Assembly: GCA_973851085.1 (NCBI GenBank)
Contig: OZ316775.1
Span: 8,494,001 to 8,558,000 of the forward strand
DNA from: Ptychomitrium polyphyllum
Taxonomy: Eukaryota
Reading direction: 5' to 3'
Length of the DNA stretch: 64,000 nt
Numbering within the stretch: position 1 is the first letter of the stretch; the number at the start of each line of letters is the position of its first letter. Shown one piece after another: positions 1 to 64,000 of the stretch. A program made the position numbers and the translations under genes. The notes beneath the pieces are model-generated. The model was not told the DNA's origin. It saw only the letters and a program-made list of their open reading frames with translations, and did no database searches.

Positions 1-1020
1 ATGCCCTCAAGTAAAAACTACAATATACATACTAACAACATCCCCGAACTCCCGAGTCACCCCACGCCGTTTCCCCCATTGACTGCCACGACTTCCATGC
101 CAGGCTAGGAAGATAGATCGGACCATCACCATAGACAGAAACGATGTGCTCCACAGCAGCGGCAGCAGCGTCTTACCTAAGAAAAGGAGTGATATCGGAA
201 GAGCTAGTGAAGGGGGACGCTGTAACACGATAAGCAGTGGCGACGAAGGCAGCACAAGCCACCAAAGCAAAGCGTATACTGCAAACTGCAAATGCAAACA
301 GGAAAGAACGAAAAGAAGGCACACCACGCTCTCACTGCGTTAGGGTTTCCAGGAATACACACAAGGCAGTCTCCCTTCAGGAATATATCCCCGAAAACTG
401 TCACTATAAGGACCAGCTATCTACAGAAGGAGAACACTTTAATGATATAATCCTGTAAGCCGCGTAGATAATGCAGAGTCTAAGATATAAATGGAAATCC
501 ACAATCTTCGCTGTTTCCGTCAGCAACTAGCGGTTCACATTCCATCCTAAAAATTTACAGAGGCGTACATAAAGTGGAAATCGTTCACAAGGACCGTCAC
601 TGTATATGACCACATCATCTAGGGAATTTTCTGATTTTATGACAACAGCATGTTAGCAGTTGGTAAAAGCGAAGGTTTCGAATATGCATTCCGTTCATAG
701 CCTCGACATCATCAACAGTTTATGTAAACTTCTTGCCATAGGAAGTGTTGGATTGGTAGATATAGTTGGTTTTTGTGTATGCATTTCTTATAAGCCCCGG
801 CTCGGAATGGCAAGAGACGTCGGGCGTTCCTGTGATTTGTGCCAGACGATTCCACTCGTGCCCGTTCTGAGTCGTTCCCAAGGTTGGCGCCTTCGATTTC
901 TTCCATGGCGATCCAAGTGCTAACGGGACATCGGTCCATCCCGGTTGGTAATTGGCCGTTGCCTAGGGTGTGTGGCAGCCGCACCGCAGCCGCCACCAGC
1001 TTTGTTTAGGGTTTTCGTTT
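1..1020 (-). promoter_or_regulatory. Probable 5' end (promoter/5'UTR/first exons) of a minus-strand gene running off the left edge
   Basis: CpG-containing island against AT-rich background; telo-box TTAGGGTTT (AAACCCTAA on minus) at 340-348 and 1006-1014; candidate minus-strand acceptor near 452 and donor near 177. No recognisable protein. Confidence 0.35.
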
Positions 1021-3916
1021 GACTTCAGGCAAACAGCCCATTTTTACCACCCTTTCATATCCATCAGTTATAAAAGATTCATAATTACTGAGTACATTTT
1101 TAAGAACCATTAGCAGTAAAATAAGGTGAAAAATGGATGAGATAAGGGTGATAGTTGGGTTAAAATCGAACGTAAATGGACTCATGAGGTGGTGATAATG
1201 GAAAGAAAGGTAAATTTTTATTATATTTTTAAAATATAATGATATATTAAATATGGGCTTCCTTCATGGAGGTCTTTGAGTGAATTTTATTACAATGTGC
1301 ATGCATTGAGTGGTGATTGTTAGAAGTTTGGGTGGTTAAGCGGTTGGCCTACTAGGTGTTAAGAAATTTACAAGAATTTGTTTTGAGGATGCATGCCTAA
1401 TTCAAATTTAATAAAAAGATTATAATTTATTTTGCATTAAAATCTAAATCTTACTTTCTACTTAAAACAATCATTGTAAAACGTTTCCAAAATCTATATA
1501 AATATTTAAAAACATAATTTTTAGCTTGGTAAATGTTTATTCCATTGTAATTTTAATTCTTAGGTGGCATTTATATTAACCATTATAACTTTCTTAATGA
1601 ATTCTCATAAATTTGAAGCATTGCAAAAAATTTAATAAAAAACTAATTTGCATGGTTGGAAACCATCATCTTTAGTTTGGAAGTAGAAAGATGAATGAAG
1701 TTGCAGATTGTTAATAATTTTTAATCTTTTTATTTTTTCAAAACAATTATATTTCAAACATTTAAGAAGTTTCTACTAATTTTGTTTTTTTTACTTTAAT
1801 TTTTCAAAAAAAACTAAAACAATTGTGATATCTTTTATTATGCAATGCTTCATATATTATAACTTTCATATTATTCATTTTTATAATGTTCTCATTATAA
1901 ATTCATATTTTATTGCAAATGTTTTATATAATGATAATTGTAAATAAAAATGAATAAAAACACGAAGAATTATAAAGTTTGAATTAATTCGTTTTAAAAT
2001 ATCATCCATTAACTATTAACTATCTCATCCACTTTTCACCTTACTGCCAATGATAATTAATAGTTAACTATTAAGTATGAACATTAATTATTAACCATTT
2101 ATATTAACCAAAAACAAATTGAACAAGAAAAATAATGCTTATATATTTCAATCTTAAAGAAGAAAAAAGAACAACATTCTAATTTAAACATGGCTAATAT
2201 AAAAAAGTATCTAAATAGAAACCCCAAAAAATATTTATGCTTATTTTTACCTATTACAAGATATTATAATTTACATGTATTTGTTGGCAACTTTCTTATT
2301 GTATTATTGACTTTATAATTCTATCCAATGATTTGGTGCTCTTTTCAACTTCCATCTTTTGTTGTCATTTCTACCAATTCTAATTCTTAGCAAATTTTGT
2401 TGTTTTAATGTATATAATTGTTAATATTGTTGTAAAATTATCATCACTTTATTATTACATTGTGTGTAAAAAAACTATGGCATTTAAAAAAATAATTAAA
2501 TGGTTATTAATTGCTAATTATGAGAATATATAATTCTTGAACATTTGAAGAAAAAATGAATTTAGGCTTGCTTTTATTTATTTATGGAATTCTTATAATT
2601 TATAAGATTGTGGAAATAAAATAGTGGCTTATATGATTATTCATCCAAAATTACTCATATGTAAAAAGCCCAATAATATATAAAGATTTTTTTATTAACT
2701 TATATCAAAATTTCATGTCAAACGGATTATTACAATTTGTAATAGTAATGAAGAAATTACTTGTGCAATATAATCTATATACTTGTTATAATATGATTTA
2801 AAATTTTTATGCTTTTATCATAATAAATGTATCATATACATTGCAAATCTTGTATATATATTTTTTTATTTTTATTTTTATTTTTTATTTTTTATTTTAT
2901 ACAAATAATGTTAACTTTTATTATAATGTATACAAACTTGTAGTATTAAATGTGTTTGTATTTAATTTACAAACTTACAAAATTCTTGTAGAATAAATTA
3001 TTTTTTCTTACAAATTATAAGAATAGCACTAATATTGATTTATTGGATCTAAAATTCAATACTATTAAATGATTGTTGTTAGTATTGTTCACTATTAATT
3101 TATATACAAAAAAATGTAAATTTAAGATTATAAAATTTAAAATTTTCAACCAAGATTATTAATGTATGTGTATATTATTTTGATTTTAAGTTGTAACGTT
3201 TTGGCAATAGGAGTTTGTTTGGAAACCAGGTTTTTTTTTCTTTTGCTTTTATTTTTCAAAGTCTTTGCTTTAAATCTAAGATTATTTAAGTGCCTATTCT
3301 ATATCTCTCTTCTTCCTTCCTATTATTTTTTAGATTTCTTGTTTAATAATTATACATTCTAATAAGCAGTGCAACATAATAAATTAAATTATTTTATTTT
3401 TTCTTTATTTTTGCTTAAATATACATCAATATATCTTATTTTCTTTTGTAATTAATTTCCACACCTTTACAATCTATTTCATAAAAATTTACAAATTCTA
3501 CAAAGTGAAGTTTCTATTTTTTTCATCACTTTGAATTCAACATTGTTTGATTGATTCATGGTTGAATAAAAAATAACAAAGAAAGCCAAATAACAAAGAT
3601 AGCTTTAATAAACATAATTGTTAATAAATACTTCTTGAATTGCATCACTTGTAAAGATAGCAGTTATATACACTTGCTCTTCATGATTTAACAAAGAAAG
3701 TATTTGATGTACACAAGTATCATTCATTAATTGTTTAAATATATTGAAATTACAACATATTGACATAAGAAACAATATAATACTTCTGTATTGCTATTGG
3801 ATCTTTATTTGCAAATGTATATTTATATGGCCTAGTTTCATCACTATATGAAAATATGTAGGATGGTATACAAAATCTTTATGAATTGTATGGATAATTA
3901 TACAAGAGAACTCAAT

Positions 3917-6900
3917 ATTAAAGATATAAGATACAAAAAAGTAGGCAAGAAGTGGTTTCAAGAATTAGCCTTTAAGAAGCTATTAAATAACAATAATTAA
4001 TGCAAGAACAAAAAACAAGGCAACACAATGTATGTGCTTCATAGCTTGTGTTTGCAAAATTAAAGTGTATTTCATCTTGCTTCTAATTTATACAATGAAG
4101 CCTATGTTTCTTAAAATAATTCTTAAAAAGTGTCTTATAAAAATTATAGAATGTTTTAAAGGTTTATAAAACCTTCATAAGGAATTTTCCAAGGAGGTAG
4201 AAGATGGTAGAAGCTATTGGAATCTATTGAAAGGTTCTTAAATGTTGTTGGAAGCTATTATAAGCTATTGTATTGGAACTTTCTTTGGAATTATGTTGCA
4301 AGATGTATGTTTGTAACATCAATTTCTCTTTCAGCAACAAGTTCCACAAGGAATGCTTGCTAAGGCTTGACTTTCACACTCTTACATTTTTAAGAAATTA
4401 AGAAATTGCCAAACAAGAGAAGTAATGTATTTCATTTAATGTACTCGGTCTACAAGTTCTATTGGTATTTTAGGCAATGTTTATGACCATCAATCAAGAC
4501 TTTGATTATTAAAGAATTCCAATTTAGAATTTGATCCTTATTGAATACTTTAAAACATCTTTCATTAAAAATCTTTCATCTACCAAGAATAATTCTTCTA
4601 ACTTTCAATATGATAACCAACGTTTGGGCATTTGAAATAAGTCTAGTATGTAAAGGAAAATCCTTAGGTATCAAAGGTTGTGCAAATTGAAAATTTAAAC
4701 AACTATCTATTATGCAAGTCCATAATAACACAAAGGTTTGACATGCTTGCTAGCAATATAAGTATAAAGATACTTTATTTTAAACATACAACTACATACA
4801 AGTGAAGATTGAATAGGCTTCCAATTTCTTATCTTCATTTGATAATAATGAGTATGTTTTATGAAATTGAACAATTGTTTAACTTTACATAACATGCCAT
4901 TATTGCAAATATCTTTGATGAAATCCTAAAAACTTTTTAGATGCATTGATAACATTGATTAATAATTCCTACGTTTATTCATTGAAGCCATATTCTTGCC
5001 ATTGAAGGAAGTACTCCAAGCTCACATTGTAAATGTGTAAACCAAATATTTCTTCAATTTTATACTTCATGTTACATGCATGGTATTAGATGCTAAATAC
5101 GTCAAATAAATGCTTTGTAGTTTAGTTTAAGGTGTTTTCCATCTAATTAGTGTATGTTCTAAGTTAATCAAGATTTGGAAGATGTGTTAAATTGGAGAGT
5201 CTCCTATAGCTTGACATTTTTTTTAGTCAAGTCTTGTAAATGTTGCCTTGATAGAGAAGGATCTTGCCAAGGTTTGCTTGAAGATGGTTGTACAATCATT
5301 TAATAATGCTTTAAGCTTCTTCTTACACTTTGCACATTTGATTTTTTCCTAGTGGAATAAGAATTAACTTAACTACTTTTGTAATTTCAGCTTTATTCTT
5401 TAGAATCCTATTTGTGATGATTGTTCAATTTGATATTATTAATTACAAATTTAATGATGGTTAAAGAACTCATTATGTTGGTGTACAAAAACCTTTATTT
5501 ATACAATATTTATTTTATTAAAAGAATTTAGTCAAAAAAAGCAATTGAAGAATTGTTTCTAACATACATAATTTATTGTAGAATTCCACTAATGACACAT
5601 GAAACACTAGATGGTTTTGCATGGTTATTGGTAATTAAAGCAAAAACTATCTAGATTAATTTGATTTATGACTTTAAATGGTTTAATTTGTTGATAGTCC
5701 AATTTTTTAATGGCGTCTTTATTTATATATTTTATGGCAAAAGGCATACATGATTTCCAATCTTGAACTCAAGATGGACTTTTTTATAAACATTTACATG
5801 CTTCTTATATCAATCTCTTGATTGAATTTGTTAAAAATTGAATTTCGCATAGATCTTTGCAAGATAAATAGCAAATCTTTTTATTGTAGGGCTTTCAACA
5901 TATTTTATTTGAAATGAATTTGATTGTGAATATTGGCTATAATTTGTAAAATATAAAATTAATTTTATTGGTTGTTGCCATGTATTATTGTAAGCAAAAT
6001 TTGCCAAATGTAAAAGATCCATTTAATTATTTTGTTGGTGGTTAATGTTGCAATGAAGATACTATTCCAAAACTTACTTCATTTGTTTTATTTGGACCTC
6101 AATCTCAAAATAAAGTGTTGTGAAAAGATTGATTCTTCTGAATAAAAGTTAAAGTGATTCTTTTAAAAACTTGAACATAACTTGCGCTCTATAATTGAAC
6201 ATAATATCAATTGGTGGTCTAAAAATGTAATAGATATTGTGTAAAAAAAAGCTTAATAATTTATTCTCCTTTTATTGTCTTTTTGTATGAAATGAAATGC
6301 AGTCCTTTGAATTGGAGCTGAAAAGGTCTATAATGAAATCCATTCATATGAATAACCATGGACCATGAAGGATCAAAAGTGAATGGAAGAAACCATGGAG
6401 TTGATATTTACATATTTTGTATAAGAGTCACATAATTTTAAGAATTCTTTTACATACTTCCACATTTGTGGTCACCAATAATTATTGGCAATTAATAACA
6501 TTGTCTTGTTGAATTCAAAATGCTCATGTGCAAAAAATTCATAGTGTGTTTAAAAGATCTTAAATTGTATGGATCCTAAATAGATACAAAAGTATTTTGT
6601 TATAAAGTAGGTCCTCTCAAAGAAGCATTTTGCATTCTTGTATTCTCTTTTAATATGATGGTGCTTATTTTAATTTCTTATCTATATGAATTCCATCCTT
6701 ACAATTTTATTATATCCTTTAATTAAGGACTGGTAGAAAACGCACTTCTATAATTTGATATGTAGTTTTATTATCCTAGTTTTTCCAAAACCAATTGCAT
6801 GTAAATTTTATGATCATTTTCATCTTTTGAATATACCAAGATATCATCCAAATAGATGACCACAAAATTATTCTAATGCTTATAAAAGACATCATTTATC

Positions 6901-7850
6901 ATATTATTGGATCATTTATGAGGCCAAAGGGCATAACATTGTGTTCAAAGTAGCTATATTTGGATCAAAAATTGTCTCTTGTTCATTTCTTCCTTTAATC
7001 TTTATGAGGTTGTAGGCTCTTATAAAATCAATCATGTTGAAGATCTTTGCTTGGCCATATTGTTGCAAAAGTTTAAGAACAATGATAAGGAATATCAATG
7101 CTCCTTAATCACCTTGTTAAGGCTTTGTTAATGCATACAAATTTTTAAAGTTCCATGTTTCTCCTTTACAAATAGAATGAATATTCTAGCAAGTGATTTG
7201 GAATGTTAGCTATAGCCTTTTCTAAGATTATCATTAGTATAATTTCTCAATGTTGTCTATTCCATTTATGTAAAAAATTTGAATTTTTTTTTGAAAAGGC
7301 CTAGGAGGTAGTTGTGCTTCCTCTTGTAGCTCAATAGTGCAATTATAAGGTCAATGATTTAATAATATATTTGCATTTTTCTTCTCAAATATGTCCTTAA
7401 AGTCTTGGTATTGATATAATATTTTTTAAACAACTTTTTCTATAGCAATAGTCATTAGCATTGCATAGAATGCAAGTACAACAACTTCCTTTGTTGCTCT
7501 CATGAATGTTTTAGCTTCGACAAATGATGGCTTAAGGTGGCTTGTACATTTTTATCTTGTTTATAAAATAATAGTTTGTAAGCACTACTTGATAATGGAG
7601 CTTTATAACTCAAACCAAGGTATAGCCAAGACTATTGATTTTGTTCAACATTAAAAATGTTAAAAATGATCTTGAACACTTGGTCTTCTAATATAACTTT
7701 AAAAGGTAGCGTTTTTTCTATAATATTTTTAAATGGAAGATATTATTCATCCAAAACTTCCAAAGGTGGACGATGATTCTTCTTTGTAAGCACCAAATGA
7801 TATTTGATTGTACAATTGTTGTCCAACGTACTTATGGTAAAAATACATCT
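3917..7850 (-). mobile_element. Old, heavily decayed Ty3/Gypsy chromovirus copy (3' LTR ~3917-4318 plus pol remnants)
   Basis: LTR-like text resembling 19990-20591 ends ...TGTAACA at 4318, followed by a decayed PPT. Integrase remnant MDLLHLANFAYNNT (5831-6022), RT remnant (6916-7098) and a YQDFKDIFEKKNANIL-like segment near 7330-7415 match the younger copies. Confidence 0.8.
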
Positions 7851-8469
7851 TTATAGTTGTTACAATTTGATGATTTGATCTTCATTAGAAGCAGTAAGTA
7901 AGGCTCCAAGAAGCTTATAGAAGAAAATAAATCTTTGCATGCTATATATCTAAAATTTGTGTAAAAAATTCTACTTCATTAAGTTTGTTTTTTTTTAAAA
8001 TGTTTAAAGTGTTTAAAGCTTTTATATTATCAAAATTGCCCTAGATTCATGGTGGCGGTCATATAAATTATCACTATAAAATTACAAACTTTTACATATT
8101 GAAATGGAAATAACCTTCAAATATGGAAATTCTCACATCTTATGATTCCATGTATGGTGCATTGTTAAGGATAAATTGGTATATTGAACATTTTCAAACT
8201 CCTCCTTATTATTTTATTTTCATTTTTTGATTATGGTGAATTAATTAAAATACTTATTTTAAAACCAAATAGCTTCCTTCTTCAAATATCTATAAGTCGT
8301 GCTACATTCAAGCTTAATCATGTTCTTTACAAATCCTTTCAATTCCTTCATGTAATGTTCAAAAGGATATATCCACCTTGTTTGCAATAAACCACATAAA
8401 AACACCTTAGTAGTAGGTGGATTTACAAATGTGTCATCATATCAAATGATGATGGAAAAAACTCTTTTT

Positions 8470-9410
8470 CTAGCATAAATATTATTTCTACAACATCCTC
8501 CATCCCACCCAACTCAGTATTCATGACAATGACTTTCTTGCAAATATTTTGAATGAATTGGCTGATGCGCATAAACAACAGCCATAACTTTTTCATTTTC
8601 AATATCTTGTAGGCACACCAGCAAAATGTTTTAGAAGAAAAGATTTACACCTTTTGGTTGTTCAGCATTTCATCAAGTATTTGTCCAAACAGGGCATTTG
8701 CATAGTTTGTGGGCATCTTTATGGTCTTCACAGAGTTTCTGCCCCCTGGAGGTCCACCTATTACAAAGTTCTGCCTTCTGAAGTCTACATCAAGCTTACG
8801 GATCAGAATCCATGAGTAGATTGTTGGTAGCCGTAGCCATGTTAATCTTTGCTTGTGACATGGTGGTCATAAATGTTTAGAACACAAATCTGCAAATCAA
8901 GAGGTTGAACTGAATAATGATTATCTGCTGATAAACCTGCATTTATTACTTAGACAGATGATGTAATTGCCTGAAGTGCTCTGGGATGTAGGTGGTACAC
9001 ATTTCAAACTGAAAAACTTACATCCTCTCGGTACTATATAGAGTCATTGATGTAGAACAACTTTGAAAATTGTAATAAATACCATGCTTCAAAATACCTG
9101 ATGTAATGAATGCCATTATATAGAATCCCCTTTTGATAGTAGAGAAAGAGGTGACGTTGTTATGTACATGAAGGATAATGCTATGACTTGCATGCACCAT
9201 AAACTCAAAGCATTTTCTTTCAAACAGTAGTCATGTGTGATGTATCCTTTCTTTCCTTCTCTGCTACCTAGCTCCATTCAACTTTGCTGCACATTGTATG
9301 ACCCAGGTCACCCTCCCTTTGCTTACTTAGTTCATCCATGTGGGGATTTTCTCTACTTTTTGCTCTGTCAATATGAGCTATTTGCCCAACTGAACCATGT
9401 CATGATTGAT
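8470..9410 (-). pseudogene. Possible decayed spliced protein-coding gene of unknown family
   Basis: Minus-strand acceptor (ttttcttatgcag) near 9410 and donor (cag|gtattt) near 9098 bound a frame MTWFSWANSSY*QSKK*RKSPHG*TK*AKGG*PGSY..., whose stops are compatible with C>T of CGA/CAG/CAA. A further coding-like stretch lies at 8470-8830. Confidence 0.3.
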
Positions 9411-9899
9411 CTGCATAAGAAAATACAAATACAATTGGCTTGACTTTGTTATGCTTCTTGTGAATAAACAATTCTTAATCCTAAAGAAAGTTTTCACTTC
9501 AAGCTTCATTGCTTTCAGTTTGCCAAAAGGAAACGAAAGAACATGCACACTGAGGACTATTGTCACTGCACACATGACAAGCAAAGGATCTTCATCTACC
9601 CCTGCCGCATCCATCCCTAGCAAAGATGAAGATTCCGAACTTCCGTATACTAGTGGTCAAATTCGAATCTGGAACCCACACCGTCAAAATGCAAATGCAA
9701 GAAAGGGACTCATGACGACGAAGCCACACTGCATGCCAGCGGAAAGCAAAGGGCAGAAGTGGCACCCACCAACACCGCCACATGCCACTCAACTGAAGGC
9801 TGTCACACTGCCAGGTCAGCGAATAACCACAAATTCGGGGCAGCCATGGCTTAGTATTGAACTGCTGCCCGGACGACCGACCACGCACTGCCAGACTTC

Positions 9900-10062
9900 C
9901 CTTCTCCGCCCTTTCCCGAGTCAAGGTGTCCTCTTCCCTTCACAAGCTCTAAGTTTCCTCGTTTTGGCACAAGTTTCTGCAAAGTTTGCTCCGTTCCTCG
10001 CCATAGCCAACTCCTGTGAGAGCGTGACCTGCTACCCAACTCTGCGGTTTATATTTTCTCAG
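9900..10062 (+). promoter_or_regulatory. Probable non-coding first exon upstream of reticulon copy 1
   Basis: Pyrimidine-rich leader ending ttttctcag|GTAAGG at 10062/10063; residual similarity to 39530-39669 upstream of copy 2. Confidence 0.5.
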
Positions 10063-10687
10063 GTAAGGCACAGTCTCTGGCCTTCTGAAGGCGATCTTTA
10101 CTGCTCAACGTCTCGTCGATCTCTCTACCCTTGCGTGAAATCGCTTTGAATGTGAGCTTTACTCGAGAGTTCGGGAATCTGGATATTGAACGTTGAGGCT
10201 TTCCTGTTCTTGGGACATCTTTCTTCTGCTAATAGTTTCCGGTGTATGAAAGGTTTAGGGTAAGTAGCGAGCTTATCCGTTTAGGGTCCGGAATGCCTCG
10301 TACAGGAGTGAGAGGGTTGATGGTGCTTAAGAGTCGCAGGTCGTCAAATAATATCGTGAGACGGTTTAAAGCTTACGTACTGGTGCGTCATTGCTCCTTG
10401 CCGCCCGAAACTGCAGGCCGGACAGTTCACTACTGTCTAAATATTTTTCCGTCATTACTATTTCCTTCTCCGCGTCTCTTCCTCTACCACTACGGACTCA
10501 ATCGTGGAGGACAGTAATATCATGAGGGTAAGCAATCTATTGGGTTCACGCCCGAAGAACCACTTCCGTTGGGTAGTCACTGTCTAAAAACAAATCGACT
10601 GCTTCTTTTTCATGGTTTTGGCTTATTCAATCGTAGGCAAACCAGTGTTAAGATCCTTTGCTGCGTTCCGTTCACTCCAGTTCATGA

Positions 10688-13600
10688 AACGCCGAATTGC
10701 AGTCCACAGAACGACCTTTCGCTATACAAGGCTTCAGTGCTATCCGATAGCGAGGTCAAGCCATGGTGGCAGAGCACATGTACCGAGACTGGGTTTCTGC
10801 TGGCCCCTGTTTCGAGAGCTGGAGGCCTGTGCACGATGGCCAGGGTTTGGTACGTCTAGAGCGATTTTGAGCACACGACCCGTCGATCTTGGGGAGTCGG
10901 CTCTGAGCAGCGGGGGTGGATGGTGTGAGACAGTTTTGGAGAGCGTCGTGTCGGCGGGTAGTGCAGGACGTGGTCAACTAGCCGGCTGAGGTGGACGATT
11001 GGCAATGTTTGCCCTCTCGCAGCCGTGGTGTGTCGGACGCATTCCGAGGCCAGAGGGCTCGTTGCGCATCGTGGGCCAGCGAGATGTGTTGAAATCTGGC
11101 GTCGGTGCATCCGGTTTGGGAGGTGGATGAAGCAGGAGGGCCTCATCGTAGGTAGTGCGGAGAGATCGGAGCCAGAGCCCTGTGCTGGGTGAAGAGCGTA
11201 GGGGTTCGAATCTCGGAGTCTGTCCGGTTTCAGCGCCCGTGCGTGCTGATCGCATCGCCGCAGACCGGCACGTTGCCGAGAGTTGTGTGAGGCATCCGGG
11301 CGCTGTGGTGAGTGTGCCAGCGCTGCGTGAGATGGATGGTGTATCCCGCACACGAAGTGAGCCGCATCTCCTCGTGCGTGTGTCGGGGAGGTTTGGACTG
11401 CGGGATGTCGAGATGCGTGGAGGGTTGAGGGCGATGTGTAGCCGGTGTTAACCGGAGCCATCGTCCGGCGAGCAGTGGGAGTTTGTGCGACGGTGGCTAT
11501 GTCGGGTTTGCGCTTGTGTGGTGGACGAGATTCGGTGCTGGGCTGATTCGTGAGCTGGTTGTTTCCTCCTGTGTCCGTTGGTTGTGAAATCTGGCGCCTG
11601 TGTGGAGGGGCACGGCCGCGGGAAACTGAGTGGGGGGCGTTTTGGGGTGTGCAGAGCGAATTGACTGGGCCGGAGTTGACCTTTGAAGGCGAGCACCATG
11701 TCGGAGCAGAGTGATGTGACGCAGAACGTCCCGGACCCCGTGATGGAGAACGTGAGCAGGATGCCCGCTTCTCAGACGGGTCCGATTTCGCAGTACGGAC
11801 CCGGCAACCGGTTCTTGACCAAGGACAGGACAGTGCACCAGATTCTAGGCGGAGGTCGAGGTAAGGCCCACGCATCTCTGGAGGAGCTGACAGTGCAGGC
11901 GCGGAGTGCGGAATCTGCCGGGTTCAGGCAGGGTCCGGTGTCCGGGTGGTCGGCGAACTGATCCGTTGGTGTTGGGTGTGGATGCAGCTGCCGATTCGGC
12001 TCTCTGGAGGGACAAGTATCTGTCGGCTGGGACTCTGGGCGGGTCGACGCTGGTGTGGTTTCTGTTGGAGAAGTCCGGGTACACGTTCATGACGCTGCTG
12101 TGCAACATTCTGATGTTCGCGGTGGTGATTCTGTTCGTGTGGTCGAACGTGGCCGCCCTGCTGCACAGGTTTGTGTCCGAGACCTGAATGTGACGGGTTC
12201 GTGGGAGATGGGCAATGAGATGGATGGTGGGAACGGGTGACGCCGCGTAAGGGACTCGGGTCTGTGCGGGTTCGTGACGCCGTAGGAGTCGGGTTTGGTT
12301 GTGAACGGAGACGTGTCTGCCAGCGGTGGCGAGGAGTTGGTGGGGACTGATGGGGTTACGGTGGGATTGTGGGTGTCAGAGCTGGCCCACCAGTACCGGA
12401 GCTGTCGCTGTCGGAGGATTTCGTTCTGAGCACAGCAAGCATGGTGCGCAACGACGTGAACAGGGCCCTGGCGATCGCGCGGGACGTCGCTCTGGGCAAG
12501 GATTTCAAGCTGTTTTTGCTGGTGAGCTGCGGTCATGCGAGCTGGGTAGGGGTCGACGGCAGGACGGTCGGGATGATTGTTGTAGGAGCGGAGGTCGAGG
12601 TTGTGTCGGAGCCCGTGGGCCGTTGCTGTGGGCGGTCGGGGAGTTGTGAGGAGCTGAACGGGGATGTGTGGCATGGGGCGCAGGTGATCGCGTTCCTGTA
12701 CGTTGTGTCGACGGTGACGGCGTGGTTCAACTTCCTGACGTGCGTGTGGATCGGTAAGCGGGCTGTGCCTTGGAGGAAGGACATGATGTGGTTGTGGGAT
12801 GGGCGGAGTGAGCCGACGGTGGCAGTGGGCACGGTTGATCGTGCGAGTCGCTGACATGATGGGCGTGTGGCAGGTATCGTGTTGCTGCACATCGTTCCGT
12901 TCATCTACGACAAGTACGAGGACGTGATCGACCACCACGCGAGGAGGGCGGCAGACGTAGCCAGCACCCACTACAAGAACGTGGACGCTGCGGTGTTGAG
13001 CAAGATCCCGAGGGCCCCGGCCAAGAAGAAGCTGTAGGTGCGCGAAGGTGGTGTCGGGCGATTGGGCGGGGGCCGCAGCGGGCGGGACGCAGCGCGAGAG
13101 GGGCGAGGGATATGTATATACGTACATACGTGGTGCACAGTAGGATTGGGGCGTATACCTTTGTGTTTTTGGATGTATGTAGCTCTGGAGTCGGCACTGT
13201 GCAGTATCGTAGGAGTAAGACGGATGGTCTGTAACGTGTACAGAATCCAGGTCTGTGGTTACGGAGGTTCCTTCATAAGTGGTGTCCGCGACGGGCATTT
13301 TTTAAAATCTAATTGGATCTTTCCCTTGATGTCGTGAGAGCGAGGGCGTGAGTGGGTGTCCGATGCGGGTGTCGTGGGTGCGGGCTTGCGGCGGTGCGTA
13401 GGAAGTGAGAACCGAGGCGCGGATCCTGAGGCCGTGGATGACGGGATCGCATCGCGCAGCGTACCGTCGCTGTGATGCGAGACGGTGAGTGTGAAGCAAG
13501 AGGTAGGTGTGGGTGGAAGATCCCGTCATCAACAGCCGAGGGTTCGGATGCTGTCGCTGTCGTTCCGGTGCGGCGGCATGTGCGGAAGCAACGGAACGCC

Positions 13601-14060
13601 GCAGCTCGTAGATGTGGCCGGACAAGCCCGGTCGGGGTGGAGAGAACGCAGAGCCGGTCTGGGTCCGTGGACGTGAGAGGGCACGTGGGAGAAACCGAGC
13701 GAGCGTGTGTGAGAGTGGGAAAGGGACTCGTCCGTCGAGGCAGTGCGCACCGGAGGCTGTGGAGCGAGCTGGTGGGCTTGGGAATGCTCGCTTGCCACCG
13801 GAATGTGGTTTTCACTGAACCTTGCACCCGGAAGCATTGGCACGGGAGTGGCGGTTCTCGACCGCAGTGGGTTTGCGTGGGAATGTTTTATGCGGTTTAT
13901 GCTGGACAGTATGGGGATCTATCGAGCTGAGTCTGAACGAGATGGTTGACGACGTGCACGGCGCCGTTGCGAAGTAGATGTGTATTGCGAAATGTGAATG
14001 CGTTGGAGTCCTTTTTGTGTAAAGCTAGCGTGACATCGTGGAGGATGTTTAGGCTTTTTT
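10688..14060 (+). repeat. Direct repeat copy 1 (3.37 kb, near-identical to 40523-43895)
   Basis: ORF tracks match at a constant offset of 29835; the only difference noticed is T13888 vs C43723. Imperfect match continues to ~10647. Confidence 0.95.
11698..13037 (+). CDS. RTNLB: Reticulon-like protein (RTNLB family), 239 aa, 5 coding exons: 11698-11860, 11988-12168, 12380-12521, 12684-12753, 12874-13037
   Basis: All introns GT..AG and phases consistent (720 nt). Protein has VHQILGGGRAADSALWRDKYLSAGTLGG...LFVWSN...DVALGKDFKLFL...WFNFLT...VPFIYDKYEDVID and ends AKKKL*, a KKXX ER-retrieval signal. 5'UTR acceptor at 11654. Confidence 0.95.
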
Positions 14061-16249
14061 CAGTCGTCGAGGTAGCGCGATCGGGTCCTCTGAGTGAGGA
14101 TTAATCCTCGCGGGCTTTATTTGCGTGTGGGGAAGTGTTTGGTTTTTCTATTTCGTTAGTGGTTGTTGGCAGTTTGAAACGGTGGAATGATTCAGCATTA
14201 TACTCTGGGCGTGGTTTTGGTTTTCTGTGTCGTCGTGATTGTATGTAGAAGATTCCTAAGGTTGCGTGCAGGTGGAGGTTATCCGGTTTTTGAAGAGTGT
14301 CATTAGGGGTTTGTAGGCGCCGTTTGTCGCTTTTTGAGACGTGGGATTGTTTGAGTGACGTCACTCTTGTCGTTCGAATTTTTGAATGTGACTGTCCTGA
14401 CGGTCTTTGACGTTGGGGTTATACTGGCCTGCAGCATGGGTGCTTTGGTGTTTGTATTACTTGTCTTTTGTTGAAGAAGTTACCTGCCACTAGTCGCGGC
14501 GTTCGTGTCAGTAGGGTAGTAGATTATGATTTTATTGCGGTTAGTAATTATTATTGGCTGTCTTTTGGTTAGTGTTGATCTGAAATTTTGGTTATTGGTT
14601 TAGGAAAAGCTTTTTGATTTTACGATGAGGTTCTTTTTGGTAGGTTAATTTATCAGTAGCGTAAATTCCTCCAATTGCTCGACAGATAAATAGTTAAATC
14701 CTTTTAGTAGAGATTAGTATTGCAGTTTTTCACTTTAATTATGTCCATTCTCAATATTGGTTGGCATTTCAATCTTTAAATGTGTAAATACAAATTTTCA
14801 ATATAATATTATTATCGAAATGAATGGAATAAGAATATAAATTAAGAGTTAGATTATAAAATATATTGATTGTTTGTTTTTTGTCATGTTATTTATATTT
14901 GGTTTATAGAATTGTTACTGGTGGATTGTGTAGGAGATGGAAGTAAGAGTTAAATGGCAGAGTTGTTATTACATATATGTATTTTTATTCTTGGATAAAT
15001 TGTATTTCCAATGTATGTCTTTTAATGTGGTTTAATATATTTTAATTGTGCAAATTGTTAGAATTTGTATTTATACATTTATGCATTCTTATCTATGGAT
15101 TATTATAAATTTATAAAATTTAGAGGTAGTTGTTGTAAAATTCTGTTTTTTACATGCCTTTTTTGTTCAATTTTATTTTAAAATTTCTTTTGATGTATTG
15201 AAATGATGTTGCTATTCTTGACAGTCATTCATATTACCACTTAATACTTCGTACAACAAAAGATTGGAATATCTTATTTTTTTATAATCACGTGTAGATA
15301 TATTAGATTTAGGAATTCAACTTAAGATGGAATTCTAATAAATGGCCTTGTTCATAAAATTTGGTGGAATATTAATTGATTAATTTACAAATGAAGAATT
15401 ATAATTGGTTCTATTATGTTTATCCAAGTAATAAACATCAATTAAATAATGTAACAAAGGATTTGAATGCTAACATGTTTTTTTAATATATATATATTAT
15501 GAGTTTAACGTAAAGTAAGGGTGATAGTAAAGGATATTTAGGAGGAAAGAAGAACTTCTATATTAAACTATAATAAAATTCATTAAGGTCACAACTAGTT
15601 TTTGGATCATTAACTAAAAGGGACAAAAATCTAGAACAATTGAGTTTCGTTTGTTATGTGTAATGAATGCCGAAAACACACATTGTAAAGAAAGTTGAAG
15701 TTTTTATTGGAATTAAAGTGTTAGTAAGCGTTTTTGGCTAGGATGTAATGAATTTGGAAGATTATCAAACAAAATTCTTCAAAGTATTTTCTTAGTTCAC
15801 AAAGTTATTAGAATTTTGGATATGCCAATTAATTGCTGAATAAAAGAATGCTTCACAATTAACTTTTAAATATTGAATTAGCTATTTCAAGACAATGCTA
15901 ATAGAATAGCTTTCATGTAAGGAGGGTCACTTCTTCAATTGTGGAAGAAGTATAAAAGATTCTAACAGTATTGCACTTACCAAAGATAATTCTTATGGCA
16001 TAATTGTAGATTGTAGAAAACAAATATTTAGATTTAACACTATTATTGTTCTAAAAAGATGTATAAATAGATGTCATAAATAATGTTGCAAGCGCTAAGA
16101 GTGGACTTTTGGAACTTGTTTCAAACATGGTTGTATCAAACAAGAAGTTTGAATTCAATCAATAATTGCTTTAATACAAGGTAGAAGATAAAGCCTCATC
16201 AAAGACATTTCTTTATCATTCCTTATTTAAAGTGCTAGAGCATGAGAAG

Positions 16250-16900
16250 AAATTGCATTGTGTTCTTCTATAAAAGAGGAGCAATAACAAATACCTTCAA
16301 GTAGCACCTCCTATTGCTTTTAAGGCACCATTTCCTAGATTGTATTACTAAATGTATTTATAAAACTTTTTGTCATTCCTTTGAAAATGATACTATAGCA
16401 ACAGAGAGAAGTTCAAACATGAATGGAAAACATTTCCTTAGATTTATGCCTTTTTTTTTATGGATTGAGCTATTAATTTTTATTTCAAGAACATCAATAT
16501 TATACAACATTTTTGTTTTCACATGCTAAAAGTGTAAAAAACTTATGCTACTCATGATTTGTATGCAAGCCAATAAAAGTGTCTTATAATAAAATTTAGA
16601 CATCTTCTAACATCTATTGATTTCTTGTTATTACTTGAGAAGCAAAGGAGTTGTAATGCAAACTCTATTACTTTAATAAGTATGTATAGTGGACCAAAAA
16701 CTATACCAACTTTGAAATAGATAGTGTTGCTTGTTTGAAAATGGTGGTTACTTAAAACAATGATTCTTTTCAACAAATATAACCTAAGATTTAAATGATG
16801 AACACTAAGCTTTAAGAAAAAAATATTGTGAAATTGAGGTCCACAATGCCATATTCTTTTATCAAACAATAAAATAATGAAGGAACTTTTTTCTTAATAT
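16250..16900 (+). mobile_element. Possible decayed Helitron Rep/helicase fragment
   Basis: Degenerate peptide pieces in the expected order: ITKCIYK (cf. IKYLYKY), IELLIF (cf. VERLxFHL), VDQKLYQL (cf. VDGxxYxTF). Many frameshifts; recognition by eye only. Confidence 0.3.
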
Positions 16901-16923
16901 AAAGCTACAATGATTAGCCTATT

Positions 16924-17204
16924 CATTAAAGACACAAGAAATAAGAAGGAAATACATAGCACTTTTTGAGAATTAGCTTCCAAAGAACTAATGATTAACA
17001 ATAACTCATACAAAGACTGCAGCATGGCAGAATACAATATGATCCACAACTTGTGTTAGGAAGACTAAGGAATACCTTGTCTTGCCTCTTATTTATACTA
17101 TGACACTTATATCTTTTAAGATACTTCTAAAGAAGATTTTTACAAAGCTTAAGAATGTTCATTAAGTTTATGGAACTATTTAAAGAAAATTTTCAAGGAA
17201 TTAG
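16924..17204 (-). mobile_element. Partial LTR, probably the 3' LTR of element D (pairs with 34286-34701); interrupted by element A
   Basis: Shares variants (gaactaatg, gcatggca, aatatgatcc, cttatatctttta, ttttacaaagc) with 34286-34701 that the younger LTRs lack. Confidence 0.7.
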
Positions 17205-19989
17205 TGTTAGGGATACAAGAAACAAGAAGCAGAAACGAAGTGTTTCCGAAGAATTAGCTTCGAAAGAGCTAATGATTAACAAGAACTTGACACAATGACT
17301 GAAACAAGGCAGGATTCAAGATGATTCACAACTAAGACTAAGAAATACCTTGTCTTTCCTCCTATTTAAACTATGACATTTGTATCTCGTAGGATACTTC
17401 TAAAGAAGCTTCCTACAAGGCTTAAGAATGTTCTAGAAGTCTAGAGAACCTTCCCAAGAAGTTTCCTAAGATGTTGAAATTTTCCTTGGAAGTTTCCTAA
17501 GATGGACGAACCTTCCTTGGAAGTTTCCTAAGGTGATAGAATCTTTGTAGGAAGTTTCTTAAAAAGTTACCTAAGATGATAGAACCTTCTTAGGAAGTTT
17601 TCTGAGGTGGAAGAACTTTTCTAGAAAGCTTTCTAAGAACACTCCTAAGAAGTTTTTTAAGAACATAGAAAGGCTATGGAGACATTTAAATATATTTTAA
17701 GAAACTATTATATATATATATTAGAAGGTTCTAAAGTGTTTTAAAAACTATGTTGCATGATTTATGCCCGTAACATCACCTCCCCATTTAGCGACGAGTT
17801 CCATGACTTGTCACATTTCTTTTCTTTGCTTGCTTGTCACATTTCTACAAATTTCAAAACTCGTCGAAGGAGTGAAGCAACATATTCAACTTGTTGTGGA
17901 TATTCCATTTCATTATTGATTTCCAGCAATGAGGTGGAGGGACAATTCTTTCTGGTATACATGATTTGTTATAGGTTTCCAACAACGATACGTAGAATAT
18001 TGGATGAATATACATGCTTGGTGGTAGTTTTATGCGATAACTAATCGGATTTATTTGATTGCTGATTTTAAACGGTCCCAACCTTTGATAGTCCAACTTC
18101 TTTGATGGTCTTTTTTGTTTGTATATTTTGTCGTAGAAGCTACACGCTATCTCCAACCTTGAACTTTGGATGGTCCTTTTGATAGTGATTTGTATAAGTT
18201 TTGTAATGATTTTGAGCTTGTTGTAACCTGGAAGGCAATTTCTTAATGGATTTTAGCAAGTTGAATTGCAAAATCTTCTATTGCAGGATTTCCAACATAC
18301 TCCATTTGAAATGAATCTGCTCGAAGATAATGCCCATAGTTTGGAAAGAATGGACTCTGAGTTGTTGAAGAATGTACCGTATTGTTGTAAGCAAACTTTG
18401 CTAATGGCAAGAGATCCATCCAGTTGTCTTGCTGGTAGTTTATACTACAATGAAGGTATTGTTCCAAAATTTAATTCACACGTTCGGTTTGACCATTAGT
18501 TTGCGGATGGTGTGCTGAAGAAAAGTTGATCTTTACTTGCAACAGCTCGAATAGAATCTTCTAAAAGTTGGAAATGAACTACGGCCCTTGATCAAATACA
18601 AAATCATTTAATAGTCCATGTATGCGGTAGCCGTGATTTAGGAACAACTTGGCAATTTCTTCTCCCATTACCGTCTCGCTGCATGGAATGAAATGTGCCA
18701 TTTTGGTAAATTGATCTACCACTATCAAAATAAAATCCTTAGAATCAGAGTTTAGAAGGTCCGTAATAAAATCCATTGATAAAGACAACCATGCGCCCTT
18801 TGGCACTAGAAGCAAATGGAGGAGACCATGAAGTTGGTATCTTGGTACCTTGGCTCTTGCACAAGTGTTGCATGATCAAACAAAGTCCTTCACGTTCTTC
18901 GACATTTGTAGCCACTAATAGTCTCTAGCAATCAATTCCACTATTTTATTGAATCCAAAATATTCTACTGCTGGAAAATCATGAAGTGCTTGAAGGATCT
19001 TCAACCGCAAAGGGCCTGGACGTAGATACAAAAGTCCTTTATAATAAAATGGGCCCTCTTGGAATTCAAAATCCTCATCGCCATTTGAAAGATCTCCATT
19101 ATCTTTGAGGCGCTTCTTTATATTTGAAACAAAGATATTATTCTTTAATGCCTTCCAAATTTCATCAAATGGAATGTTGTCGTACTAATGGCTGCTTTCA
19201 ATTGAAGATTCTCTAACTTCAATAAAATAATCCTTTGTTGATCCAAAACATCAACTCCAGGCTGAGGGACTAAAGAAGATCTTTTGAGATAAGGCATCTG
19301 GCTTACCTTGTAGGCTACTAGGTTGATAGGTAATGACAAAGCCAAATTTGAAAAGCGATATACTCCATCTTCCTTGACGGCGATTCAAAACACGCGCACT
19401 CATGAAATACTCCAAGTTCTTGTGGTCTGTGTGTATCGTGATGGTATGTTGAGCTCCTTCCAACAAGTGTTGGCATTCTTCAAACGCATCCACAATTGCA
19501 AGTAATTCTTTATTATGGATATCATAGTTGATCACTGCCGCTGAGAATTTTCTTAAACGAAAGGCAAGAGGGTGAAATCTCCTGTCTTCATCATATTGTA
19601 AACGTACTGAGCCAAGTGCAAAATCTAAGGCATTTACTTCCAAATAAAAAGGCTTAAATGGATTTAAATGAATAAGGATTAGAGCCGATGTGAATGACGT
19701 CTTAAGACTTTAAAATGCTTTTTTCGCCTTTACATTCCAAATGAATCTTTATTTCTCCATAAAACGTGTTAATGGTGCCGCAATCTTGAAATAATCCTTG
19801 ATAAATATCCTGTAGAAGTTTGCAAATCCCAAGAAGCATTGAACATCTTGGATTGATCTTGGAGTATTCTACTAAATGACAGTGCTTATTTTCTTCTTAT
19901 CTATATGGATTCCTCCTTTGGAAATGATGTAGCCTAAAAATTCAACCAAGGATTCATGGAAAAGGCACTTCTTCAATTTGGCATACAAT
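17205..19989 (-). mobile_element. Chromovirus element A: 3' LTR (17205-17775), integrase, RNase H and partial RT; truncated
   Basis: TG..CA LTR with adjacent PPT; ORF fragments 18243-18815 (integrase) and 19251-19643 (RNase H); cut in RT at 19989 by the LTR of element B. Confidence 0.9.
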
Positions 19990-22900
19990 TGTTAGGGACA
20001 CAAGAAACAAGAAGCAAAAATGAAGTGATTTCCAAGAATTAGCTTCCATAGAGCTAATGATTAACAAGAACTTGATACAAAGACTAGAACAAGGTAGGAT
20101 TCAAGATGATTCACAACTTGTGTTGGCAAGACTAAGGAATACCTTGTCTTGCCTCCTATTTATACTATGACGTTTGAATCTCCTAGGATACTTCTAAAGA
20201 AGCTTCCTACAAGGCTTAAGAATGTTCTGGAAGTCTGGGGAACCTTCTAAAGAGTCTTCCAAGGAGTTGGAACCTTCCTAAGAGTCTTCCAAGGAATTGG
20301 AACCTTCCTTGGAAGTTTCCTAAAGTAGCGGAACCTTCCTTGGAAGTTTCCTGAAGAGGTAGAACCTTCCTAGGAAGTTTCCTAAGGTGATGGAAGCTTC
20401 CTAGGAAGTAATCTAAGATGATAGAACCTTCCTAGGAAGTTTCTTAAGGTGGAGGAACTTTCCTGGGAAGCTTCCTAAAAACATAAAAAAGGCTATGGAG
20501 ACATCTAAAAGTATTCTAAGAAACTATTCTAGTATATTAGAAGGTTCTCAAATGTTCTAAGGATTATGTTGCATGATCTATGTCCGTGACATCACCTCCC
20601 CTTTTAGCGACGAGTCCCATGAGGAGCTCTTTTCTTGGCTTGCTTGTCACATTTCTACAAATTCCAAAATTTGTCAAAGGAGTGAAGCAACATATTCTGC
20701 TTGTTGTTCTCTGTTCACTGGCTCAACTGGTCCTTGCAAGAAGCGTCGATGGCCACCAGCCAAGACTTCTGTTGTTGAAATGTTCCATTCCAAGATCTGA
20801 TCTTGATTAAGTCCTTCAAAACATCCTCCAAACAAGATTTCGGGTCCTCCAGGGGTGACTCTTCCAATTTCCAATAAGATGACTAGAGCGCGAGCATCTG
20901 AATCAAGACTGGAATGTGAAGGGCGACTAGTCAATACTTCTGCACGAGGTCGTACTCGACGTTGGGATGTCCCTCTCATATCTTGACTTAGATCCTCCGT
21001 TACCGAGGGCTAAGAAAGTTGAGTTGGCTCAACAGATGCTGTTGTTGATGAAGGCATGGCCGACTGCTCTTTACGCATATCCATGATAACACAAAGATTT
21101 GACATACTGGCTAGGATCTAGAAATGATCTATCTTGGAAATAATGCTGCATACAATTGGAGGTCTGGATATCTCTCCTCCCTTCTTATACTTGTCTACAA
21201 AGGAAAAACTTCTCTGTGAAGCTAACGGCTGCTGATGACACATCATCACTGATCTGGTTTCTGAGGATATTTTTGATGAAATTTGCTTACCTTCTCGGAT
21301 GCGTTTGTTACATTCGTTGAAGGTTCCCATGTTCGGTCATTGATGCCATATCCTTGCCAATGTATAAGATACTCCACACGTCCGTTCTTGATGCGTGAAT
21401 CTAAGATATCTTCCACTTCATATTCAATTTTATTATTGATTTCCAGCGGAGGAGGCGGAGGGACAATTCTCTCTGGTAAACATGATTTGTAATAGGTTTC
21501 CAACAACAATACGTGGAACACTGGATGAATTTGCATGCTTGGTGGTAGCTTTAGGCGATAACTAACCGGATTTATTTGTTTGTTGATTTCAAACGGTCCA
21601 AGCCTTTGATAGTCCAACTTCTTTGATGGTCTTTTTGTCTGTATATTTTGTTGTAGGAGCCATACGCTATCTCCAACCTTGAACTTTGGATGGTCCTTCC
21701 GATGGCGATCTGCATAAGTTTTGTAACGATCTTGAGCTTGTTGTAATTGGAAGGTAATTTCTTGATGGATTTTAGCAAGTTGAATTGCAAAATCCTCTGC
21801 TGCAGGACTTCCAACATGCTTCACTTGAAATGGATCTGTTCCAGGATGATGGCCATAGTTTGCAAATAATGGACTTTGAGTTGTTCAAGAAGGCACCGTA
21901 TTGTTATAAGCAAATTCTGCCAAAGGCAAGAGATCCATCCAGTTGTCTTGCTGGTAGTTTATGCTACAACGAAGGTATTGCTCCAAAATTTGATTCACAC
22001 GTTCGGTTTGGCCATCAATTTGTGGATGGTGTGCTGAAGAAAGATTGATCTTTACACGCAATAGCTGGAATAGAGCCCTCCAAAAGTTAGAAATGAATTG
22101 CGGCCCCCGATTGGATACAATATCATCTGGTAGTCCATAAATGCAGTAGTTGTGATTTAAAAACAACTTGGCAGTTTCTTCTTCCGTTACCGTCTTATTG
22201 CATGGAATGAAATGTGCCATTTTTGTAAATCGATCCACCACTACCAAAATAGAATCCTTAGAATCGGAATTTGGAAGGTCCGTGATAAAATCCATTGATA
22301 AAGACAACCATGGGCCCCTTGGCACTGGAAGCGGATGGAAGAGACCATGAGATTGGTGCCTTGGTACCTTGGCTCTTGCACAAGTGTCGCATGATCGAAT
22401 AAAGTCCTTTACGTACTTCCACATTTGTGGCCACCAATAGTCTCTAGCAATCAATTTCATTGTTTTATTGAATCCAAAATGTCCTGCTGCTAGAAAATCA
22501 TGACGTGCTTGAAGGATCTTCAACCGCAAAGGGTCTGGAGGTAGGTACAAAAGTCCTTTATAATAAAGTAGGCCCTCTTGGAATTCAAAGTCTTCATTGC
22601 TATTTGAAGGATTTCCATTGTCTTGGAGGCGCTTCTTTATATTTGAAACAAAGACGTCATTCTTGAAAGCCTTCCGAATTTCGTCAAAATGGGATGTTGT
22701 CGTAATAATGGCTGCTTTCAATTGAAGATTCTCAGGCTTCAATAAAATAGTCCTTTGTTGATTCAAAACATCATCTCCAGGTTGAGGAGCTAAATAAGAT
22801 CTTCAAGATAAGGCATCTGGCTTATCTTGCAAGCTACCAGATCGATAGGTAATGACAAATTCAAATCTGGAAAGCGACATACTCCACCTTGCTTGACGGC

Positions 22901-23623
22901 GATTCAAAACGCGCGCACTCATGAAATACTCCAAGTTTTTGTGATCTGTGTATATCGTGATGGTATGTTGAGCTCCTTCCAATAAGTGTCGCCATTCTTC
23001 AAACGCATCTACAATTGCAAGTAGTTCTTTATCATGTATATCATAGTTGATCTCTGCCGCTCAGAACTTCCTTGAACGAAAGGCAAGAGGGTGAAGTCTC
23101 CCGTCTTCATCATATTGTGAGAGTACTGAGCCAAGCGCAAAATCTGAGGCATTTGCTTCCAAATAGAAAGGCTTTGATGGATTTGGATGAATAAGAATTG
23201 GAGCCGACGTGAATGACTTCTTAAGACTTTGAAATGCTTTTTCCGCCTCTTCATCCCAAATGAATTTTTGCTTCCCCATAAGACGTGTTAATGGTGCCGC
23301 AATATTGGAATAATTCTTGATGAATATTCTATAGAAGTTTGCAAATCCCAAGAAGCATTGAACATCTCGAATTGATCTTGGCGTACTCCACTCCGTGACA
23401 GTGCTTATTTTTTTCTTATCCATATGGATTCCTCCTTTGGAAATGATGTAGCCTAAAAATTCAACCGATGATTCATGGAAAAGGCACTTCTCCAATTTGG
23501 CATATAATCCTCGCTGGCGTAGTTTTTCTAGGACCATTTGCACATGACATTCGTGGTCTTGTTCATCCTTTGAATATATCAGAATGTTAACTAAGTAGTT
23601 GACTACAAAATCATTAAGATGTT
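19990..23623 (-). mobile_element. Chromovirus element B: 3' LTR (19990-20591), extra ORF, chromodomain, integrase, RNase H, partial RT; left arm of the inverted repeat
   Basis: ORFs 21246-21824, 21885-22766 and 23061-23543 translate identically to their counterparts within 27703-30000; mirror coordinates sum to 51246. Confidence 0.95.
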
Positions 23624-25675
23624 AAAGTAGTAATTATTAGATAAGGATTTGATAAAAGAGATTAAGGGCTGATATAGAGAAATATAGGTGATGTGGAGTT
23701 ATAGGGGGCAGATGTGGCGGATGTGGCAGTTTAATTACCGCCCTCTTCTTCTCTCTTGGCCTCTACCACTAAAATAAAAGGCAGCCTTTCTTTAGGTGAG
23801 ATCTCATAGTATACTTCTTAGTTTGAGTTGATTGTTGTTGGAGGATTTTTCTTTTGTGTAGGCTTTTCAAAAAGCTATCGCACGCTCCATTAGGAGTTAA
23901 TATGTGGTCGTGGCTTTAGTTTGAATAATTAAAGTTAGCTACCTTGACTTTTTAAGGGTAACTATTTAAATGTTTGTAACTTCTTGTAGAAACATCTTTT
24001 GTAAGTGAAATTTTGAAAGAAAGGTTTAGATTACTTTGAAAAAGTAGTATCAAAATTTGATAAGCATTGAACTTTTTGAGTAAAAAATATAAAGAAAAAT
24101 GCAACCAGGACCTAGAGGGCAATGTACAGTAGAGTTTGGAGTTGCACAATTTGGGTCATTGTATATGATTAAGGAGATTTCTGAAGTTGATCTTTTGACA
24201 GGGTGTTTATTATAAGATATACATTATATACACAAAGTTTAAAGTTTGAGTTTGCAATGAAAGAAGAGTTATTTAGTGGTAAAGTGATAGGGGTATAGAA
24301 GCTGTAGCCATGAAGAATGTAAATTGTGAAGTTATGGATCCTAGAGGGTACTAAGGATTAAGCAATCAAAATTTATATATAGCTTATTGAATGTTTCAAT
24401 AAGATTTTGTTAAGATATTTTGATGCTTTTGATTAATTTATTAGAAGTTATGACATATTTAGCATTTGGGATTTTCAAGGCAGCGTAGAAGGAAAATTTG
24501 GAATAGCGTATTTGCTTCATTGGATGTTAGAAATTTAAACTTTTTATGCATCTTGACCTTGATCAATTAGATGCTAAAAAAGACCCTATGTTTCTTATAC
24601 CTACCACTCTCACCATAACATTGTTTAAAGGCAATTCTCAACATGCACACTCATAAAGTGTCAAGTACATGAATCATGCAACATAGTCCTTAGAACATTT
24701 GAGAACCTTCTAATATACTAGAATAGTTTCTTAGAATACTTTTAGATGTCTCCATAGTCTTTTTTATGTTTTTAGGAAGCTTTCCAGGAAAGTTCCTCCA
24801 CCTTAAGAAACTTCCTAGGAAGGTTCTATCATCTAAGATTACTTCCTAGGAAGCTTCCATCACCTTAGCAAACTTCCTCGGAAGGTTCTACCTCTTCAGG
24901 AAACTTCCTAAGAAGGTTCCGCTACCTTGGGAAACTTCCAAGGAAGGTTCCAATTCCTTGAAAGCTTCCAAAGAAGGTTCCAACATCTTAGGAAACTTCT
25001 TAGGAAGGTTCCCTATATTTCCAGAACATTCTTAAGCCTTGTAGGAAGCTTCTTTAAAAGTATCATAGGAGATACAAACGTCCTAGTATAAATAGGAGGC
25101 AAGATAAGGTATTCCTTACTCTTGCCAACACAAGTTGTGGATCATCTTGAATCCTACCTTGTTCTAGTCTTTGTATCAACTTCTTGTTAATCATTAGCTC
25201 TTTGGAAGCTAATTCTTGGAAAACACTTCGTTTTTGCTTCTTGTTTCTTGTGTCCTTAACAGTTTGGCAAGACTACTCTTCATCTTTGTCAGAGCTAAGG
25301 TTTTTTGAAGAAGATTGTGGATTACCCATCTTCTTTAGGATTCCATAGCGTCTTAGAGGTTGCGGATTACCCTCCTTCAAGCTGGCACCATAGAGTTGGT
25401 TTCTCCTTCTAGAATCAAGTATTACTTCTTTCAAAGGACGTGGATTTCCTCCTTTGAAGGTACTCATACTCTTTCTGTCTTTGAGAGTCTTAAGAAATGA
25501 ATAATGTGCTTGGAACATCAGAGAATAGATTTGCAACTATTGCAGACCTTCAAGAATTATTAAACACAGTTTGAACGGAACTCGCCTGTTTTAATACCAC
25601 CAACAATTTGGAGCAACACACTCGGCAAGCTGAAGAATCCAATGGTGATATTCAAAATTTATATCAAGAAGTAGT

Positions 25676-26515
25676 TTGATTACAGAGGCCAATATTAAAA
25701 GAGAAGGCTTACGTCAAACCCATGCAGAGCCAAAGATTTGCAAACCAGACAAGTTCAATAAATCAAGATCAAAATTGAGAGGCGTTGTTCAACAATTAAG
25801 ACTCTTCCTTAGTTTGCATCAATTTCGCTATCCTAAAGACACAACTCAAGTGAGATTTGTCATCACTATTTTATTAGACAATGTCTCATCGTGGTTTGCA
25901 CCATTAATGGAGAAGTTGTCACTATTATTCAACAAATTGGATACTTTTATAGAAGCATTGACATCTACTTTTGGAGTCACCAACCAAGAGAGGGTGGCTG
26001 AGACAAGGATCCAAAACCTACAACAAGAACAACACTCAGCAACTACATATGCTGCAGAGTTTTGACAATTAGCTTGCAACCTTGATTAGAATGATAAAGC
26101 CTTGGTCACAAGATTTCGATGGGGCTTAAGAGAGAATGTCAAGGACTTGCTACTCACAATGCCAAGAGTTGAAACATTGGACGAATTCATCACTCAAGCA
26201 ATAGCATGTAACAACAGATTATTTGAGAGGCGCCAAGAACAACGCTTGGGATGGCGACCAGTACATCAAAGCATGGGTACCACTTCTTCAAGAGTATCCG
26301 AAAGTCGACCGCAAGGACCAGAACCTATGCAAATTGATGCTGCCCAGTTCAGACGCTTGACTCCAGAAGAAAAAAAAAGGCGTCGAAGAGAAAACCTCTG
26401 CTTGTATTGTGGCAAGTCTGGACATAAAGTGCGCGACTGCCAAATCAAAGGATCTGCTTTTAAGGCTCAAAGCACAATGGTGGAGTTGGAAAACGAGGCT
26501 GTCCAGTCACAGTAG
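25676..26515 (+). pseudogene. gag: gag of element C (interrupted by stops)
   Basis: Retrotransposon gag-like core (KPDKF...SWFAPL...YAAEF), PEPMQID motif and zinc knuckle CLYCGKSGHKVRDC; premature stops near 26063 and 26087. Confidence 0.9.
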
Positions 26516-29500
26516 GGACCATGCAATTGGACACCACAAGGAAACCACCATCAAATCAAGGTCTCTTACTACCTTCAAATCCTACCTCTTGTTTTACATT
26601 TCCTATCAAAATAAAGTTGTTAGATGATGAAATAATTAGCGAGGCTCTCTTAGACACTGGTGCAACAGCATGTTTTATGGACAAGGATTTTGCAACCAAG
26701 CATCACATGGTGCTTGTGAAGAAAAAATATCCCGCACCTGTTGAAGTTATTGATGGACGATCTCTTGCGTCTGGCAACATTATTGAAGAAACTCAACCAT
26801 TGGAGGTTATTTTAGGAGACCAGGCATCTAAGATTGTCTTCAACATCATTCAATGCCAAATGAATCCTATTGTTTTGGACCTTCCTTGGTTTGAATTACA
26901 TAATCCAGACATTGACTGGCGCTCACGGAGTGTGGTCTCAAGGAAAAGACGCCAAGGTACGAGAAATCTTGGACCATCATTTATTGGAGCTAAGGCATTT
27001 ATGAGAGCAGCAAAAAATGAAGCAATCTGTGCCGTTTATGCCACGCCAATGTCTAGCTCTACAATAGAGAGTAATCAAAATATACCTCGCCAATATCAAG
27101 ATTATAAAGATGTTTTTGAAAAAAAGAATGCGAACATGTTACCAAAGCACCGGCCTTACGATTGTACCATTGAGTTGCAAAAATGAGCCCAACCACCTTT
27201 TGGACCTATTTATAACTTATCATAAACTGAGTTGGCTGCCTTGAGAGATTATATTTAGGAAAACCTTGGAAAGGGTTTCATTCAACATTCTAAATCACCT
27301 ACTGGAGCACCCATTCTGTTTGTAAAGAAAAAAGATGGATCATCACGTATGTGCGTGGATTATTGAGGTCTCAACAAAGTAACAAAAAAGAATCACTATC
27401 CATTACCATTAATCTCAGGACTCCTACAACAACTTGGCCAAACAAGAATATTCACCAAAATTGATCTTAGAGGAGCCTACAATCTTGTACGCATCTAAGA
27501 AAGAATTGAATAGAAAACAGCTTTTCGATATAGGTATGGTCATTTTGAATACAATGTCATGCCTTTTGGCCTTACTAATGCTCTCGCAGTCTTTCAACAT
27601 ATGATGAATGATATCTTCCATGAACATCTTAATGATTTTGTAGTCAACTACTTAGTTAACATTCTGATATATTCAAAGGATGAACAAGACCACGAATGTC
27701 ATGTGCAAATGGTCCTAGAAAAACTACGCCAGCGAGGATTATATGCCAAATTGGAGAAGTGCCTTTTCCATGAATCATCGGTTGAATTTTTAGGCTACAT
27801 CATTTCCAAAGGAGGAATCCATATGGATAAGAAAAAAATAAGCACTGTCACGGAGTGGAGTACGCCAAGATCAATTCGAGATGTTCAATGCTTCTTGGGA
27901 TTTGCAAACTTCTATAGAATATTCATCAAGAATTATTCCAATATTGCGGCACCATTAACACGTCTTATGGGGAAGCAAAAATTCATTTGGGATGAAGAGG
28001 CGGAAAAAGCATTTCAAAGTCTTAAGAAGTCATTCACGTCGGCTCCAATTCTTATTCATCCAAATCCATCAAAGCCTTTCTATTTGGAAGCAAATGCCTC
28101 AGATTTTGCGCTTGGCTCAGTACTCTCACAATATGATGAAGACGGGAGACTTCACCCTCTTGCCTTTCGTTCAAGGAAGTTCTGAGCGGCAGAGATCAAC
28201 TATGATATACATGATAAAGAACTACTTGCAATTGTAGATGCGTTTGAAGAATGGCGACACTTATTGGAAGGAGCTCAACATACCATCACGATATACACAG
28301 ATCACAAAAACTTGGAGTATTTCATGAGTGCGCGCGTTTTGAATCGCCGTCAAGCAAGGTGGAGTATGTCGCTTTCCAGATTTGAATTTGTCATTACCTA
28401 TCGATCTGGTAGCTTGCAAGATAAGCCAGATGCCTTATCTTGAAGATCTTATTTAGCTCCTCAACCTGGAGATGATGTTTTGAATCAACAAAGGACTATT
28501 TTATTGAAGCCTGAGAATCTTCAATTGAAAGCAGCCATTATTACGACAACATCCCATTTTGACGAAATTCGGAAGGCTTTCAAGAATGACGTCTTTGTTT
28601 CAAATATAAAGAAGCGCCTCCAAGACAATGGAAATCCTTCAAATAGCAATGAAGACTTTGAATTCCAAGAGGGCCTACTTTATTATAAAGGACTTTTGTA
28701 CCTACCTCCAGACCCTTTGCGGTTGAAGATCCTTCAAGCACGTCATGATTTTCTAGCAGCAGGACATTTTGGATTCAATAAAACAATGAAATTGATTGCT
28801 AGAGACTATTGGTGGCCACAAATGTGGAAGTACGTAAAGGACTTTATTCGATCATGCGACACTTGTGCAAGAGCCAAGGTACCAAGGCACCAATCTCATG
28901 GTCTCTTCCATCCGCTTCCAGTGCCAAGGGGCCCATGGTTGTCTTTATCAATGGATTTTATCACGGACCTTCCAAATTCCGATTCTAAGGATTCTATTTT
29001 GGTAGTGGTGGATCGATTTACAAAAATGGCACATTTCATTCCATGCAATAAGACGGTAACGGAAGAAGAAACTGCCAAGTTGTTTTTAAATCACAACTAC
29101 TGCATTTATGGACTACCAGATGATATTGTATCCAATCGGGGGCCGCAATTCATTTCTAACTTTTGGAGGGCTCTATTCCAGCTATTGCGTGTAAAGATCA
29201 ATCTTTCTTCAGCACACCATCCACAAATTGATGGCCAAACCGAACGTGTGAATCAAATTTTGGAGCAATACCTTCGTTGTAGCATAAACTACCAGCAAGA
29301 CAACTGGATGGATCTCTTGCCTTTGGCAGAATTTGCTTATAACAATACGGTGCCTTCTTGAACAACTCAAAGTCCATTATTTGCAAACTATGGCCATCAT
29401 CCTGGAACAGATCCATTTCAAGTGAAGCATGTTGGAAGTCCTGCAGCAGAGGATTTTGCAATTCAACTTGCTAAAATCCATCAAGAAATTACCTTCCAAT

Positions 29501-30000
29501 TACAACAAGCTCAAGATCGTTACAAAACTTATGCAGATCGCCATCGGAAGGACCATCCAAAGTTCAAGGTTGGAGATAGCGTATGGCTCCTACAACAAAA
29601 TATACAGACAAAAAGACCATCAAAGAAGTTGGACTATCAAAGGCTTGGACCGTTTGAAATCAACAAACAAATAAATCCGGTTAGTTATCGCCTAAAGCTA
29701 CCACCAAGCATGCAAATTCATCCAGTGTTCCACGTATTGTTGTTGGAAACCTATTACAAATCATGTTTACCAGAGAGAATTGTCCCTCCGCCTCCTCCGC
29801 TGGAAATCAATAATAAAATTGAATATGAAGTGGAAGATATCTTAGATTCACGCATCAAGAACGGACGTGTGGAGTATCTTATACATTGGCAAGGATATGG
29901 CATCAATGACCGAACATGGGAACCTTCAACGAATGTAACAAACGCATCCGAGAAGGTAAGCAAATTTCATCAAAAATATCCTCAGAAACCAGATCAGTGA
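26488..30000 (+). pseudogene. pol: pol of element C: protease, RT, RNase H, integrase, chromodomain (inactivated)
   Basis: LLDTGA protease; MPFGLTNA RT with YLDD mutated to YLVN; integrase H..H..CDTC zinc finger and LGPF; chromodomain [22 protein letters not shown]; about 9 in-frame stops counted by eye. Confidence 0.93.
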
Positions 30001-31256
30001 TGATGTGTCATCAGCAGCCGTTAGCTTCACAGAGAAGTTTTTCCTTTGTAGACAAGTATAAGAAGGGAGGAGAGATATCCAGACCTCCAATTGTATGCAG
30101 CATTATTTCCAAGATAGATCATTTCTAGATCCTAGCCAGTATGTCAAATCTTTGTGTTATCATGGATATGCGTAAAGAGCAGTCGGCCATGCCTTCATCA
30201 ACAACAGCATCTGTTGAGCCAACTCAACTTTCTTAGCCCTCGGTAACGGAGGATCTAAGTCAAGATATGAGAGGGACATCCCAACGTCGAGTACGACCTC
30301 GTGCAGAAGTATTGACTAGTCGCCCTTCACATTCCAGTCTTGATTCAGATGCTCGCGCTCTAGTCATCTTATTGGAAATTGGAAGAGTCACCCCTGGAGG
30401 ACCCGAAATCTTGTTTGGAGGATGTTTTGAAGGACTTAATCAAGATCAGATCTTGGAATGGAACATTTCAACAACAGAAGTCTTGGCTGGTGGCCATCGA
30501 CGCTTCTTGCAAGGACCAGTTGAGCCAGTGAACAGAGAACAACAAGCAGAATATGTTGCTTCACTCCTTTGACAAATTTTGGAATTTGTAGAAATGTGAC
30601 AAGCAAGCCAAGAAAAGAGCTCCTCATGGGACTCGTCGCTAAAAGGGGAGGTGATGTCACGGACATAGATCATGCAACATAATCCTTAGAACATTTGAGA
30701 ACCTTCTAATATACTAGAATAGTTTCTTAGAATACTTTTAGATGTCTCCATAGCCTTTTTTATGTTTTTAGGAAGCTTCCCAGGAAAGTTCCTCCACCTT
30801 AAGAAACTTCCTAGGAAGGTTCTATCATCTTAGATTACTTCCTAGGAAGCTTCCATCACCTTAGGAAACTTCCTAGGAAGGTTCTACCTCTTCAGGAAAC
30901 TTCCAAGGAAGGTTCCGCTACTTTAGGAAACTTCCAAGGAAGGTTCCAATTCCTTGGAAGACTCTTAGGAAGGTTCCAACTCCTTGGAAGACTCTTTAGA
31001 AGGTTCCCCAGACTTCCAGAACATTCTTAAGCCTTGTAGGAAGCTTCTTTAGAAGTATCCTAGGAGATTCAAACGTCATAGTATAAATAGGAGGCAAGAC
31101 AAGGTATTCCTTAGGCTTGCCAACACAAGTTGTGGATCATCTTGAATCCTACCTTGTTCTAGTCTTTGTATCAACTTCTTGTTAATCATTAGCTCTATGG
31201 AAGCTAATTCTTGGGAAACACTTCGTTTCTGCTTCTTGTTTCTTGTGTCACTAACA

Positions 31257-34200
31257 TAAAGTACTCCAAGTTCTTGTGGTTTGCTTATATTAAGATGGTA
31301 TGTTAAGCTCCTTTCAACATGTGCTACCATTCTTCAAATGCATCTACAATTGCAAGTAATTCTTTATCATATATATCATAATTGATTTCAGCCGCTCAGA
31401 GCTTCTTTGAACAAAAGGCAATAAGGTGGAATCTCTCGTCTTCATCATATTTTGAAAGTACTAAGCCAAGAGAAGGCTTTGATGGATTTAGATGAATAAG
31501 GATTGAAGCCGACATGAATAACTTCTTAAGACCTTGAAATGCTTTTTTTACCTCTTCATTCCAAGTGAATTTTTGCTTCTATGTAAGTCAAATTAGTAGT
31601 GCCGCAATCTTGTGATAATCCTTGATGAATATCTTGTAGAAGTTTGCAAATTCCAAAAAGCATTGAACATCTCAAATTGATCTCAATGTATTTTACTTTA
31701 TGATAGCGTTTATTTTTATTTCATCCATATGGAATTCTCCTTTAGAGATGATGTAGCCTAAAATATCAATCAAGGATTCATGGAAAATGCACTTATCCAA
31801 ATTGGCATGTAATCCTCGCTAGCGTAGCTTTTTTAAGATCAACCGCAGATGACATTTGTGATCTTAATCATCCTTTGAATACATCAAAATGTCATCCAAG
31901 TAGATGATTACAAAATAATCCAAATATTCATAGAAGATATCATTCATTATGTGTTGGAAGACTGCAGGGGCATTAATAAGGCCAAAAATCATGATATTGT
32001 ATTCAAAATGGCCATACCTAGATTGCAAGGTTGTCTTCCATTTGTCTTTTTTTTTTAATACATACAAAGTTGTAGGCTCTTCTAAGGTCAATCTTATTGA
32101 ATATCTTTGTTTGGCTAAGTTGTTGTAAGAGTTTTGAAATGAAAAATAATGGACATCGATTCTTCTTAATCACTTTATTGAGGCCCCAATAGTTCACGTA
32201 CATATATAATGATCCATCTTTCTATTTTACATTTAAAACGGGTATTCTAGTAGATGATTTGGAGTGTTGGCTAATGGCATTTTCAAGGTTTTCATTGATA
32301 TATTTTCTCAAGGCAGTCAACTTGTTTTGTGTTATGTTATCAATAGATTCAAAAGGTGGTTGGGCTCCATCTTGCAACTCAATGGTACAATTTCAAGGTT
32401 GGTGCTTTGGTAATATATCTGCATTCTTCTTTTCTAATACATCTTTATAGTCTTGGTATTGATGAGGTATGTCTTGATTAATTTTTGGTATAAAGTTAGA
32501 CATTGGCATAGCATAAATGGCATAAATTGATTTATCCTTTGCCGCTCTTATTAATGTCTTAGATCCAATAAATAATGGTCCAATATTTCTCGTAACTTCA
32601 CGTCTTTTCCTTGAGACCACACTATGTGAGCCCCAATCAATGTCTAAATTATGTAATTCAAATCAAGAAAGGCCTAAGACAATAAGGTTTGTTCGGCATT
32701 AAATGATGTTGAAGACAACCTTAGATGCTTGGTCTCCTAAAACAACCTCCAAGAGTTGGGTTTATATAATAACATTGTCAAATGCAAGAAATCGTCCATT
32801 GATAACTTCAATAAGTGTAAGATATTTTTTGTTCACAAACACTACATGGTATTTGGTTGCAAAATCCTTATTTGTGAAGCATGCGGTTGGACAAGTGTCT
32901 TAAAGAGCCTCACCAATTATTTCATCGCCTAACAATTGGATTTTGATAGGAAATGTAAAGCAAGAAGATGAAGTTGGAAGTAGTAAGAGACCTTGATTTG
33001 ATGGTCGTTTCCTTGTGGTGTCCAGTTGCATAATCTCTAATGTGATTGGACAGTCTTGTTTTCCAACTCTACCATTGTGCTTTGAGCCTTGAAGGCAAAT
33101 CCTTTAAATTAGCAATTGTGCACTTTTTCTCCAGACTTGCCCCAATACAAACATAAGTTTCCTCATTGACACCTTTTTTTTTCTTTTGGAATTAAATGAC
33201 TAAATTGGGCAGCATCAATTTGCATAGGTTATGGTCTTTATAATTGGCTTTCTAATACTTTTGAAGAAGTGTTTGTTATACTCTAATGTATCGGACGCTA
33301 TCCCAAGCGTTGTCATTAGCACATCTCAAATAATCTATTGTCACATGCTATTGCTTGAGTGATGAAGTCGTCTCCTATTTCAACCTTTGGTATTATAAGT
33401 AGCAAATTCTTCAGATTCTTTCTCAAGCCCCATTAAGATTATATGACCAAGGCCTTCTTATTCTAATCAAGGTCATAAGCTAGTTATTAAAATTCTACAG
33501 CATATATAGCAGCCAAGCATTGTCTTTGTTGTAGGCTTTGGATTCTTGTTTTAGCCACTTTCTCTCAGTTAGTGTCTCCAAAAGTAGATGTCAACTCTTC
33601 CATGAAAGCATCTAAATTATTCAATAATGGTGACTTCTTCTTTATTAATGGTGCAAAGCACGATAGTGCATTGTTTGATAGAAGAGTGGCTACAAATTTT
33701 ACTTGAGTAGTGCCATCAGGATAGCAAGATCAACGCAAACTGAAGAAGAGCCTTAGTTGTTGAAAAAAAATTCAACTTTGACTTCAATCCATCAAATTTG
33801 TTTGGAATACAAATCTTTGAATCTATATGGTTTTAACGTAAGTCTTTCCTTCCAATATTGACCTTGTAATCAAATATCTATTTGATATAGATTTTAAATA
33901 TGGCCATTGAATTCTTTAGTTTGTCAAATGTGCTGTTTTAAATTGATAGTCGTGTTGAAGCGTGCAGGTTTTGTTTGAAAGATCAATATTAGTTGCAAAA
34001 TGCTTTTCTGATGTTTCTTATATATTATCCATACTTATGATTGTCAAATACAATAAGACTATAAATACCTTTAAAGAAGAGAAATTTGCGTGTATTGAAA
34101 GATTGATCCTCCTTCAAAAAAAAAATACTTACTTTTAGAAGAAGAAGCCATTTTTTGGTATCAACTTAAAGAAGGGTAATCTACAACCTCCAAAATGCTA

Positions 34201-34701
34201 TGAGATTATTAAAAAGATGGATAACCCGTTATTTTTTTTCAAAAAACCTAAGCTTTAATAACGATAAAGAGTACTCTTGTCAAATAATTAAGATCACAAG
34301 AAACAAGAAGTAGATCCAATGTATTTACCAAGAATTAGCTTCCAAAGAACTAATGATTAACGAGAATTCATACAAAGATTAGAGCATGGCAAAATATAAT
34401 ATGATCCACAACTTGTGTTGGCAAAACTAAGGTATACCTTGTCTTACCTCCTATTTATACTATGACGCTTATATCTTTTAAAATACTTCTAAAGAAGCTT
34501 TTTACAAAGCTTAAGAATGTTCTTTAAGTCTATAGAACTGTTTCAAGAATTTTTCTAAGGAATTGGAACTTTCTTAGGAAATTTCTTAAAGTAGTGGAAA
34601 CAGCTATTGAAGCATTGAAAGTATTCTAAAAAACTACTACAATATATTAGAAGGTTTTAAAAGCTTCTAAAGAATGTTCTTTATGATCCATATCCGTGAT
34701 A
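31257..34701 (-). mobile_element. Older chromovirus element D: RNase H, RT, protease, gag and 5' LTR (~34286-34701); target of element C
   Basis: RT fragment with IYLDDILMYS (31864-32091); protease and gag remnants. Removing C rejoins CACACTCA-TAAAG-TACTCCAAG, the RNase H segment also seen at ~19390-19420. Confidence 0.9.
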
Positions 34702-34845
34702 ATCTCTTAATTGTATTTTATATTTCTTATTTTAATACAATATAATTCTCAATTGCTTTTATTTTTGTACATCGTTTTTTTACCACATCGTTTGTATTAC
34801 AAGCAATGAAATACATTCTTTTATAGTTCAGGACTCTTCCAATGT

Positions 34846-35992
34846 TGTTGCGCACCTCTTTTTAAGGAATGCCCACAACACTAAGCGCACAAAGAGGACC
34901 TCGGAGTGACGTCCAGGACTTGTCACGCCGATGGTGAAGACTTGAGTGGGCCTAGTATTGGAAAGGAATCCAAAGAGGAGGAATATCCTTACCCACAAAG
35001 ACTAAGATCCATGAAGGAGAAGTCATAAGCATTGGATGCCTCACGGCAAGTTGATTTTAGAATGCTAAAGATCGCTTTAATCGGATAAGGGAACTAAAAA
35101 ATATGAAACCCTAAAATTGGGGCTGTTTAAGGACTGTTCTAGATTGTGGCAATCCTAGACTAGGACAATGCAAAGAAAAACTCCTCGGGAGTCCCAAACC
35201 TTGAGAGAGGCATATTTTCTTAAATACTAATTCAAATTGAACGTTTGAAGAGTCTATTGGGATCTACGCAAAGAACATATGATAATATAGTGGTTGCTTG
35301 ATAGATTTAGAGATTGGATATGGAAGATATGGAACCCTAAAGGTCCGCAGGTAGTTACAAAGGCTCCCAGCGTCTAAGTCCCAAAAGGGATTGGGTGGTC
35401 TTCCAATGCTTTGGATGTGTCGGAATTTGGCCAGCTACAAGAGGCCAAGGAGCCTGCCAATCCCATAGAGAGTACTATAAGGAGGACTACTTCCCCTCTC
35501 TACTCCCTTAGTGTCCCGGTAGTAACCAAAGGTGAGTACCGATGGGTGGAGTTAGTATTGGGGCTTCATCACAGGGACTCCTATACTATTGTAAGCCAGT
35601 GGTTGGCCAGTTTCACTAAAGGAACTAGTGAGTTTTAAAGTGTGCACGAGTTGTCACTATGTTGAAGTCATATCTTCACGCCGACACCATGGTAGCTTGA
35701 GGCAATCATGGAATCACATAAGAATCATAAGTGATGATGAGGAAATAGTACTAAGTGCAGTTAGGCCATGTAAAATGGAAGTAACACCAAGTGAGGCCTT
35801 AGACATGAATGGAAGTCTACACCTAACTATAGGCTACCAACCAATTGGATGTCTTAAGAGAAATAAGTAGGAAAAATTGAAAACCAAGCCTGGGGCTTGG
35901 AAAGTGACAATGAGGATTAATCATGTATATGTGAAGGTGTACAGGATTAGTGTGTGTAACGTTTGTTAAGGTATATTGTAAAGATTGTGACA
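34846..35992. mobile_element. Solo LTR (1147 bp) of a different LTR-retrotransposon family
   Basis: Begins TGTTGC, ends GTGACA, flanked by 5-bp TSD AATGT (34841-34845 and 35993-35997); higher GC than flanks; no similarity seen to the chromovirus LTRs. Confidence 0.8.
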
Positions 35993-38900
35993 AATGTTGC
36001 TATCTTCTTACCCTTATTATAAATATATTCTTTTGAGACATTCATGAATTATACTGCAAATTAACATGTCCAATGTATTGTTTGATATCAAAAGCTATTG
36101 AAGGAAGTTGCTATAAAATGTTGAACATTTAATGTGTTGTTTATATTCTTATTGCACAAAATCCATTTTTTTTTGCTAATGTAGGGAATAATTCTTATAA
36201 TTGGCTTCAATAAAAGATCTTGAATAAACGATTGAAATATGTCAAGGAAGAAAAAACATCAATATAATGAAGATTACAAATTAAGTTAAAAACAAGCAGC
36301 TCCAAATATTATAAAACCATGTTGTAGGCCAATTAAAACATTTTGATAATCCTTAGCTCATGTTGTATAATTGCCATTGGAATGACCAATCAAAACATGG
36401 AAATGATATATTTTGAACAACAAAAGCTCATAATATTCTAGTCCACTATAGCTTTTTTTACAAATGTATAGTTTTTTTTCTTTAGTGTGGAATTGCTTTC
36501 CATTAAAAAGATCCACATATTTAATATGAAAATTTTCATAACCTATTTGTAGATTTTTAGGATATTATGAAATATTTGATGATTGTATATTCTAAAATTT
36601 GAAATTTAACACAAGTTAAATCATAATTGTTCCACAAGATTTAAATAAAGTATGAATTTTTAAGGCATATCTTTGAAAAAGTCTAAATACCACAAGTGGA
36701 ATAGCCTTTTAACCACCCAAACAATTAGTATTTATTACATAAATTATATGCAATGAACCAAATTTCATTCAAAAACTTATATGAAGCAAGTTCATATGCA
36801 CCACATTGTATTATTTTATAATACAATGAAAATGCACCTTCTTCTTTAAAATTACCACTCCATGAATTCAATTGTATCTTATTGCAACCTCATCTACTTC
36901 ATATTACTAAATATAAGTTCAAGATACAAAGAAAGGTATTCAAGTTTTAGAATTGTCAATTAATAATAAAAAATAAGGTGATGGAAAGATGGGAAGACAT
37001 TAATCTTAGTACGCAAGCTCATTTATTTATTTAATTTTTAAAAGTTTTTTGAAAATAATAAATATGTTGACACACATTAGCATTTTTTACATCATAAGGG
37101 TACAAAATATAACTCCAATATTTTATTAAAACCATACAATATAAATTATAACATCACTTTTCACCTTTGATCCATTAGAAGTGCAACAACATATCAAATA
37201 TAACATAATATTGTTATCTTATGCTCATGATAATGGCCTTTAGAATACTATACATATTTATAAATTAAATAATTGCAAATACTTATTCCATGATACAAAT
37301 AAGATGATTAATATGGAATAATGTGAAAGTAGAAGTTGTATACCATATACAAGAAACTGCATCTTTGTAATTAGGTTTACAATTGCTATTACTGATATTT
37401 TATATTGAATGATATTTTTATATTAATACAAACAAATTATTAGTACTTTTTAAAAAACATGTTATGATTAATTTTAATTAAGGTTTTTTTAATGTCATAA
37501 TTTTTTTAATCTTTGAATTTTAATCAATTTAATATCTTTTTATTACAAGATTGTCTTTTAATTTAGTGGTAGTTTAAACATACTTCCAAATTGTCAATTC
37601 AAAGAAATTTATACAATATGATTTTGGAAATTCTATGTGGTTCCTTCATTAAAAAACAAATACAATGTGCAAGGAATTTTTGAATAGTGACAAATAATAG
37701 CACTATATTATAAATTAATAAGAGAAATTTGTAAGTTATCTATTTTTTGAATTCATGAGCCATGAAACATCAATAAATGTAATCTAAAGTTTGAATTGTA
37801 ATAAAATATAATTTCATTATATTGAAACCCTTAGAAGCCTAAAAAACTCCACAAACCATTTTAAAAACCTTTAATAAACAAAAAATATGATATAACATCA
37901 ATGATTATGTAAAACATAAATGTTTGAAAAATTCAAAAAATACATCAATATTCTTTAAATAACATTGAAAGATTGAAGACAGCACTTTATAAAAGCTAAT
38001 GTAAGTATTTTAAGAAATTTTCTTTCAAAAAGCAATTATATTCTTTGGAACTTGTATAATATTCCTTAAAAACAACTACGAGATTTTAGCCATTTCTATT
38101 GTCACATTTCATTTAAAATCTTGTCTTTGTGAATTTGGAATCAATAATATCAAGCTTCATTATTGAATAAGTTTATCATTTGAGTTATGTGAGTCTTTCT
38201 AAATATAAAAAGGTACCAAATGTCTAAAATTACTACTCATTGATTACAATATAAAAATTCATTCAAAAAGTTAAATAATTATAGAGAATTTCCATTTTTT
38301 AGTTTGGATATCAATTTCATATGTGTACGTTCCACAAATAATTTAGAAAAGGTTTATAAATGCTGAAAAAACAAAATTCAAAAAATCTATTGTTTATTTA
38401 TATAAATTCAAAAAATGAATAACATGGTGGATTAGATTTTCTTTAAAATTCCAATATACAATCAAAATAGTGATTAAAAACAATTAGAAACATATTCAAT
38501 ACTATGCCAAACTTGATGAATTTGGAAGAACTTATTATTTATAGATATTCCAAAATGAAGTATGAAAAAAGACTATTTTAGAATTTCTTTCTAAAATCAT
38601 TTTATTTGTATACATTTCAATCCTTTGAAGTTTAATTTATTCAATTTCATTTAATATTGTACATTGAACTACAATCATTATAATACAAAAATGTGGATAT
38701 GTTGATTTAAGTTCTTTTATTAGAATACTTTATTTTTCATTTCAAAAATCTATTATTCAATATAGCAAAATTACAACATTTTGCAATATGAAAAAAAGTT
38801 AAAAATTCTAATTAGAAGGAAATAGAAGAAATAAAGGACAAAATTAAGAAGTTAAAATATATAATAAAGAGGTGTAGGAAGAGTTTAACTTGTTGGTTCC

Positions 38901-39419
38901 ACATTTGACATCATTTATGGAGATGAAGATTAATGCAAGGTTTTACATAGCAATAGAAAGCTCCAAAACAAATCAAGATTAGGCTTAAAAAGCAAGCAGT
39001 AAAACAAGCAAAATGAATGAGTAGACAAAGTCAACCATCCAATATGAAAAAATGAACATATTGTGCATACAAAGTATGTGAACCTCATGGTTTCATGTAA
39101 AAGACATTTAAACATGAAGATGCATTGTACATAGTTTATTGATACTGTTGTAGTTAACATATTCCAAGAAAGAACTGGAGTATGAGAAAACTTTTTCAAG
39201 TTTGCATATTACAAATTTGCAACAAGAACAAGTTTTCAGAAAAAGTTTCTTGACATTTTTCCAAGAATTCCCAACGTTATCCAGAAATTTGCCATTTCAT
39301 TTTAGCTAGCATGTGATTAACTCTGCCAGTTCTATGGTTCTAGCCGTTCAGTGGGGCGGAGGCCACGCAGGGACGAAAAGGAGGGGAGAGGAGGCCAGTA
39401 GGCGACGAAAGGAACATTA

Positions 39420-39490
39420 GGTGGGGCGGGGCAGGGAGGGGAGGGAGCGCTGGGCTGGGCTGGGCTGGGCTGGGCTGGGCTTGGGGGGCC
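39420..39490 (+). promoter_or_regulatory. G-rich promoter block with (TGGGC)x6
   Basis: GGGGCGGGGCAGGGAGGGGAGGG followed by six TGGGC units at 39451-39480, just upstream of a pyrimidine-rich leader. Confidence 0.6.
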
Positions 39491-39529
39491 GCACAAAGGA
39501 CGGTGCGATCCGCAGGCGGGGATCTACGT

Positions 39530-39669
39530 GTTACTCCCTTCTGCCTTCTGCCACTGTTTTCGACACTCTCTTTGCGCTTGTCTTCTCTCTCTCGTCTTTG
39601 TTGTCTCTCGTCTTGTGGCCGCTGCGACCTCAAAGCGTCCGTGCGCTTCCCAGCTCTGATTCCCCTCAG
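39530..39669 (+). promoter_or_regulatory. Probable non-coding first exon upstream of reticulon copy 2
   Basis: CT-rich leader ending cccctcag|GTAACT at 39669/39670, followed by a T-rich intron. Confidence 0.55.
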
Positions 39670-40522
39670 GTAACTTACCCTCAGCCTCAGCCGCTCCTCC
39701 TACTCCCGCTTCTAGCACCACTTTGCTGCGGCCATGCTTTTCTCCGTCTCGTAGCCCGTGTATGCCCCTTCTGTAACAATGGGAGTTTCAGGATCATGTT
39801 AGCGCAGGTTGTCCCTTCACTGCTGCATTTCTGTGTACTGGGTTGAGGTTTTCTCTTTTTGCCTTTTCTTTTCGCTTTTGCGCTCTTTTGAAGGTCATGG
39901 TAGGCAGCGAGCTTGCTCATAGTCTTGGAGGATTAGGAGGTGCTTTGGAGTGTGATATTAGCGACTGGTGTTAGATTTGGGCTTAAGAGGAGTGTATGAA
40001 GGGTAAGGTTCCGTTTATTCTTGCGTCTTGCTGGCCGGGAGTGGACGACTCGCGGTTTACGACTGTTAGATGGTAATTTTGGTGCTTTGGTTGTTGTATT
40101 TTTATCTCTTTCTTCCTCTGTTTATTTTCGTGTGGCTTTTAAAGTGATTGAAGACGGATATCTTTGATCTGAGGGCGACGTATCTTTGGCATCCATGCGA
40201 TTTGTGCTAGTCCTAAAGAATACACGACCTTCTTCATTTCTTGATAGCAGTAGCCTTAATTGTAGGAAACTCACTTTTAGAATTTTTTTGTCATATTAAA
40301 GTCATTTCGTCGTGGTCTTCTAACCGGCAAACTCTTCAAACCTGGGAGTCGCAGTTCAGAGAAACTTGTCTTCAAGGCAGCACTTTAGACGTGTTTCAAC
40401 CAAAAATGATGTTCCTGCGGTTGACAGTACATATAACGATGGAAAGAAACTACATTATATGACCTAGTCATTTTGTCCGTCGTCAAGATCCTTTGCTGCG
40501 TTCCATTCTCTCCAGTACATGG

Positions 40523-43500
40523 AACGCCGAATTGCAGTCCACAGAACGACCTTTCGCTATACAAGGCTTCAGTGCTATCCGATAGCGAGGTCAAGCCATG
40601 GTGGCAGAGCACATGTACCGAGACTGGGTTTCTGCTGGCCCCTGTTTCGAGAGCTGGAGGCCTGTGCACGATGGCCAGGGTTTGGTACGTCTAGAGCGAT
40701 TTTGAGCACACGACCCGTCGATCTTGGGGAGTCGGCTCTGAGCAGCGGGGGTGGATGGTGTGAGACAGTTTTGGAGAGCGTCGTGTCGGCGGGTAGTGCA
40801 GGACGTGGTCAACTAGCCGGCTGAGGTGGACGATTGGCAATGTTTGCCCTCTCGCAGCCGTGGTGTGTCGGACGCATTCCGAGGCCAGAGGGCTCGTTGC
40901 GCATCGTGGGCCAGCGAGATGTGTTGAAATCTGGCGTCGGTGCATCCGGTTTGGGAGGTGGATGAAGCAGGAGGGCCTCATCGTAGGTAGTGCGGAGAGA
41001 TCGGAGCCAGAGCCCTGTGCTGGGTGAAGAGCGTAGGGGTTCGAATCTCGGAGTCTGTCCGGTTTCAGCGCCCGTGCGTGCTGATCGCATCGCCGCAGAC
41101 CGGCACGTTGCCGAGAGTTGTGTGAGGCATCCGGGCGCTGTGGTGAGTGTGCCAGCGCTGCGTGAGATGGATGGTGTATCCCGCACACGAAGTGAGCCGC
41201 ATCTCCTCGTGCGTGTGTCGGGGAGGTTTGGACTGCGGGATGTCGAGATGCGTGGAGGGTTGAGGGCGATGTGTAGCCGGTGTTAACCGGAGCCATCGTC
41301 CGGCGAGCAGTGGGAGTTTGTGCGACGGTGGCTATGTCGGGTTTGCGCTTGTGTGGTGGACGAGATTCGGTGCTGGGCTGATTCGTGAGCTGGTTGTTTC
41401 CTCCTGTGTCCGTTGGTTGTGAAATCTGGCGCCTGTGTGGAGGGGCACGGCCGCGGGAAACTGAGTGGGGGGCGTTTTGGGGTGTGCAGAGCGAATTGAC
41501 TGGGCCGGAGTTGACCTTTGAAGGCGAGCACCATGTCGGAGCAGAGTGATGTGACGCAGAACGTCCCGGACCCCGTGATGGAGAACGTGAGCAGGATGCC
41601 CGCTTCTCAGACGGGTCCGATTTCGCAGTACGGACCCGGCAACCGGTTCTTGACCAAGGACAGGACAGTGCACCAGATTCTAGGCGGAGGTCGAGGTAAG
41701 GCCCACGCATCTCTGGAGGAGCTGACAGTGCAGGCGCGGAGTGCGGAATCTGCCGGGTTCAGGCAGGGTCCGGTGTCCGGGTGGTCGGCGAACTGATCCG
41801 TTGGTGTTGGGTGTGGATGCAGCTGCCGATTCGGCTCTCTGGAGGGACAAGTATCTGTCGGCTGGGACTCTGGGCGGGTCGACGCTGGTGTGGTTTCTGT
41901 TGGAGAAGTCCGGGTACACGTTCATGACGCTGCTGTGCAACATTCTGATGTTCGCGGTGGTGATTCTGTTCGTGTGGTCGAACGTGGCCGCCCTGCTGCA
42001 CAGGTTTGTGTCCGAGACCTGAATGTGACGGGTTCGTGGGAGATGGGCAATGAGATGGATGGTGGGAACGGGTGACGCCGCGTAAGGGACTCGGGTCTGT
42101 GCGGGTTCGTGACGCCGTAGGAGTCGGGTTTGGTTGTGAACGGAGACGTGTCTGCCAGCGGTGGCGAGGAGTTGGTGGGGACTGATGGGGTTACGGTGGG
42201 ATTGTGGGTGTCAGAGCTGGCCCACCAGTACCGGAGCTGTCGCTGTCGGAGGATTTCGTTCTGAGCACAGCAAGCATGGTGCGCAACGACGTGAACAGGG
42301 CCCTGGCGATCGCGCGGGACGTCGCTCTGGGCAAGGATTTCAAGCTGTTTTTGCTGGTGAGCTGCGGTCATGCGAGCTGGGTAGGGGTCGACGGCAGGAC
42401 GGTCGGGATGATTGTTGTAGGAGCGGAGGTCGAGGTTGTGTCGGAGCCCGTGGGCCGTTGCTGTGGGCGGTCGGGGAGTTGTGAGGAGCTGAACGGGGAT
42501 GTGTGGCATGGGGCGCAGGTGATCGCGTTCCTGTACGTTGTGTCGACGGTGACGGCGTGGTTCAACTTCCTGACGTGCGTGTGGATCGGTAAGCGGGCTG
42601 TGCCTTGGAGGAAGGACATGATGTGGTTGTGGGATGGGCGGAGTGAGCCGACGGTGGCAGTGGGCACGGTTGATCGTGCGAGTCGCTGACATGATGGGCG
42701 TGTGGCAGGTATCGTGTTGCTGCACATCGTTCCGTTCATCTACGACAAGTACGAGGACGTGATCGACCACCACGCGAGGAGGGCGGCAGACGTAGCCAGC
42801 ACCCACTACAAGAACGTGGACGCTGCGGTGTTGAGCAAGATCCCGAGGGCCCCGGCCAAGAAGAAGCTGTAGGTGCGCGAAGGTGGTGTCGGGCGATTGG
42901 GCGGGGGCCGCAGCGGGCGGGACGCAGCGCGAGAGGGGCGAGGGATATGTATATACGTACATACGTGGTGCACAGTAGGATTGGGGCGTATACCTTTGTG
43001 TTTTTGGATGTATGTAGCTCTGGAGTCGGCACTGTGCAGTATCGTAGGAGTAAGACGGATGGTCTGTAACGTGTACAGAATCCAGGTCTGTGGTTACGGA
43101 GGTTCCTTCATAAGTGGTGTCCGCGACGGGCATTTTTTAAAATCTAATTGGATCTTTCCCTTGATGTCGTGAGAGCGAGGGCGTGAGTGGGTGTCCGATG
43201 CGGGTGTCGTGGGTGCGGGCTTGCGGCGGTGCGTAGGAAGTGAGAACCGAGGCGCGGATCCTGAGGCCGTGGATGACGGGATCGCATCGCGCAGCGTACC
43301 GTCGCTGTGATGCGAGACGGTGAGTGTGAAGCAAGAGGTAGGTGTGGGTGGAAGATCCCGTCATCAACAGCCGAGGGTTCGGATGCTGTCGCTGTCGTTC
43401 CGGTGCGGCGGCATGTGCGGAAGCAACGGAACGCCGCAGCTCGTAGATGTGGCCGGACAAGCCCGGTCGGGGTGGAGAGAACGCAGAGCCGGTCTGGGTC

Positions 43501-43895
43501 CGTGGACGTGAGAGGGCACGTGGGAGAAACCGAGCGAGCGTGTGTGAGAGTGGGAAAGGGACTCGTCCGTCGAGGCAGTGCGCACCGGAGGCTGTGGAGC
43601 GAGCTGGTGGGCTTGGGAATGCTCGCTTGCCACCGGAATGTGGTTTTCACTGAACCTTGCACCCGGAAGCATTGGCACGGGAGTGGCGGTTCTCGACCGC
43701 AGTGGGTTTGCGTGGGAATGTTCTATGCGGTTTATGCTGGACAGTATGGGGATCTATCGAGCTGAGTCTGAACGAGATGGTTGACGACGTGCACGGCGCC
43801 GTTGCGAAGTAGATGTGTATTGCGAAATGTGAATGCGTTGGAGTCCTTTTTGTGTAAAGCTAGCGTGACATCGTGGAGGATGTTTAGGCTTTTTT
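40523..43895 (+). repeat. Direct repeat copy 2 (near-identical to 10688-14060)
   Basis: Constant offset of 29835; identity ends after AGGCTTTTTT. Confidence 0.95.
41533..42872 (+). CDS. RTNLB: Reticulon-like protein (RTNLB family), second copy, 239 aa; exons 41533-41695, 41823-42003, 42215-42356, 42519-42588, 42709-42872
   Basis: Same splice sites and protein as 11698-13037. Confidence 0.95.
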
Positions 43896-44548
43896 TAGAT
43901 GATGAAGCGATGAGGCGGGATTCGATGTGATATGTGAGTTTTGGTTTTCTCTATTGTTGTTCGCGTCGTTTGTCGGCTGATGTTCAGGCGATATATTAGT
44001 CGAGTGGGTGTGGACTGGTGGACTGCATGTTTATTCGGAGGCTGTTTACGTTATTTTTAGGTTGGCGCTTTTTAATTTGAAGTAAACGAAATCAAGTTTT
44101 TTTTTTGACGTTGTAAACGTGGATCTTCGAGGTTTGGAGTTTAGGATTACTTTGTACATGCGGAATTGGATTTGTCGAATTTCATCGAATGTTCCAGTTA
44201 GTGTTTATTAAGTGTGGATGCCTTGAGGAGTGATGAATGTTTAGCTCCTTACATGTGGGGTACTAGTATTTTTTTTTGGTCACTTTTACAGGTTCAGTGT
44301 AAGGGTCGATTATGATGATGGTATAGTATGTTTTCATACTTTTTAATTTTGATTATGATGAATAAGGTATGATTTATTGTAATACTTTTCAGTAAAGTAT
44401 ATCAATGGACGTTTTGAAGAATTTTGGACGAATTTGTTTATGCATGTGGTAGCCTAGTTCACATTATGATAAGTTTGTTATATGAAATTTGTGATATGAA
44501 ATTAATTGTGGTAATTGTAAAGAAATCATGATGTCACAGAGATAAAAA

Positions 44549-44648
44549 TATCAAATTGTACAGTGAAATCTTAGATTTTATGAATGATGATTGCAATATA
44601 TCAAATTGTACAGTGGAATCTTAGATTTTATGAATGATGATTGCAATA
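44549..44648. repeat. Tandem duplication, 2 x 50 bp
   Basis: TATCAAATTGTACAGTG(A/G)AATCTTAGATTTTATGAATGATGATTGCAATA twice, one mismatch. Confidence 0.9.
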
Positions 44649-47282
44649 GTGAGTGTGATGATTTACTTTGTGTGAAATTATTATAGAGGATGGAAATGTA
44701 GTTTATTGTTGAAGTCATCGTTTATTATATCTTATTGTGAAATTATTATTGATGATGGAAATGTAATTTATTGATTGCAGTATAAGTTAGCTTTTGTTAG
44801 TTAAGCGTTTTCATTTAGTGCTCGATGAAATTTAAAAAATAAATATCTATCAAATAAATTTAGAAAAATTTGAATGGTTAGAAACTATTTTGAAAGTATA
44901 TTTATCTTTGAAACTCATATGAATCCAAGAAATGATCATATGGTTAGAAAACAAGTTGTGGGATATAAAAATAACTATTTAAAGTCTAAAGTTATTCAAG
45001 TGTACGCCAAAGTAGTATTGTACCATTTATCCACTTTGCTTCATTTAATGAATAGGTACATATTCATCAATTTTTTTTCTACATATTTTGTAAATGAAAT
45101 ATTGGTCAAATATATTATGAACATTTTTTTTCTTTGTAATTGGAAGAATTATACTATAAAACTTAATTTAATTTATATCTTATTGAATTAATTTGAAGAA
45201 TGAAAAATGATTGATCTAGTTTGGATTTTATTCTTCATTCAATTGAAGAATAGTTGATTTGCTAGCATTGAGTCTTTTACTTAATGATACTTCTCTTTGT
45301 CAAAACATGGTTAAAGTTTTTAATTAATTTGTATGCTCTAAATTCTTTACTTACAATACTGATCAATACAATTTTTATGTCCAATATATTTGAATTTATA
45401 AATCTTATACATTGTCCATATTATCCTCATTAAAAATCTTTCAAATATTATGAACTCCTTTACCTTATTGGATATAGAAGGTAGAAAGTATTAATATATA
45501 ATCATTCAAAAAATTTGGACAAATTTGTAAGAATGATAAAAGAATTTGAATAGAACCTTTTGAAACAACATGAAATGGCAACTTGGTTACTTAAACTCCT
45601 TTCAATTAATGTAATGCTCTTCATCAAATGTTTGAAAAACAAATGATGATAGTACGTTCTTTTTTGTAATTGGCAGTGGTAATCATGTTAGTGTTGTTTC
45701 AACATACAACATGCAAACACTCACCACTTGCCTATATTTGGGATTCCACATTTTCAATCTTTGGAATGATTTGTTAGTTGTGTCACCTCATGGAGAAAAT
45801 ATTAAAATCAGGCTTCATCAACTACGCTTCATCACCTGGTAAGGGAAGCAGTGACCATACAAATGTTCCTTTGCCGGTCCTGTTAAGCCTCGCAGTATGA
45901 TGCAAGCAAACCTTAAAGTGATTGAATGCTGGCATGGCTCATAGGCATGGTTGACACGGAGCAAGGGATCTAAGTGGAATAACTGAATTCCTAGGTAAGA
46001 CAGAAGCGTCAATGACATTGCTCAAAATTATATTTGGTGATGCTGGTCAATAACGTTTTCAGAGGGGGAGTGGGAGGGGAATTGGGAGTGTAGGCCTAGG
46101 CCCATGAAGGACACATTTCTCTGGAAAATTGAATAACATACATAGAACAGCAGTACCACACCCATTAAGTTAATACAAAAACAATAATATATCTGTTTTA
46201 TGATATTAGTTTATTATATTACTTATCAAAAAATTTGATATTCATCTTTAGAAATAATATTATTTCAATATCATTCACTGTACGTACATTACCACAGTTA
46301 CCCGTGAGACTTCCACAATTTCAGTGGCAATGACAATTTCCATTGGTAATATTTTAGTAAGAGATGGAGCTTTACTTTTTATTGGACATCTCAATTAAAT
46401 ACACAGCATGTGCATTTCCATATAGCTCAGGTGTTGGACCTTAAATTTGGAATGTAAAGATGTCGGGTACCCAACAATCTTTCGATTGCTACCTCGCAAC
46501 AACAAAAAAATTCGTAAATAAGATGGAGATCATAACTCATATCTCGATGGCATCAATCAGATATCCAGACCTGCATCATTAGAATTCATGGTGGTGTGGG
46601 TATCTTCAGTCAGTGGTGTTTCAGCTTCGAGATAAATTGCTAGAGGCATCTACAATTCGTAGGTGATAGAGGGGTTCTTTCATCAAAATTTTGCTTTGAA
46701 TAAAGCGCAGAGCACTTTGAAGTGTTTTGGACGCGAAGAGAAACCCTGGATTTGAAGAAGTAAAGACTCGAAAGAAACCGTTTCCTTGACTTGAATCACT
46801 CGGCACACTCAGACGAACAATCAGAACATTCAAGATTGAAGGCGATTTGTAACACCGGCAGGGACCGGTACACTTAGTGTCTTTACTATACAGATGGATT
46901 GTTTAAAATACACAGGGTTTCCTCATATGCCCTGAAAAGAAACTGACTGAATACATCTCGGCATACTCTGCAAGTCCAAGAGCCTCCAAACAAATGGAGA
47001 TTGCTCGAGTGGAGAATGACTTCCAAAGAAGCAAGCTTCGTCAGGATTTCATTACGGGTGCTTGATTGCAGCAGCCTGCACATTTCCCGATAAGGAGTAG
47101 TTCTCCTCAAACATAGCAAAAAAGGTGGATATCCTAGGCCCCAAGGAAACATTTACAATCTAACCTTACTCCCCTAGGGCAGGTATTTTCCAGTACTATT
47201 CACAGTAAGATATAGTAGGCATCACTGATGTCACTATTCGTGATGCACGGGCTGAGCTACGGTCCATGCCTCTGCCATGTCT

Positions 47283-48412
47283 TCATTCGAAACTCACAGT
47301 GGGCCGATGCTTCTTTGGAGAGTCAACAGGTGCGTGTGTCTGGTGAAGCATGGACCACATCACATGCACATCTTCGTAACCACACGAGACTACGTCGTTG
47401 TACAGCTTCCCCATACCACTTCCTGCAAGAAAGAAAAGGGAGAAAACAACTGAACATGAGGATATGCTCTTGCGAAATTGTTGTTTAGGTTTGCGTAAGA
47501 AGCATGGACACCAAAGCAGTTAGTTCTTAGAACTGTTTGAGTCAAGTAGGCATTACCACATGTACCTAATTAAATTATACAAAAACTCTCGTTCAGTGGA
47601 AACGATGTTAATTCTAATTACTGGACTTTCTGGACTAATCTGAAATACGATTGCAGGCCTTTGCAAGATATCAGTAAATTGAGCACCTTATTCTTGGGCA
47701 TTGTTATTACAGATAGATTACATAACTCACACGGTATCCCCATCATATGCTTACTATATATACTAATGGCACTTTCGGTCAGATAGAACTCAAGCATAAG
47801 TGTGATGTATCGGCTCATTTCCCTCTAATCATATGTCACATGTAACAGGGAACATGTGCCTATACTACAACTAAAACATTTCACATGTCCACAAGAATCA
47901 ACATAATCTGCTCTCAAGCACCCAGGGAGTTTCGTGATCACTGCTTAAGACTGTTCCTAATGTCCAAGATGCGAGTAGCAAGGTACAGACTCCTTAATTG
48001 GCTTGCACGAAGGGCATCATGCTCAAAGAACATGTCAACCAATTTAAGAAACCTGATCATTACTACTCGCATCAGATTCCTTTGATTGCAGAAGAAAACA
48101 GACAGTGAGCAAGCTAAGCTTCTTGGAACTTAACAGCCATACTACATCTCCGGCCTCACTGCATAATAATACGGCAATCAGGTTCAGCCTCTTAGATCTG
48201 ATGAGCGTAATTGGCTAAATCTGAATCCCGTCAGCATCCGAAGCAGGACGTTCATTATCTCGTGTTTAATAAATGATCTCCAAAGGATTAAACCAAATAC
48301 GAGAAGCTTCAAAGCGTGACTTACCACGCTTGTGCTTGCGTGGGCGCAGCTTAGCGAAAATAGCTTTCCACACCCGTCTGAAAGGGGTGGAAACCTTCCG
48401 AAGCCACCTCAT
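47283..48412 (-). CDS. Small conserved plant protein of unknown function, ~75 aa, exons 48412-48325 and 47422-47283
   Basis: MRWLRKVSTPFRRVWKAIFAKLRPRKHKRG|SGMGKLYNDVVSCGYEDVHVMWSMLHQTHAPVDSPKKHRPTVSFE*. Donor GTAAGT and a strong pyrimidine-tract acceptor; the P.RRVW and KL..DV..CGYEDV.VMW.ML motifs are ones I recognise from an uncharacterised land-plant small-protein family. 5'UTR acceptor at 48543, upstream donor at 49563. Confidence 0.85.
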
Positions 48413-51400
48413 CTTTGCTAGCAAGTCTTGAAACCACGCTTTCTCCCAAGAATCTCCCGGCCTCTACTGTGAGTAGTCAAAAGACTACATGAAAGGGCTT
48501 CGTTGGATATGTGTCATGACGCTTCACGAATTCCCGTCTGAGCTGCACATACAACACAATTCGCGAAAACCGTCAGAGATACCAGAGTGAACTCTCTGTA
48601 CACATAAAGTGCGCCTTGACTGTCGTAATCATAGAGCATGCACACTGCTGAGCATGTATAATGAGCCACCGCAAATTCTCCTACACCTCCACCACCACAA
48701 CTAACGGCAACGGGAAATTTTTCAAGTCAGATAGGCATAGTCCAAGTCGAGTTTCCAGTCAGTCCTACTCGCGCTCGTCATAATCTACCACAGCGGTGAG
48801 CAAAAACTCATCTGAACTATTCCACGCCCTGCGCTTATCCACCATTGCAAAACAGAGAAGTACGGGTCTAATGACTTAGGGTAATCGTAACTATCATTGC
48901 GCATGTAAGCGCTCCACACCTGTAACTACAAAGTTTTCTGCAAATTCTCTAGATGTACGAGTTAACTGTATAGGAAACGCTAATAAACGATTTTCAGATT
49001 GTCCCACAGCCAAACCGCAATCAGATAACGGACATGCAATCAACATACACACCTACCGAAGCCTCTCCCTGCTAAAACCGATCAACTCCACCGCTAACAC
49101 CTCCTCCCCGACAGCCGGACGCAACTCCTACACCTATGCCACTTCTCCTACACGAAACGAAACCGCACCGATAGAACATCAACAAAACCAACACTTGCCT
49201 CGAACGAACTCCGACGAACTCCGACGAACAGCCAAAGAATCAACTCCCGTCCCGTCCTTCGCAACCACGACAGCAACAGCGTCCTAAACTCTCCGCACCA
49301 AACTATGTACAACTAACACGAAAACAGAAACCTCCACCGTCGCGATGGAGCCGTCGTCACCACAGCAGTTGCTGCTGCTAACTTACTACAAAGCAAACAA
49401 GCGAGCAAACCCGAGAAGATGAAGGTGAATGGATGAGAGACACACAGAGAGAGCAGGTGGCAGAGCGCGGGCCACACCACACGGATCTTGCCTCGAAAAC
49501 TCGCCAAACTTGGCTGATGAATAATAAGAGAGGGTCGCTCATGGATCGACAAGAAACACTTACCGGGCGTGACTGGCGCAGCAGGAAGCAACGCAGACCA
49601 GCGTCTAGGAAACAATAAACAATTGCAGGCAGGCTGCAATGAGGAGACGCAGTGGTAGAGGCGAGGCACCGTAGTTATGGTGGCGAGCGGGCGCTCCTTT
49701 CGTTGTCCGGGACTAGTAGCACTGGCCACGCAGGGGCCCCGCCATAGCCTCAAATGTCCTTGCAACCGAGCACTCGCTGATGAGCCCTCGCTCACACCAG
49801 CAGCACCAGCAACGTCGTCGCCGTCGTCGTCTTCGTCGTCGATGGGGTTGGTTTCGTTCTATTTTCTTTCGTTCTTTCGTTCTTTCGTTCTTTTCTGGTT
49901 TCCGGCGGATGGCATCATTTACTTCCGTCGTTCAATTATGCCTGTGATGACGGAGATCATTGGTGATTCCTTTGACCGTTAAAGCTCATCTTGTGTTAAA
50001 AGAATGATTGGTGATTTTATATTTTGCGTTTTACTTCCGTTCAATTATTACCTTTGGACTCACTCATTGGGCGGGGAGCGTGGTTACGTAGGCTGCGAGT
50101 GGGGTGCGCTTCATTGGTGCTTGCTTGCTCGCTTGGTCTGGCTAGGCTTGGGTTAGCTGCCCACTCGTGGGGACATCATAACATGTGAAAGCAAGTATGT
50201 TAATCACCCTGGAATATACTGCCTGAGCTCCAAGACTTCAAATTTAGAATATTTTTATAGGGTCCAATTTACACATTTTAGAGTGAGTGGAAATTTGTCA
50301 TCTCTTATGGACATGATTTAATATAAGACTTGTGGTTTATTAAAGTAATGAAGTTTGAATGAGTTGAAGTCATAGTTATAAATGTTGCTACCTTCCACAG
50401 TAGTCAATTACAATTGCTAAAAATCTTTAGGTTGGACCTTATTTCTCTTTGGTATTTTTTGAAGTTTTTTCATATTTTTATTAAATTTGATGTATTGTCT
50501 ATGCCTGACAGCTATTTTGTATGGTTGGTAATGTTTCATACTAAAGAAGACAAATTTTTACATATGATAATTGAAGTAGTTAGACTCGATGGTTGGTATT
50601 GGTTTTTTGGAAAATGACACAAGTGGTAGTAGCTTACTATATGCCGGTACCTCCAATAATTGATGGGTTGGTAGTAGCATGTGGCAAGATAATATAAAGA
50701 AGAGCAATACAGATTTTGTGGTCCAACAACAAAGATTCCATGTATATTAGTTGGATGCAAGTGTGACATGGTGCATACTACTACCAATAAGAATTGAGAG
50801 GTTGGTGGTGGCATGTAGCATAAACTGTATACATTAAATTATTCATAGTATAATAACTAAATATAAAATTAAAACAATATATAATACTACCAATAATTAA
50901 GATTATATATACATATATTTGAACAATATAAGTGTACATAATTACAAATTCATTTATGCATTTTATATAATAAAAACATGTTTAAATGTTTAAAAGAATA
51001 AATCATGTATAAAGATTTTATGCATGTAATTTTTAGAAATTGATTTCTTAATGATTTAATGCATTCTTATCCACATTTCATTTTTCAATATACATTTTAC
51101 AATACTTGTTATTAAAGTTTTTATAGAATTTGACAATACTTCCAAAGAAATTTGAACAAATTACAAACCAAAAAGTATGAAATTTTGGTTTCCAAAATCT
51201 CTTGAATTAAACTCTTGAATTGAATGATGTGCACTTCTTAGATTTCCACAAAAACAATACCCACATTTGTGAGCACATAGGCTTCCAATGACACCTATAT
51301 CCGAAGCCATTGGGTGCTTAAGTGGGCACTATGAATTCATTATCCAACTGGCACTAACGAAGTGTCCATTGTGCAAGTTCTGATTTGATTGAAAGTCGCA

Positions 51401-52622
51401 AAAATAACCTCAACCCGTAAAAAGAATTCCATGTGGGCAATGACCATGCACTTAGTTAAAGACTAGACATGTGGACCAGAAGTACCGGCATGGTCTTTGT
51501 GTGAAAGCAGCTTGGGCATCTCAACAGCCATTCTCCCTTAGGTCCACGGTGTCCACATTCCATGGTCCTTTTAGAAGTGAATTATTTCTTTGATGCTCCT
51601 TTTACCGTTCGGTCCCTTGCTTGGCTCTTTTCTCATGCAGAGGAGTAGCACCCTGAGGTTGTTGGTAGACCTCTTCTATAATTGGCAGATTAGGGAGTAT
51701 TTTTGGCACGATTGGAAGTAGGGTTTTCACTTTTAGAATTAGTTTTGTTGTCACTGATCTTAAAGTCGATTTCAATTTAAACTTTGGTTTCTCCTTGGCG
51801 GAGAAAAGTTAATTCAGATTAGAATTGCTTGAATTTCTTATGGTGGAGATGTGACTTATGTCTTGTGTGTTGGAAGGTATTGAAAGGTATGTAATGTACA
51901 TGCTTTGGGATTTCACCTGAAGGTGTGAAGCTTGTTACTGGCAATGGACAGTTTTTATAATGGTCCAGTGCATTCTTCATCAGATTGGTTTGCATGCAGA
52001 GTTACCACATAGGATATGTGTGATTACTCAGTTAGTGGAGACATGATGATATTTGCATACCATAGTTTATACCTGATACAAAATCTTTAATTTTTTTAAA
52101 ATTTATTCTGAAGGCTGGAGTCATTCTTGCACTTGCATGATTTGATTAAGCTTGTGTATTTGCATAAAATATGATAAAAACTTGACTAAGTGTACGGAAC
52201 GTGGATAACCTCAGGGAACTTATGAGTGTGTTAATCCACATGGGATACCCTGAAGTCAAACTGAAATTTTATCTCTAATGTGGATAGCTTCAGAGACAAA
52301 CTATTTTACAGAAGTTTAGCAAAAACTTAAACTGTCAAACACTAGTGTGTCATGAGCTGTTCATACCAGCCAGCAGTATGGAAAGGCTGCATGTAGGCAA
52401 GGAATAGCAATGAAGAGTAAATGAAAAATTTGGAGAAGGGATTACAAGCCTTAGAATTCAGGAGAATAATAGGGCTTTTGCTAGTTGCCTTTCTTCAAGT
52501 TTGCTAGTGCAAGTCACAGCACCACTATACAAAACTCAGCATTTTGATGTAAGACCACCATCAGTTTCCTCTTGCAAGAAGAACTCTAGTTCCTGTTAAA
52601 CCCTAATGTAGGATATGTTCAT

Positions 52623-52670
52623 ACTCCAATATCTTAGGACTCCAATATCTTAAGACTCCAATATCTTAAG
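52623..52670. repeat. Tandem repeat, 3 x 16 bp
   Basis: ACTCCAATATCTTA(G/A)G three times. Confidence 0.9.
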
Positions 52671-55600
52671 ATTTAGATGAGATCTTCACTCCATCCATTT
52701 TTGCCAAGGTCAATGAAGTTTTAAGTCATGTATTCAACAATTTGGATTGTATAATAGTCTTTGTATATATATTTTATAATCATTGATGTCAACGGATGTT
52801 AAATCAAAATGCTCGAAATTTTAATTAGATTCTTTTGGACTCATGGTGATATGCACTTGAAAAAATTAAAAATTTCATTACATTTAGAATACCACCCTTC
52901 AAATCCATCACATTAAAATTTTATTCAAAATTAATCAACATTTTATCCCAACATAATTTTAGAAAGAACTTCAAATTTTAAGTTCTCTACCTTTAAGAAA
53001 AATATTGGTTCTTAAATTATCAAATCTAACCTCATAGATATAAACTATGATTCAAATTTTACAACTTTTATTTACACTCCAATTCCAAATTATACATCCA
53101 TGTGGTATTTCGAAATGGATCTTTGTAAATCTTCAAAATACAAGGTCAGTGTATCCTTTTAGGGTCAAGGACCTGAACTGATTGTGTGTTGTTTTCTTCT
53201 GCACAAGCTAAGGTATTCCATTTGCAGTATTGTTGTTGATTGAAAAAACAATACTAAATTCCCAAGTCATCTGGCTTTCACAGATATGATATTGTTTACC
53301 TTGTCATGGAACATCACACCTCAAATAATGCAGCACCTTTGAAAAGGTCTCAAAAATGCCTCATATCACCAATCTTGCCATTAGACCATTCAAAGTTGGG
53401 TGCCTAGAGTACCAACAGTGCCCTGCATTAGCCCACAAACTGTAAAAATGACACATGAAGCCAATCTGCTTTGGATCTAAACTCAATGCATCATGCATGG
53501 GTGTGTCTTTGACAAACTAGTGCATTATCAATAGTGGAGGCTTGCCTTTGGAAATGGAAGGATTACAATAGTGACACCAATAAAGGCCTCCTTCCATGGA
53601 TACTCAATGGGTGGAAATTCCATACTCACTAAGACAAATGAAATTACTGAATTTCTCACCTTAGAGGCTACGTAGAAAGAGGGCCTGAAGGTTGGGCTCT
53701 GTTGCTAAAGGATATCCAATAGAAAGATTGTTGAATTAATGCTGTTCTGGAATTGGTACATGCTGAGTTTTGTGCTAGACCTACACTGACTTTTGATATT
53801 TTGTAGTTATTCATGAGAATATGCACCTTAATGTCCTGAGGTCAGTGCATCCCTGCAAAATGTTCATGTTGTTTATTGAAAAAAATTGTGCAATGAAACA
53901 TCTGTAGGGTGGACAAGTTGTTTTCTCTTTCTTACAGTTGTAATAAAACTTATCACTATAATAAAAATTCAAATAAATTTTAATTCAAATTTAAAAAGTA
54001 TCAAACATCTACATGGTGACATTTACTGTATTTTCTAAAGTCATTGGTATGGCATTTCTTAGATCTAGGTAAAGCTGGACATTTTGGATGTTGAGGTCAA
54101 GAATCAATACAAGTAGGTTAGTTTTTCTTTCACTGTAAATTTGAGACATTCAAGTACCACTTTTGGCTTGTGCAGCAAAAGACTTTGAGCATACAGGCAG
54201 AGGCACTGCCTTCCAGTGCAATTCACCAGTCAAATCAAACAGCATAGCTGAGTGGTTATTTGAATGGAATGCTAAACATGTTCACACGTTGGATATTTTC
54301 CCTTCTCACAAATCATGCAATTGAGAAGAATAAACTATCTTAAAGTCTCCCCACACCTGAGCGTTTTCTGGAAGATAAGTGGGAGTTTGGAAATTGGTTA
54401 TTCACTCCTCTAGCAAGAGTTACTGTCAAAAAGTGTACTTTGTATGGTAGAAATTGTGAAGGTAAACCAAGAATTGCATGTAATAAGCCAATGAGGTCAT
54501 ACAGTTGTACATTAAGCCCTTCCCAAAGAGGAAAGGTTTGCAAAGCATGTTAATTTTTTAATTTTTGTCATAAATCAATCAAAATTATATTTCAAAATAT
54601 GTTTGATGAACCAATGAAAAGCATTTTTGATATTGGAGCATAGTCAAGGAGCCTTAAACTTTGGACCTCTCCAAGCTAGTTGAGTTCTCCAAGCCAATCT
54701 TTATCATGCTCTAAATGCTAATAGCTTTTTCAATTACTTCCTTCAAACTATAAGCATTTAATACTAATATTATAAATTGTTGAGGACTTTTATGTATGAA
54801 AAGAACACAGTTTAGAAATACATAAAAACTTCTACTTAAACATATAACTTCATTATGTTCAATTTTTTTTTTATTGTTAGAATCTTCACTACTTACCAAG
54901 ACAATTGCTGAACACTCAAAAAGGAGGGCAACAGATTAATGCATTATCCCCTCTTTGAGATACTATTTCAAGCAAATAGTTGGACTTTCTCAACTGAAAT
55001 GTTTTTGCTTCGATCAATCAAGTTCATTATACTTTCTTCTAGTATTTCTCTAGTATTTTCTTTCAACAAAATCATAAGTTTCAAATTCATGTTGAAAAGA
55101 TATCTGCAATAATAAAATGTGGTTGGATAGATTCAAAAAATAACAAGGCTTTTATCTACTCATTCAGTGAGAGTAAGTTGCAAAGAAGCACCAATAATTC
55201 ATAAAATTCTTTAATTATTTCATTGACTTGTGACAGAAGCTCAAATGTGTTCAAAATCACTAAAAAGTGAAAACCAGTCTGAGTTGTTTAGAAACAATTT
55301 CAATCTAGATTTTAAAAAGATTTGCTTCCAAGTATTAGTGGTCATAAATTATTCGTGTAGATTTGTGTATTTTAGATAGATTCACTTGTTTTGAAGCAAT
55401 TTACTACAATAATCTGCAAATTCATTCCATATTTATAATTACATTACAAAAATTTATTTCTAACAATTTTGTCATGGAAAATATGGAATATAGAAAAAAA
55501 TGACTATAAAATCAAGAATTTGCACAAAGATATGAGAAAAGTAATATGTCAAGTAGAGTTTTTACGTTTCTTCTTCCCAAAAGTTTGTATTTGTTATAAA

Positions 55601-58600
55601 TCATCTGTAAGATGTTTAACTGCTTATTTTAACTACATTGAGGTTATATTAAAAGTAATGGCATAAGTATCTTAAAAGGTCTGTAGAAATTTAGAATATA
55701 AAAACCATTTCAAGAATAGATATAATATCGTTTATAGTAATTGGTGTGGATAAATAGAAAATTAACATAGGCCACTTTAAATAACTTATTTGATGTTTGT
55801 AAATAAAACCATTATATTCTTCAATAATGACAAAATTTCCTTCTTGCTTTGGAATGTGAGAAGTCAAATATAAATTACATTAAGATTTGATAATTTTAGC
55901 TCATTTAATAAACTTTGAATTCAATTAAAGAAAACAATTATTTTTTAAAAATATCCTTGAAAAGATATTAATAGAAATATTTGATAAATCTAGAATTTTA
56001 AAACTAATTAAAATAATCAAATTCATGAAAAGATGCCACCATTTCAATGGAATTATGGCTTCAATATTTGCACATTATAATCAATTGGTTAATGATAGTA
56101 ATGTCCAAAATTGAAGTCATAACTCTATTTGGAAGAAGCCTTTCTTTATAAATATGGTGATTAAAATTTCATTAAATTTTTTGAATTTATTTAAGACCAT
56201 ATTTTAATGTTCTATATTTCAATTTGAGAAGTTTATAAAAAGCATAAATATTACTAATTTTAGCTATGGTATCATTCCTAACTCTCAGAAATGTGTGCAT
56301 AATGAAAGATTTTCAAATGGGTGTAAGTTGTGAAGATGTAGTGACAAAAAAAACTTGAACCTTGCATATGACTTGAAGTTGACACTTCACCCAACACAAA
56401 CGGAGGGTACCGTTGTAGGAAGATATAGGAAGGTTACTCCTTACGGCATAGTCTTGACAGAGCAGAGCAGACGTCCGCTTTAGAGCACACCGAACCAAAC
56501 CATATTCCTCTGGACTCTGGAACTTAGGGGAGTAGGTGTACCAGCACCTACTGTAGGAAGTTCCGAAATGGAGCACATTTTAAATGTGTGCAATGCACAT
56601 GTGCCACAGTTCCACTCTGTCACACGGTCACTGCAAGCCCCACCACCTTTCTGTGTCCCTTTATGGCCCTTTATGCTCAGTCGCTTTTTCAGAAGCATTC
56701 TGCGCCAATCAAAGAACACTGCATCGTTTCACTTTCTCTGTGACGGACCAGACTAAGTACTTGCACTTTGAAATTTTCATGTAACCGACCAGTGACACAC
56801 ATGCACGTATTGCAAGCTTTTAGTATTCCTTCGAAATGGGATAACCTTGATAAGTAGGCATAAAAAGTCATTTAGTAACTTTATTGAGCTCTTGGAGGCC
56901 TTTTATTGGCGTAGTCAACAGCGTGCAGCCTGCAGCTCTCTAAAACAAGTACCTAGTTTAAACTAGTCCACATTATGAAGATGAACAAGGAGAACAATAA
57001 GTTAAAAAGATCAAAGACCAAAGCATAAGTAACACTAAATTAAAACCTTAATAATATAAGGTTTGCAAAAGAAATGTAAAGAAAATATTGTTTGTTAATA
57101 CTAATAATGAGAGTGATGTGAGGTATTCATGTTGATTGTTTTCTAAATCATCTTTGATTTCTAATAAAATCTATGATATTTATTATAACATGTCACTTTC
57201 ATAAATTTGATGAGGTTCTAGTCAAAAAGAAATAACAATCATAACATATAAAGTAATCTTGCATATAAATTTTTATGATTTAAGGCAAATTAAATATTCA
57301 AAAGATATTTCAAATTTGTATACAAAATTCAGAAATATATAAAACATTAAAATTACTTTTTTTGTTTAAAATTTGATGTTTGGTGCAACAAACTAAAATT
57401 AGAATATAGTCTATGATTAATTTATGTGAATATTGATTATTAAGTTTAACGACCATGATATCTTTATTATTTCAAACAAAAATTTGATTAATACTAAAAT
57501 AAATCCACTCCATCATTAGGCTAAACAATGATACATTCTAAGGTTGTATTAAATAAGTAGTATGGTAATAGAAGACCTTGAAATCGTTATGCAGTTTAGA
57601 ATTTGACACCTCAATAGTCAACTTATGATTGACTTATTCAAATACAAAAATTCATTGTTAAAAAATAATCATATGGTTATTGATCATGCAACTTGTACTT
57701 CAATTTTAAAAGATAATACTTTTGATAGTTTCAATCTTTTTTTAACATTATGTAATACAAATGTATGCTATGACCTTTGCATCCATCACATAACATACTA
57801 CAACTTTCATCACGTTAAGTCCAAACTAATCAAAATACACAATTTTTTCAATAATAGTTTTGATATGCTTAGTTTATATTTGTTCCATACATGAAATTTT
57901 CTAAAAATAAGGACAACTTGTCTTTATATTAGAATGCAAAAAAATAATAACAAAGGAAAGTAATTACTTTTTGTAGTCAATATTGATAAGTATTATTTAT
58001 CAATGAATTCAAAGTCTAATAATTAAAAAATTGGACATCAATAAAATCATATATTTAACAATAAAATCATACCTTTAGGAAAGAACAATTAGGAATCTCT
58101 AAAAATTGCCCTGGAAGGATTACAAGCACTAAAAGAGTTATCAAGACACGATGTGGTTGGGGTTTTAACCAAATACAATGTTTGTCTGAAAAGAACAACA
58201 ACCACCCTGCAAATCTCGTGTAGCTTGTTTAGCTTTTCTCTGGTCTAATCATCCTCTGCGAATCTTGAAAGTTTGCATCAATATATTTGACAAAGTTTAT
58301 CTACCTACTATATATATGTACCATGTATTTGTTAACAACAATACACCCTTTTGCATGGCATGTGAACTACCCTCTTCAATGGATTACAGACTTTTAGACG
58401 GTGGGAAGATAAACTCTGTCAAATATACGGTAGGTGAATGAATATTTTCAAATATACAGTAGGTGGGAAAAACCCGTCAGATGTACCGTATTTGTGTATC
58501 ATCCGTACCCTTTGACAGTACACCATTATCTGCAAATCCTATGGCCTTCATTAATTGCAATGGATTTCTACTTACTAAAATCAAAACATTCTATAAAATA

Positions 58601-59728
58601 ATAGGTAAATGTGTAGTTAGAAAGGAATTAACCAAAAAAATTGCAGAATTCAGAGCCTATGACACTTCAAAGCATGATATTTTTCATATCCTGGTATGAA
58701 AACAGTATATGGTACTGGGTATGCTAAATATGGAATTTAGTGTCATGGTAAATTAGTTCACAGATATAGTGTCATACTAAATGTTAACATGCTTTTGACT
58801 GAACTATTCATAAATGATCTATAAAGTATCTTGTTTTTCCAATCAAAAGCTTGTTAACATTTAGTGTTGGTAACATTGATTTAATAGTCTCCATTTGATA
58901 ACATAATAAGATATCTAGAATTGATGTCACTAAATACCATTTTTAATATAGTCACTACTATTTTTATTCTAAATAATATAGGCCACATTTATAGTAGAAA
59001 TTTCAATTATTTGAAAATACTTTGATCAATGTGAGTAACAATAATTAACAAATCGGTTTATTTGGGACATTTAAGAATTGCATCATATAATACATTAAAG
59101 AAAAACATGCCCTTATGAATTATAGATGACAACATAATTTAAGAAATGATATTATTTAGATATTGGATATTTGTAAATTGAAATCTTCCAATTCGATATC
59201 AAATTATAATATAATCCATAAGATTAGCACTTTATATTACAAACACTTTAAACAAGCAAGCATGATTATTATTATTTGGAAGCAATTATTTTTTTAAGTC
59301 CTTATGAGCAATGGAAAGAAAAATTTAACAGACTTTAACATGCATTTTTTAAACATTGTAAGAACAAATTATAAATTTTTAGAATTCTAAACAACAAGTA
59401 TCTTAAAAAGTGATAGGATGTACTTATTTTACTATGTAAAAAGAAAAGCGGAGCTTGCATCACTTGCCTTTGCAATTGTACAATTATTAGCAGCTAAATC
59501 AAAAACTATCCTTGTGAATAATAGCTCATGCTTGCTATCTGTTTTAAATTTATTTTATAAAAACTCTTAAAAAGAACATGGGCATAATAGGATCTCACTA
59601 AGTGAATATTTCATAGCTAGGTATGAAACTACCAACTTCTATGGTTGCACATTGATGCCTTTACCACCTTGAGTAGCACTTGCTATTACATGGATAGTTT
59701 AGGGTCATTTGAACCAAAGGCTTGCTCT

Positions 59729-59860
59729 CTTGCATTCTTGAAAGTGTTGTCTTTCTAAAGAAAGCCCACAAGCTTGCATTCTTGAAAGTGTCATCCTTCT
59801 GGAGAAAGCCCACAAGCTTGCATTCTTGAAAGTGTCATCCTTCTGGAGAAAGCCCACAAG
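59729..59860. repeat. Tandem repeat, 3 x 44 bp
   Basis: CTTGCATTCTTGAAAGTGTCATCCTTCTGGAGAAAGCCCACAAG; units 2 and 3 identical, unit 1 diverged; no spacers. Confidence 0.92.
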
Positions 59861-62130
59861 CATCTTCACAAGCATCTTCAATAATACTGGAGAAGTATGA
59901 TGTGCTCTCTGGGTGCAAGTATCACAAAATTTCGCAGGGTGTTTGAGTCCAAGAAGGGAAAGAGAAAGACAATGTGGTCCAAAAGGAGCTATCAGCTAAG
60001 AGCAGAAGCATAATTCCACAACCTTTAGGTAGAAATTATTGAGATGCATAGTCGTCTTTTTAAAAATCACCTTGATATCAGATATCTATGTACACACATG
60101 CTGTACCTGTGTTAGTGCCTTTGCTTCAACAGCTCTGGTCAATCATTCAGTGAGTTAGAAGATTGAGTGGTGACCGCAGCGTCTACAAAAAGGCTCCCAG
60201 TAGATGGATCTTTTGTTCAATGATGCCTACAGTGCAATAGCATCAATGCTTTTATTAGCTCCTGCTCTTAAAGGTTCACATCCAACTCTTAAAGAATGAT
60301 TTGATGAGTGAGTGCCCTTTCAGCTTCAAACATTTGATGATATTATTTAAATTCCATTAGTAGTTTGCTATCACTAGTAAGCTATTACAAAATCTTGGAT
60401 GCTCATAAATGCTATTCTTTTGTATGAGTTGTTAAAACTTGTATCGTTTTACAAATACATCTTACCAGGATATTGAAACTATTGTAATTCAATTGTTTTA
60501 ATTGAATGAAATTGAAATTTTCATATAAAGTTTTGAACTCCATAAAGTAAGGACTCTTTGACTATTATATAAACACTTGTTTAGGATTCTTTTAAAGTCT
60601 TCCTTACTAAAGTGTCTTTTCTTCTTCTTTAAGCATTTATCTTTTCCCTTCTTTGCTTGATTTAAAAATAATCCCACATCAAATTATTGTCTTTTCCATT
60701 ACATAATCTTCCAAGTTAAGCATTGCTGCAATGTTTTTTAAATTTTTTTTGTGGTTAAGCACTTTTTTACACTTTTGTATTTCTTTCAAACATTTGCTTC
60801 TTTGTGCAAGCTTGCCATTTAAAAAAAAATTGTTCCAATCTTTCCTATCTTTGCTTATGCTTCAAAATCAATAAATCAAAATTAGAAATTTGGATTTCAA
60901 ATTTTAAAGAGAACATACATTTTGGCAAAAATAAAACTACTTATATTTGCATGCTTGTAGTGTTTTTTTAAATATCCATGCATAATACAGAAAATATAAG
61001 TATTTTTCTTGTATAACTCCTCTAAGTTATATTTCTTTAAGAAAAATATTATATTTTAAAAACAAGTAATTAATATGTGTAGGATTTTGGATTGAGTTTC
61101 AACTCCAACCATATTTTAGATTAGGTTTTAATTCCAACCTTGTCTTGGATTGGTGGCTAACTTATAACCATAAGAATCTCCATCTCTATAAGTCTTTTGA
61201 CCTTCAATTTTTTTTGGATATAAATTACCAAGTTATTATTCTATATATTGGTGGGATTTAGAGCTATTAAAATCCATATCTTAATAAAACTACAAATGTT
61301 GTAGTACTTAAATTATGAAAAAGCCAAATCAGCATTGACTTTAGTTGAAAAGCAGCCTTGGAAAAATGTAGCTATAATTTTAAGCACCATCATAAAATTC
61401 CAGAAAATCACTGTATTAAAAAAATGTCATTTCAGATCCATTCCAACCAAATTTATGCAAAAGATGTTAGTGTTTTGTTTTTAATAAAACTTTAAAGGAC
61501 TCTTGGATTTTGAATCCAAAATTTTGTAATAACTTACTGAGGTGATAGAAGTAGTGAATTTAAACATATGGTAGAAATCTTTACTCCCGTAGCCAACACG
61601 AGGAGTAAGGCAGCCCTTAGAATGGCGCGGGCACGACGAGGTGCCCATCGGCAGAGGAGACGTTGGCAGTGCAGAGAGCAACAAAGTGAATTTGAAATGA
61701 GGAAGACCATGAAGGAGGAGGAGAAGGATTATTGCCCAGCGAGGGACGAAGACGCCCGCACGGTCCGCCGTAGCAGCGAGGCCAAAGAGGAGCCGGGACG
61801 GAATGGCGGGCGTAGCGCTCTCCTGGTGGGGCCCAGAAACGCATGTGAACAGTGCACTAAGGCAAGTTCTCCACCACTGTGGAGATACTCTTTTTTGTGT
61901 GGTTTCAAAATTTGCGTTCCACGTGTCAGAGTCCATCTGTTCCCTTCCGGGCCATTCCACGTGTTTGCCATGTACTGTCCAACTAAGGGACACGTTTTGG
62001 AGTTCACACGGTCGACAACTTTCTGCATGAAAAAGCTTTGGGTCCTCAACAGGCTGAAGGAACTTCAGTAAAAATTCTTGGGGTTTTGTAAGCGCATGGG
62101 CGCTGCACAGTTGCCATCCGAGAAGCCCGG

Positions 62131-63073
62131 CTAAAGGTAGCCGTTCGACTCGGTTTGCGGGAGCGCGACACAGTCGCGAAGTTTTGCATTTTGGCGTTGT
62201 ATGTTTGTCGTTGTCTGTTCAGGGTACTGATATGGTCTACGCAAATACGTGCTGTAGATGGACTGTGCTCGACCATTTTCGAGCAGACGAATGGAACTGT
62301 TCTTGGAAGTCACATGTTCCTCGTCAACAAAACAACTTGCTGCACCAATCTCTAAGTCCTTGAGGGCCTGCTTCAACTCATGCAAATATCGAAGAAACTT
62401 GAAGGGCAGTTTGGCGAAATGGGCCTCAAGGGCAGCCACGAGACAACCAATAGCATGAGAGGGACCTGAAGGACCCGGGTAACTCATGTTACGGAACCAT
62501 GGAAATCTGGATTGAGAGTGACACTCAATATAATACAAGAAGGTCAGTTGAAGTATTTAATTTGCAAAGCAAAGAAGTCATTCTGGTATTATGAGAGCAT
62601 ACAAAAGTTCCACAAATGGTTCAAAGGGGAACGGAGCTCAAATTATCGACAAGAAACGTGGTCTTAACGTTAACCATAAATCCATAGGGAAACACAGGCT
62701 CTCCGCAACTAAGAAATCACTGGCATGAAAAACAAGAGTCTGCACTCTAGAGTCCAGAGTTATGTGATATTTTAAAACTATTATGTGTTTGTTCACCTCT
62801 GAACCGAAAAGAAACAAGGTACATTCGGTCATGAAATTCCATACCATATTCCTTCTGAACTAGGTCTTCACCATTAGACACTGGAGTCTCAAAGTTTCGA
62901 ACTGGTCCAAGCCGTCTAATTAAAGTATAAAAGCAACCTGGCCCTACAAGCAACCCATATCCCCTCCAATCGTTAAGCCCCACTGATCCAGTAATCCAGT
63001 AATCCGTTCCTATTGAACCATCAATAACTAAAGACTCACAGTTGTGACAAGACTTTAACCTTTCTGATTTCAT
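62131..63073 (-). other. Possible exon fragments of an unidentified gene or pseudogene
   Basis: Two minus-strand open frames (62747-63073, 62131-62538) in a CpG-containing island; candidate donor (atg|gtatgg) near 62845 and acceptor (tccag) near 62506. No family recognised. Confidence 0.25.
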
Positions 63074-63423
63074 TCATAGGATGATGTTTCCAAAGTTCCT
63101 ATTACTGTGTTTATCAAAGTCAAATTCCAGTCAAGGTGAAACAACCCATAACCACCCACGATCCACCAGCTCCTAAAAATTTAGAAATCACCATGTGCGT
63201 TACCATTAACTGTAAAAATTGGTATCTTTGGTGGTTTATACTTGGTTTATGCTTGGTGAGTGGTGGTAATGTATTGAAGTTGGGTGTAAATGGAAGCATG
63301 GAGTGGTAATAATGATGGTAAGGCAAATTCATACAAGTTGTGAAAAAATAACATATAATGGACTTAAGCTTGATGAATGGTGGTTATTAAATGGAACTTT
63401 GATGATTGAGGAGCTATCAAGTG

Positions 63424-63464
63424 GTGTTGTTATTGTTGTTATTGTTGTTGTTGTTGTTGTTGTT
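63424..63464. repeat. (GTT)n microsatellite
   Basis: Imperfect GTT/ATT run. Confidence 0.85.
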
Positions 63465-64000
63465 GGGCTAGTCTGATGGTGGATATTAACTATTTGCATA
63501 AACGCTTTTTGAAAACTCATAAGTGTTCAAATTTTATCATAACACTATATTCTTGATTGCATTGAATTACAAATATTATTCTTATCTACCAAAACTTGGT
63601 GAAATTTTATATAATTTTTACAAATGAAGGTATTTTTAAAATTTTGGTGGTAAATAAATTGTCTTACTTTAGAGTATGTTGAACCTAGCAAATGACATTA
63701 TTCTTGTATATGAGCATATGTACAAAAAGTTGTTAGTCTTAATAGAATGCTTGTTCTACATAGTATTCACAAAAATGCAATATTACATATACAAATCTTC
63801 ACATAATTACGCCTTATCAATTACAAAGAAATTCAAAATGCAACAATTCAATGTTATATGCCATTTTTGCATTTGTTCTTTAATTATAACTATTCAATCT
63901 AATTTGTATTAATTATCTTCAACATTTAATTAATATAAATTGTTATAGGTATCAAAAAAATTATGTCATAATGTTTTAATATAATCATTTAAAATCATTG

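Follow-up and report, generated by a model that had tools for sequence, protein, structure and literature searches.

Probable concerted evolution of two near-identical reticulon genes 30 kb apart in the moss Ptychomitrium polyphyllum

Two intact reticulon genes lie head to tail on one strand, 30 kb apart and separated by a nest of retroelements, in a 64,000-nt window of the Ptychomitrium polyphyllum genome (assembly GCA_973851085.1, contig OZ316775.1, positions 8,494,001-8,558,000 of the forward strand; the window is the whole stretch of DNA that was analysed). These genes are very probably old tandem duplicates that have been kept identical by repeated non-allelic gene conversion, that is, by concerted evolution. 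The two paralogous copies are far more alike than their age permits, and the duplication predates speciation as judged from the depth of contigs from a second organism, whose own second junction was not seen. The process itself is already known and has been suggested earlier for tandem genes of mosses. This locus provides a clean, mapped case of it, with two species contributing evidence, in a plant with a dominant haploid phase. The features are listed in Table 1.

Table 1. Coordinates of the reticulon locus within the window
Feature	Position	Strand	Remarks
First (5'-UTR) exon, copy 1, predicted	9900..10062	+	outside tract; start approximate; donor GT 10063
5'-UTR intron, copy 1, predicted	10063..11654	+	tract starts inside
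Frayed fringe, copy 1	10647..10687	+	counterpart 40482-40522
Homogenised tract, copy 1	10688..14060	+	remainder of 5'-UTR intron, five coding exons, four introns, ~1 kb 3' sequence
Reticulon (RTNLB) coding region, copy 1	11698..13037	+	exons 11698-11860, 11988-12168, 12380-12521, 12684-12753, 12874-13037
Retroelement nest between genes	16929..34700	.	self-BLAST and Pfam
Truncated retroelement copy	19990..23623	-	identity with 27623-31256
Full-length retroelement	24659..31256	+	LTRs and target-site duplication
First (5'-UTR) exon, copy 2, predicted	39507..39669	+	outside tract; start approximate; donor GT 39670
5'-UTR intron, copy 2, predicted	39670..41489	+	unconverted part 39670-40481
Frayed fringe, copy 2	40482..40522	+	junction present in read contigs
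Homogenised tract, copy 2	40523..43895	+	coding region 41533-42872; both flank junctions in X1 and X2 contigs

The two tracts and the read evidence for both

The tracts, offset by 29,835, differ by 1 mismatch and no gap in 3,373 bp, a divergence of 0.03% (95% upper limit 0.17%), the sole difference being T/C at 13888. On the left, the tract is preceded by a fringe with 5 mismatches in 41 bp (at 10649, 10670, 10674, 10682 and 10687), a density above that of the core (Fisher p=1e-9); on the right, it ends abruptly after 14060/14063. The fringe is likely a relic of an older conversion tract. The identical stretch begins within the predicted 5'-UTR intron and ends 1 kb beyond the stop codon. An earlier reading of the sequence alone had described the match with one noticed difference and a preceding fringe of ~40 bp with about five mismatches, and the counts bear out both. 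It had also carried the match through introns, UTRs and upstream sequence; introns and UTRs are indeed included, but the "upstream sequence" is 5'-UTR intron, the promoters lying outside the tract.

An assembly artefact, in which a single gene was entered twice or two diverged copies were merged into one sequence, is scarcely credible. In its favour, two separate near-perfect repeats of about the same size (3.4 and 3.5 kb) occur inside 35 kb, and none of the contigs listed spans a whole copy together with both flanks. Runs X1 and X2 represent one sample, which may be the source of the assembly, and they test the assembly rather than other individuals. A further run under the same species label, X4 (6 Mb), yielded no matching record, leaving one informative sample of the species. 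In X1, the tract forms a single contig, exactly 3,373 bp long, at a depth of 71.2, about twice flank depth and close to the sum of 32.2 for the contig upstream of copy 2 and 41.9 for the contig downstream of copy 1. The flanks of copy 2 are carried by loose contig ends on both sides in X1 and X2, alternative junctions at both tract ends occur in contigs of two runs, and both letters at 13888 are present in the reads (T in X1, C in X2). Both junctions appear in raw-data contigs and the tract is about twice as deep as its flanks, so the read-depth check proposed with the earlier reading speaks against an artefact.

The spliced frame of copy 1 is open and intact (239 aa) and contains the reticulon homology domain, with PF02453 matching in three exons, two of them above the Pfam curated cut-off. 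Among plant reticulon-like proteins (RTNLB, PF02453) it is an ordinary 239-aa member without unusual features, and the interest lies in the history of the DNA. Over the first 236 residues, the protein shows 17 and 19 differences from the Ceratodon proteins P0004 and P0005, and ~92% identity to M758_1G203800 and M758_1G204000 of Ceratodon purpureus. Three neighbouring reticulon genes are present in Ceratodon. Between two of their proteins there are 15 differences in the first 115 residues and 3 in the next 121, and this pair clusters only in the tree of the C-terminal half (94/90); the protein trees are weakly supported, and the N-half tree has no starred branch. A search for Ceratodon synteny through a neighbouring gene gave three proteins (named: Physcomitrium, Sphagnum) and no Ceratodon locus tag. 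A third reticulon paralogue is visible in read contigs, both as differences in X1 and as a contig in run X3. Among 41 metagenome loci there was no close genomic orthologue with flanks, and self-comparison of 11 long metagenome loci gave no second copy. Transposon-borne capture and retrocopying were rejected: neither end pair has a direct repeat, no terminal inverted repeat was found, and every intron is retained.

Age of the duplication and sequence outside the tract

The mRNA of a related moss, L001, joins a 5'-UTR exon to the tract acceptor at 11654/11655. Its first exon aligns with the region upstream of copy 1 (z 5.3, 0 of 200 shuffles as good) and more weakly with that upstream of copy 2 (z 3.3, 1 of 200 shuffles), where the end of exon 0 resembles the junction in the mRNA. 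This was the closest of six mRNAs whose 5'-UTRs were tried against the flanks, and the only one to align. As far as these sequence comparisons go, the two copies likely retain separate first exons and promoters outside the tract.

The unconverted parts of the two 5'-UTR introns (10063-10646 and 39670-40481) align weakly, over ~300 bp, with a score that none of 1,200 control stretches of real sequence, matched for GC, reached under either scoring. The exon-0 pair is weak or non-significant (score reached by 75 and 45 of 799 controls in two scorings), as are the 400 bp downstream (61 and 6 of 1,200), and the downstream 500 bp gave p 0.46-0.59 against shuffles. The promoters show no significant likeness to each other (472 and 475 of 1,200 controls reach the score), and aligning the two upstream regions with MAFFT gave no useful information. 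Homologous flank sequence thus appears detectable upstream only, with downstream homology not established. The earlier claim of diverged homologous flanks accordingly survives upstream, through the intron remnant, and not downstream. The short motifs quoted for it (10031/39645, 10260/39900, 10244/39994 and 10276/40010) exist but carry no weight, being at chance level: four 14-mers with at most two mismatches were found against a shuffle mean of 2.85, and 22 of 60 shuffles reach four. The second and third motif sets also match one and the same ~40 bp of copy 1 to two sites in copy 2, so that one set was counted twice.

Run X3 adds a second organism, B. The five tract contigs shown have depths of 17.7-21.3 (mean 19.1), the flanks and neighbouring gene 9.4-12.7 (mean 11.1) and the third paralogue 14.1. 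All seven listed non-tract contigs fall below the tract contigs (ratio 1.72, rank test p=0.0013), a comparison that covers the contigs shown, five tract and seven non-tract, and presumes that ploidy and purity of the sample do not distort depth. The ratio stays below 2, at 1.7, and GC content may have influenced depth, given the value of 14.1 for the third paralogue. The doubled stretch runs from ~10627 to ~14000, with ends similar to those described above, and differs from the present tract at 218 of ~2,890 aligned bases (7.5%, four contigs). Sequence upstream of both copies is present in B (9449-10212 and ~39090-39300). The contig upstream of copy 1 stops ~30 bases within the doubled contig, like a graph branch by depth arithmetic, and B has copy-2 letters at 10682 and 10687 with copy-1-like letters just left of the fringe. 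At 80% likeness, X3 gave no cover of 39574-40347, so that the copy-2 junction was not seen, nor of the downstream flanks at 43831-45765 and most of 13840-16500, which does not prove absence in either case.

On these data B, a related moss, likely carries its own version of the gene pair. Contig depth in B supports a pair that already existed when the two species separated and that has remained homogenised in each, and likeness within species combined with divergence between species is a sign of concerted evolution. An old duplication followed by conversion is thus supported by the first-exon alignment of L001, the depth in B and the intron remnant measured against controls. The sequence-only reading fares well here: it had taken the duplication to be old and larger than the tract, which agrees with the L001 splice, the intron remnants and a B tract at ~1.7x single-copy depth despite 7.5% divergence; its expectation that paralogues cluster within species inside the tract is supported indirectly by the same depth, with B's second junction not seen.

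One recent partial duplication is a very unlikely account of this pattern. By this route 3.4 kb would have been copied once, by one-sided invasion with a frayed homologous and a sharp non-homologous end, into what was left of an old paralogue or into the first intron of another gene. A single event of this kind fits the two types of end and the lack of clear homology in the downstream flanks, and an inverted retroelement tract of the same anatomy may likewise be a one-off; doubled depth and similar ends in B at 7.5% divergence are left unexplained, however, and the GC step at the tract edge would require many events.

GC content and the proposed mechanism

Within the same intron, GC content is 60.7% inside the tract and 45.2% outside it (Fisher p=1e-13), a step of ~16 points at the tract edge. 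In copy 1, the 5'-UTR intron changes from 46.6% before the tract to 60.7% inside, and the unconverted part in copy 2 has 44%. Intron G/(G+A) is 0.71 inside versus 0.52-0.54 (p=6e-10) and C/(C+T) 0.48 versus 0.37-0.42 (p=0.001), in tests whose sites are not independent. At the 3' edge, the rise is significant for C/(C+T) only (p=0.15 for G/(G+A)). Fourfold sites have 78% GC, compared with 40-57% in six of six related reticulon mRNAs. The differences listed from X1, which are unpolarised and mostly reflect the third paralogue, comprise 32 from G/C to A/T and 6 in the opposite direction. GC-biased conversion predicts such a step, from 45% to 61% in one intron, and conversion has likely raised the G and C content of the copied DNA. 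In humans, converted duplicates also gain G and C according to Harpak et al. (10.1101/135152), with a mean tract of 250 bp against 3.4 kb in this moss. PMC5507605 argues that non-allelic conversion in Physcomitrium patens is probably not GC-biased; this moss locus points the opposite way, and the step within one intron offers a direct test of GC bias in moss non-allelic conversion.

Under repeated conversion, a break in one copy would be repaired from the other, on the same chromosome or the sister chromatid, without crossover. Copying would extend to the edges of residual homology, leaving one sharp end and one end frayed by an earlier tract, and the promoters, first exons and distal intron would have drifted too far to pair. 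Mismatch repair probably leans towards G/C in these events and would then account for the change from 45% to 61% GC in the intron. The prediction is that two different promoters drive the same protein, and selection for dosage is possible.

Cycles of unequal crossing-over, passing from three copies to two, are very improbable as a substitute for non-reciprocal conversion. Direct repeats on one strand would give the same end product by either route, and sequence alone cannot separate the two. Each cycle, however, would have to gain and then lose 30 kb, depth indicates two copies in both organisms, and an inverted retroelement pair appears to have been homogenised too, which such cycles could not achieve. 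The inverted pair is circumstantial evidence, and conversion across the intervening nest, put at ~19 kb in the sequence-only reading, is the likelier route.

Known systems and the retroelement nest

The comparisons below rest on the available parts of the cited sources. Fawcett and Innan 2011 (PMC3924837) describe how interlocus conversion keeps paralogues alike within species while orthologues diverge, how substitutions or indels that break pairing end conversion, and how yeast ribosomal-protein duplicates have converted coding regions and diverged regulatory regions. The reticulon locus matches those systems in within-species likeness and diverged regulatory regions; here conversion also takes in the introns and 1 kb of 3' sequence, in one unbroken 3.4-kb tract across an 18-kb nest. 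The tandem HMA4 copies of Arabidopsis halleri (10.1101/2025.10.29.685298), homogenised by conversion, share with it a head-to-tail arrangement, an exon 0 in the 5'-UTR and a patchwork in which some parts were converted and others escaped. Their short introns differ by 1.2-1.6% and long introns escape, whereas divergence here is 0.03% and the border falls inside the long 5'-UTR intron.

Concerted evolution has been suggested for near-identical tandem genes of P. patens (Lang et al. 2008, cited in PMC3045890), and PpCESA6/7 have been treated as a recent duplication (PMC13672439). These pairs are likewise near-identical, introns included, but conversion is only suggested there, whereas the present case has cross-species depth and mapped tract ends. 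Full-text searches, which did not cover subscription papers, found no literature on conversion between moss reticulon genes. Tandem genes of mosses that are identical are not necessarily young, a point that matters for dating duplications such as PpCESA6/7. A wider proposal is tentative and held at somewhat less than even confidence: that in this moss lineage non-allelic conversion copies whole genes over distances of 30 kb in tracts of 3.4-3.5 kb, with a strong GC bias (a gain of about 16 GC points in neutral intron), the same borders through speciation and one protein under two diverged promoters, perhaps with roots in the tandem reticulon array that Ceratodon shows as well. In that case, near-identical pairs of tandem moss genes that have been read as recent duplications, and retroelement copies that look young, would in many instances be old.

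The nest itself consists of decayed Ty3-type chromodomain LTR retrotransposons with Pfam matches to gag, protease, RT/RNaseH, integrase and chromo domains. Its full-length element has LTRs that are 92.9% alike and a target-site duplication, TAAAG. Part of this element (27623-31256) and the truncated copy are inverted relative to each other and identical over 3,492 bp in the assembly sequence, with eight differences, all in the outer 142 bp. A second identical tract of ~3.5 kb, with the same anatomy as the gene tract, thus lies between the two genes. It suggests that conversion can reset the apparent ages of elements, as proposed for LTRs in PMC7251063.

Two reticulon copies and their shared tract

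The two reticulon (RTNLB) genes, copy 1 and copy 2, form a direct repeat at an offset of 29,835, in which 10688-14060 matches 40523-43895 with a single mismatch (13888) and no gaps in the window self-alignment. A 41-bp fringe with 5 mismatches adjoins the tract on the left, a density far above chance when compared with the core (Fisher p=1e-9), and the right end is abrupt. Both the near-identity with one difference and the fringe of about 40 bp had been claimed from the sequence alone, and both are borne out. Neither a target-site duplication nor a terminal inverted repeat was found at the tract ends. Three exons of the tract gene carry Pfam Reticulon matches, and its closest named relatives are moss proteins, headed by those of three neighbouring Ceratodon purpureus genes, M758_1G203800, 204000 and 204200 (P0004, P0005 and P0007), which marks the window as moss DNA. 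On the sense strand, G greatly outnumbers C across the whole tract and on past its right end by several hundred bases in both copies (10688-14460; 40523-44295).

Features of the reticulon locus and its surroundings
Feature	Position	Strand	Description
Reticulon coding region, copy 1	11698-13037		Five exons; open spliced frame of 239 aa
Nest of decayed Ty3-type chromodomain retroelements	about 16,930-34,700		Between the two copies
Small gene	45824-49900	-	~75 aa, uncharacterised plant family, long 5' region; coding exons near 48325-48412 and 47283-47422

Contigs from four read runs were compared with copy 1; two of these runs, X1 and X2, come from a single sample, from which the assembly itself may derive. 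X1 yields the tract as one contig with a length of exactly 3,373 bp and a depth of 71.2; the contig upstream of copy 2 has a depth of 32.2 and the one downstream of copy 1 a depth of 41.9. In X2 the tract contigs reach 698-879, compared with 290-350 for the copy-1 flanks. Loose ends in both runs bear copy 2 flanks at both tract ends. Read depth and these junctions, examined as a check for an assembly artefact, uphold the presence of two copies, which are identical in the X1 and X2 data. Position 13888 is T in X1 and C in X2, and no contig spanning one whole copy was found among the pieces listed. The small gene at 45824-49900 served as the single-copy depth control; its second exon is 86% identical to a Physcomitrium protein.

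Diverged upstream regions and base composition

A metagenome collection supplied L001, a moss mRNA whose match to the window begins at 11655. Its part 5' of this point aligns to 9953-10046 (z 5.3, 0/200 shuffles), and a weaker match surrounds the donor at 39670 (z 3.3, 1/200 shuffles); five other, more distant mRNAs gave no alignment at the upstream stretches. Since L001 aligns upstream of both copies, each is likely to keep its own predicted first exon and promoter. The tract probably starts inside a long predicted 5'-UTR intron; such introns are described as common in P. patens (PMC3729371).

The upstream regions of the two copies have diverged. An alignment of some 300 bp links the unconverted intron parts, 10063-10646 and 39670-40481, with a score reached by 0 of 1,200 real control stretches, matched on GC with strand skew left free, under either scoring scheme. 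The sequence-only reading had proposed diverged homologous flanks, a claim that holds for this intron remnant; the predicted first exons, promoters and downstream flanks align weakly or not significantly. The short motifs it cited do occur, though at a chance frequency (4 found; shuffle mean 2.85), and a single 40-bp piece of copy 1 serves in two of their sets. Upstream of copy 1, non-coding 8598-9002 and 9449-9600 are about 86% kept in a second organism, B (the source of read run X3), and lie more gene-distal than expected; they are possibly regulatory or a remnant of another gene.

Base composition changes sharply at the tract borders. GC of the 5'-UTR intron is 46.6% and 44.2% in the unconverted parts and 60.7% within the tract (p=1e-13), and in the 300 bp past the right end it falls to 48% and 40%. 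The four coding-region introns have 61-66% GC, compared with 40-48% in introns of the neighbouring gene, and GC at fourfold sites is 78% against 40-57% in 6/6 related mRNAs. The left edge shows a rise in G/(G+A) as well as in C/(C+T), the right edge a significant rise in C/(C+T) only. Both X1 (record 3) and X2 (record 7) also hold a third, ordinary reticulon paralogue at single depth, aligned to 11792-13168. Its exons are about 80% like those of the tract, its introns are unalignable and it has fewer G/C; this paralogue has escaped homogenisation. Of the unpolarised differences in the X1 listing, most of which come from the third paralogue, 32 run from G/C to A/T and 6 the reverse. Long-term GC-biased conversion predicts this pattern, which comes from one locus with non-independent sites and unpolarised changes. 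A single recent duplication as the origin of the pair does not predict a GC rise inside the tract, and is considered very improbable. A GC bias of non-allelic conversion has been reported in humans (Harpak et al., 10.1101/135152), whereas such a bias is doubted for moss in a treatment of P. patens (PMC5507605), with which the GC step at the window pair contrasts.

A probable pair in organism B and a reticulon array in Ceratodon

Contigs of X3 were compared with both copies, which gave 19 and 25 matches, part of them listed. Among the matches listed, organism B tract contigs show differences from the window at 26/~263, 42/497, 108/1,650 and 42/479 positions, about 7.5% overall. Five tract contigs have depths of 19.2, 17.7, 19.5, 21.3 and 17.8 among these matches, compared with 10.2 and 9.4 for copy-1 upstream, 12.1 for copy-2 far-upstream, 12.7, 11.2 and 11.1 for the neighbouring gene and 14.1 for the third paralogue of B. 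The ratio to the six flank and neighbour values among the matches listed is 1.72 (p=0.0013 with the third paralogue included), below 2, and contig depth may vary with GC. By depth-bin arithmetic, the B copy-1 upstream contig ends at ~10654, some 30 bases within the doubled contig starting at ~10627, as expected of a graph branch. This doubled contig begins about 20 bases left of the window organism's fringe with copy-1-like letters, has copy-2 letters at 10682 and 10687, and apparently ends near 14000. At 80% likeness, no match listed for X3 covers the copy-2 junction or either downstream flank. Given the raised depth, the branch-like contig end and the similar ends, two copies spanning almost the same interval are likely collapsed in the B contigs. 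Persistence of a homogenised pair through speciation is thereby supported indirectly.

Tract divergence between the two organisms is about 250 times that between the window organism's copies, and the 95% limit puts the factor at no less than about 45. At an assumed substitution rate of 9e-9 per site per year, the last homogenisation in the window organism would date to about 16,000 years ago (0.4-92 thousand), and the two species would have separated about 4 million years ago.

In Ceratodon, P0004, P0005 and P0007 form a three-gene reticulon array, two members of which share a rare YD motif. P0004 and P0005 show 15 differences in the first 115 residues and 3 in the next 121, while differences of the window protein from each are even over both stretches (8/9 and 9/10). 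This unevenness gives Fisher p=0.018 against the window protein and p=0.086 against the P0004/P0007 pair. In half-protein trees keeping 16/20 rows (two from Sphagnum and two offset in length were left out), P0004 and P0005 group in the C-half tree (94/90) and not in the N-half tree, which hints that partial conversion may have occurred there too.

Probable interlocus conversion and the retroelement nest

Homologous repair without crossover would overwrite one locus with the sequence of the other, over a length bounded by the edges of the remaining homology and with an outcome biased to G/C. Old duplicates with a gene-converted core, as the sequence-only reading had proposed, are supported by the organism B depth, the upstream intron remnant and the GC step. 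Homogenisation through cycles of unequal crossing-over is compatible with the sequence, and is likewise considered very improbable. Efficient homologous recombination is a noted trait of moss (PMC3729371; PMC3045890). The pair may be kept by selection, either for dosage or for two patterns of expression. Concerted evolution via interlocus conversion is presented as a textbook process (PMC3924837), is documented in plant tandem genes such as HMA4 (10.1101/2025.10.29.685298) and has been suggested for Physcomitrium tandem genes (cited in PMC3045890). Full-text literature searches found no published account of conversion at a moss reticulon pair. The evidence supports the window pair as a real further case of this known process, and the GC step and stable borders set it above routine cases.

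Within the retroelement nest, 19990-23623 (-) repeats 27623-31256 (+) in inverted orientation; the two match without a difference over 3,492 bp, and their 8 differences all fall within the outer 142 bp. The full element, 24659-31256, retains its target-site duplication, and its LTRs are only 92.9% alike; comparison of the three LTR ends over the outer 142 bp gives similar numbers of differences (8, 6, 6). Most simply, two independent insertions would have undergone a recent conversion, which extended as far as the truncated copy does. The inverted tract has the same anatomy of one frayed and one sharp end as the reticulon pair. Between the truncated and full elements, about 1 kb (23624-24658) matches nothing else in the window, and the LTRs carry arrays of a 31-bp unit in 3 to 8 copies (17446-17650, 20239-20479, 24772-25012 and 30768-31007).

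Follow-up and report, generated by a model that had tools for sequence, protein, structure and literature searches.

Recurrent GC-biased gene conversion as the probable origin of a G-rich GC island shared by two moss reticulon genes

In the window, by which we mean the whole 64,000-nucleotide stretch of Ptychomitrium polyphyllum DNA that was analysed, two copies of a reticulon-like gene carry a 3.4-kb tract that is nearly identical between them and much richer in GC than the rest. We consider it probable (about three chances in four) that this tract was made by recurrent gene conversion between duplicates that are probably ancient, with mismatches resolved to G/C about two times in three, and that its strand skew is mostly linked to transcription. 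The GC-biased conversion of paralogues is a known process, which is established in mammals and cited for Arabidopsis, and which a moss codon-usage study sets aside in the part that deals with it (PMC5507605). The locus would be an unusually clean example of it, new for a moss, and it supplies a built-in control in the form of one intron that is half converted.

The two gene copies

The self-comparison of the window aligns copy A with copy B (Table 1) without any gap over 3,417 bp, with 3410 identical bases. Six of the seven differences lie at the edges, at most 45 bp from a tract end (five in the first 41 bp of copy A and one at 14061), and a single one, at 13888, falls in the 3,373-bp core. 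In contigs assembled independently from the matching sample, the depth goes from 35.4 in the 5' flank to 71.2 in the tract, and then to 41.9 in the 3' flank. It is exactly doubled over 10688-14060, and the loose ends of the contig forks read as the flanks of copy B. This doubled depth, together with the forks leading to both flanks, means that copies A and B are two real duplicates and not an assembly duplication. The contigs (Logan) collapse bubbles, site 13888 being a T in run X1 and a C in run X2.

To judge by its sequence, the gene in the tract is a moss reticulon. The reticulon homology domain (Pfam PF02453) is found above the cut-off in exons 2 and 3 and below it in exon 5, and exon 2 shares 97% identity with three neighbouring proteins of Ceratodon purpureus and 78-81% with those of Physcomitrium patens. 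The introns are short (120-211 bp) and they are longer in the in-genome paralogue, which the matching-sample run carries at single depth. At the left end of the window, which it runs off, a probable third and unconverted paralogue matches the first exon of the moss transcript L001 (score 87 against a shuffle maximum of 55, 0/200 shuffles). The first intron of the single-copy neighbour gene (48548-49560), with 49% GC and a sense-strand skew of +0.24, serves as a control.

Table 1. Features of the window, with their positions, strand and supporting evidence
Feature	Position	Strand	Evidence or remark
Homogenised tract, copy A	10647..14063	+	99.8% identical to copy B; doubled depth; contig forks at both ends
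Homogenised tract, copy B	40482..43898	+	Offset 29,835 from copy A; identity to A
G-rich GC island within copy A	10750..14063	+	5' change-point at about 10750 (GC 0.47 to 0.62, G 0.23 to 0.40)
Reticulon-like (RTNLB) coding region, 239 aa	11698-11860, 11988-12168, 12380-12521, 12684-12753, 12874-13037	+	GT-AG splice sites, open frame
Same five-exon RTNLB gene in copy B	copy A coordinates +29835	+	Identity to A
Putative non-coding first exon of A, C-skewed	9800..10063	+	Homologous to L001 first exon, score 48, 0/200 shuffles
Putative 5'UTR intron of A	10064..11654	+	Donor and acceptor motifs; exon junction of transcript L001
Putative 5'UTR intron of B	39670..41489	+	First ~810 bp outside tract, 44% GC, remote homology to that of A
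Putative 3'UTR	13038..13330	+	53% GC, skew +0.34; alignable to L001-L003
Converted DNA past putative 3'UTR end	13331..14063	+	66% GC in 13331-13800, then 51%
Unconverted 3' flank of A	14064..15000	+	GC falls from 47 to 27%, G/T skew persists; same in B flank 43899-44835
Probable first exon (193-386 aligned) and 5'UTR intron start of third, unconverted reticulon paralogue	1..386	-	L001 first-exon match; single-depth paralogue contig
Single-copy neighbour gene, 75-aa protein	47283..49700	-	Matches Ceratodon M758_1G203700

Base composition and limits of the island

The original prediction, made from the letters alone, had put the GC of the tract at about 60% or more with a strong excess of G over C, and had expected third codon positions and introns to be rich in GC as well. 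The measurements agree on all of these points: GC is 60.9% over 10860-13960 (G 39.9%, C 21.0%, skew +0.31), GC3 of the window gene is 83% (n=239), with 61% G and 18% C at four-fold sites, and the four coding-region introns reach 63% GC (G 46.5%, C 16.8%). The richness is even, each of the six 500-bp bins across 11001-14000 having 58-62% GC, while the highest value outside both copies, among 542 1-kb windows, is 53%. Other parts of the prediction have to be amended. The rest of the window is AT-rich as it was described (34.4% GC), but the fair baseline is the transcribed gene DNA, at 44-53%, and not the intergenic DNA, at 20-30%. Likewise, against the claim of GC-rich UTRs, the 3'UTR proper has only 53% GC.

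The limits of the island were predicted to coincide with those of the identity tract, with a decay of composition over some 500 bp beyond the ends. Such a decay is seen 3' of both copies, over about 500-700 bp, but the 5' side shows a step at about 10750, down to a plateau of 44-47%. The island does lie within the identity tract, although this 5' step stands about 100 bp inside the identity edge. The step is located inside one putative 5'UTR intron: the first ~580 bp of this intron of A, outside the tract, have 47% GC and a skew of +0.03, whereas the rest, inside, has 62% GC and a skew of +0.31. Across the change-point G rises from 0.23 to 0.40, C makes no clear step, and T:A is unchanged across the tract edge, so that relative to the unconverted part of its own intron the island is really a G island. 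The enrichment extends to non-coding DNA and follows the tract rather than the function of the gene, as can be seen in the introns, in the mid-intron step and in the DNA past the 3'UTR (66%).

Two other causes for this composition were considered and rejected. Hypomethylation, through protection from the decay of methylated C, does not explain the step, since the CpG observed/expected ratio is about 1 on both sides of it in A; the ratio is about 1 in the neighbour's intron too, and 0.81 in that of B. Selection for G-quadruplexes is set aside as well, the tract holding fewer GGG runs than its shuffles (94 vs 124+-7) and 2 canonical motifs. The tract also contains long minus-strand open reading frames, which we take as a by-product of its stop-poor composition.

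Age of the pair and probable concerted evolution

The identity tract is bounded by much older flanks. Outside the tract, the promoters, the first exons and the initial 600-800 bp of the 5'UTR intron are near saturation, having diverged almost beyond recognition, and only the 5' intron flanks are still detectably homologous: where the 5'UTR introns of A and B are unconverted, they give a remote alignment with a score of 66, against a shuffle maximum of 52 (0/200). Homology between A and B is not significant for the 3' flanks (17/200 and 32/200 shuffles), nor for the first exons when compared directly (55/200 shuffles). The third paralogue, A, B and the small gene stand in the same order as Ceratodon M758_1G204200/204000/203800/203700, where the two corresponding proteins differ (222/241 identical). 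Independent duplications in the two mosses may be an alternative to a common origin of this order, and the protein tree does not resolve the orthology of A and B with the Ceratodon genes. Overall, the duplication looks old by this reckoning, and A and B are probably ancient duplicates.

A relative (run X3) appears to carry two near-identical copies as well. Its tract contigs have a depth of 17.7-21.3, compared with 10.2 in the A flank, 12.1 upstream of B and 11.1-12.7 in the neighbour gene. Read as shared 31-mers, this depth corresponds to about 0-3% divergence between the copies of X3, and with the X3 paralogue (depth 14.1) as baseline the ratio for the tract is only 1.3-1.5 and the divergence up to 4%. 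Overall, the tract of X3, in which the copies are not seen separately and whose contigs collapse bubbles as well, stands at 1.4-2.1 times the single-copy depth depending on the baseline. Between X3 and the window, the tract pieces listed differ at 26/263, 42/499, 108/1649, 3/224 and 42/473 bases, which amounts to 6.5-10% in four of the five and to 1.3% in the fifth, a piece of 3'UTR. The X3 tract shows nearly the same 5' edge. The X3 contigs, taken at >=80%, give no cover over the first exon of B, the outer intron of B and the DNA beyond either 3' edge, and are uninformative there.

From these sequence comparisons, the duplication appears to be older than a speciation, and the paralogues appear closer to one another than either is to its orthologue, which argues for concerted evolution by inter-locus gene conversion. 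Since the pair looks old and near-identity appears to hold in X3 too, this conversion would be recurrent. By the steady-state rule d ~ 2u/c, a single difference in 3,373 core bases would correspond to a per-site conversion rate thousands of times that of mutation.

Direction of substitution

To polarise the changes, the window gene was codon-aligned with six moss transcripts, L001 being taken as sister and L002 or L003 as outgroup. With L002, 22 AT>GC against 5 GC>AT changes fall on the window branch at synonymous third positions (98 sites, p=0.0015), while the sister branch has 6 against 12 (87 sites). With L003, the figures are 21:5 (96 sites) and 4:15 (85 sites). The contrast between the two branches is significant with either outgroup (p=0.002 for L002, 9e-5 for L003), and when both outgroups are required to agree the window branch retains 9:2 of 55 sites (p=0.065). 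The 3'UTR behaves in the same way (15:6 in the window, 5:16 in the sister). L001 is probably the orthologue of the third paralogue and not of A/B, so the polarised contrast is probably one between gene lineages rather than between orthologues. Set against the in-genome paralogue itself, the tract carries G/C opposite A/T at 32 of the places listed, and A/T opposite G/C at 5 (p=7e-6; 48 differences listed, one of copy B having been removed).

The homologues are also poorer in GC. GC3 is 48-67% in all six moss transcripts, compared with 83% in the window gene, and the homologous introns have 37-40% GC in all seven distant loci measured (a further locus, L011, was left out because its match pattern nearly repeats that of L010). 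The GC-richness of this gene lineage may be older than this comparison with transcripts and distant loci suggests. The original prediction had named two findings that would speak against long-term GC-biased conversion between the paralogues, namely single-copy orthologues equally rich in GC and a lack of AT>GC excess. Neither was encountered: the homologues, which are paralogues or distant homologues and not proven single-copy orthologues, are GC-poorer, and the synonymous changes run 22:5 and 21:5, so that the proposal is supported on both counts.

Strand skew and rival explanations

The skew extends beyond the tract, continuing at +0.35 to +0.50 for about 1 kb past the 3' end. In the pooled non-coding DNA of the tract, the sense-strand G:C ratio is 2.1. 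It is 1.6 in the intron of the opposite-strand neighbour, 1.9 in that of the third paralogue (170 bp), 2.1 and 2.6 in the unconverted 3' flanks, and the L001 and L002 UTRs both have 2.2. The last five of these (the third-paralogue intron, the two flanks and the two UTRs), out of nine baselines, are no different from the tract, and thus much of the skew is background and not a product of conversion. The difference from the neighbour intron is small (p=0.013), while that from the outer parts of the own intron of A and B is clear (odds 1.8-2.1, p<1e-4, in three overlapping baselines). The sign of the skew goes with the sense strand whichever way a gene points, in unconverted genes too (+0.24 in the neighbour, a ratio of 1.9 in the third paralogue), which makes replication direction unlikely as its cause. 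The original prediction of an added, possibly transcription-linked, strand component is borne out in its direction, since the skew follows the sense strand of the opposite-strand neighbour; that conversion adds to this skew is less certain, five of the nine unconverted baselines having a G:C as high as that of the tract. Most of the skew is likely the ordinary transcription-linked strand bias of moss genes.

A tentative alternative, to which we give clearly less credit, is that the conversion was strand-biased as well as GC-biased, with repair or mutagenesis in the transcribed tract favouring G on the sense strand, for instance through template-directed repair of G:T mismatches or through C>G changes on the exposed non-template strand, which are invisible to a GC bias; G-rich RNA could then stabilise R-loops that feed more conversion. 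At the 5' edge, within one intron, it is indeed G alone that increases (G:C odds x1.8 and x1.65, p<0.001), without a clear step in C or a change in T:A. A toy model with invented rates puts this in perspective: a symmetric bias keeps G:C constant unless C>G exceeds G>C, and even then brings it only from 1.6 to 1.8, so that in such a model the G-only gain is not predicted by a symmetric GC bias. The G:C ratio of the coding-region introns is 2.8 against 1.6 in the neighbour intron (p=2.5e-4), the homologous introns of distant mosses have a skew of only +0.06 to +0.16, and C>G changes are seen at 4/8 four-fold sites against 1/18 for G>C (p=0.02 uncorrected). In addition, the tract falls within the putative transcribed span of the gene and its 3' run-on, and the 3' flanks might be what is left of a longer tract, hence not independent controls. 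However, the five equal baselines remain, the 3'UTR skew of +0.39 is that of L001 (+0.38) and L002 (+0.37), UTR changes are 2 C>G against 3 G>C, the polarised gains yield G about as often as C (15:12 and 11:14), four-fold G:C differs from L001 at p=0.056, and the deficit of GGG runs goes the wrong way. A broader version, in which the conversion of transcribed tandem duplicates in mosses generally drives G onto the sense strand, with a possible feedback between R-loops and recombination, seems to us more doubtful still.

It is also conceivable, though unlikely, that the gene was GC-rich beforehand (through expression, short introns, an allelic hotspot or selection) and owes its identity to one recent conversion or partial re-duplication. 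In P. patens, according to the relevant part of PMC5507605, the GC of coding sequence, introns and UTRs intercorrelates and correlates with expression, the introns here are short, and the GC step stands near the identity edge and not exactly on it. Against this, the tract of X3 seems homogenised too and has a similar 5' edge despite 6.5-10% divergence between the species, so that a single recent event does not suffice; the step in GC comes in mid-intron without any evident functional boundary, the DNA past the 3'UTR reaches 66% GC, and GC3 is lower in all the homologues examined. Finally, near-perfect identity between unique flanks resembles what an assembly error would leave, either the same locus entered twice or two diverged copies replaced by a single consensus. 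This explanation deserves very little credence: the doubled depth and the forks to the B flanks in the independent assembly refute it short of long reads spanning each copy, and the GC content would be unaffected in any case.

Proposed mechanism and size of the bias

In the preferred reading, recurrent GC-biased conversion, the two copies, 29.8 kb apart, would overwrite each other repeatedly. Any mutation arising in A or B would form a mismatch with its counterpart, and would then be either spread or erased. If mismatch repair favours G/C at (1+b)/2, the equilibrium GC odds are expected to scale by (1+b)/(1-b), and this gain in GC would be superimposed on the transcription-linked asymmetry (G>C, T>A) of these moss genes. 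The corresponding model is that of a two-copy haploid system in which each mutation is resolved by conversion, without recombination between the loci. The GC odds of the pooled non-coding tract DNA are 1.57-2.69 times those of the nine baselines, and under this simple model a rise of x1.6-2.7 implies that G/C wins at a rate of 0.61-0.73, which is an upper bound because recombination between the loci would amplify the shift in odds. The tract appears to be close to its GC equilibrium over the whole gene body. One observation counts against GC-biased conversion: a 3.6-kb inverted pair of retroelements, whose mismatches are likewise clustered at the edges, has only 40% GC.

Known systems and implications

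Mammalian histone paralogues are said to undergo GC-biased conversion (Galtier 2003, as cited in the paper on human duplicates), and the tandem genes of P. patens are reportedly GC-richer than average (Rensing et al. 2008). The closest comparison is with human duplicates, where, in the parts concerned of 10.1101/135152, non-allelic gene conversion favours G/C at 67.3%. Converted and unconverted DNA have 48.9 and 39.6% GC there, against 62 and 44-47% for the moss tract; an AT>GC excess is common to both, and the bias of about 0.67 falls within the 0.61-0.73 estimated for the moss. Unlike the human case, as described there, the moss one is a single 3.4-kb tract that spans an entire gene body of a haploid-dominant plant, and its gain is mostly in sense-strand G. 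Duplicated plant genes are also held to gain GC by ectopic conversion (Benovoy et al. 2005, as cited in a passage of PMC4316631); ours are likewise GC-richer, and they add a sharp mid-intron step and GC-rich DNA past the UTR.

In P. patens, tandemly arrayed genes are stated to evolve in concert (PMC3045890, citing Lang et al. 2008) and have been called 'pseudoalleles' (PMC3729371). As in our pair, the paralogues are kept highly similar, which is attributed to gene conversion, but the passages in question make no mention of a gain in GC, unlike what is found for the tract here. The codon-usage study (PMC5507605), in its relevant part, regards allelic GC-biased conversion as negligible in a selfer, and holds that P. 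patens probably shows no GC bias in its non-allelic conversion, and this last view counts against a GC-biased explanation of our tract. Our literature search, with the main P. patens genome papers outside its scope, found no report of converted moss duplicates that carry GC or G islands, nor, with most subscription journals outside its scope, any report of strand asymmetry of conversion.

These haploid-dominant and often selfing plants offer few mismatches for allelic conversion, and duplicates may thus be the main place where the bias shows, with an estimate near 2/3 that is like the human one. The prediction would be that homogenised duplicates are over-represented among the most GC-rich moss genes, and the warning is that identical moss paralogues can be old. 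If it were true and general, the G-only gain would reveal a strand asymmetry of conversion, and converted gene bodies would become G islands that are recognisable from one genome alone.

Two further points of comparison concern the tract ends and the skew. Conversion tracts are described as being terminated by indels, with dosage as a motive for conversion, in the portion of PMC3924837 that treats them. As for the skew, PMC2927911 reports, in the section concerned, a transcription-associated asymmetry with G>C and T>A on the non-template strand, and the values found here (+0.3 to +0.5, compared with about 0.06-0.1 in mammalian introns) are of the same sign.

The reticulon-like gene and its paralogues

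Both converted copies of the reticulon-like gene encode a protein that ends in KKKL (13020-13037), as does Ceratodon 1G204200, while the C-terminal ends of the syntenic Ceratodon pair, KQKKMM and KQKKTM, are unlike it. The N-terminus and a DVN motif are common to the window gene and this syntenic pair. Judged from these motifs, the window gene is possibly a mosaic, produced by an older conversion among all three paralogues. The coding-region introns of the converted copies (11861-12873 in copy A) measure 127, 211, 162 and 120 bp; they are longer in the unconverted, single-depth paralogue of the same genome (about 570, 295 and 195, from contig alignment joints) and in L007, a reticulon homologue from another moss (about 1160 and 320).

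The 3'UTR carries a block around a TATATACGTA-like palindrome that is conserved in three reticulon transcripts from mosses (L001-L003) and diverges by only 1.3% in X3, a sequencing run of a related species. Its sequence conservation makes it a likely regulatory element.

Composition and 5' edge of the tract

TpA is strongly depleted in the non-coding parts of the tract: 10800-13800 contains 20 such dinucleotides, where 62 would be expected. Unconverted introns do not have this strong depletion (observed/expected 34/40, 46/58 and 50/61). TpA covaries with GC, and its low level in the tract may reflect this known covariation.

Directly 5' of the tract in copy B, the match of 40271-40481 to 10622-10646, which is faint and not significant (12/200 shuffles), suggests an insertion of ~210 bp. 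This putative insertion may set the tract edge. In X3, the double-depth contig reaches ~20 bp further, with A-type sequence.

Other features of the window

Features located in the window
Feature	Position	Size	Identity
Retroelement sequence, inverted pair	19990-23623 and 27623-31256	3,634 bp	99.78%
3'UTR block	13075-13200
Stretch with 50% GC	61540-63000
Open frame inside the 50%-GC stretch	61541-62071	176 aa

The inverted pair, which we take to be Ty3/Gypsy-like from its pol-like frames, has a GC of only 40% and no skew. All 8 mismatches between its arms fall within the outer 142 bp, with none in the remaining 3,492 bp, a distribution that looks like arm-to-arm conversion. Near the right end of the window, the 50%-GC stretch may be another gene or element.

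Follow-up and report, generated by a model that had tools for sequence, protein, structure and literature searches.

A recent ectopic gene conversion probably made two dead inverted chromoviruses in the moss Ptychomitrium polyphyllum identical over 3.5 kb

Non-allelic gene conversion between plant LTR retrotransposons leaves homogenized patches in which sequence identity no longer tracks insertion age, and in the accessible portion of PMC7251063 conversion between the LTRs of one element is much commoner than conversion between elements. One-sided invasion and SDSA in plants, as cited from Puchta (1998) in the available text of PMC9299229, give non-crossover products with one homologous junction and possibly one end-joined. 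Near-perfect multi-kilobase inverted arms in human Y palindromes and Caenorhabditis gene pairs are likewise attributed to conversion (PMC1803023, in extract). The locus described here resembles each of these. Unlike the LTR cases of PMC7251063, however, its tract joins two elements, extends over 3.5 kb and consists mostly of internal coding DNA. Unlike the gene-targeting experiments of Puchta, it is a natural event inferred from its product, for which the one-sided variant is one of two routes. Whereas the palindromes and gene pairs of PMC1803023 are described there as old, gene-bearing and maintained across species, the arms here are dead transposon DNA without evidence of maintenance. The process is of a known kind and the locus is a neat example of it, with no function indicated. 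Our literature search, to which most subscription journals were outside scope, recovered the general process; for mosses it yielded no description of such a tract.

The window, meaning the whole stretch analyzed, comprises 64,000 nt of P. polyphyllum (GCA_973851085.1, contig OZ316775.1, 8,494,001-8,558,000); all positions are the window's. The elements and the repeat are arranged as follows:

16926-17204, minus strand: E, an older LTR fragment, the target of A's insertion and possibly D's 3' LTR (similarity to D 5' LTR)
17205-19989, minus strand: A, an older dead copy reduced to its 3' half (3' LTR, integrase, RNase H, RT end), 5' half missing
19990-20131, minus strand: B's own outer LTR end (predicted R-U5), not homogenized (8 differences from C 3' LTR, 6 from C 5' LTR)
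20132-20177, minus strand: interval containing the outer tract boundary (allele and motif positions)
20132-23623, minus strand: left arm (B), with U3, polypurine tract, chromodomain-integrase, RNase H and 3' RT (0/3492 mismatches, Pfam domains)
23624-24610, no strand: F, middle-repetitive DNA joined to B's truncated end (junction contigs, summed depth)
24654-24658, plus strand: left TAAAG copy of C's target-site duplication (the ~45 bp before it resemble D's RNase H)
24659-27622, plus strand: C 5' half, inside the spacer, with gag, protease and 5' RT (Pfam Ty3_capsid, zf-CCHC and Asp_protease, matches mostly under the curated cut-off)
27623-31114, plus strand: right arm (C 3' half), exact match to the left arm
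31115-31256, plus strand: C's own outer LTR end (predicted R-U5), not homogenized (LTR comparison)
31257-34701, minus strand: right TAAAG copy of C's target-site duplication (31257-31261), then D, much older and extending from RNase H to 5' LTR (alignment)

The first-pass annotation had described an apparently perfect inverted repeat with a 4.0 kb spacer and had suggested an exact alignment of the arms. That alignment, of 20132-23623 with the reverse complement of 27623-31114, returned 0/3492 mismatches (95% upper bound on divergence 0.086%), and 3999 bp (23624-27622) separate the arms. Directly outside them, 8 mismatches were counted in 142 bp, the number given earlier; at this divergence (5.6%) the chance of 0/3492 is P ~1e-88. 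Similarity ends outside these outer 142 bp, the LTR ends being 19990 and 31256, and the inner limit of identity is sharp, at 23623/27623. As the annotation had it, both arms carry the same lesions, namely stops at 28183, 28441 and 29359 and the YLVN motif. Given these three stops, alterations in 6/106 conserved RT/RNase H columns and many sites at which nearly all family contigs carry another letter, the arm sequence is old. The reading frame of the right arm continues that of the C 5' half over 27622/27623.

Judged from sequence, the elements are dead Tcn1-like chromoviruses (Ty3/gypsy). Pfam matches give the order gag-protease-RT-RNase H-integrase-chromodomain between LTRs (Chromo E=4.6e-15). 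Under the definition in PMC6317226, an LTR stretch of at least 10 nt complementary to sequence 0-5 bp downstream of the 5' LTR, a self-primer is predicted in B's LTR (12 nt exact); C's own mutated LTRs retain 9 and 8 nt exact, and none was found in A's LTR. The start of R is predicted to pair with the primer-binding site (z=-1.5). The host falls within the moss or club-moss range, since one reticulon exon matches proteins of Ceratodon purpureus at 97% identity and those of Physcomitrium patens at 78-81%. Moss host, domain order, predicted self-priming and a 5-bp target duplication are all features of Tcn1 clade chromoviruses in the available parts of PMC6317226 and PMC2864245; unlike the elements described there, the copies here are dead and nested. 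The nearest proteins are 72-79% identical and unnamed, with no named Tcn1 reference among the matches listed, and a scan of viral contigs yielded 7 pattern matches and 0 relatives. The family numbers thousands of copies (summed depth ~2 million vs 300, an order of magnitude only).

C's 5' LTR (24659-25261) is followed by a self-priming-type primer-binding site, and its 5' half has 6 stops in 26464-27622. The hand count of roughly 7% divergence between C's LTRs was accurate (43/602 positions, 7.1%). The claim that B and C occupy separate insertion sites stood where B's LTR end adjoins A's RT at 19989/19990 and where TAAAG flanks C on both sides; it was weaker for the left continuation of D, ~45 bp by eye, which scored 49 against a shuffle mean of 41.8 and maximum of 56 (100 shuffles). 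Since this continuation does not beat shuffles, C is placed within D on the strength of its right flank and of the 5-bp duplication. D is 77% identical to C and deviates in 61/182 conserved columns. A is 87.8% identical to B/C over 2092 bp, matches Pfam SH3_Tf2-1 and RT_RNaseH, and deviates in 18/90 conserved columns. E and D's 5' LTR share 238/281 positions in direct orientation, and one contig spans the E|A join with 0 differences. For F, no Pfam match was obtained in 6/6 frames, a presumed resemblance to a copia RT motif is unsupported, and a second copy of its left end was sought within the window and not found; its summed depth is 48,000-125,000 vs 300. Metagenome matches to a 20-mer from F (7 loci) extended over just 22-30 bp or were absent from blastn, and were taken as chance. 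The last four arm bases, TGTT at the B/F join, could be microhomology or an LTR start.

We consider it probable that the identity of these two long-dead inverted copies reflects a single recent repair, templated by DNA and completed without crossover (SDSA-type ectopic gene conversion). A recent long conversion or fold-back repair between inverted copies had been proposed in the first-pass annotation. The homogenizing event is supported by 0/3492 mismatches against 8/142 outside, by separate junctions and by old lesions common to both arms, and the locus shows the pattern by which gene conversion is recognized, homologues that had diverged beforehand and whose identity falls off abruptly where the tract ends. 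Classical fold-back repair, in contrast, primes past the repeat and gives an inverted dimer, dicentric in the accessible text of PMC10164571, whereas both flanks are preserved here. That text also shows cis pairing, in single-stranded DNA, of inverted repeats with as much as 25% divergence and as much as 30 kb between them; an interaction of B with C before they became identical is thus feasible. The flanks were not exchanged, C's LTRs remaining in direct orientation, and the intact TAAAG duplication excludes a crossover. Two simpler origins were rejected. Plain inverted duplication of C's 3' half does not account for B's own LTR end and insertion site, and B is not a direct retrotransposed daughter of C, since its R-U5 differs from C's 5' LTR at 6/142 bp; the outer 142 bp fit neither LTR of C (8 and 6 differences). 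A local DNA process is favored because, among thousands of copies, the twin is the neighbor 4 kb away.

Such a repair would have started when one copy was broken in its LTR promoter or close to it (LTR positions 416-460). The broken end would have invaded the neighboring inverted LTR, then ~94% identical, and ~3.5 kb would have been copied inward. End joining at 23623/23624 may then have linked the copy to unrelated DNA, with loss of the 5' halves of both A and B as part of that event, which would be one-sided invasion from C to B; alternatively, B may have been truncated beforehand and synthesis trimmed where homology ends (either direction). All three relative-decay tests of direction were non-significant, each leaning to a younger arm: stops (arm 3 in 2372 bp vs 6 in 1159 bp, P=0.067), conserved columns (arm 6/106 vs 8/96, P=0.58) and LTR relative rate (12 vs 17, P=0.46; without the tandem array 3 vs 10, P=0.09). 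CpG values were 0.81 and 0.64 in the arm vs 0.51 and 0.47 in the C 5' half, a contrast set aside because D has the same regional trend.

A second near-identical tract, a direct repeat carrying a reticulon gene, surrounds the locus:

10647-14063, plus strand: reticulon gene copy 1 (Pfam Reticulon)
40482-43898, plus strand: reticulon gene copy 2, in flanking DNA unrelated to that around copy 1

The two copies differ at 7 positions in 3417 bp, with 3200 bp exact, and a search for similarity between their flanks gave none at E<=1e-3. Three tandem Ceratodon reticulons are just 91-92% identical to the first as proteins; against that background, a 3.4 kb tract with unrelated flanks counts for the conversion reading. 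The two near-identical tracts, 3.5 kb and ~3.4 kb, are of almost equal length and lie within the same 33 kb.

The outer boundary is where other templates have to be weighed. Along the LTR, the last arm-private allele is at 415, the TATA box at 428, the predicted self-primer at 458-469 and the first mismatch at 461. The boundary lies at most 46 bp from the predicted transcript start, for which the chance is ~8% within the LTR and 1.3% within the whole homology. A DNA-only model must therefore assume easily broken promoters, which counts against conversion. A promoter scan gave chance levels, its model being bacterial and the host a moss. The stop of identity at the transcript start would be explained if the dead retrotransposon's own RNA or partial cDNA had templated repair of its neighbor in cis, which we regard as unlikely. 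Just as unlikely, B would be a recombinant reverse transcript, with R-U5 from a third copy's RNA and, after first-strand transfer to the RNA of dead C, U3 through RT from the latter. One end of the incomplete cDNA would have integrated in A and the other been attached by end joining; alternatively, the cDNA would have recombined with a copy already resident. The interval LTR 416-460 does end at the predicted transcript start and self-primer, and B terminates exactly at the LTR end. Fission-yeast Tf2, of the same self-priming group, reportedly moves chiefly by cDNA recombination (a title cited in PMC7175516). However, the cDNA would have had to land 4-11 kb from its donor, and priming of the Tf1 type, in which the first 11 RNA bases are the primer (PMC7175516, in part), predicts C's allele at LTR site 461, where B carries the other. 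X1 and X2 are two contig sets from a single sample, probably that from which the assembly was made, and were built independently of it. In X2, B's U5 (20007-20077) has a depth of 46.5, like the single-copy flank (41.9), so no identical U5 donor is evident, with X2 depth uneven (25.8 at the inner junction).

It is rather improbable that the arms are truly ~6% apart and were collapsed to one sequence in assembly or polishing. The identity is perfect within a family of thousands of copies, the evidence from reads consists of contigs, and the second near-identical 3.4 kb pair in the window is known from the assembly sequence alone. Against collapse, the contig with the private YLVN lesion (23558-23616) has a depth of 562 in X1, 1.8-1.9 times single copy, whereas both B junctions are at single-copy depth (A|B 308, X1; B|F 301 over 23594-23803, X1, and 25.8 over 23558-23816, X2, both B|F contigs with 0 differences). 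The double depth concerns ~60/3492 arm bases, at the inner end; the other 5 X1 arm pieces listed (depth 1100-14,778) are common to more copies and uninformative. The X2 contig runs with 0 differences through 66 arm bases, linking the lesion to the junction that only B has, and the X1 junction contig begins exactly 30 bases inside the arm, as expected where a second identical copy merges. Two features of the X2 inner-junction contig count against conversion, its low depth (25.8 vs 41.9-46.5 nearby), which also favors collapse, and its continuity at the point where C should branch off. X3 and X4, of low depth and under another organism label, contained family relatives only, with no 0-difference piece among those listed. 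Of 8 sequencing runs listed as matching, 1 contains at least half of the sequence words searched, and none of those listed is an RNA run, a result that weighs neither way.

We likewise give little credence to recurrent arm-to-arm conversion that keeps the repeat, as in palindrome-like concerted evolution, the advantage perhaps being a read-through hairpin RNA that helps to silence the family. An older patch is possible at LTR site 543, where B and C's 3' LTR have an allele that neither C's 5' LTR nor A, D or E carries, and 5/7 of the reticulon-tract differences fall in the first 41 bp, like an older tract edge. A single clean tract with 0 differences and a cliff, however, needs one event only, and silencing would require an 11 kb read-through transcript where thousands of copies could already supply silencing RNA. 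A further reading, in which a single young non-autonomous subfamily already bearing the lesions inserted twice and gave B and C as sisters, is largely refuted and highly improbable: some ~50 bp arm stretches are common to about 4-50 copies, but C's LTRs are 7.1% apart, 8 sites distinguish B from C in the outer 142 bp, and depth at the YLVN lesion corresponds to two copies only.

Of the consequences first proposed, a large hairpin, taken as a cruciform in duplex DNA, is not upheld, extrusion being unlikely with a 4 kb spacer (PMC10164571, in the part available). The dsRNA or siRNA also proposed would call for a transcript across the two arms and for small RNAs made from them. Nor has the spacer undergone a net inversion; C's intact target-site duplication means that the ancestral orientation was assembled.

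What the event left is likely a passive scar of repair that has no function. It offers a clean natural record of a 3.5 kb conversion between ~94% identical retrotransposon copies, with tract ends mapped within tens of bases. If RNA or cDNA templating were true, then together with the reticulon tract it would mean that multi-kilobase overwriting of 94%-identical neighbors is frequent in the moss and can reset transposon ages. Should both tracts prove real and typical, sequence identity would be an unreliable clock for transposons and tandem genes in P. polyphyllum, and tract lengths and rates would be measurable genome-wide from such pairs.

The 20132-23623 portion of B (left arm) and the reverse complement of the 3' half of C, 27623-31114 (right arm), aligned directly with no mismatch over 3,492 bp across a 3,999-bp spacer, in agreement with the perfect 3.5-kb inverted repeat and ~4.0-kb spacer claimed by the first-pass annotation. 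Identity ends abruptly at the inner edge, while outward of the arms the next 142 bp, reaching the LTR termini at 19990 and 31256, contain 8 differing sites, as previously counted. At this outer divergence (5.6%) arms free of any mismatch would arise with a probability of ~1e-88; arm divergence has a 95% upper bound of 0.086%. The 5' and 3' LTRs of C differ at 43 of 602 sites, matching an earlier hand count of about 7%. Since the arms are essentially identical while the LTRs of C are not, homogenisation appears recent relative to the age of C, being younger than roughly 1-2% of that age provided LTR divergence tracks age. At LTR position 543 (window 20049 and 31197), within the otherwise unconverted 142 bp, B and the C 3' LTR have an allele that neither the C 5' LTR nor A, D, or E carries, which may mark a short patch of older conversion.

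Features of the retrotransposon nest
16926-17204: E, LTR fragment, 85% identical to the 5' LTR of D (34287-34566), direct orientation
17205-19989, minus strand: A, 3' half only
19990-23623, minus strand: B, 3' half only, insertion site in the RT of A
23624-24610: F, middle-repetitive element of ~1 kb
24659-31256, plus strand: C, complete, TAAAG on both flanks
right of C, to ~34701, minus strand: D
20123-20134, 25264-25275, 31112-31123: predicted Tf1-type self-primer and primer-binding site complementarity

The LTR end of B at 19990, abutting the RT of A, bears out the claimed insertion site, and the 5' halves of both A and B are missing. The claimed insertion of C in the RNase H of D is supported by the intact TAAAG and the right flank, but the continuation of D left of C covers only ~45 bp by eye and its alignment score was not above shuffles. 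E may be the 3' LTR of D, putting A, B, F, and C all within D. Decay at conserved RT/RNase H columns is stronger in A (18/90 altered) and D (61/182) than in C (14/202). In C, six stops and several conserved-column changes cluster at 27184-27658, from ~450 bp left of the inner junction to 35 bp inside; the protease region just upstream runs 240 codons without a stop. F, also found in a run labelled as another organism, is preceded at its left end by TGTT, possibly microhomology or the beginning of an LTR.

Eight sequencing runs contain part of the window, of which X1 and X2 derive from one sample, probably the assembly source. Artificial identity through assembly collapse is unlikely on this evidence, which comes from contigs rather than long reads. 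In X1, the A|B (19960-20014) and B|F (23594-23803) junction contigs had depths of 308 and 301, like unique flank (302), while a contig inside the arm carrying the YLDD-to-YLVN lesion (23558-23616) reached 562, or about two copies. The B|F contig starts exactly 30 bases within the arm, the merge point expected for a second identical copy; the short sides of these junction contigs (30 and 25 letters) are below the 31-letter rule for bridging. An X2 contig (23558-23816) joins the lesion to the inner junction across 66 arm bases with 0 differences. Conversely, double depth was assessed over only ~60 of 3,492 arm bases, with 16 of 15,547 contig pieces listed, the other five listed X1 arm pieces were multi-copy, and the X2 contig had a depth of 25.8 versus 41.9-46.5 nearby, without a split.

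The elements, with domain order gag-protease-RT-RNase H-integrase-chromodomain, appear Tcn1-like, as assigned by features rather than by a tree including named references. Some 30 nt past the TATA box at 428, 12 nt of the B LTR (positions 458-469) match the complement of the sequence directly after the C 5' LTR, in agreement with the self-primer criterion described for the moss Tcn1 clade (PMC6317226); the copies in the two LTRs of C each have a substitution. Summed over the family, contig depth comes to ~2 million, compared with 300 in single-copy DNA, which suggests thousands of copies although such a sum does not count copies directly. A far older copy, 64-69% identical, occupies 3959-7816 (minus strand). 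Intermolecular first-strand transfer during reverse transcription would be expected to end identity at the U3/R border, and the coincidence of the tract end with that border has, by our arithmetic, an ~8% chance within the LTR. Such a cDNA origin is nevertheless improbable: it requires landing beside the donor, the predicted primer (on the Tf1 priming scheme of PMC7175516) includes site 461, where B has an allele other than that of C, and the U5 contig depth of B resembles single copy. B was also rejected as a plain inverted duplicate of the C 3' half (its LTR end and its insertion junction are not those of C), as a young sister insertion (the lesion occurs at two-copy depth only), and as a direct retrotransposed daughter of C (its R-U5, expected to match the C 5' LTR, differs from it at 6 of 142 sites).

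The product fits a single non-crossover, homology-directed copying between neighbouring elements. The identity cliff, separate junctions, and intact flanks agree with the recent conversion or repair between separately inserted inverted copies proposed initially. The target-site duplication of C is intact in the current orientation, hence there was no flank exchange or net flip of the spacer, although inversion, also suggested earlier, could now be permitted by the perfect arms. The outer limit of the tract falls after LTR 415, the last arm-private allele, and before the first mismatch at 461, an interval covering the TATA box and ending at the predicted transcript start; the inner end coincides with the truncation of B. 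We infer that a break in this interval would have let the broken end invade the inverted neighbour, followed by ~3.5 kb of synthesis. Either the same event truncated B, with a one-sided invasion completed by end joining (C to B), comparable to the model of Puchta as cited in PMC9299229, or B was truncated earlier and the new strand trimmed where homology stops, in either direction. In yeast, repeats this distant and diverged have been shown to pair in single-stranded DNA (PMC10164571). Tests of direction using stop codons (P=0.067), conserved columns (P=0.58), and LTR relative rates (P=0.46; P=0.09 without the tandem array) each leaned toward an arm younger than the C 5' half, with B as donor, and none was significant. 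Compared with A at the 10 variable sites of the outer 142 bp, B, C5', and C3' all have 5 differences, so B is not shown to be younger there.

A neighbouring reticulon gene exon shares 97% identity with proteins of Ceratodon purpureus and 78-81% with those of Physcomitrium patens, indicating a moss host. Two reticulon copies flank the nest, 29.8 kb apart:
10647-14063: reticulon copy 1, direct repeat with copy 2
40482-43898: reticulon copy 2, direct repeat with copy 1
They differ at 7 of 3,417 sites, five within the first 41 bp, with 3,200 bp exact. The shared tract includes introns and the 3' region, whereas neither the upstream nor the downstream flanks are related. In Ceratodon, the locus numbers of three reticulon genes are adjacent, and the proteins of the second and third share 91% and 92% identity with that of the first. 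Near-identical copies, unrelated flanks, and this lower identity in Ceratodon suggest a tandem pair of old origin, homogenised not long ago through a tract of comparable length, which is likely a further case of recent conversion. A very high homologous repair rate is reported for P. patens (PMC3729371).

No function is indicated for the inverted repeat. As to the large hairpin envisaged earlier, a 4-kb spacer disfavours cruciforms (PMC10164571), and double-stranded RNA would require an 11-kb read-through transcript, the transcript of C itself spanning one arm only. Conversion among LTR elements (PMC7251063), arm-to-arm conversion (PMC1803023), and the homogenisation of short inverted repeats by template switching (PMC8604942) have been described, and this inverted repeat represents an unusually long, well-bounded case of such known homogenisation processes.
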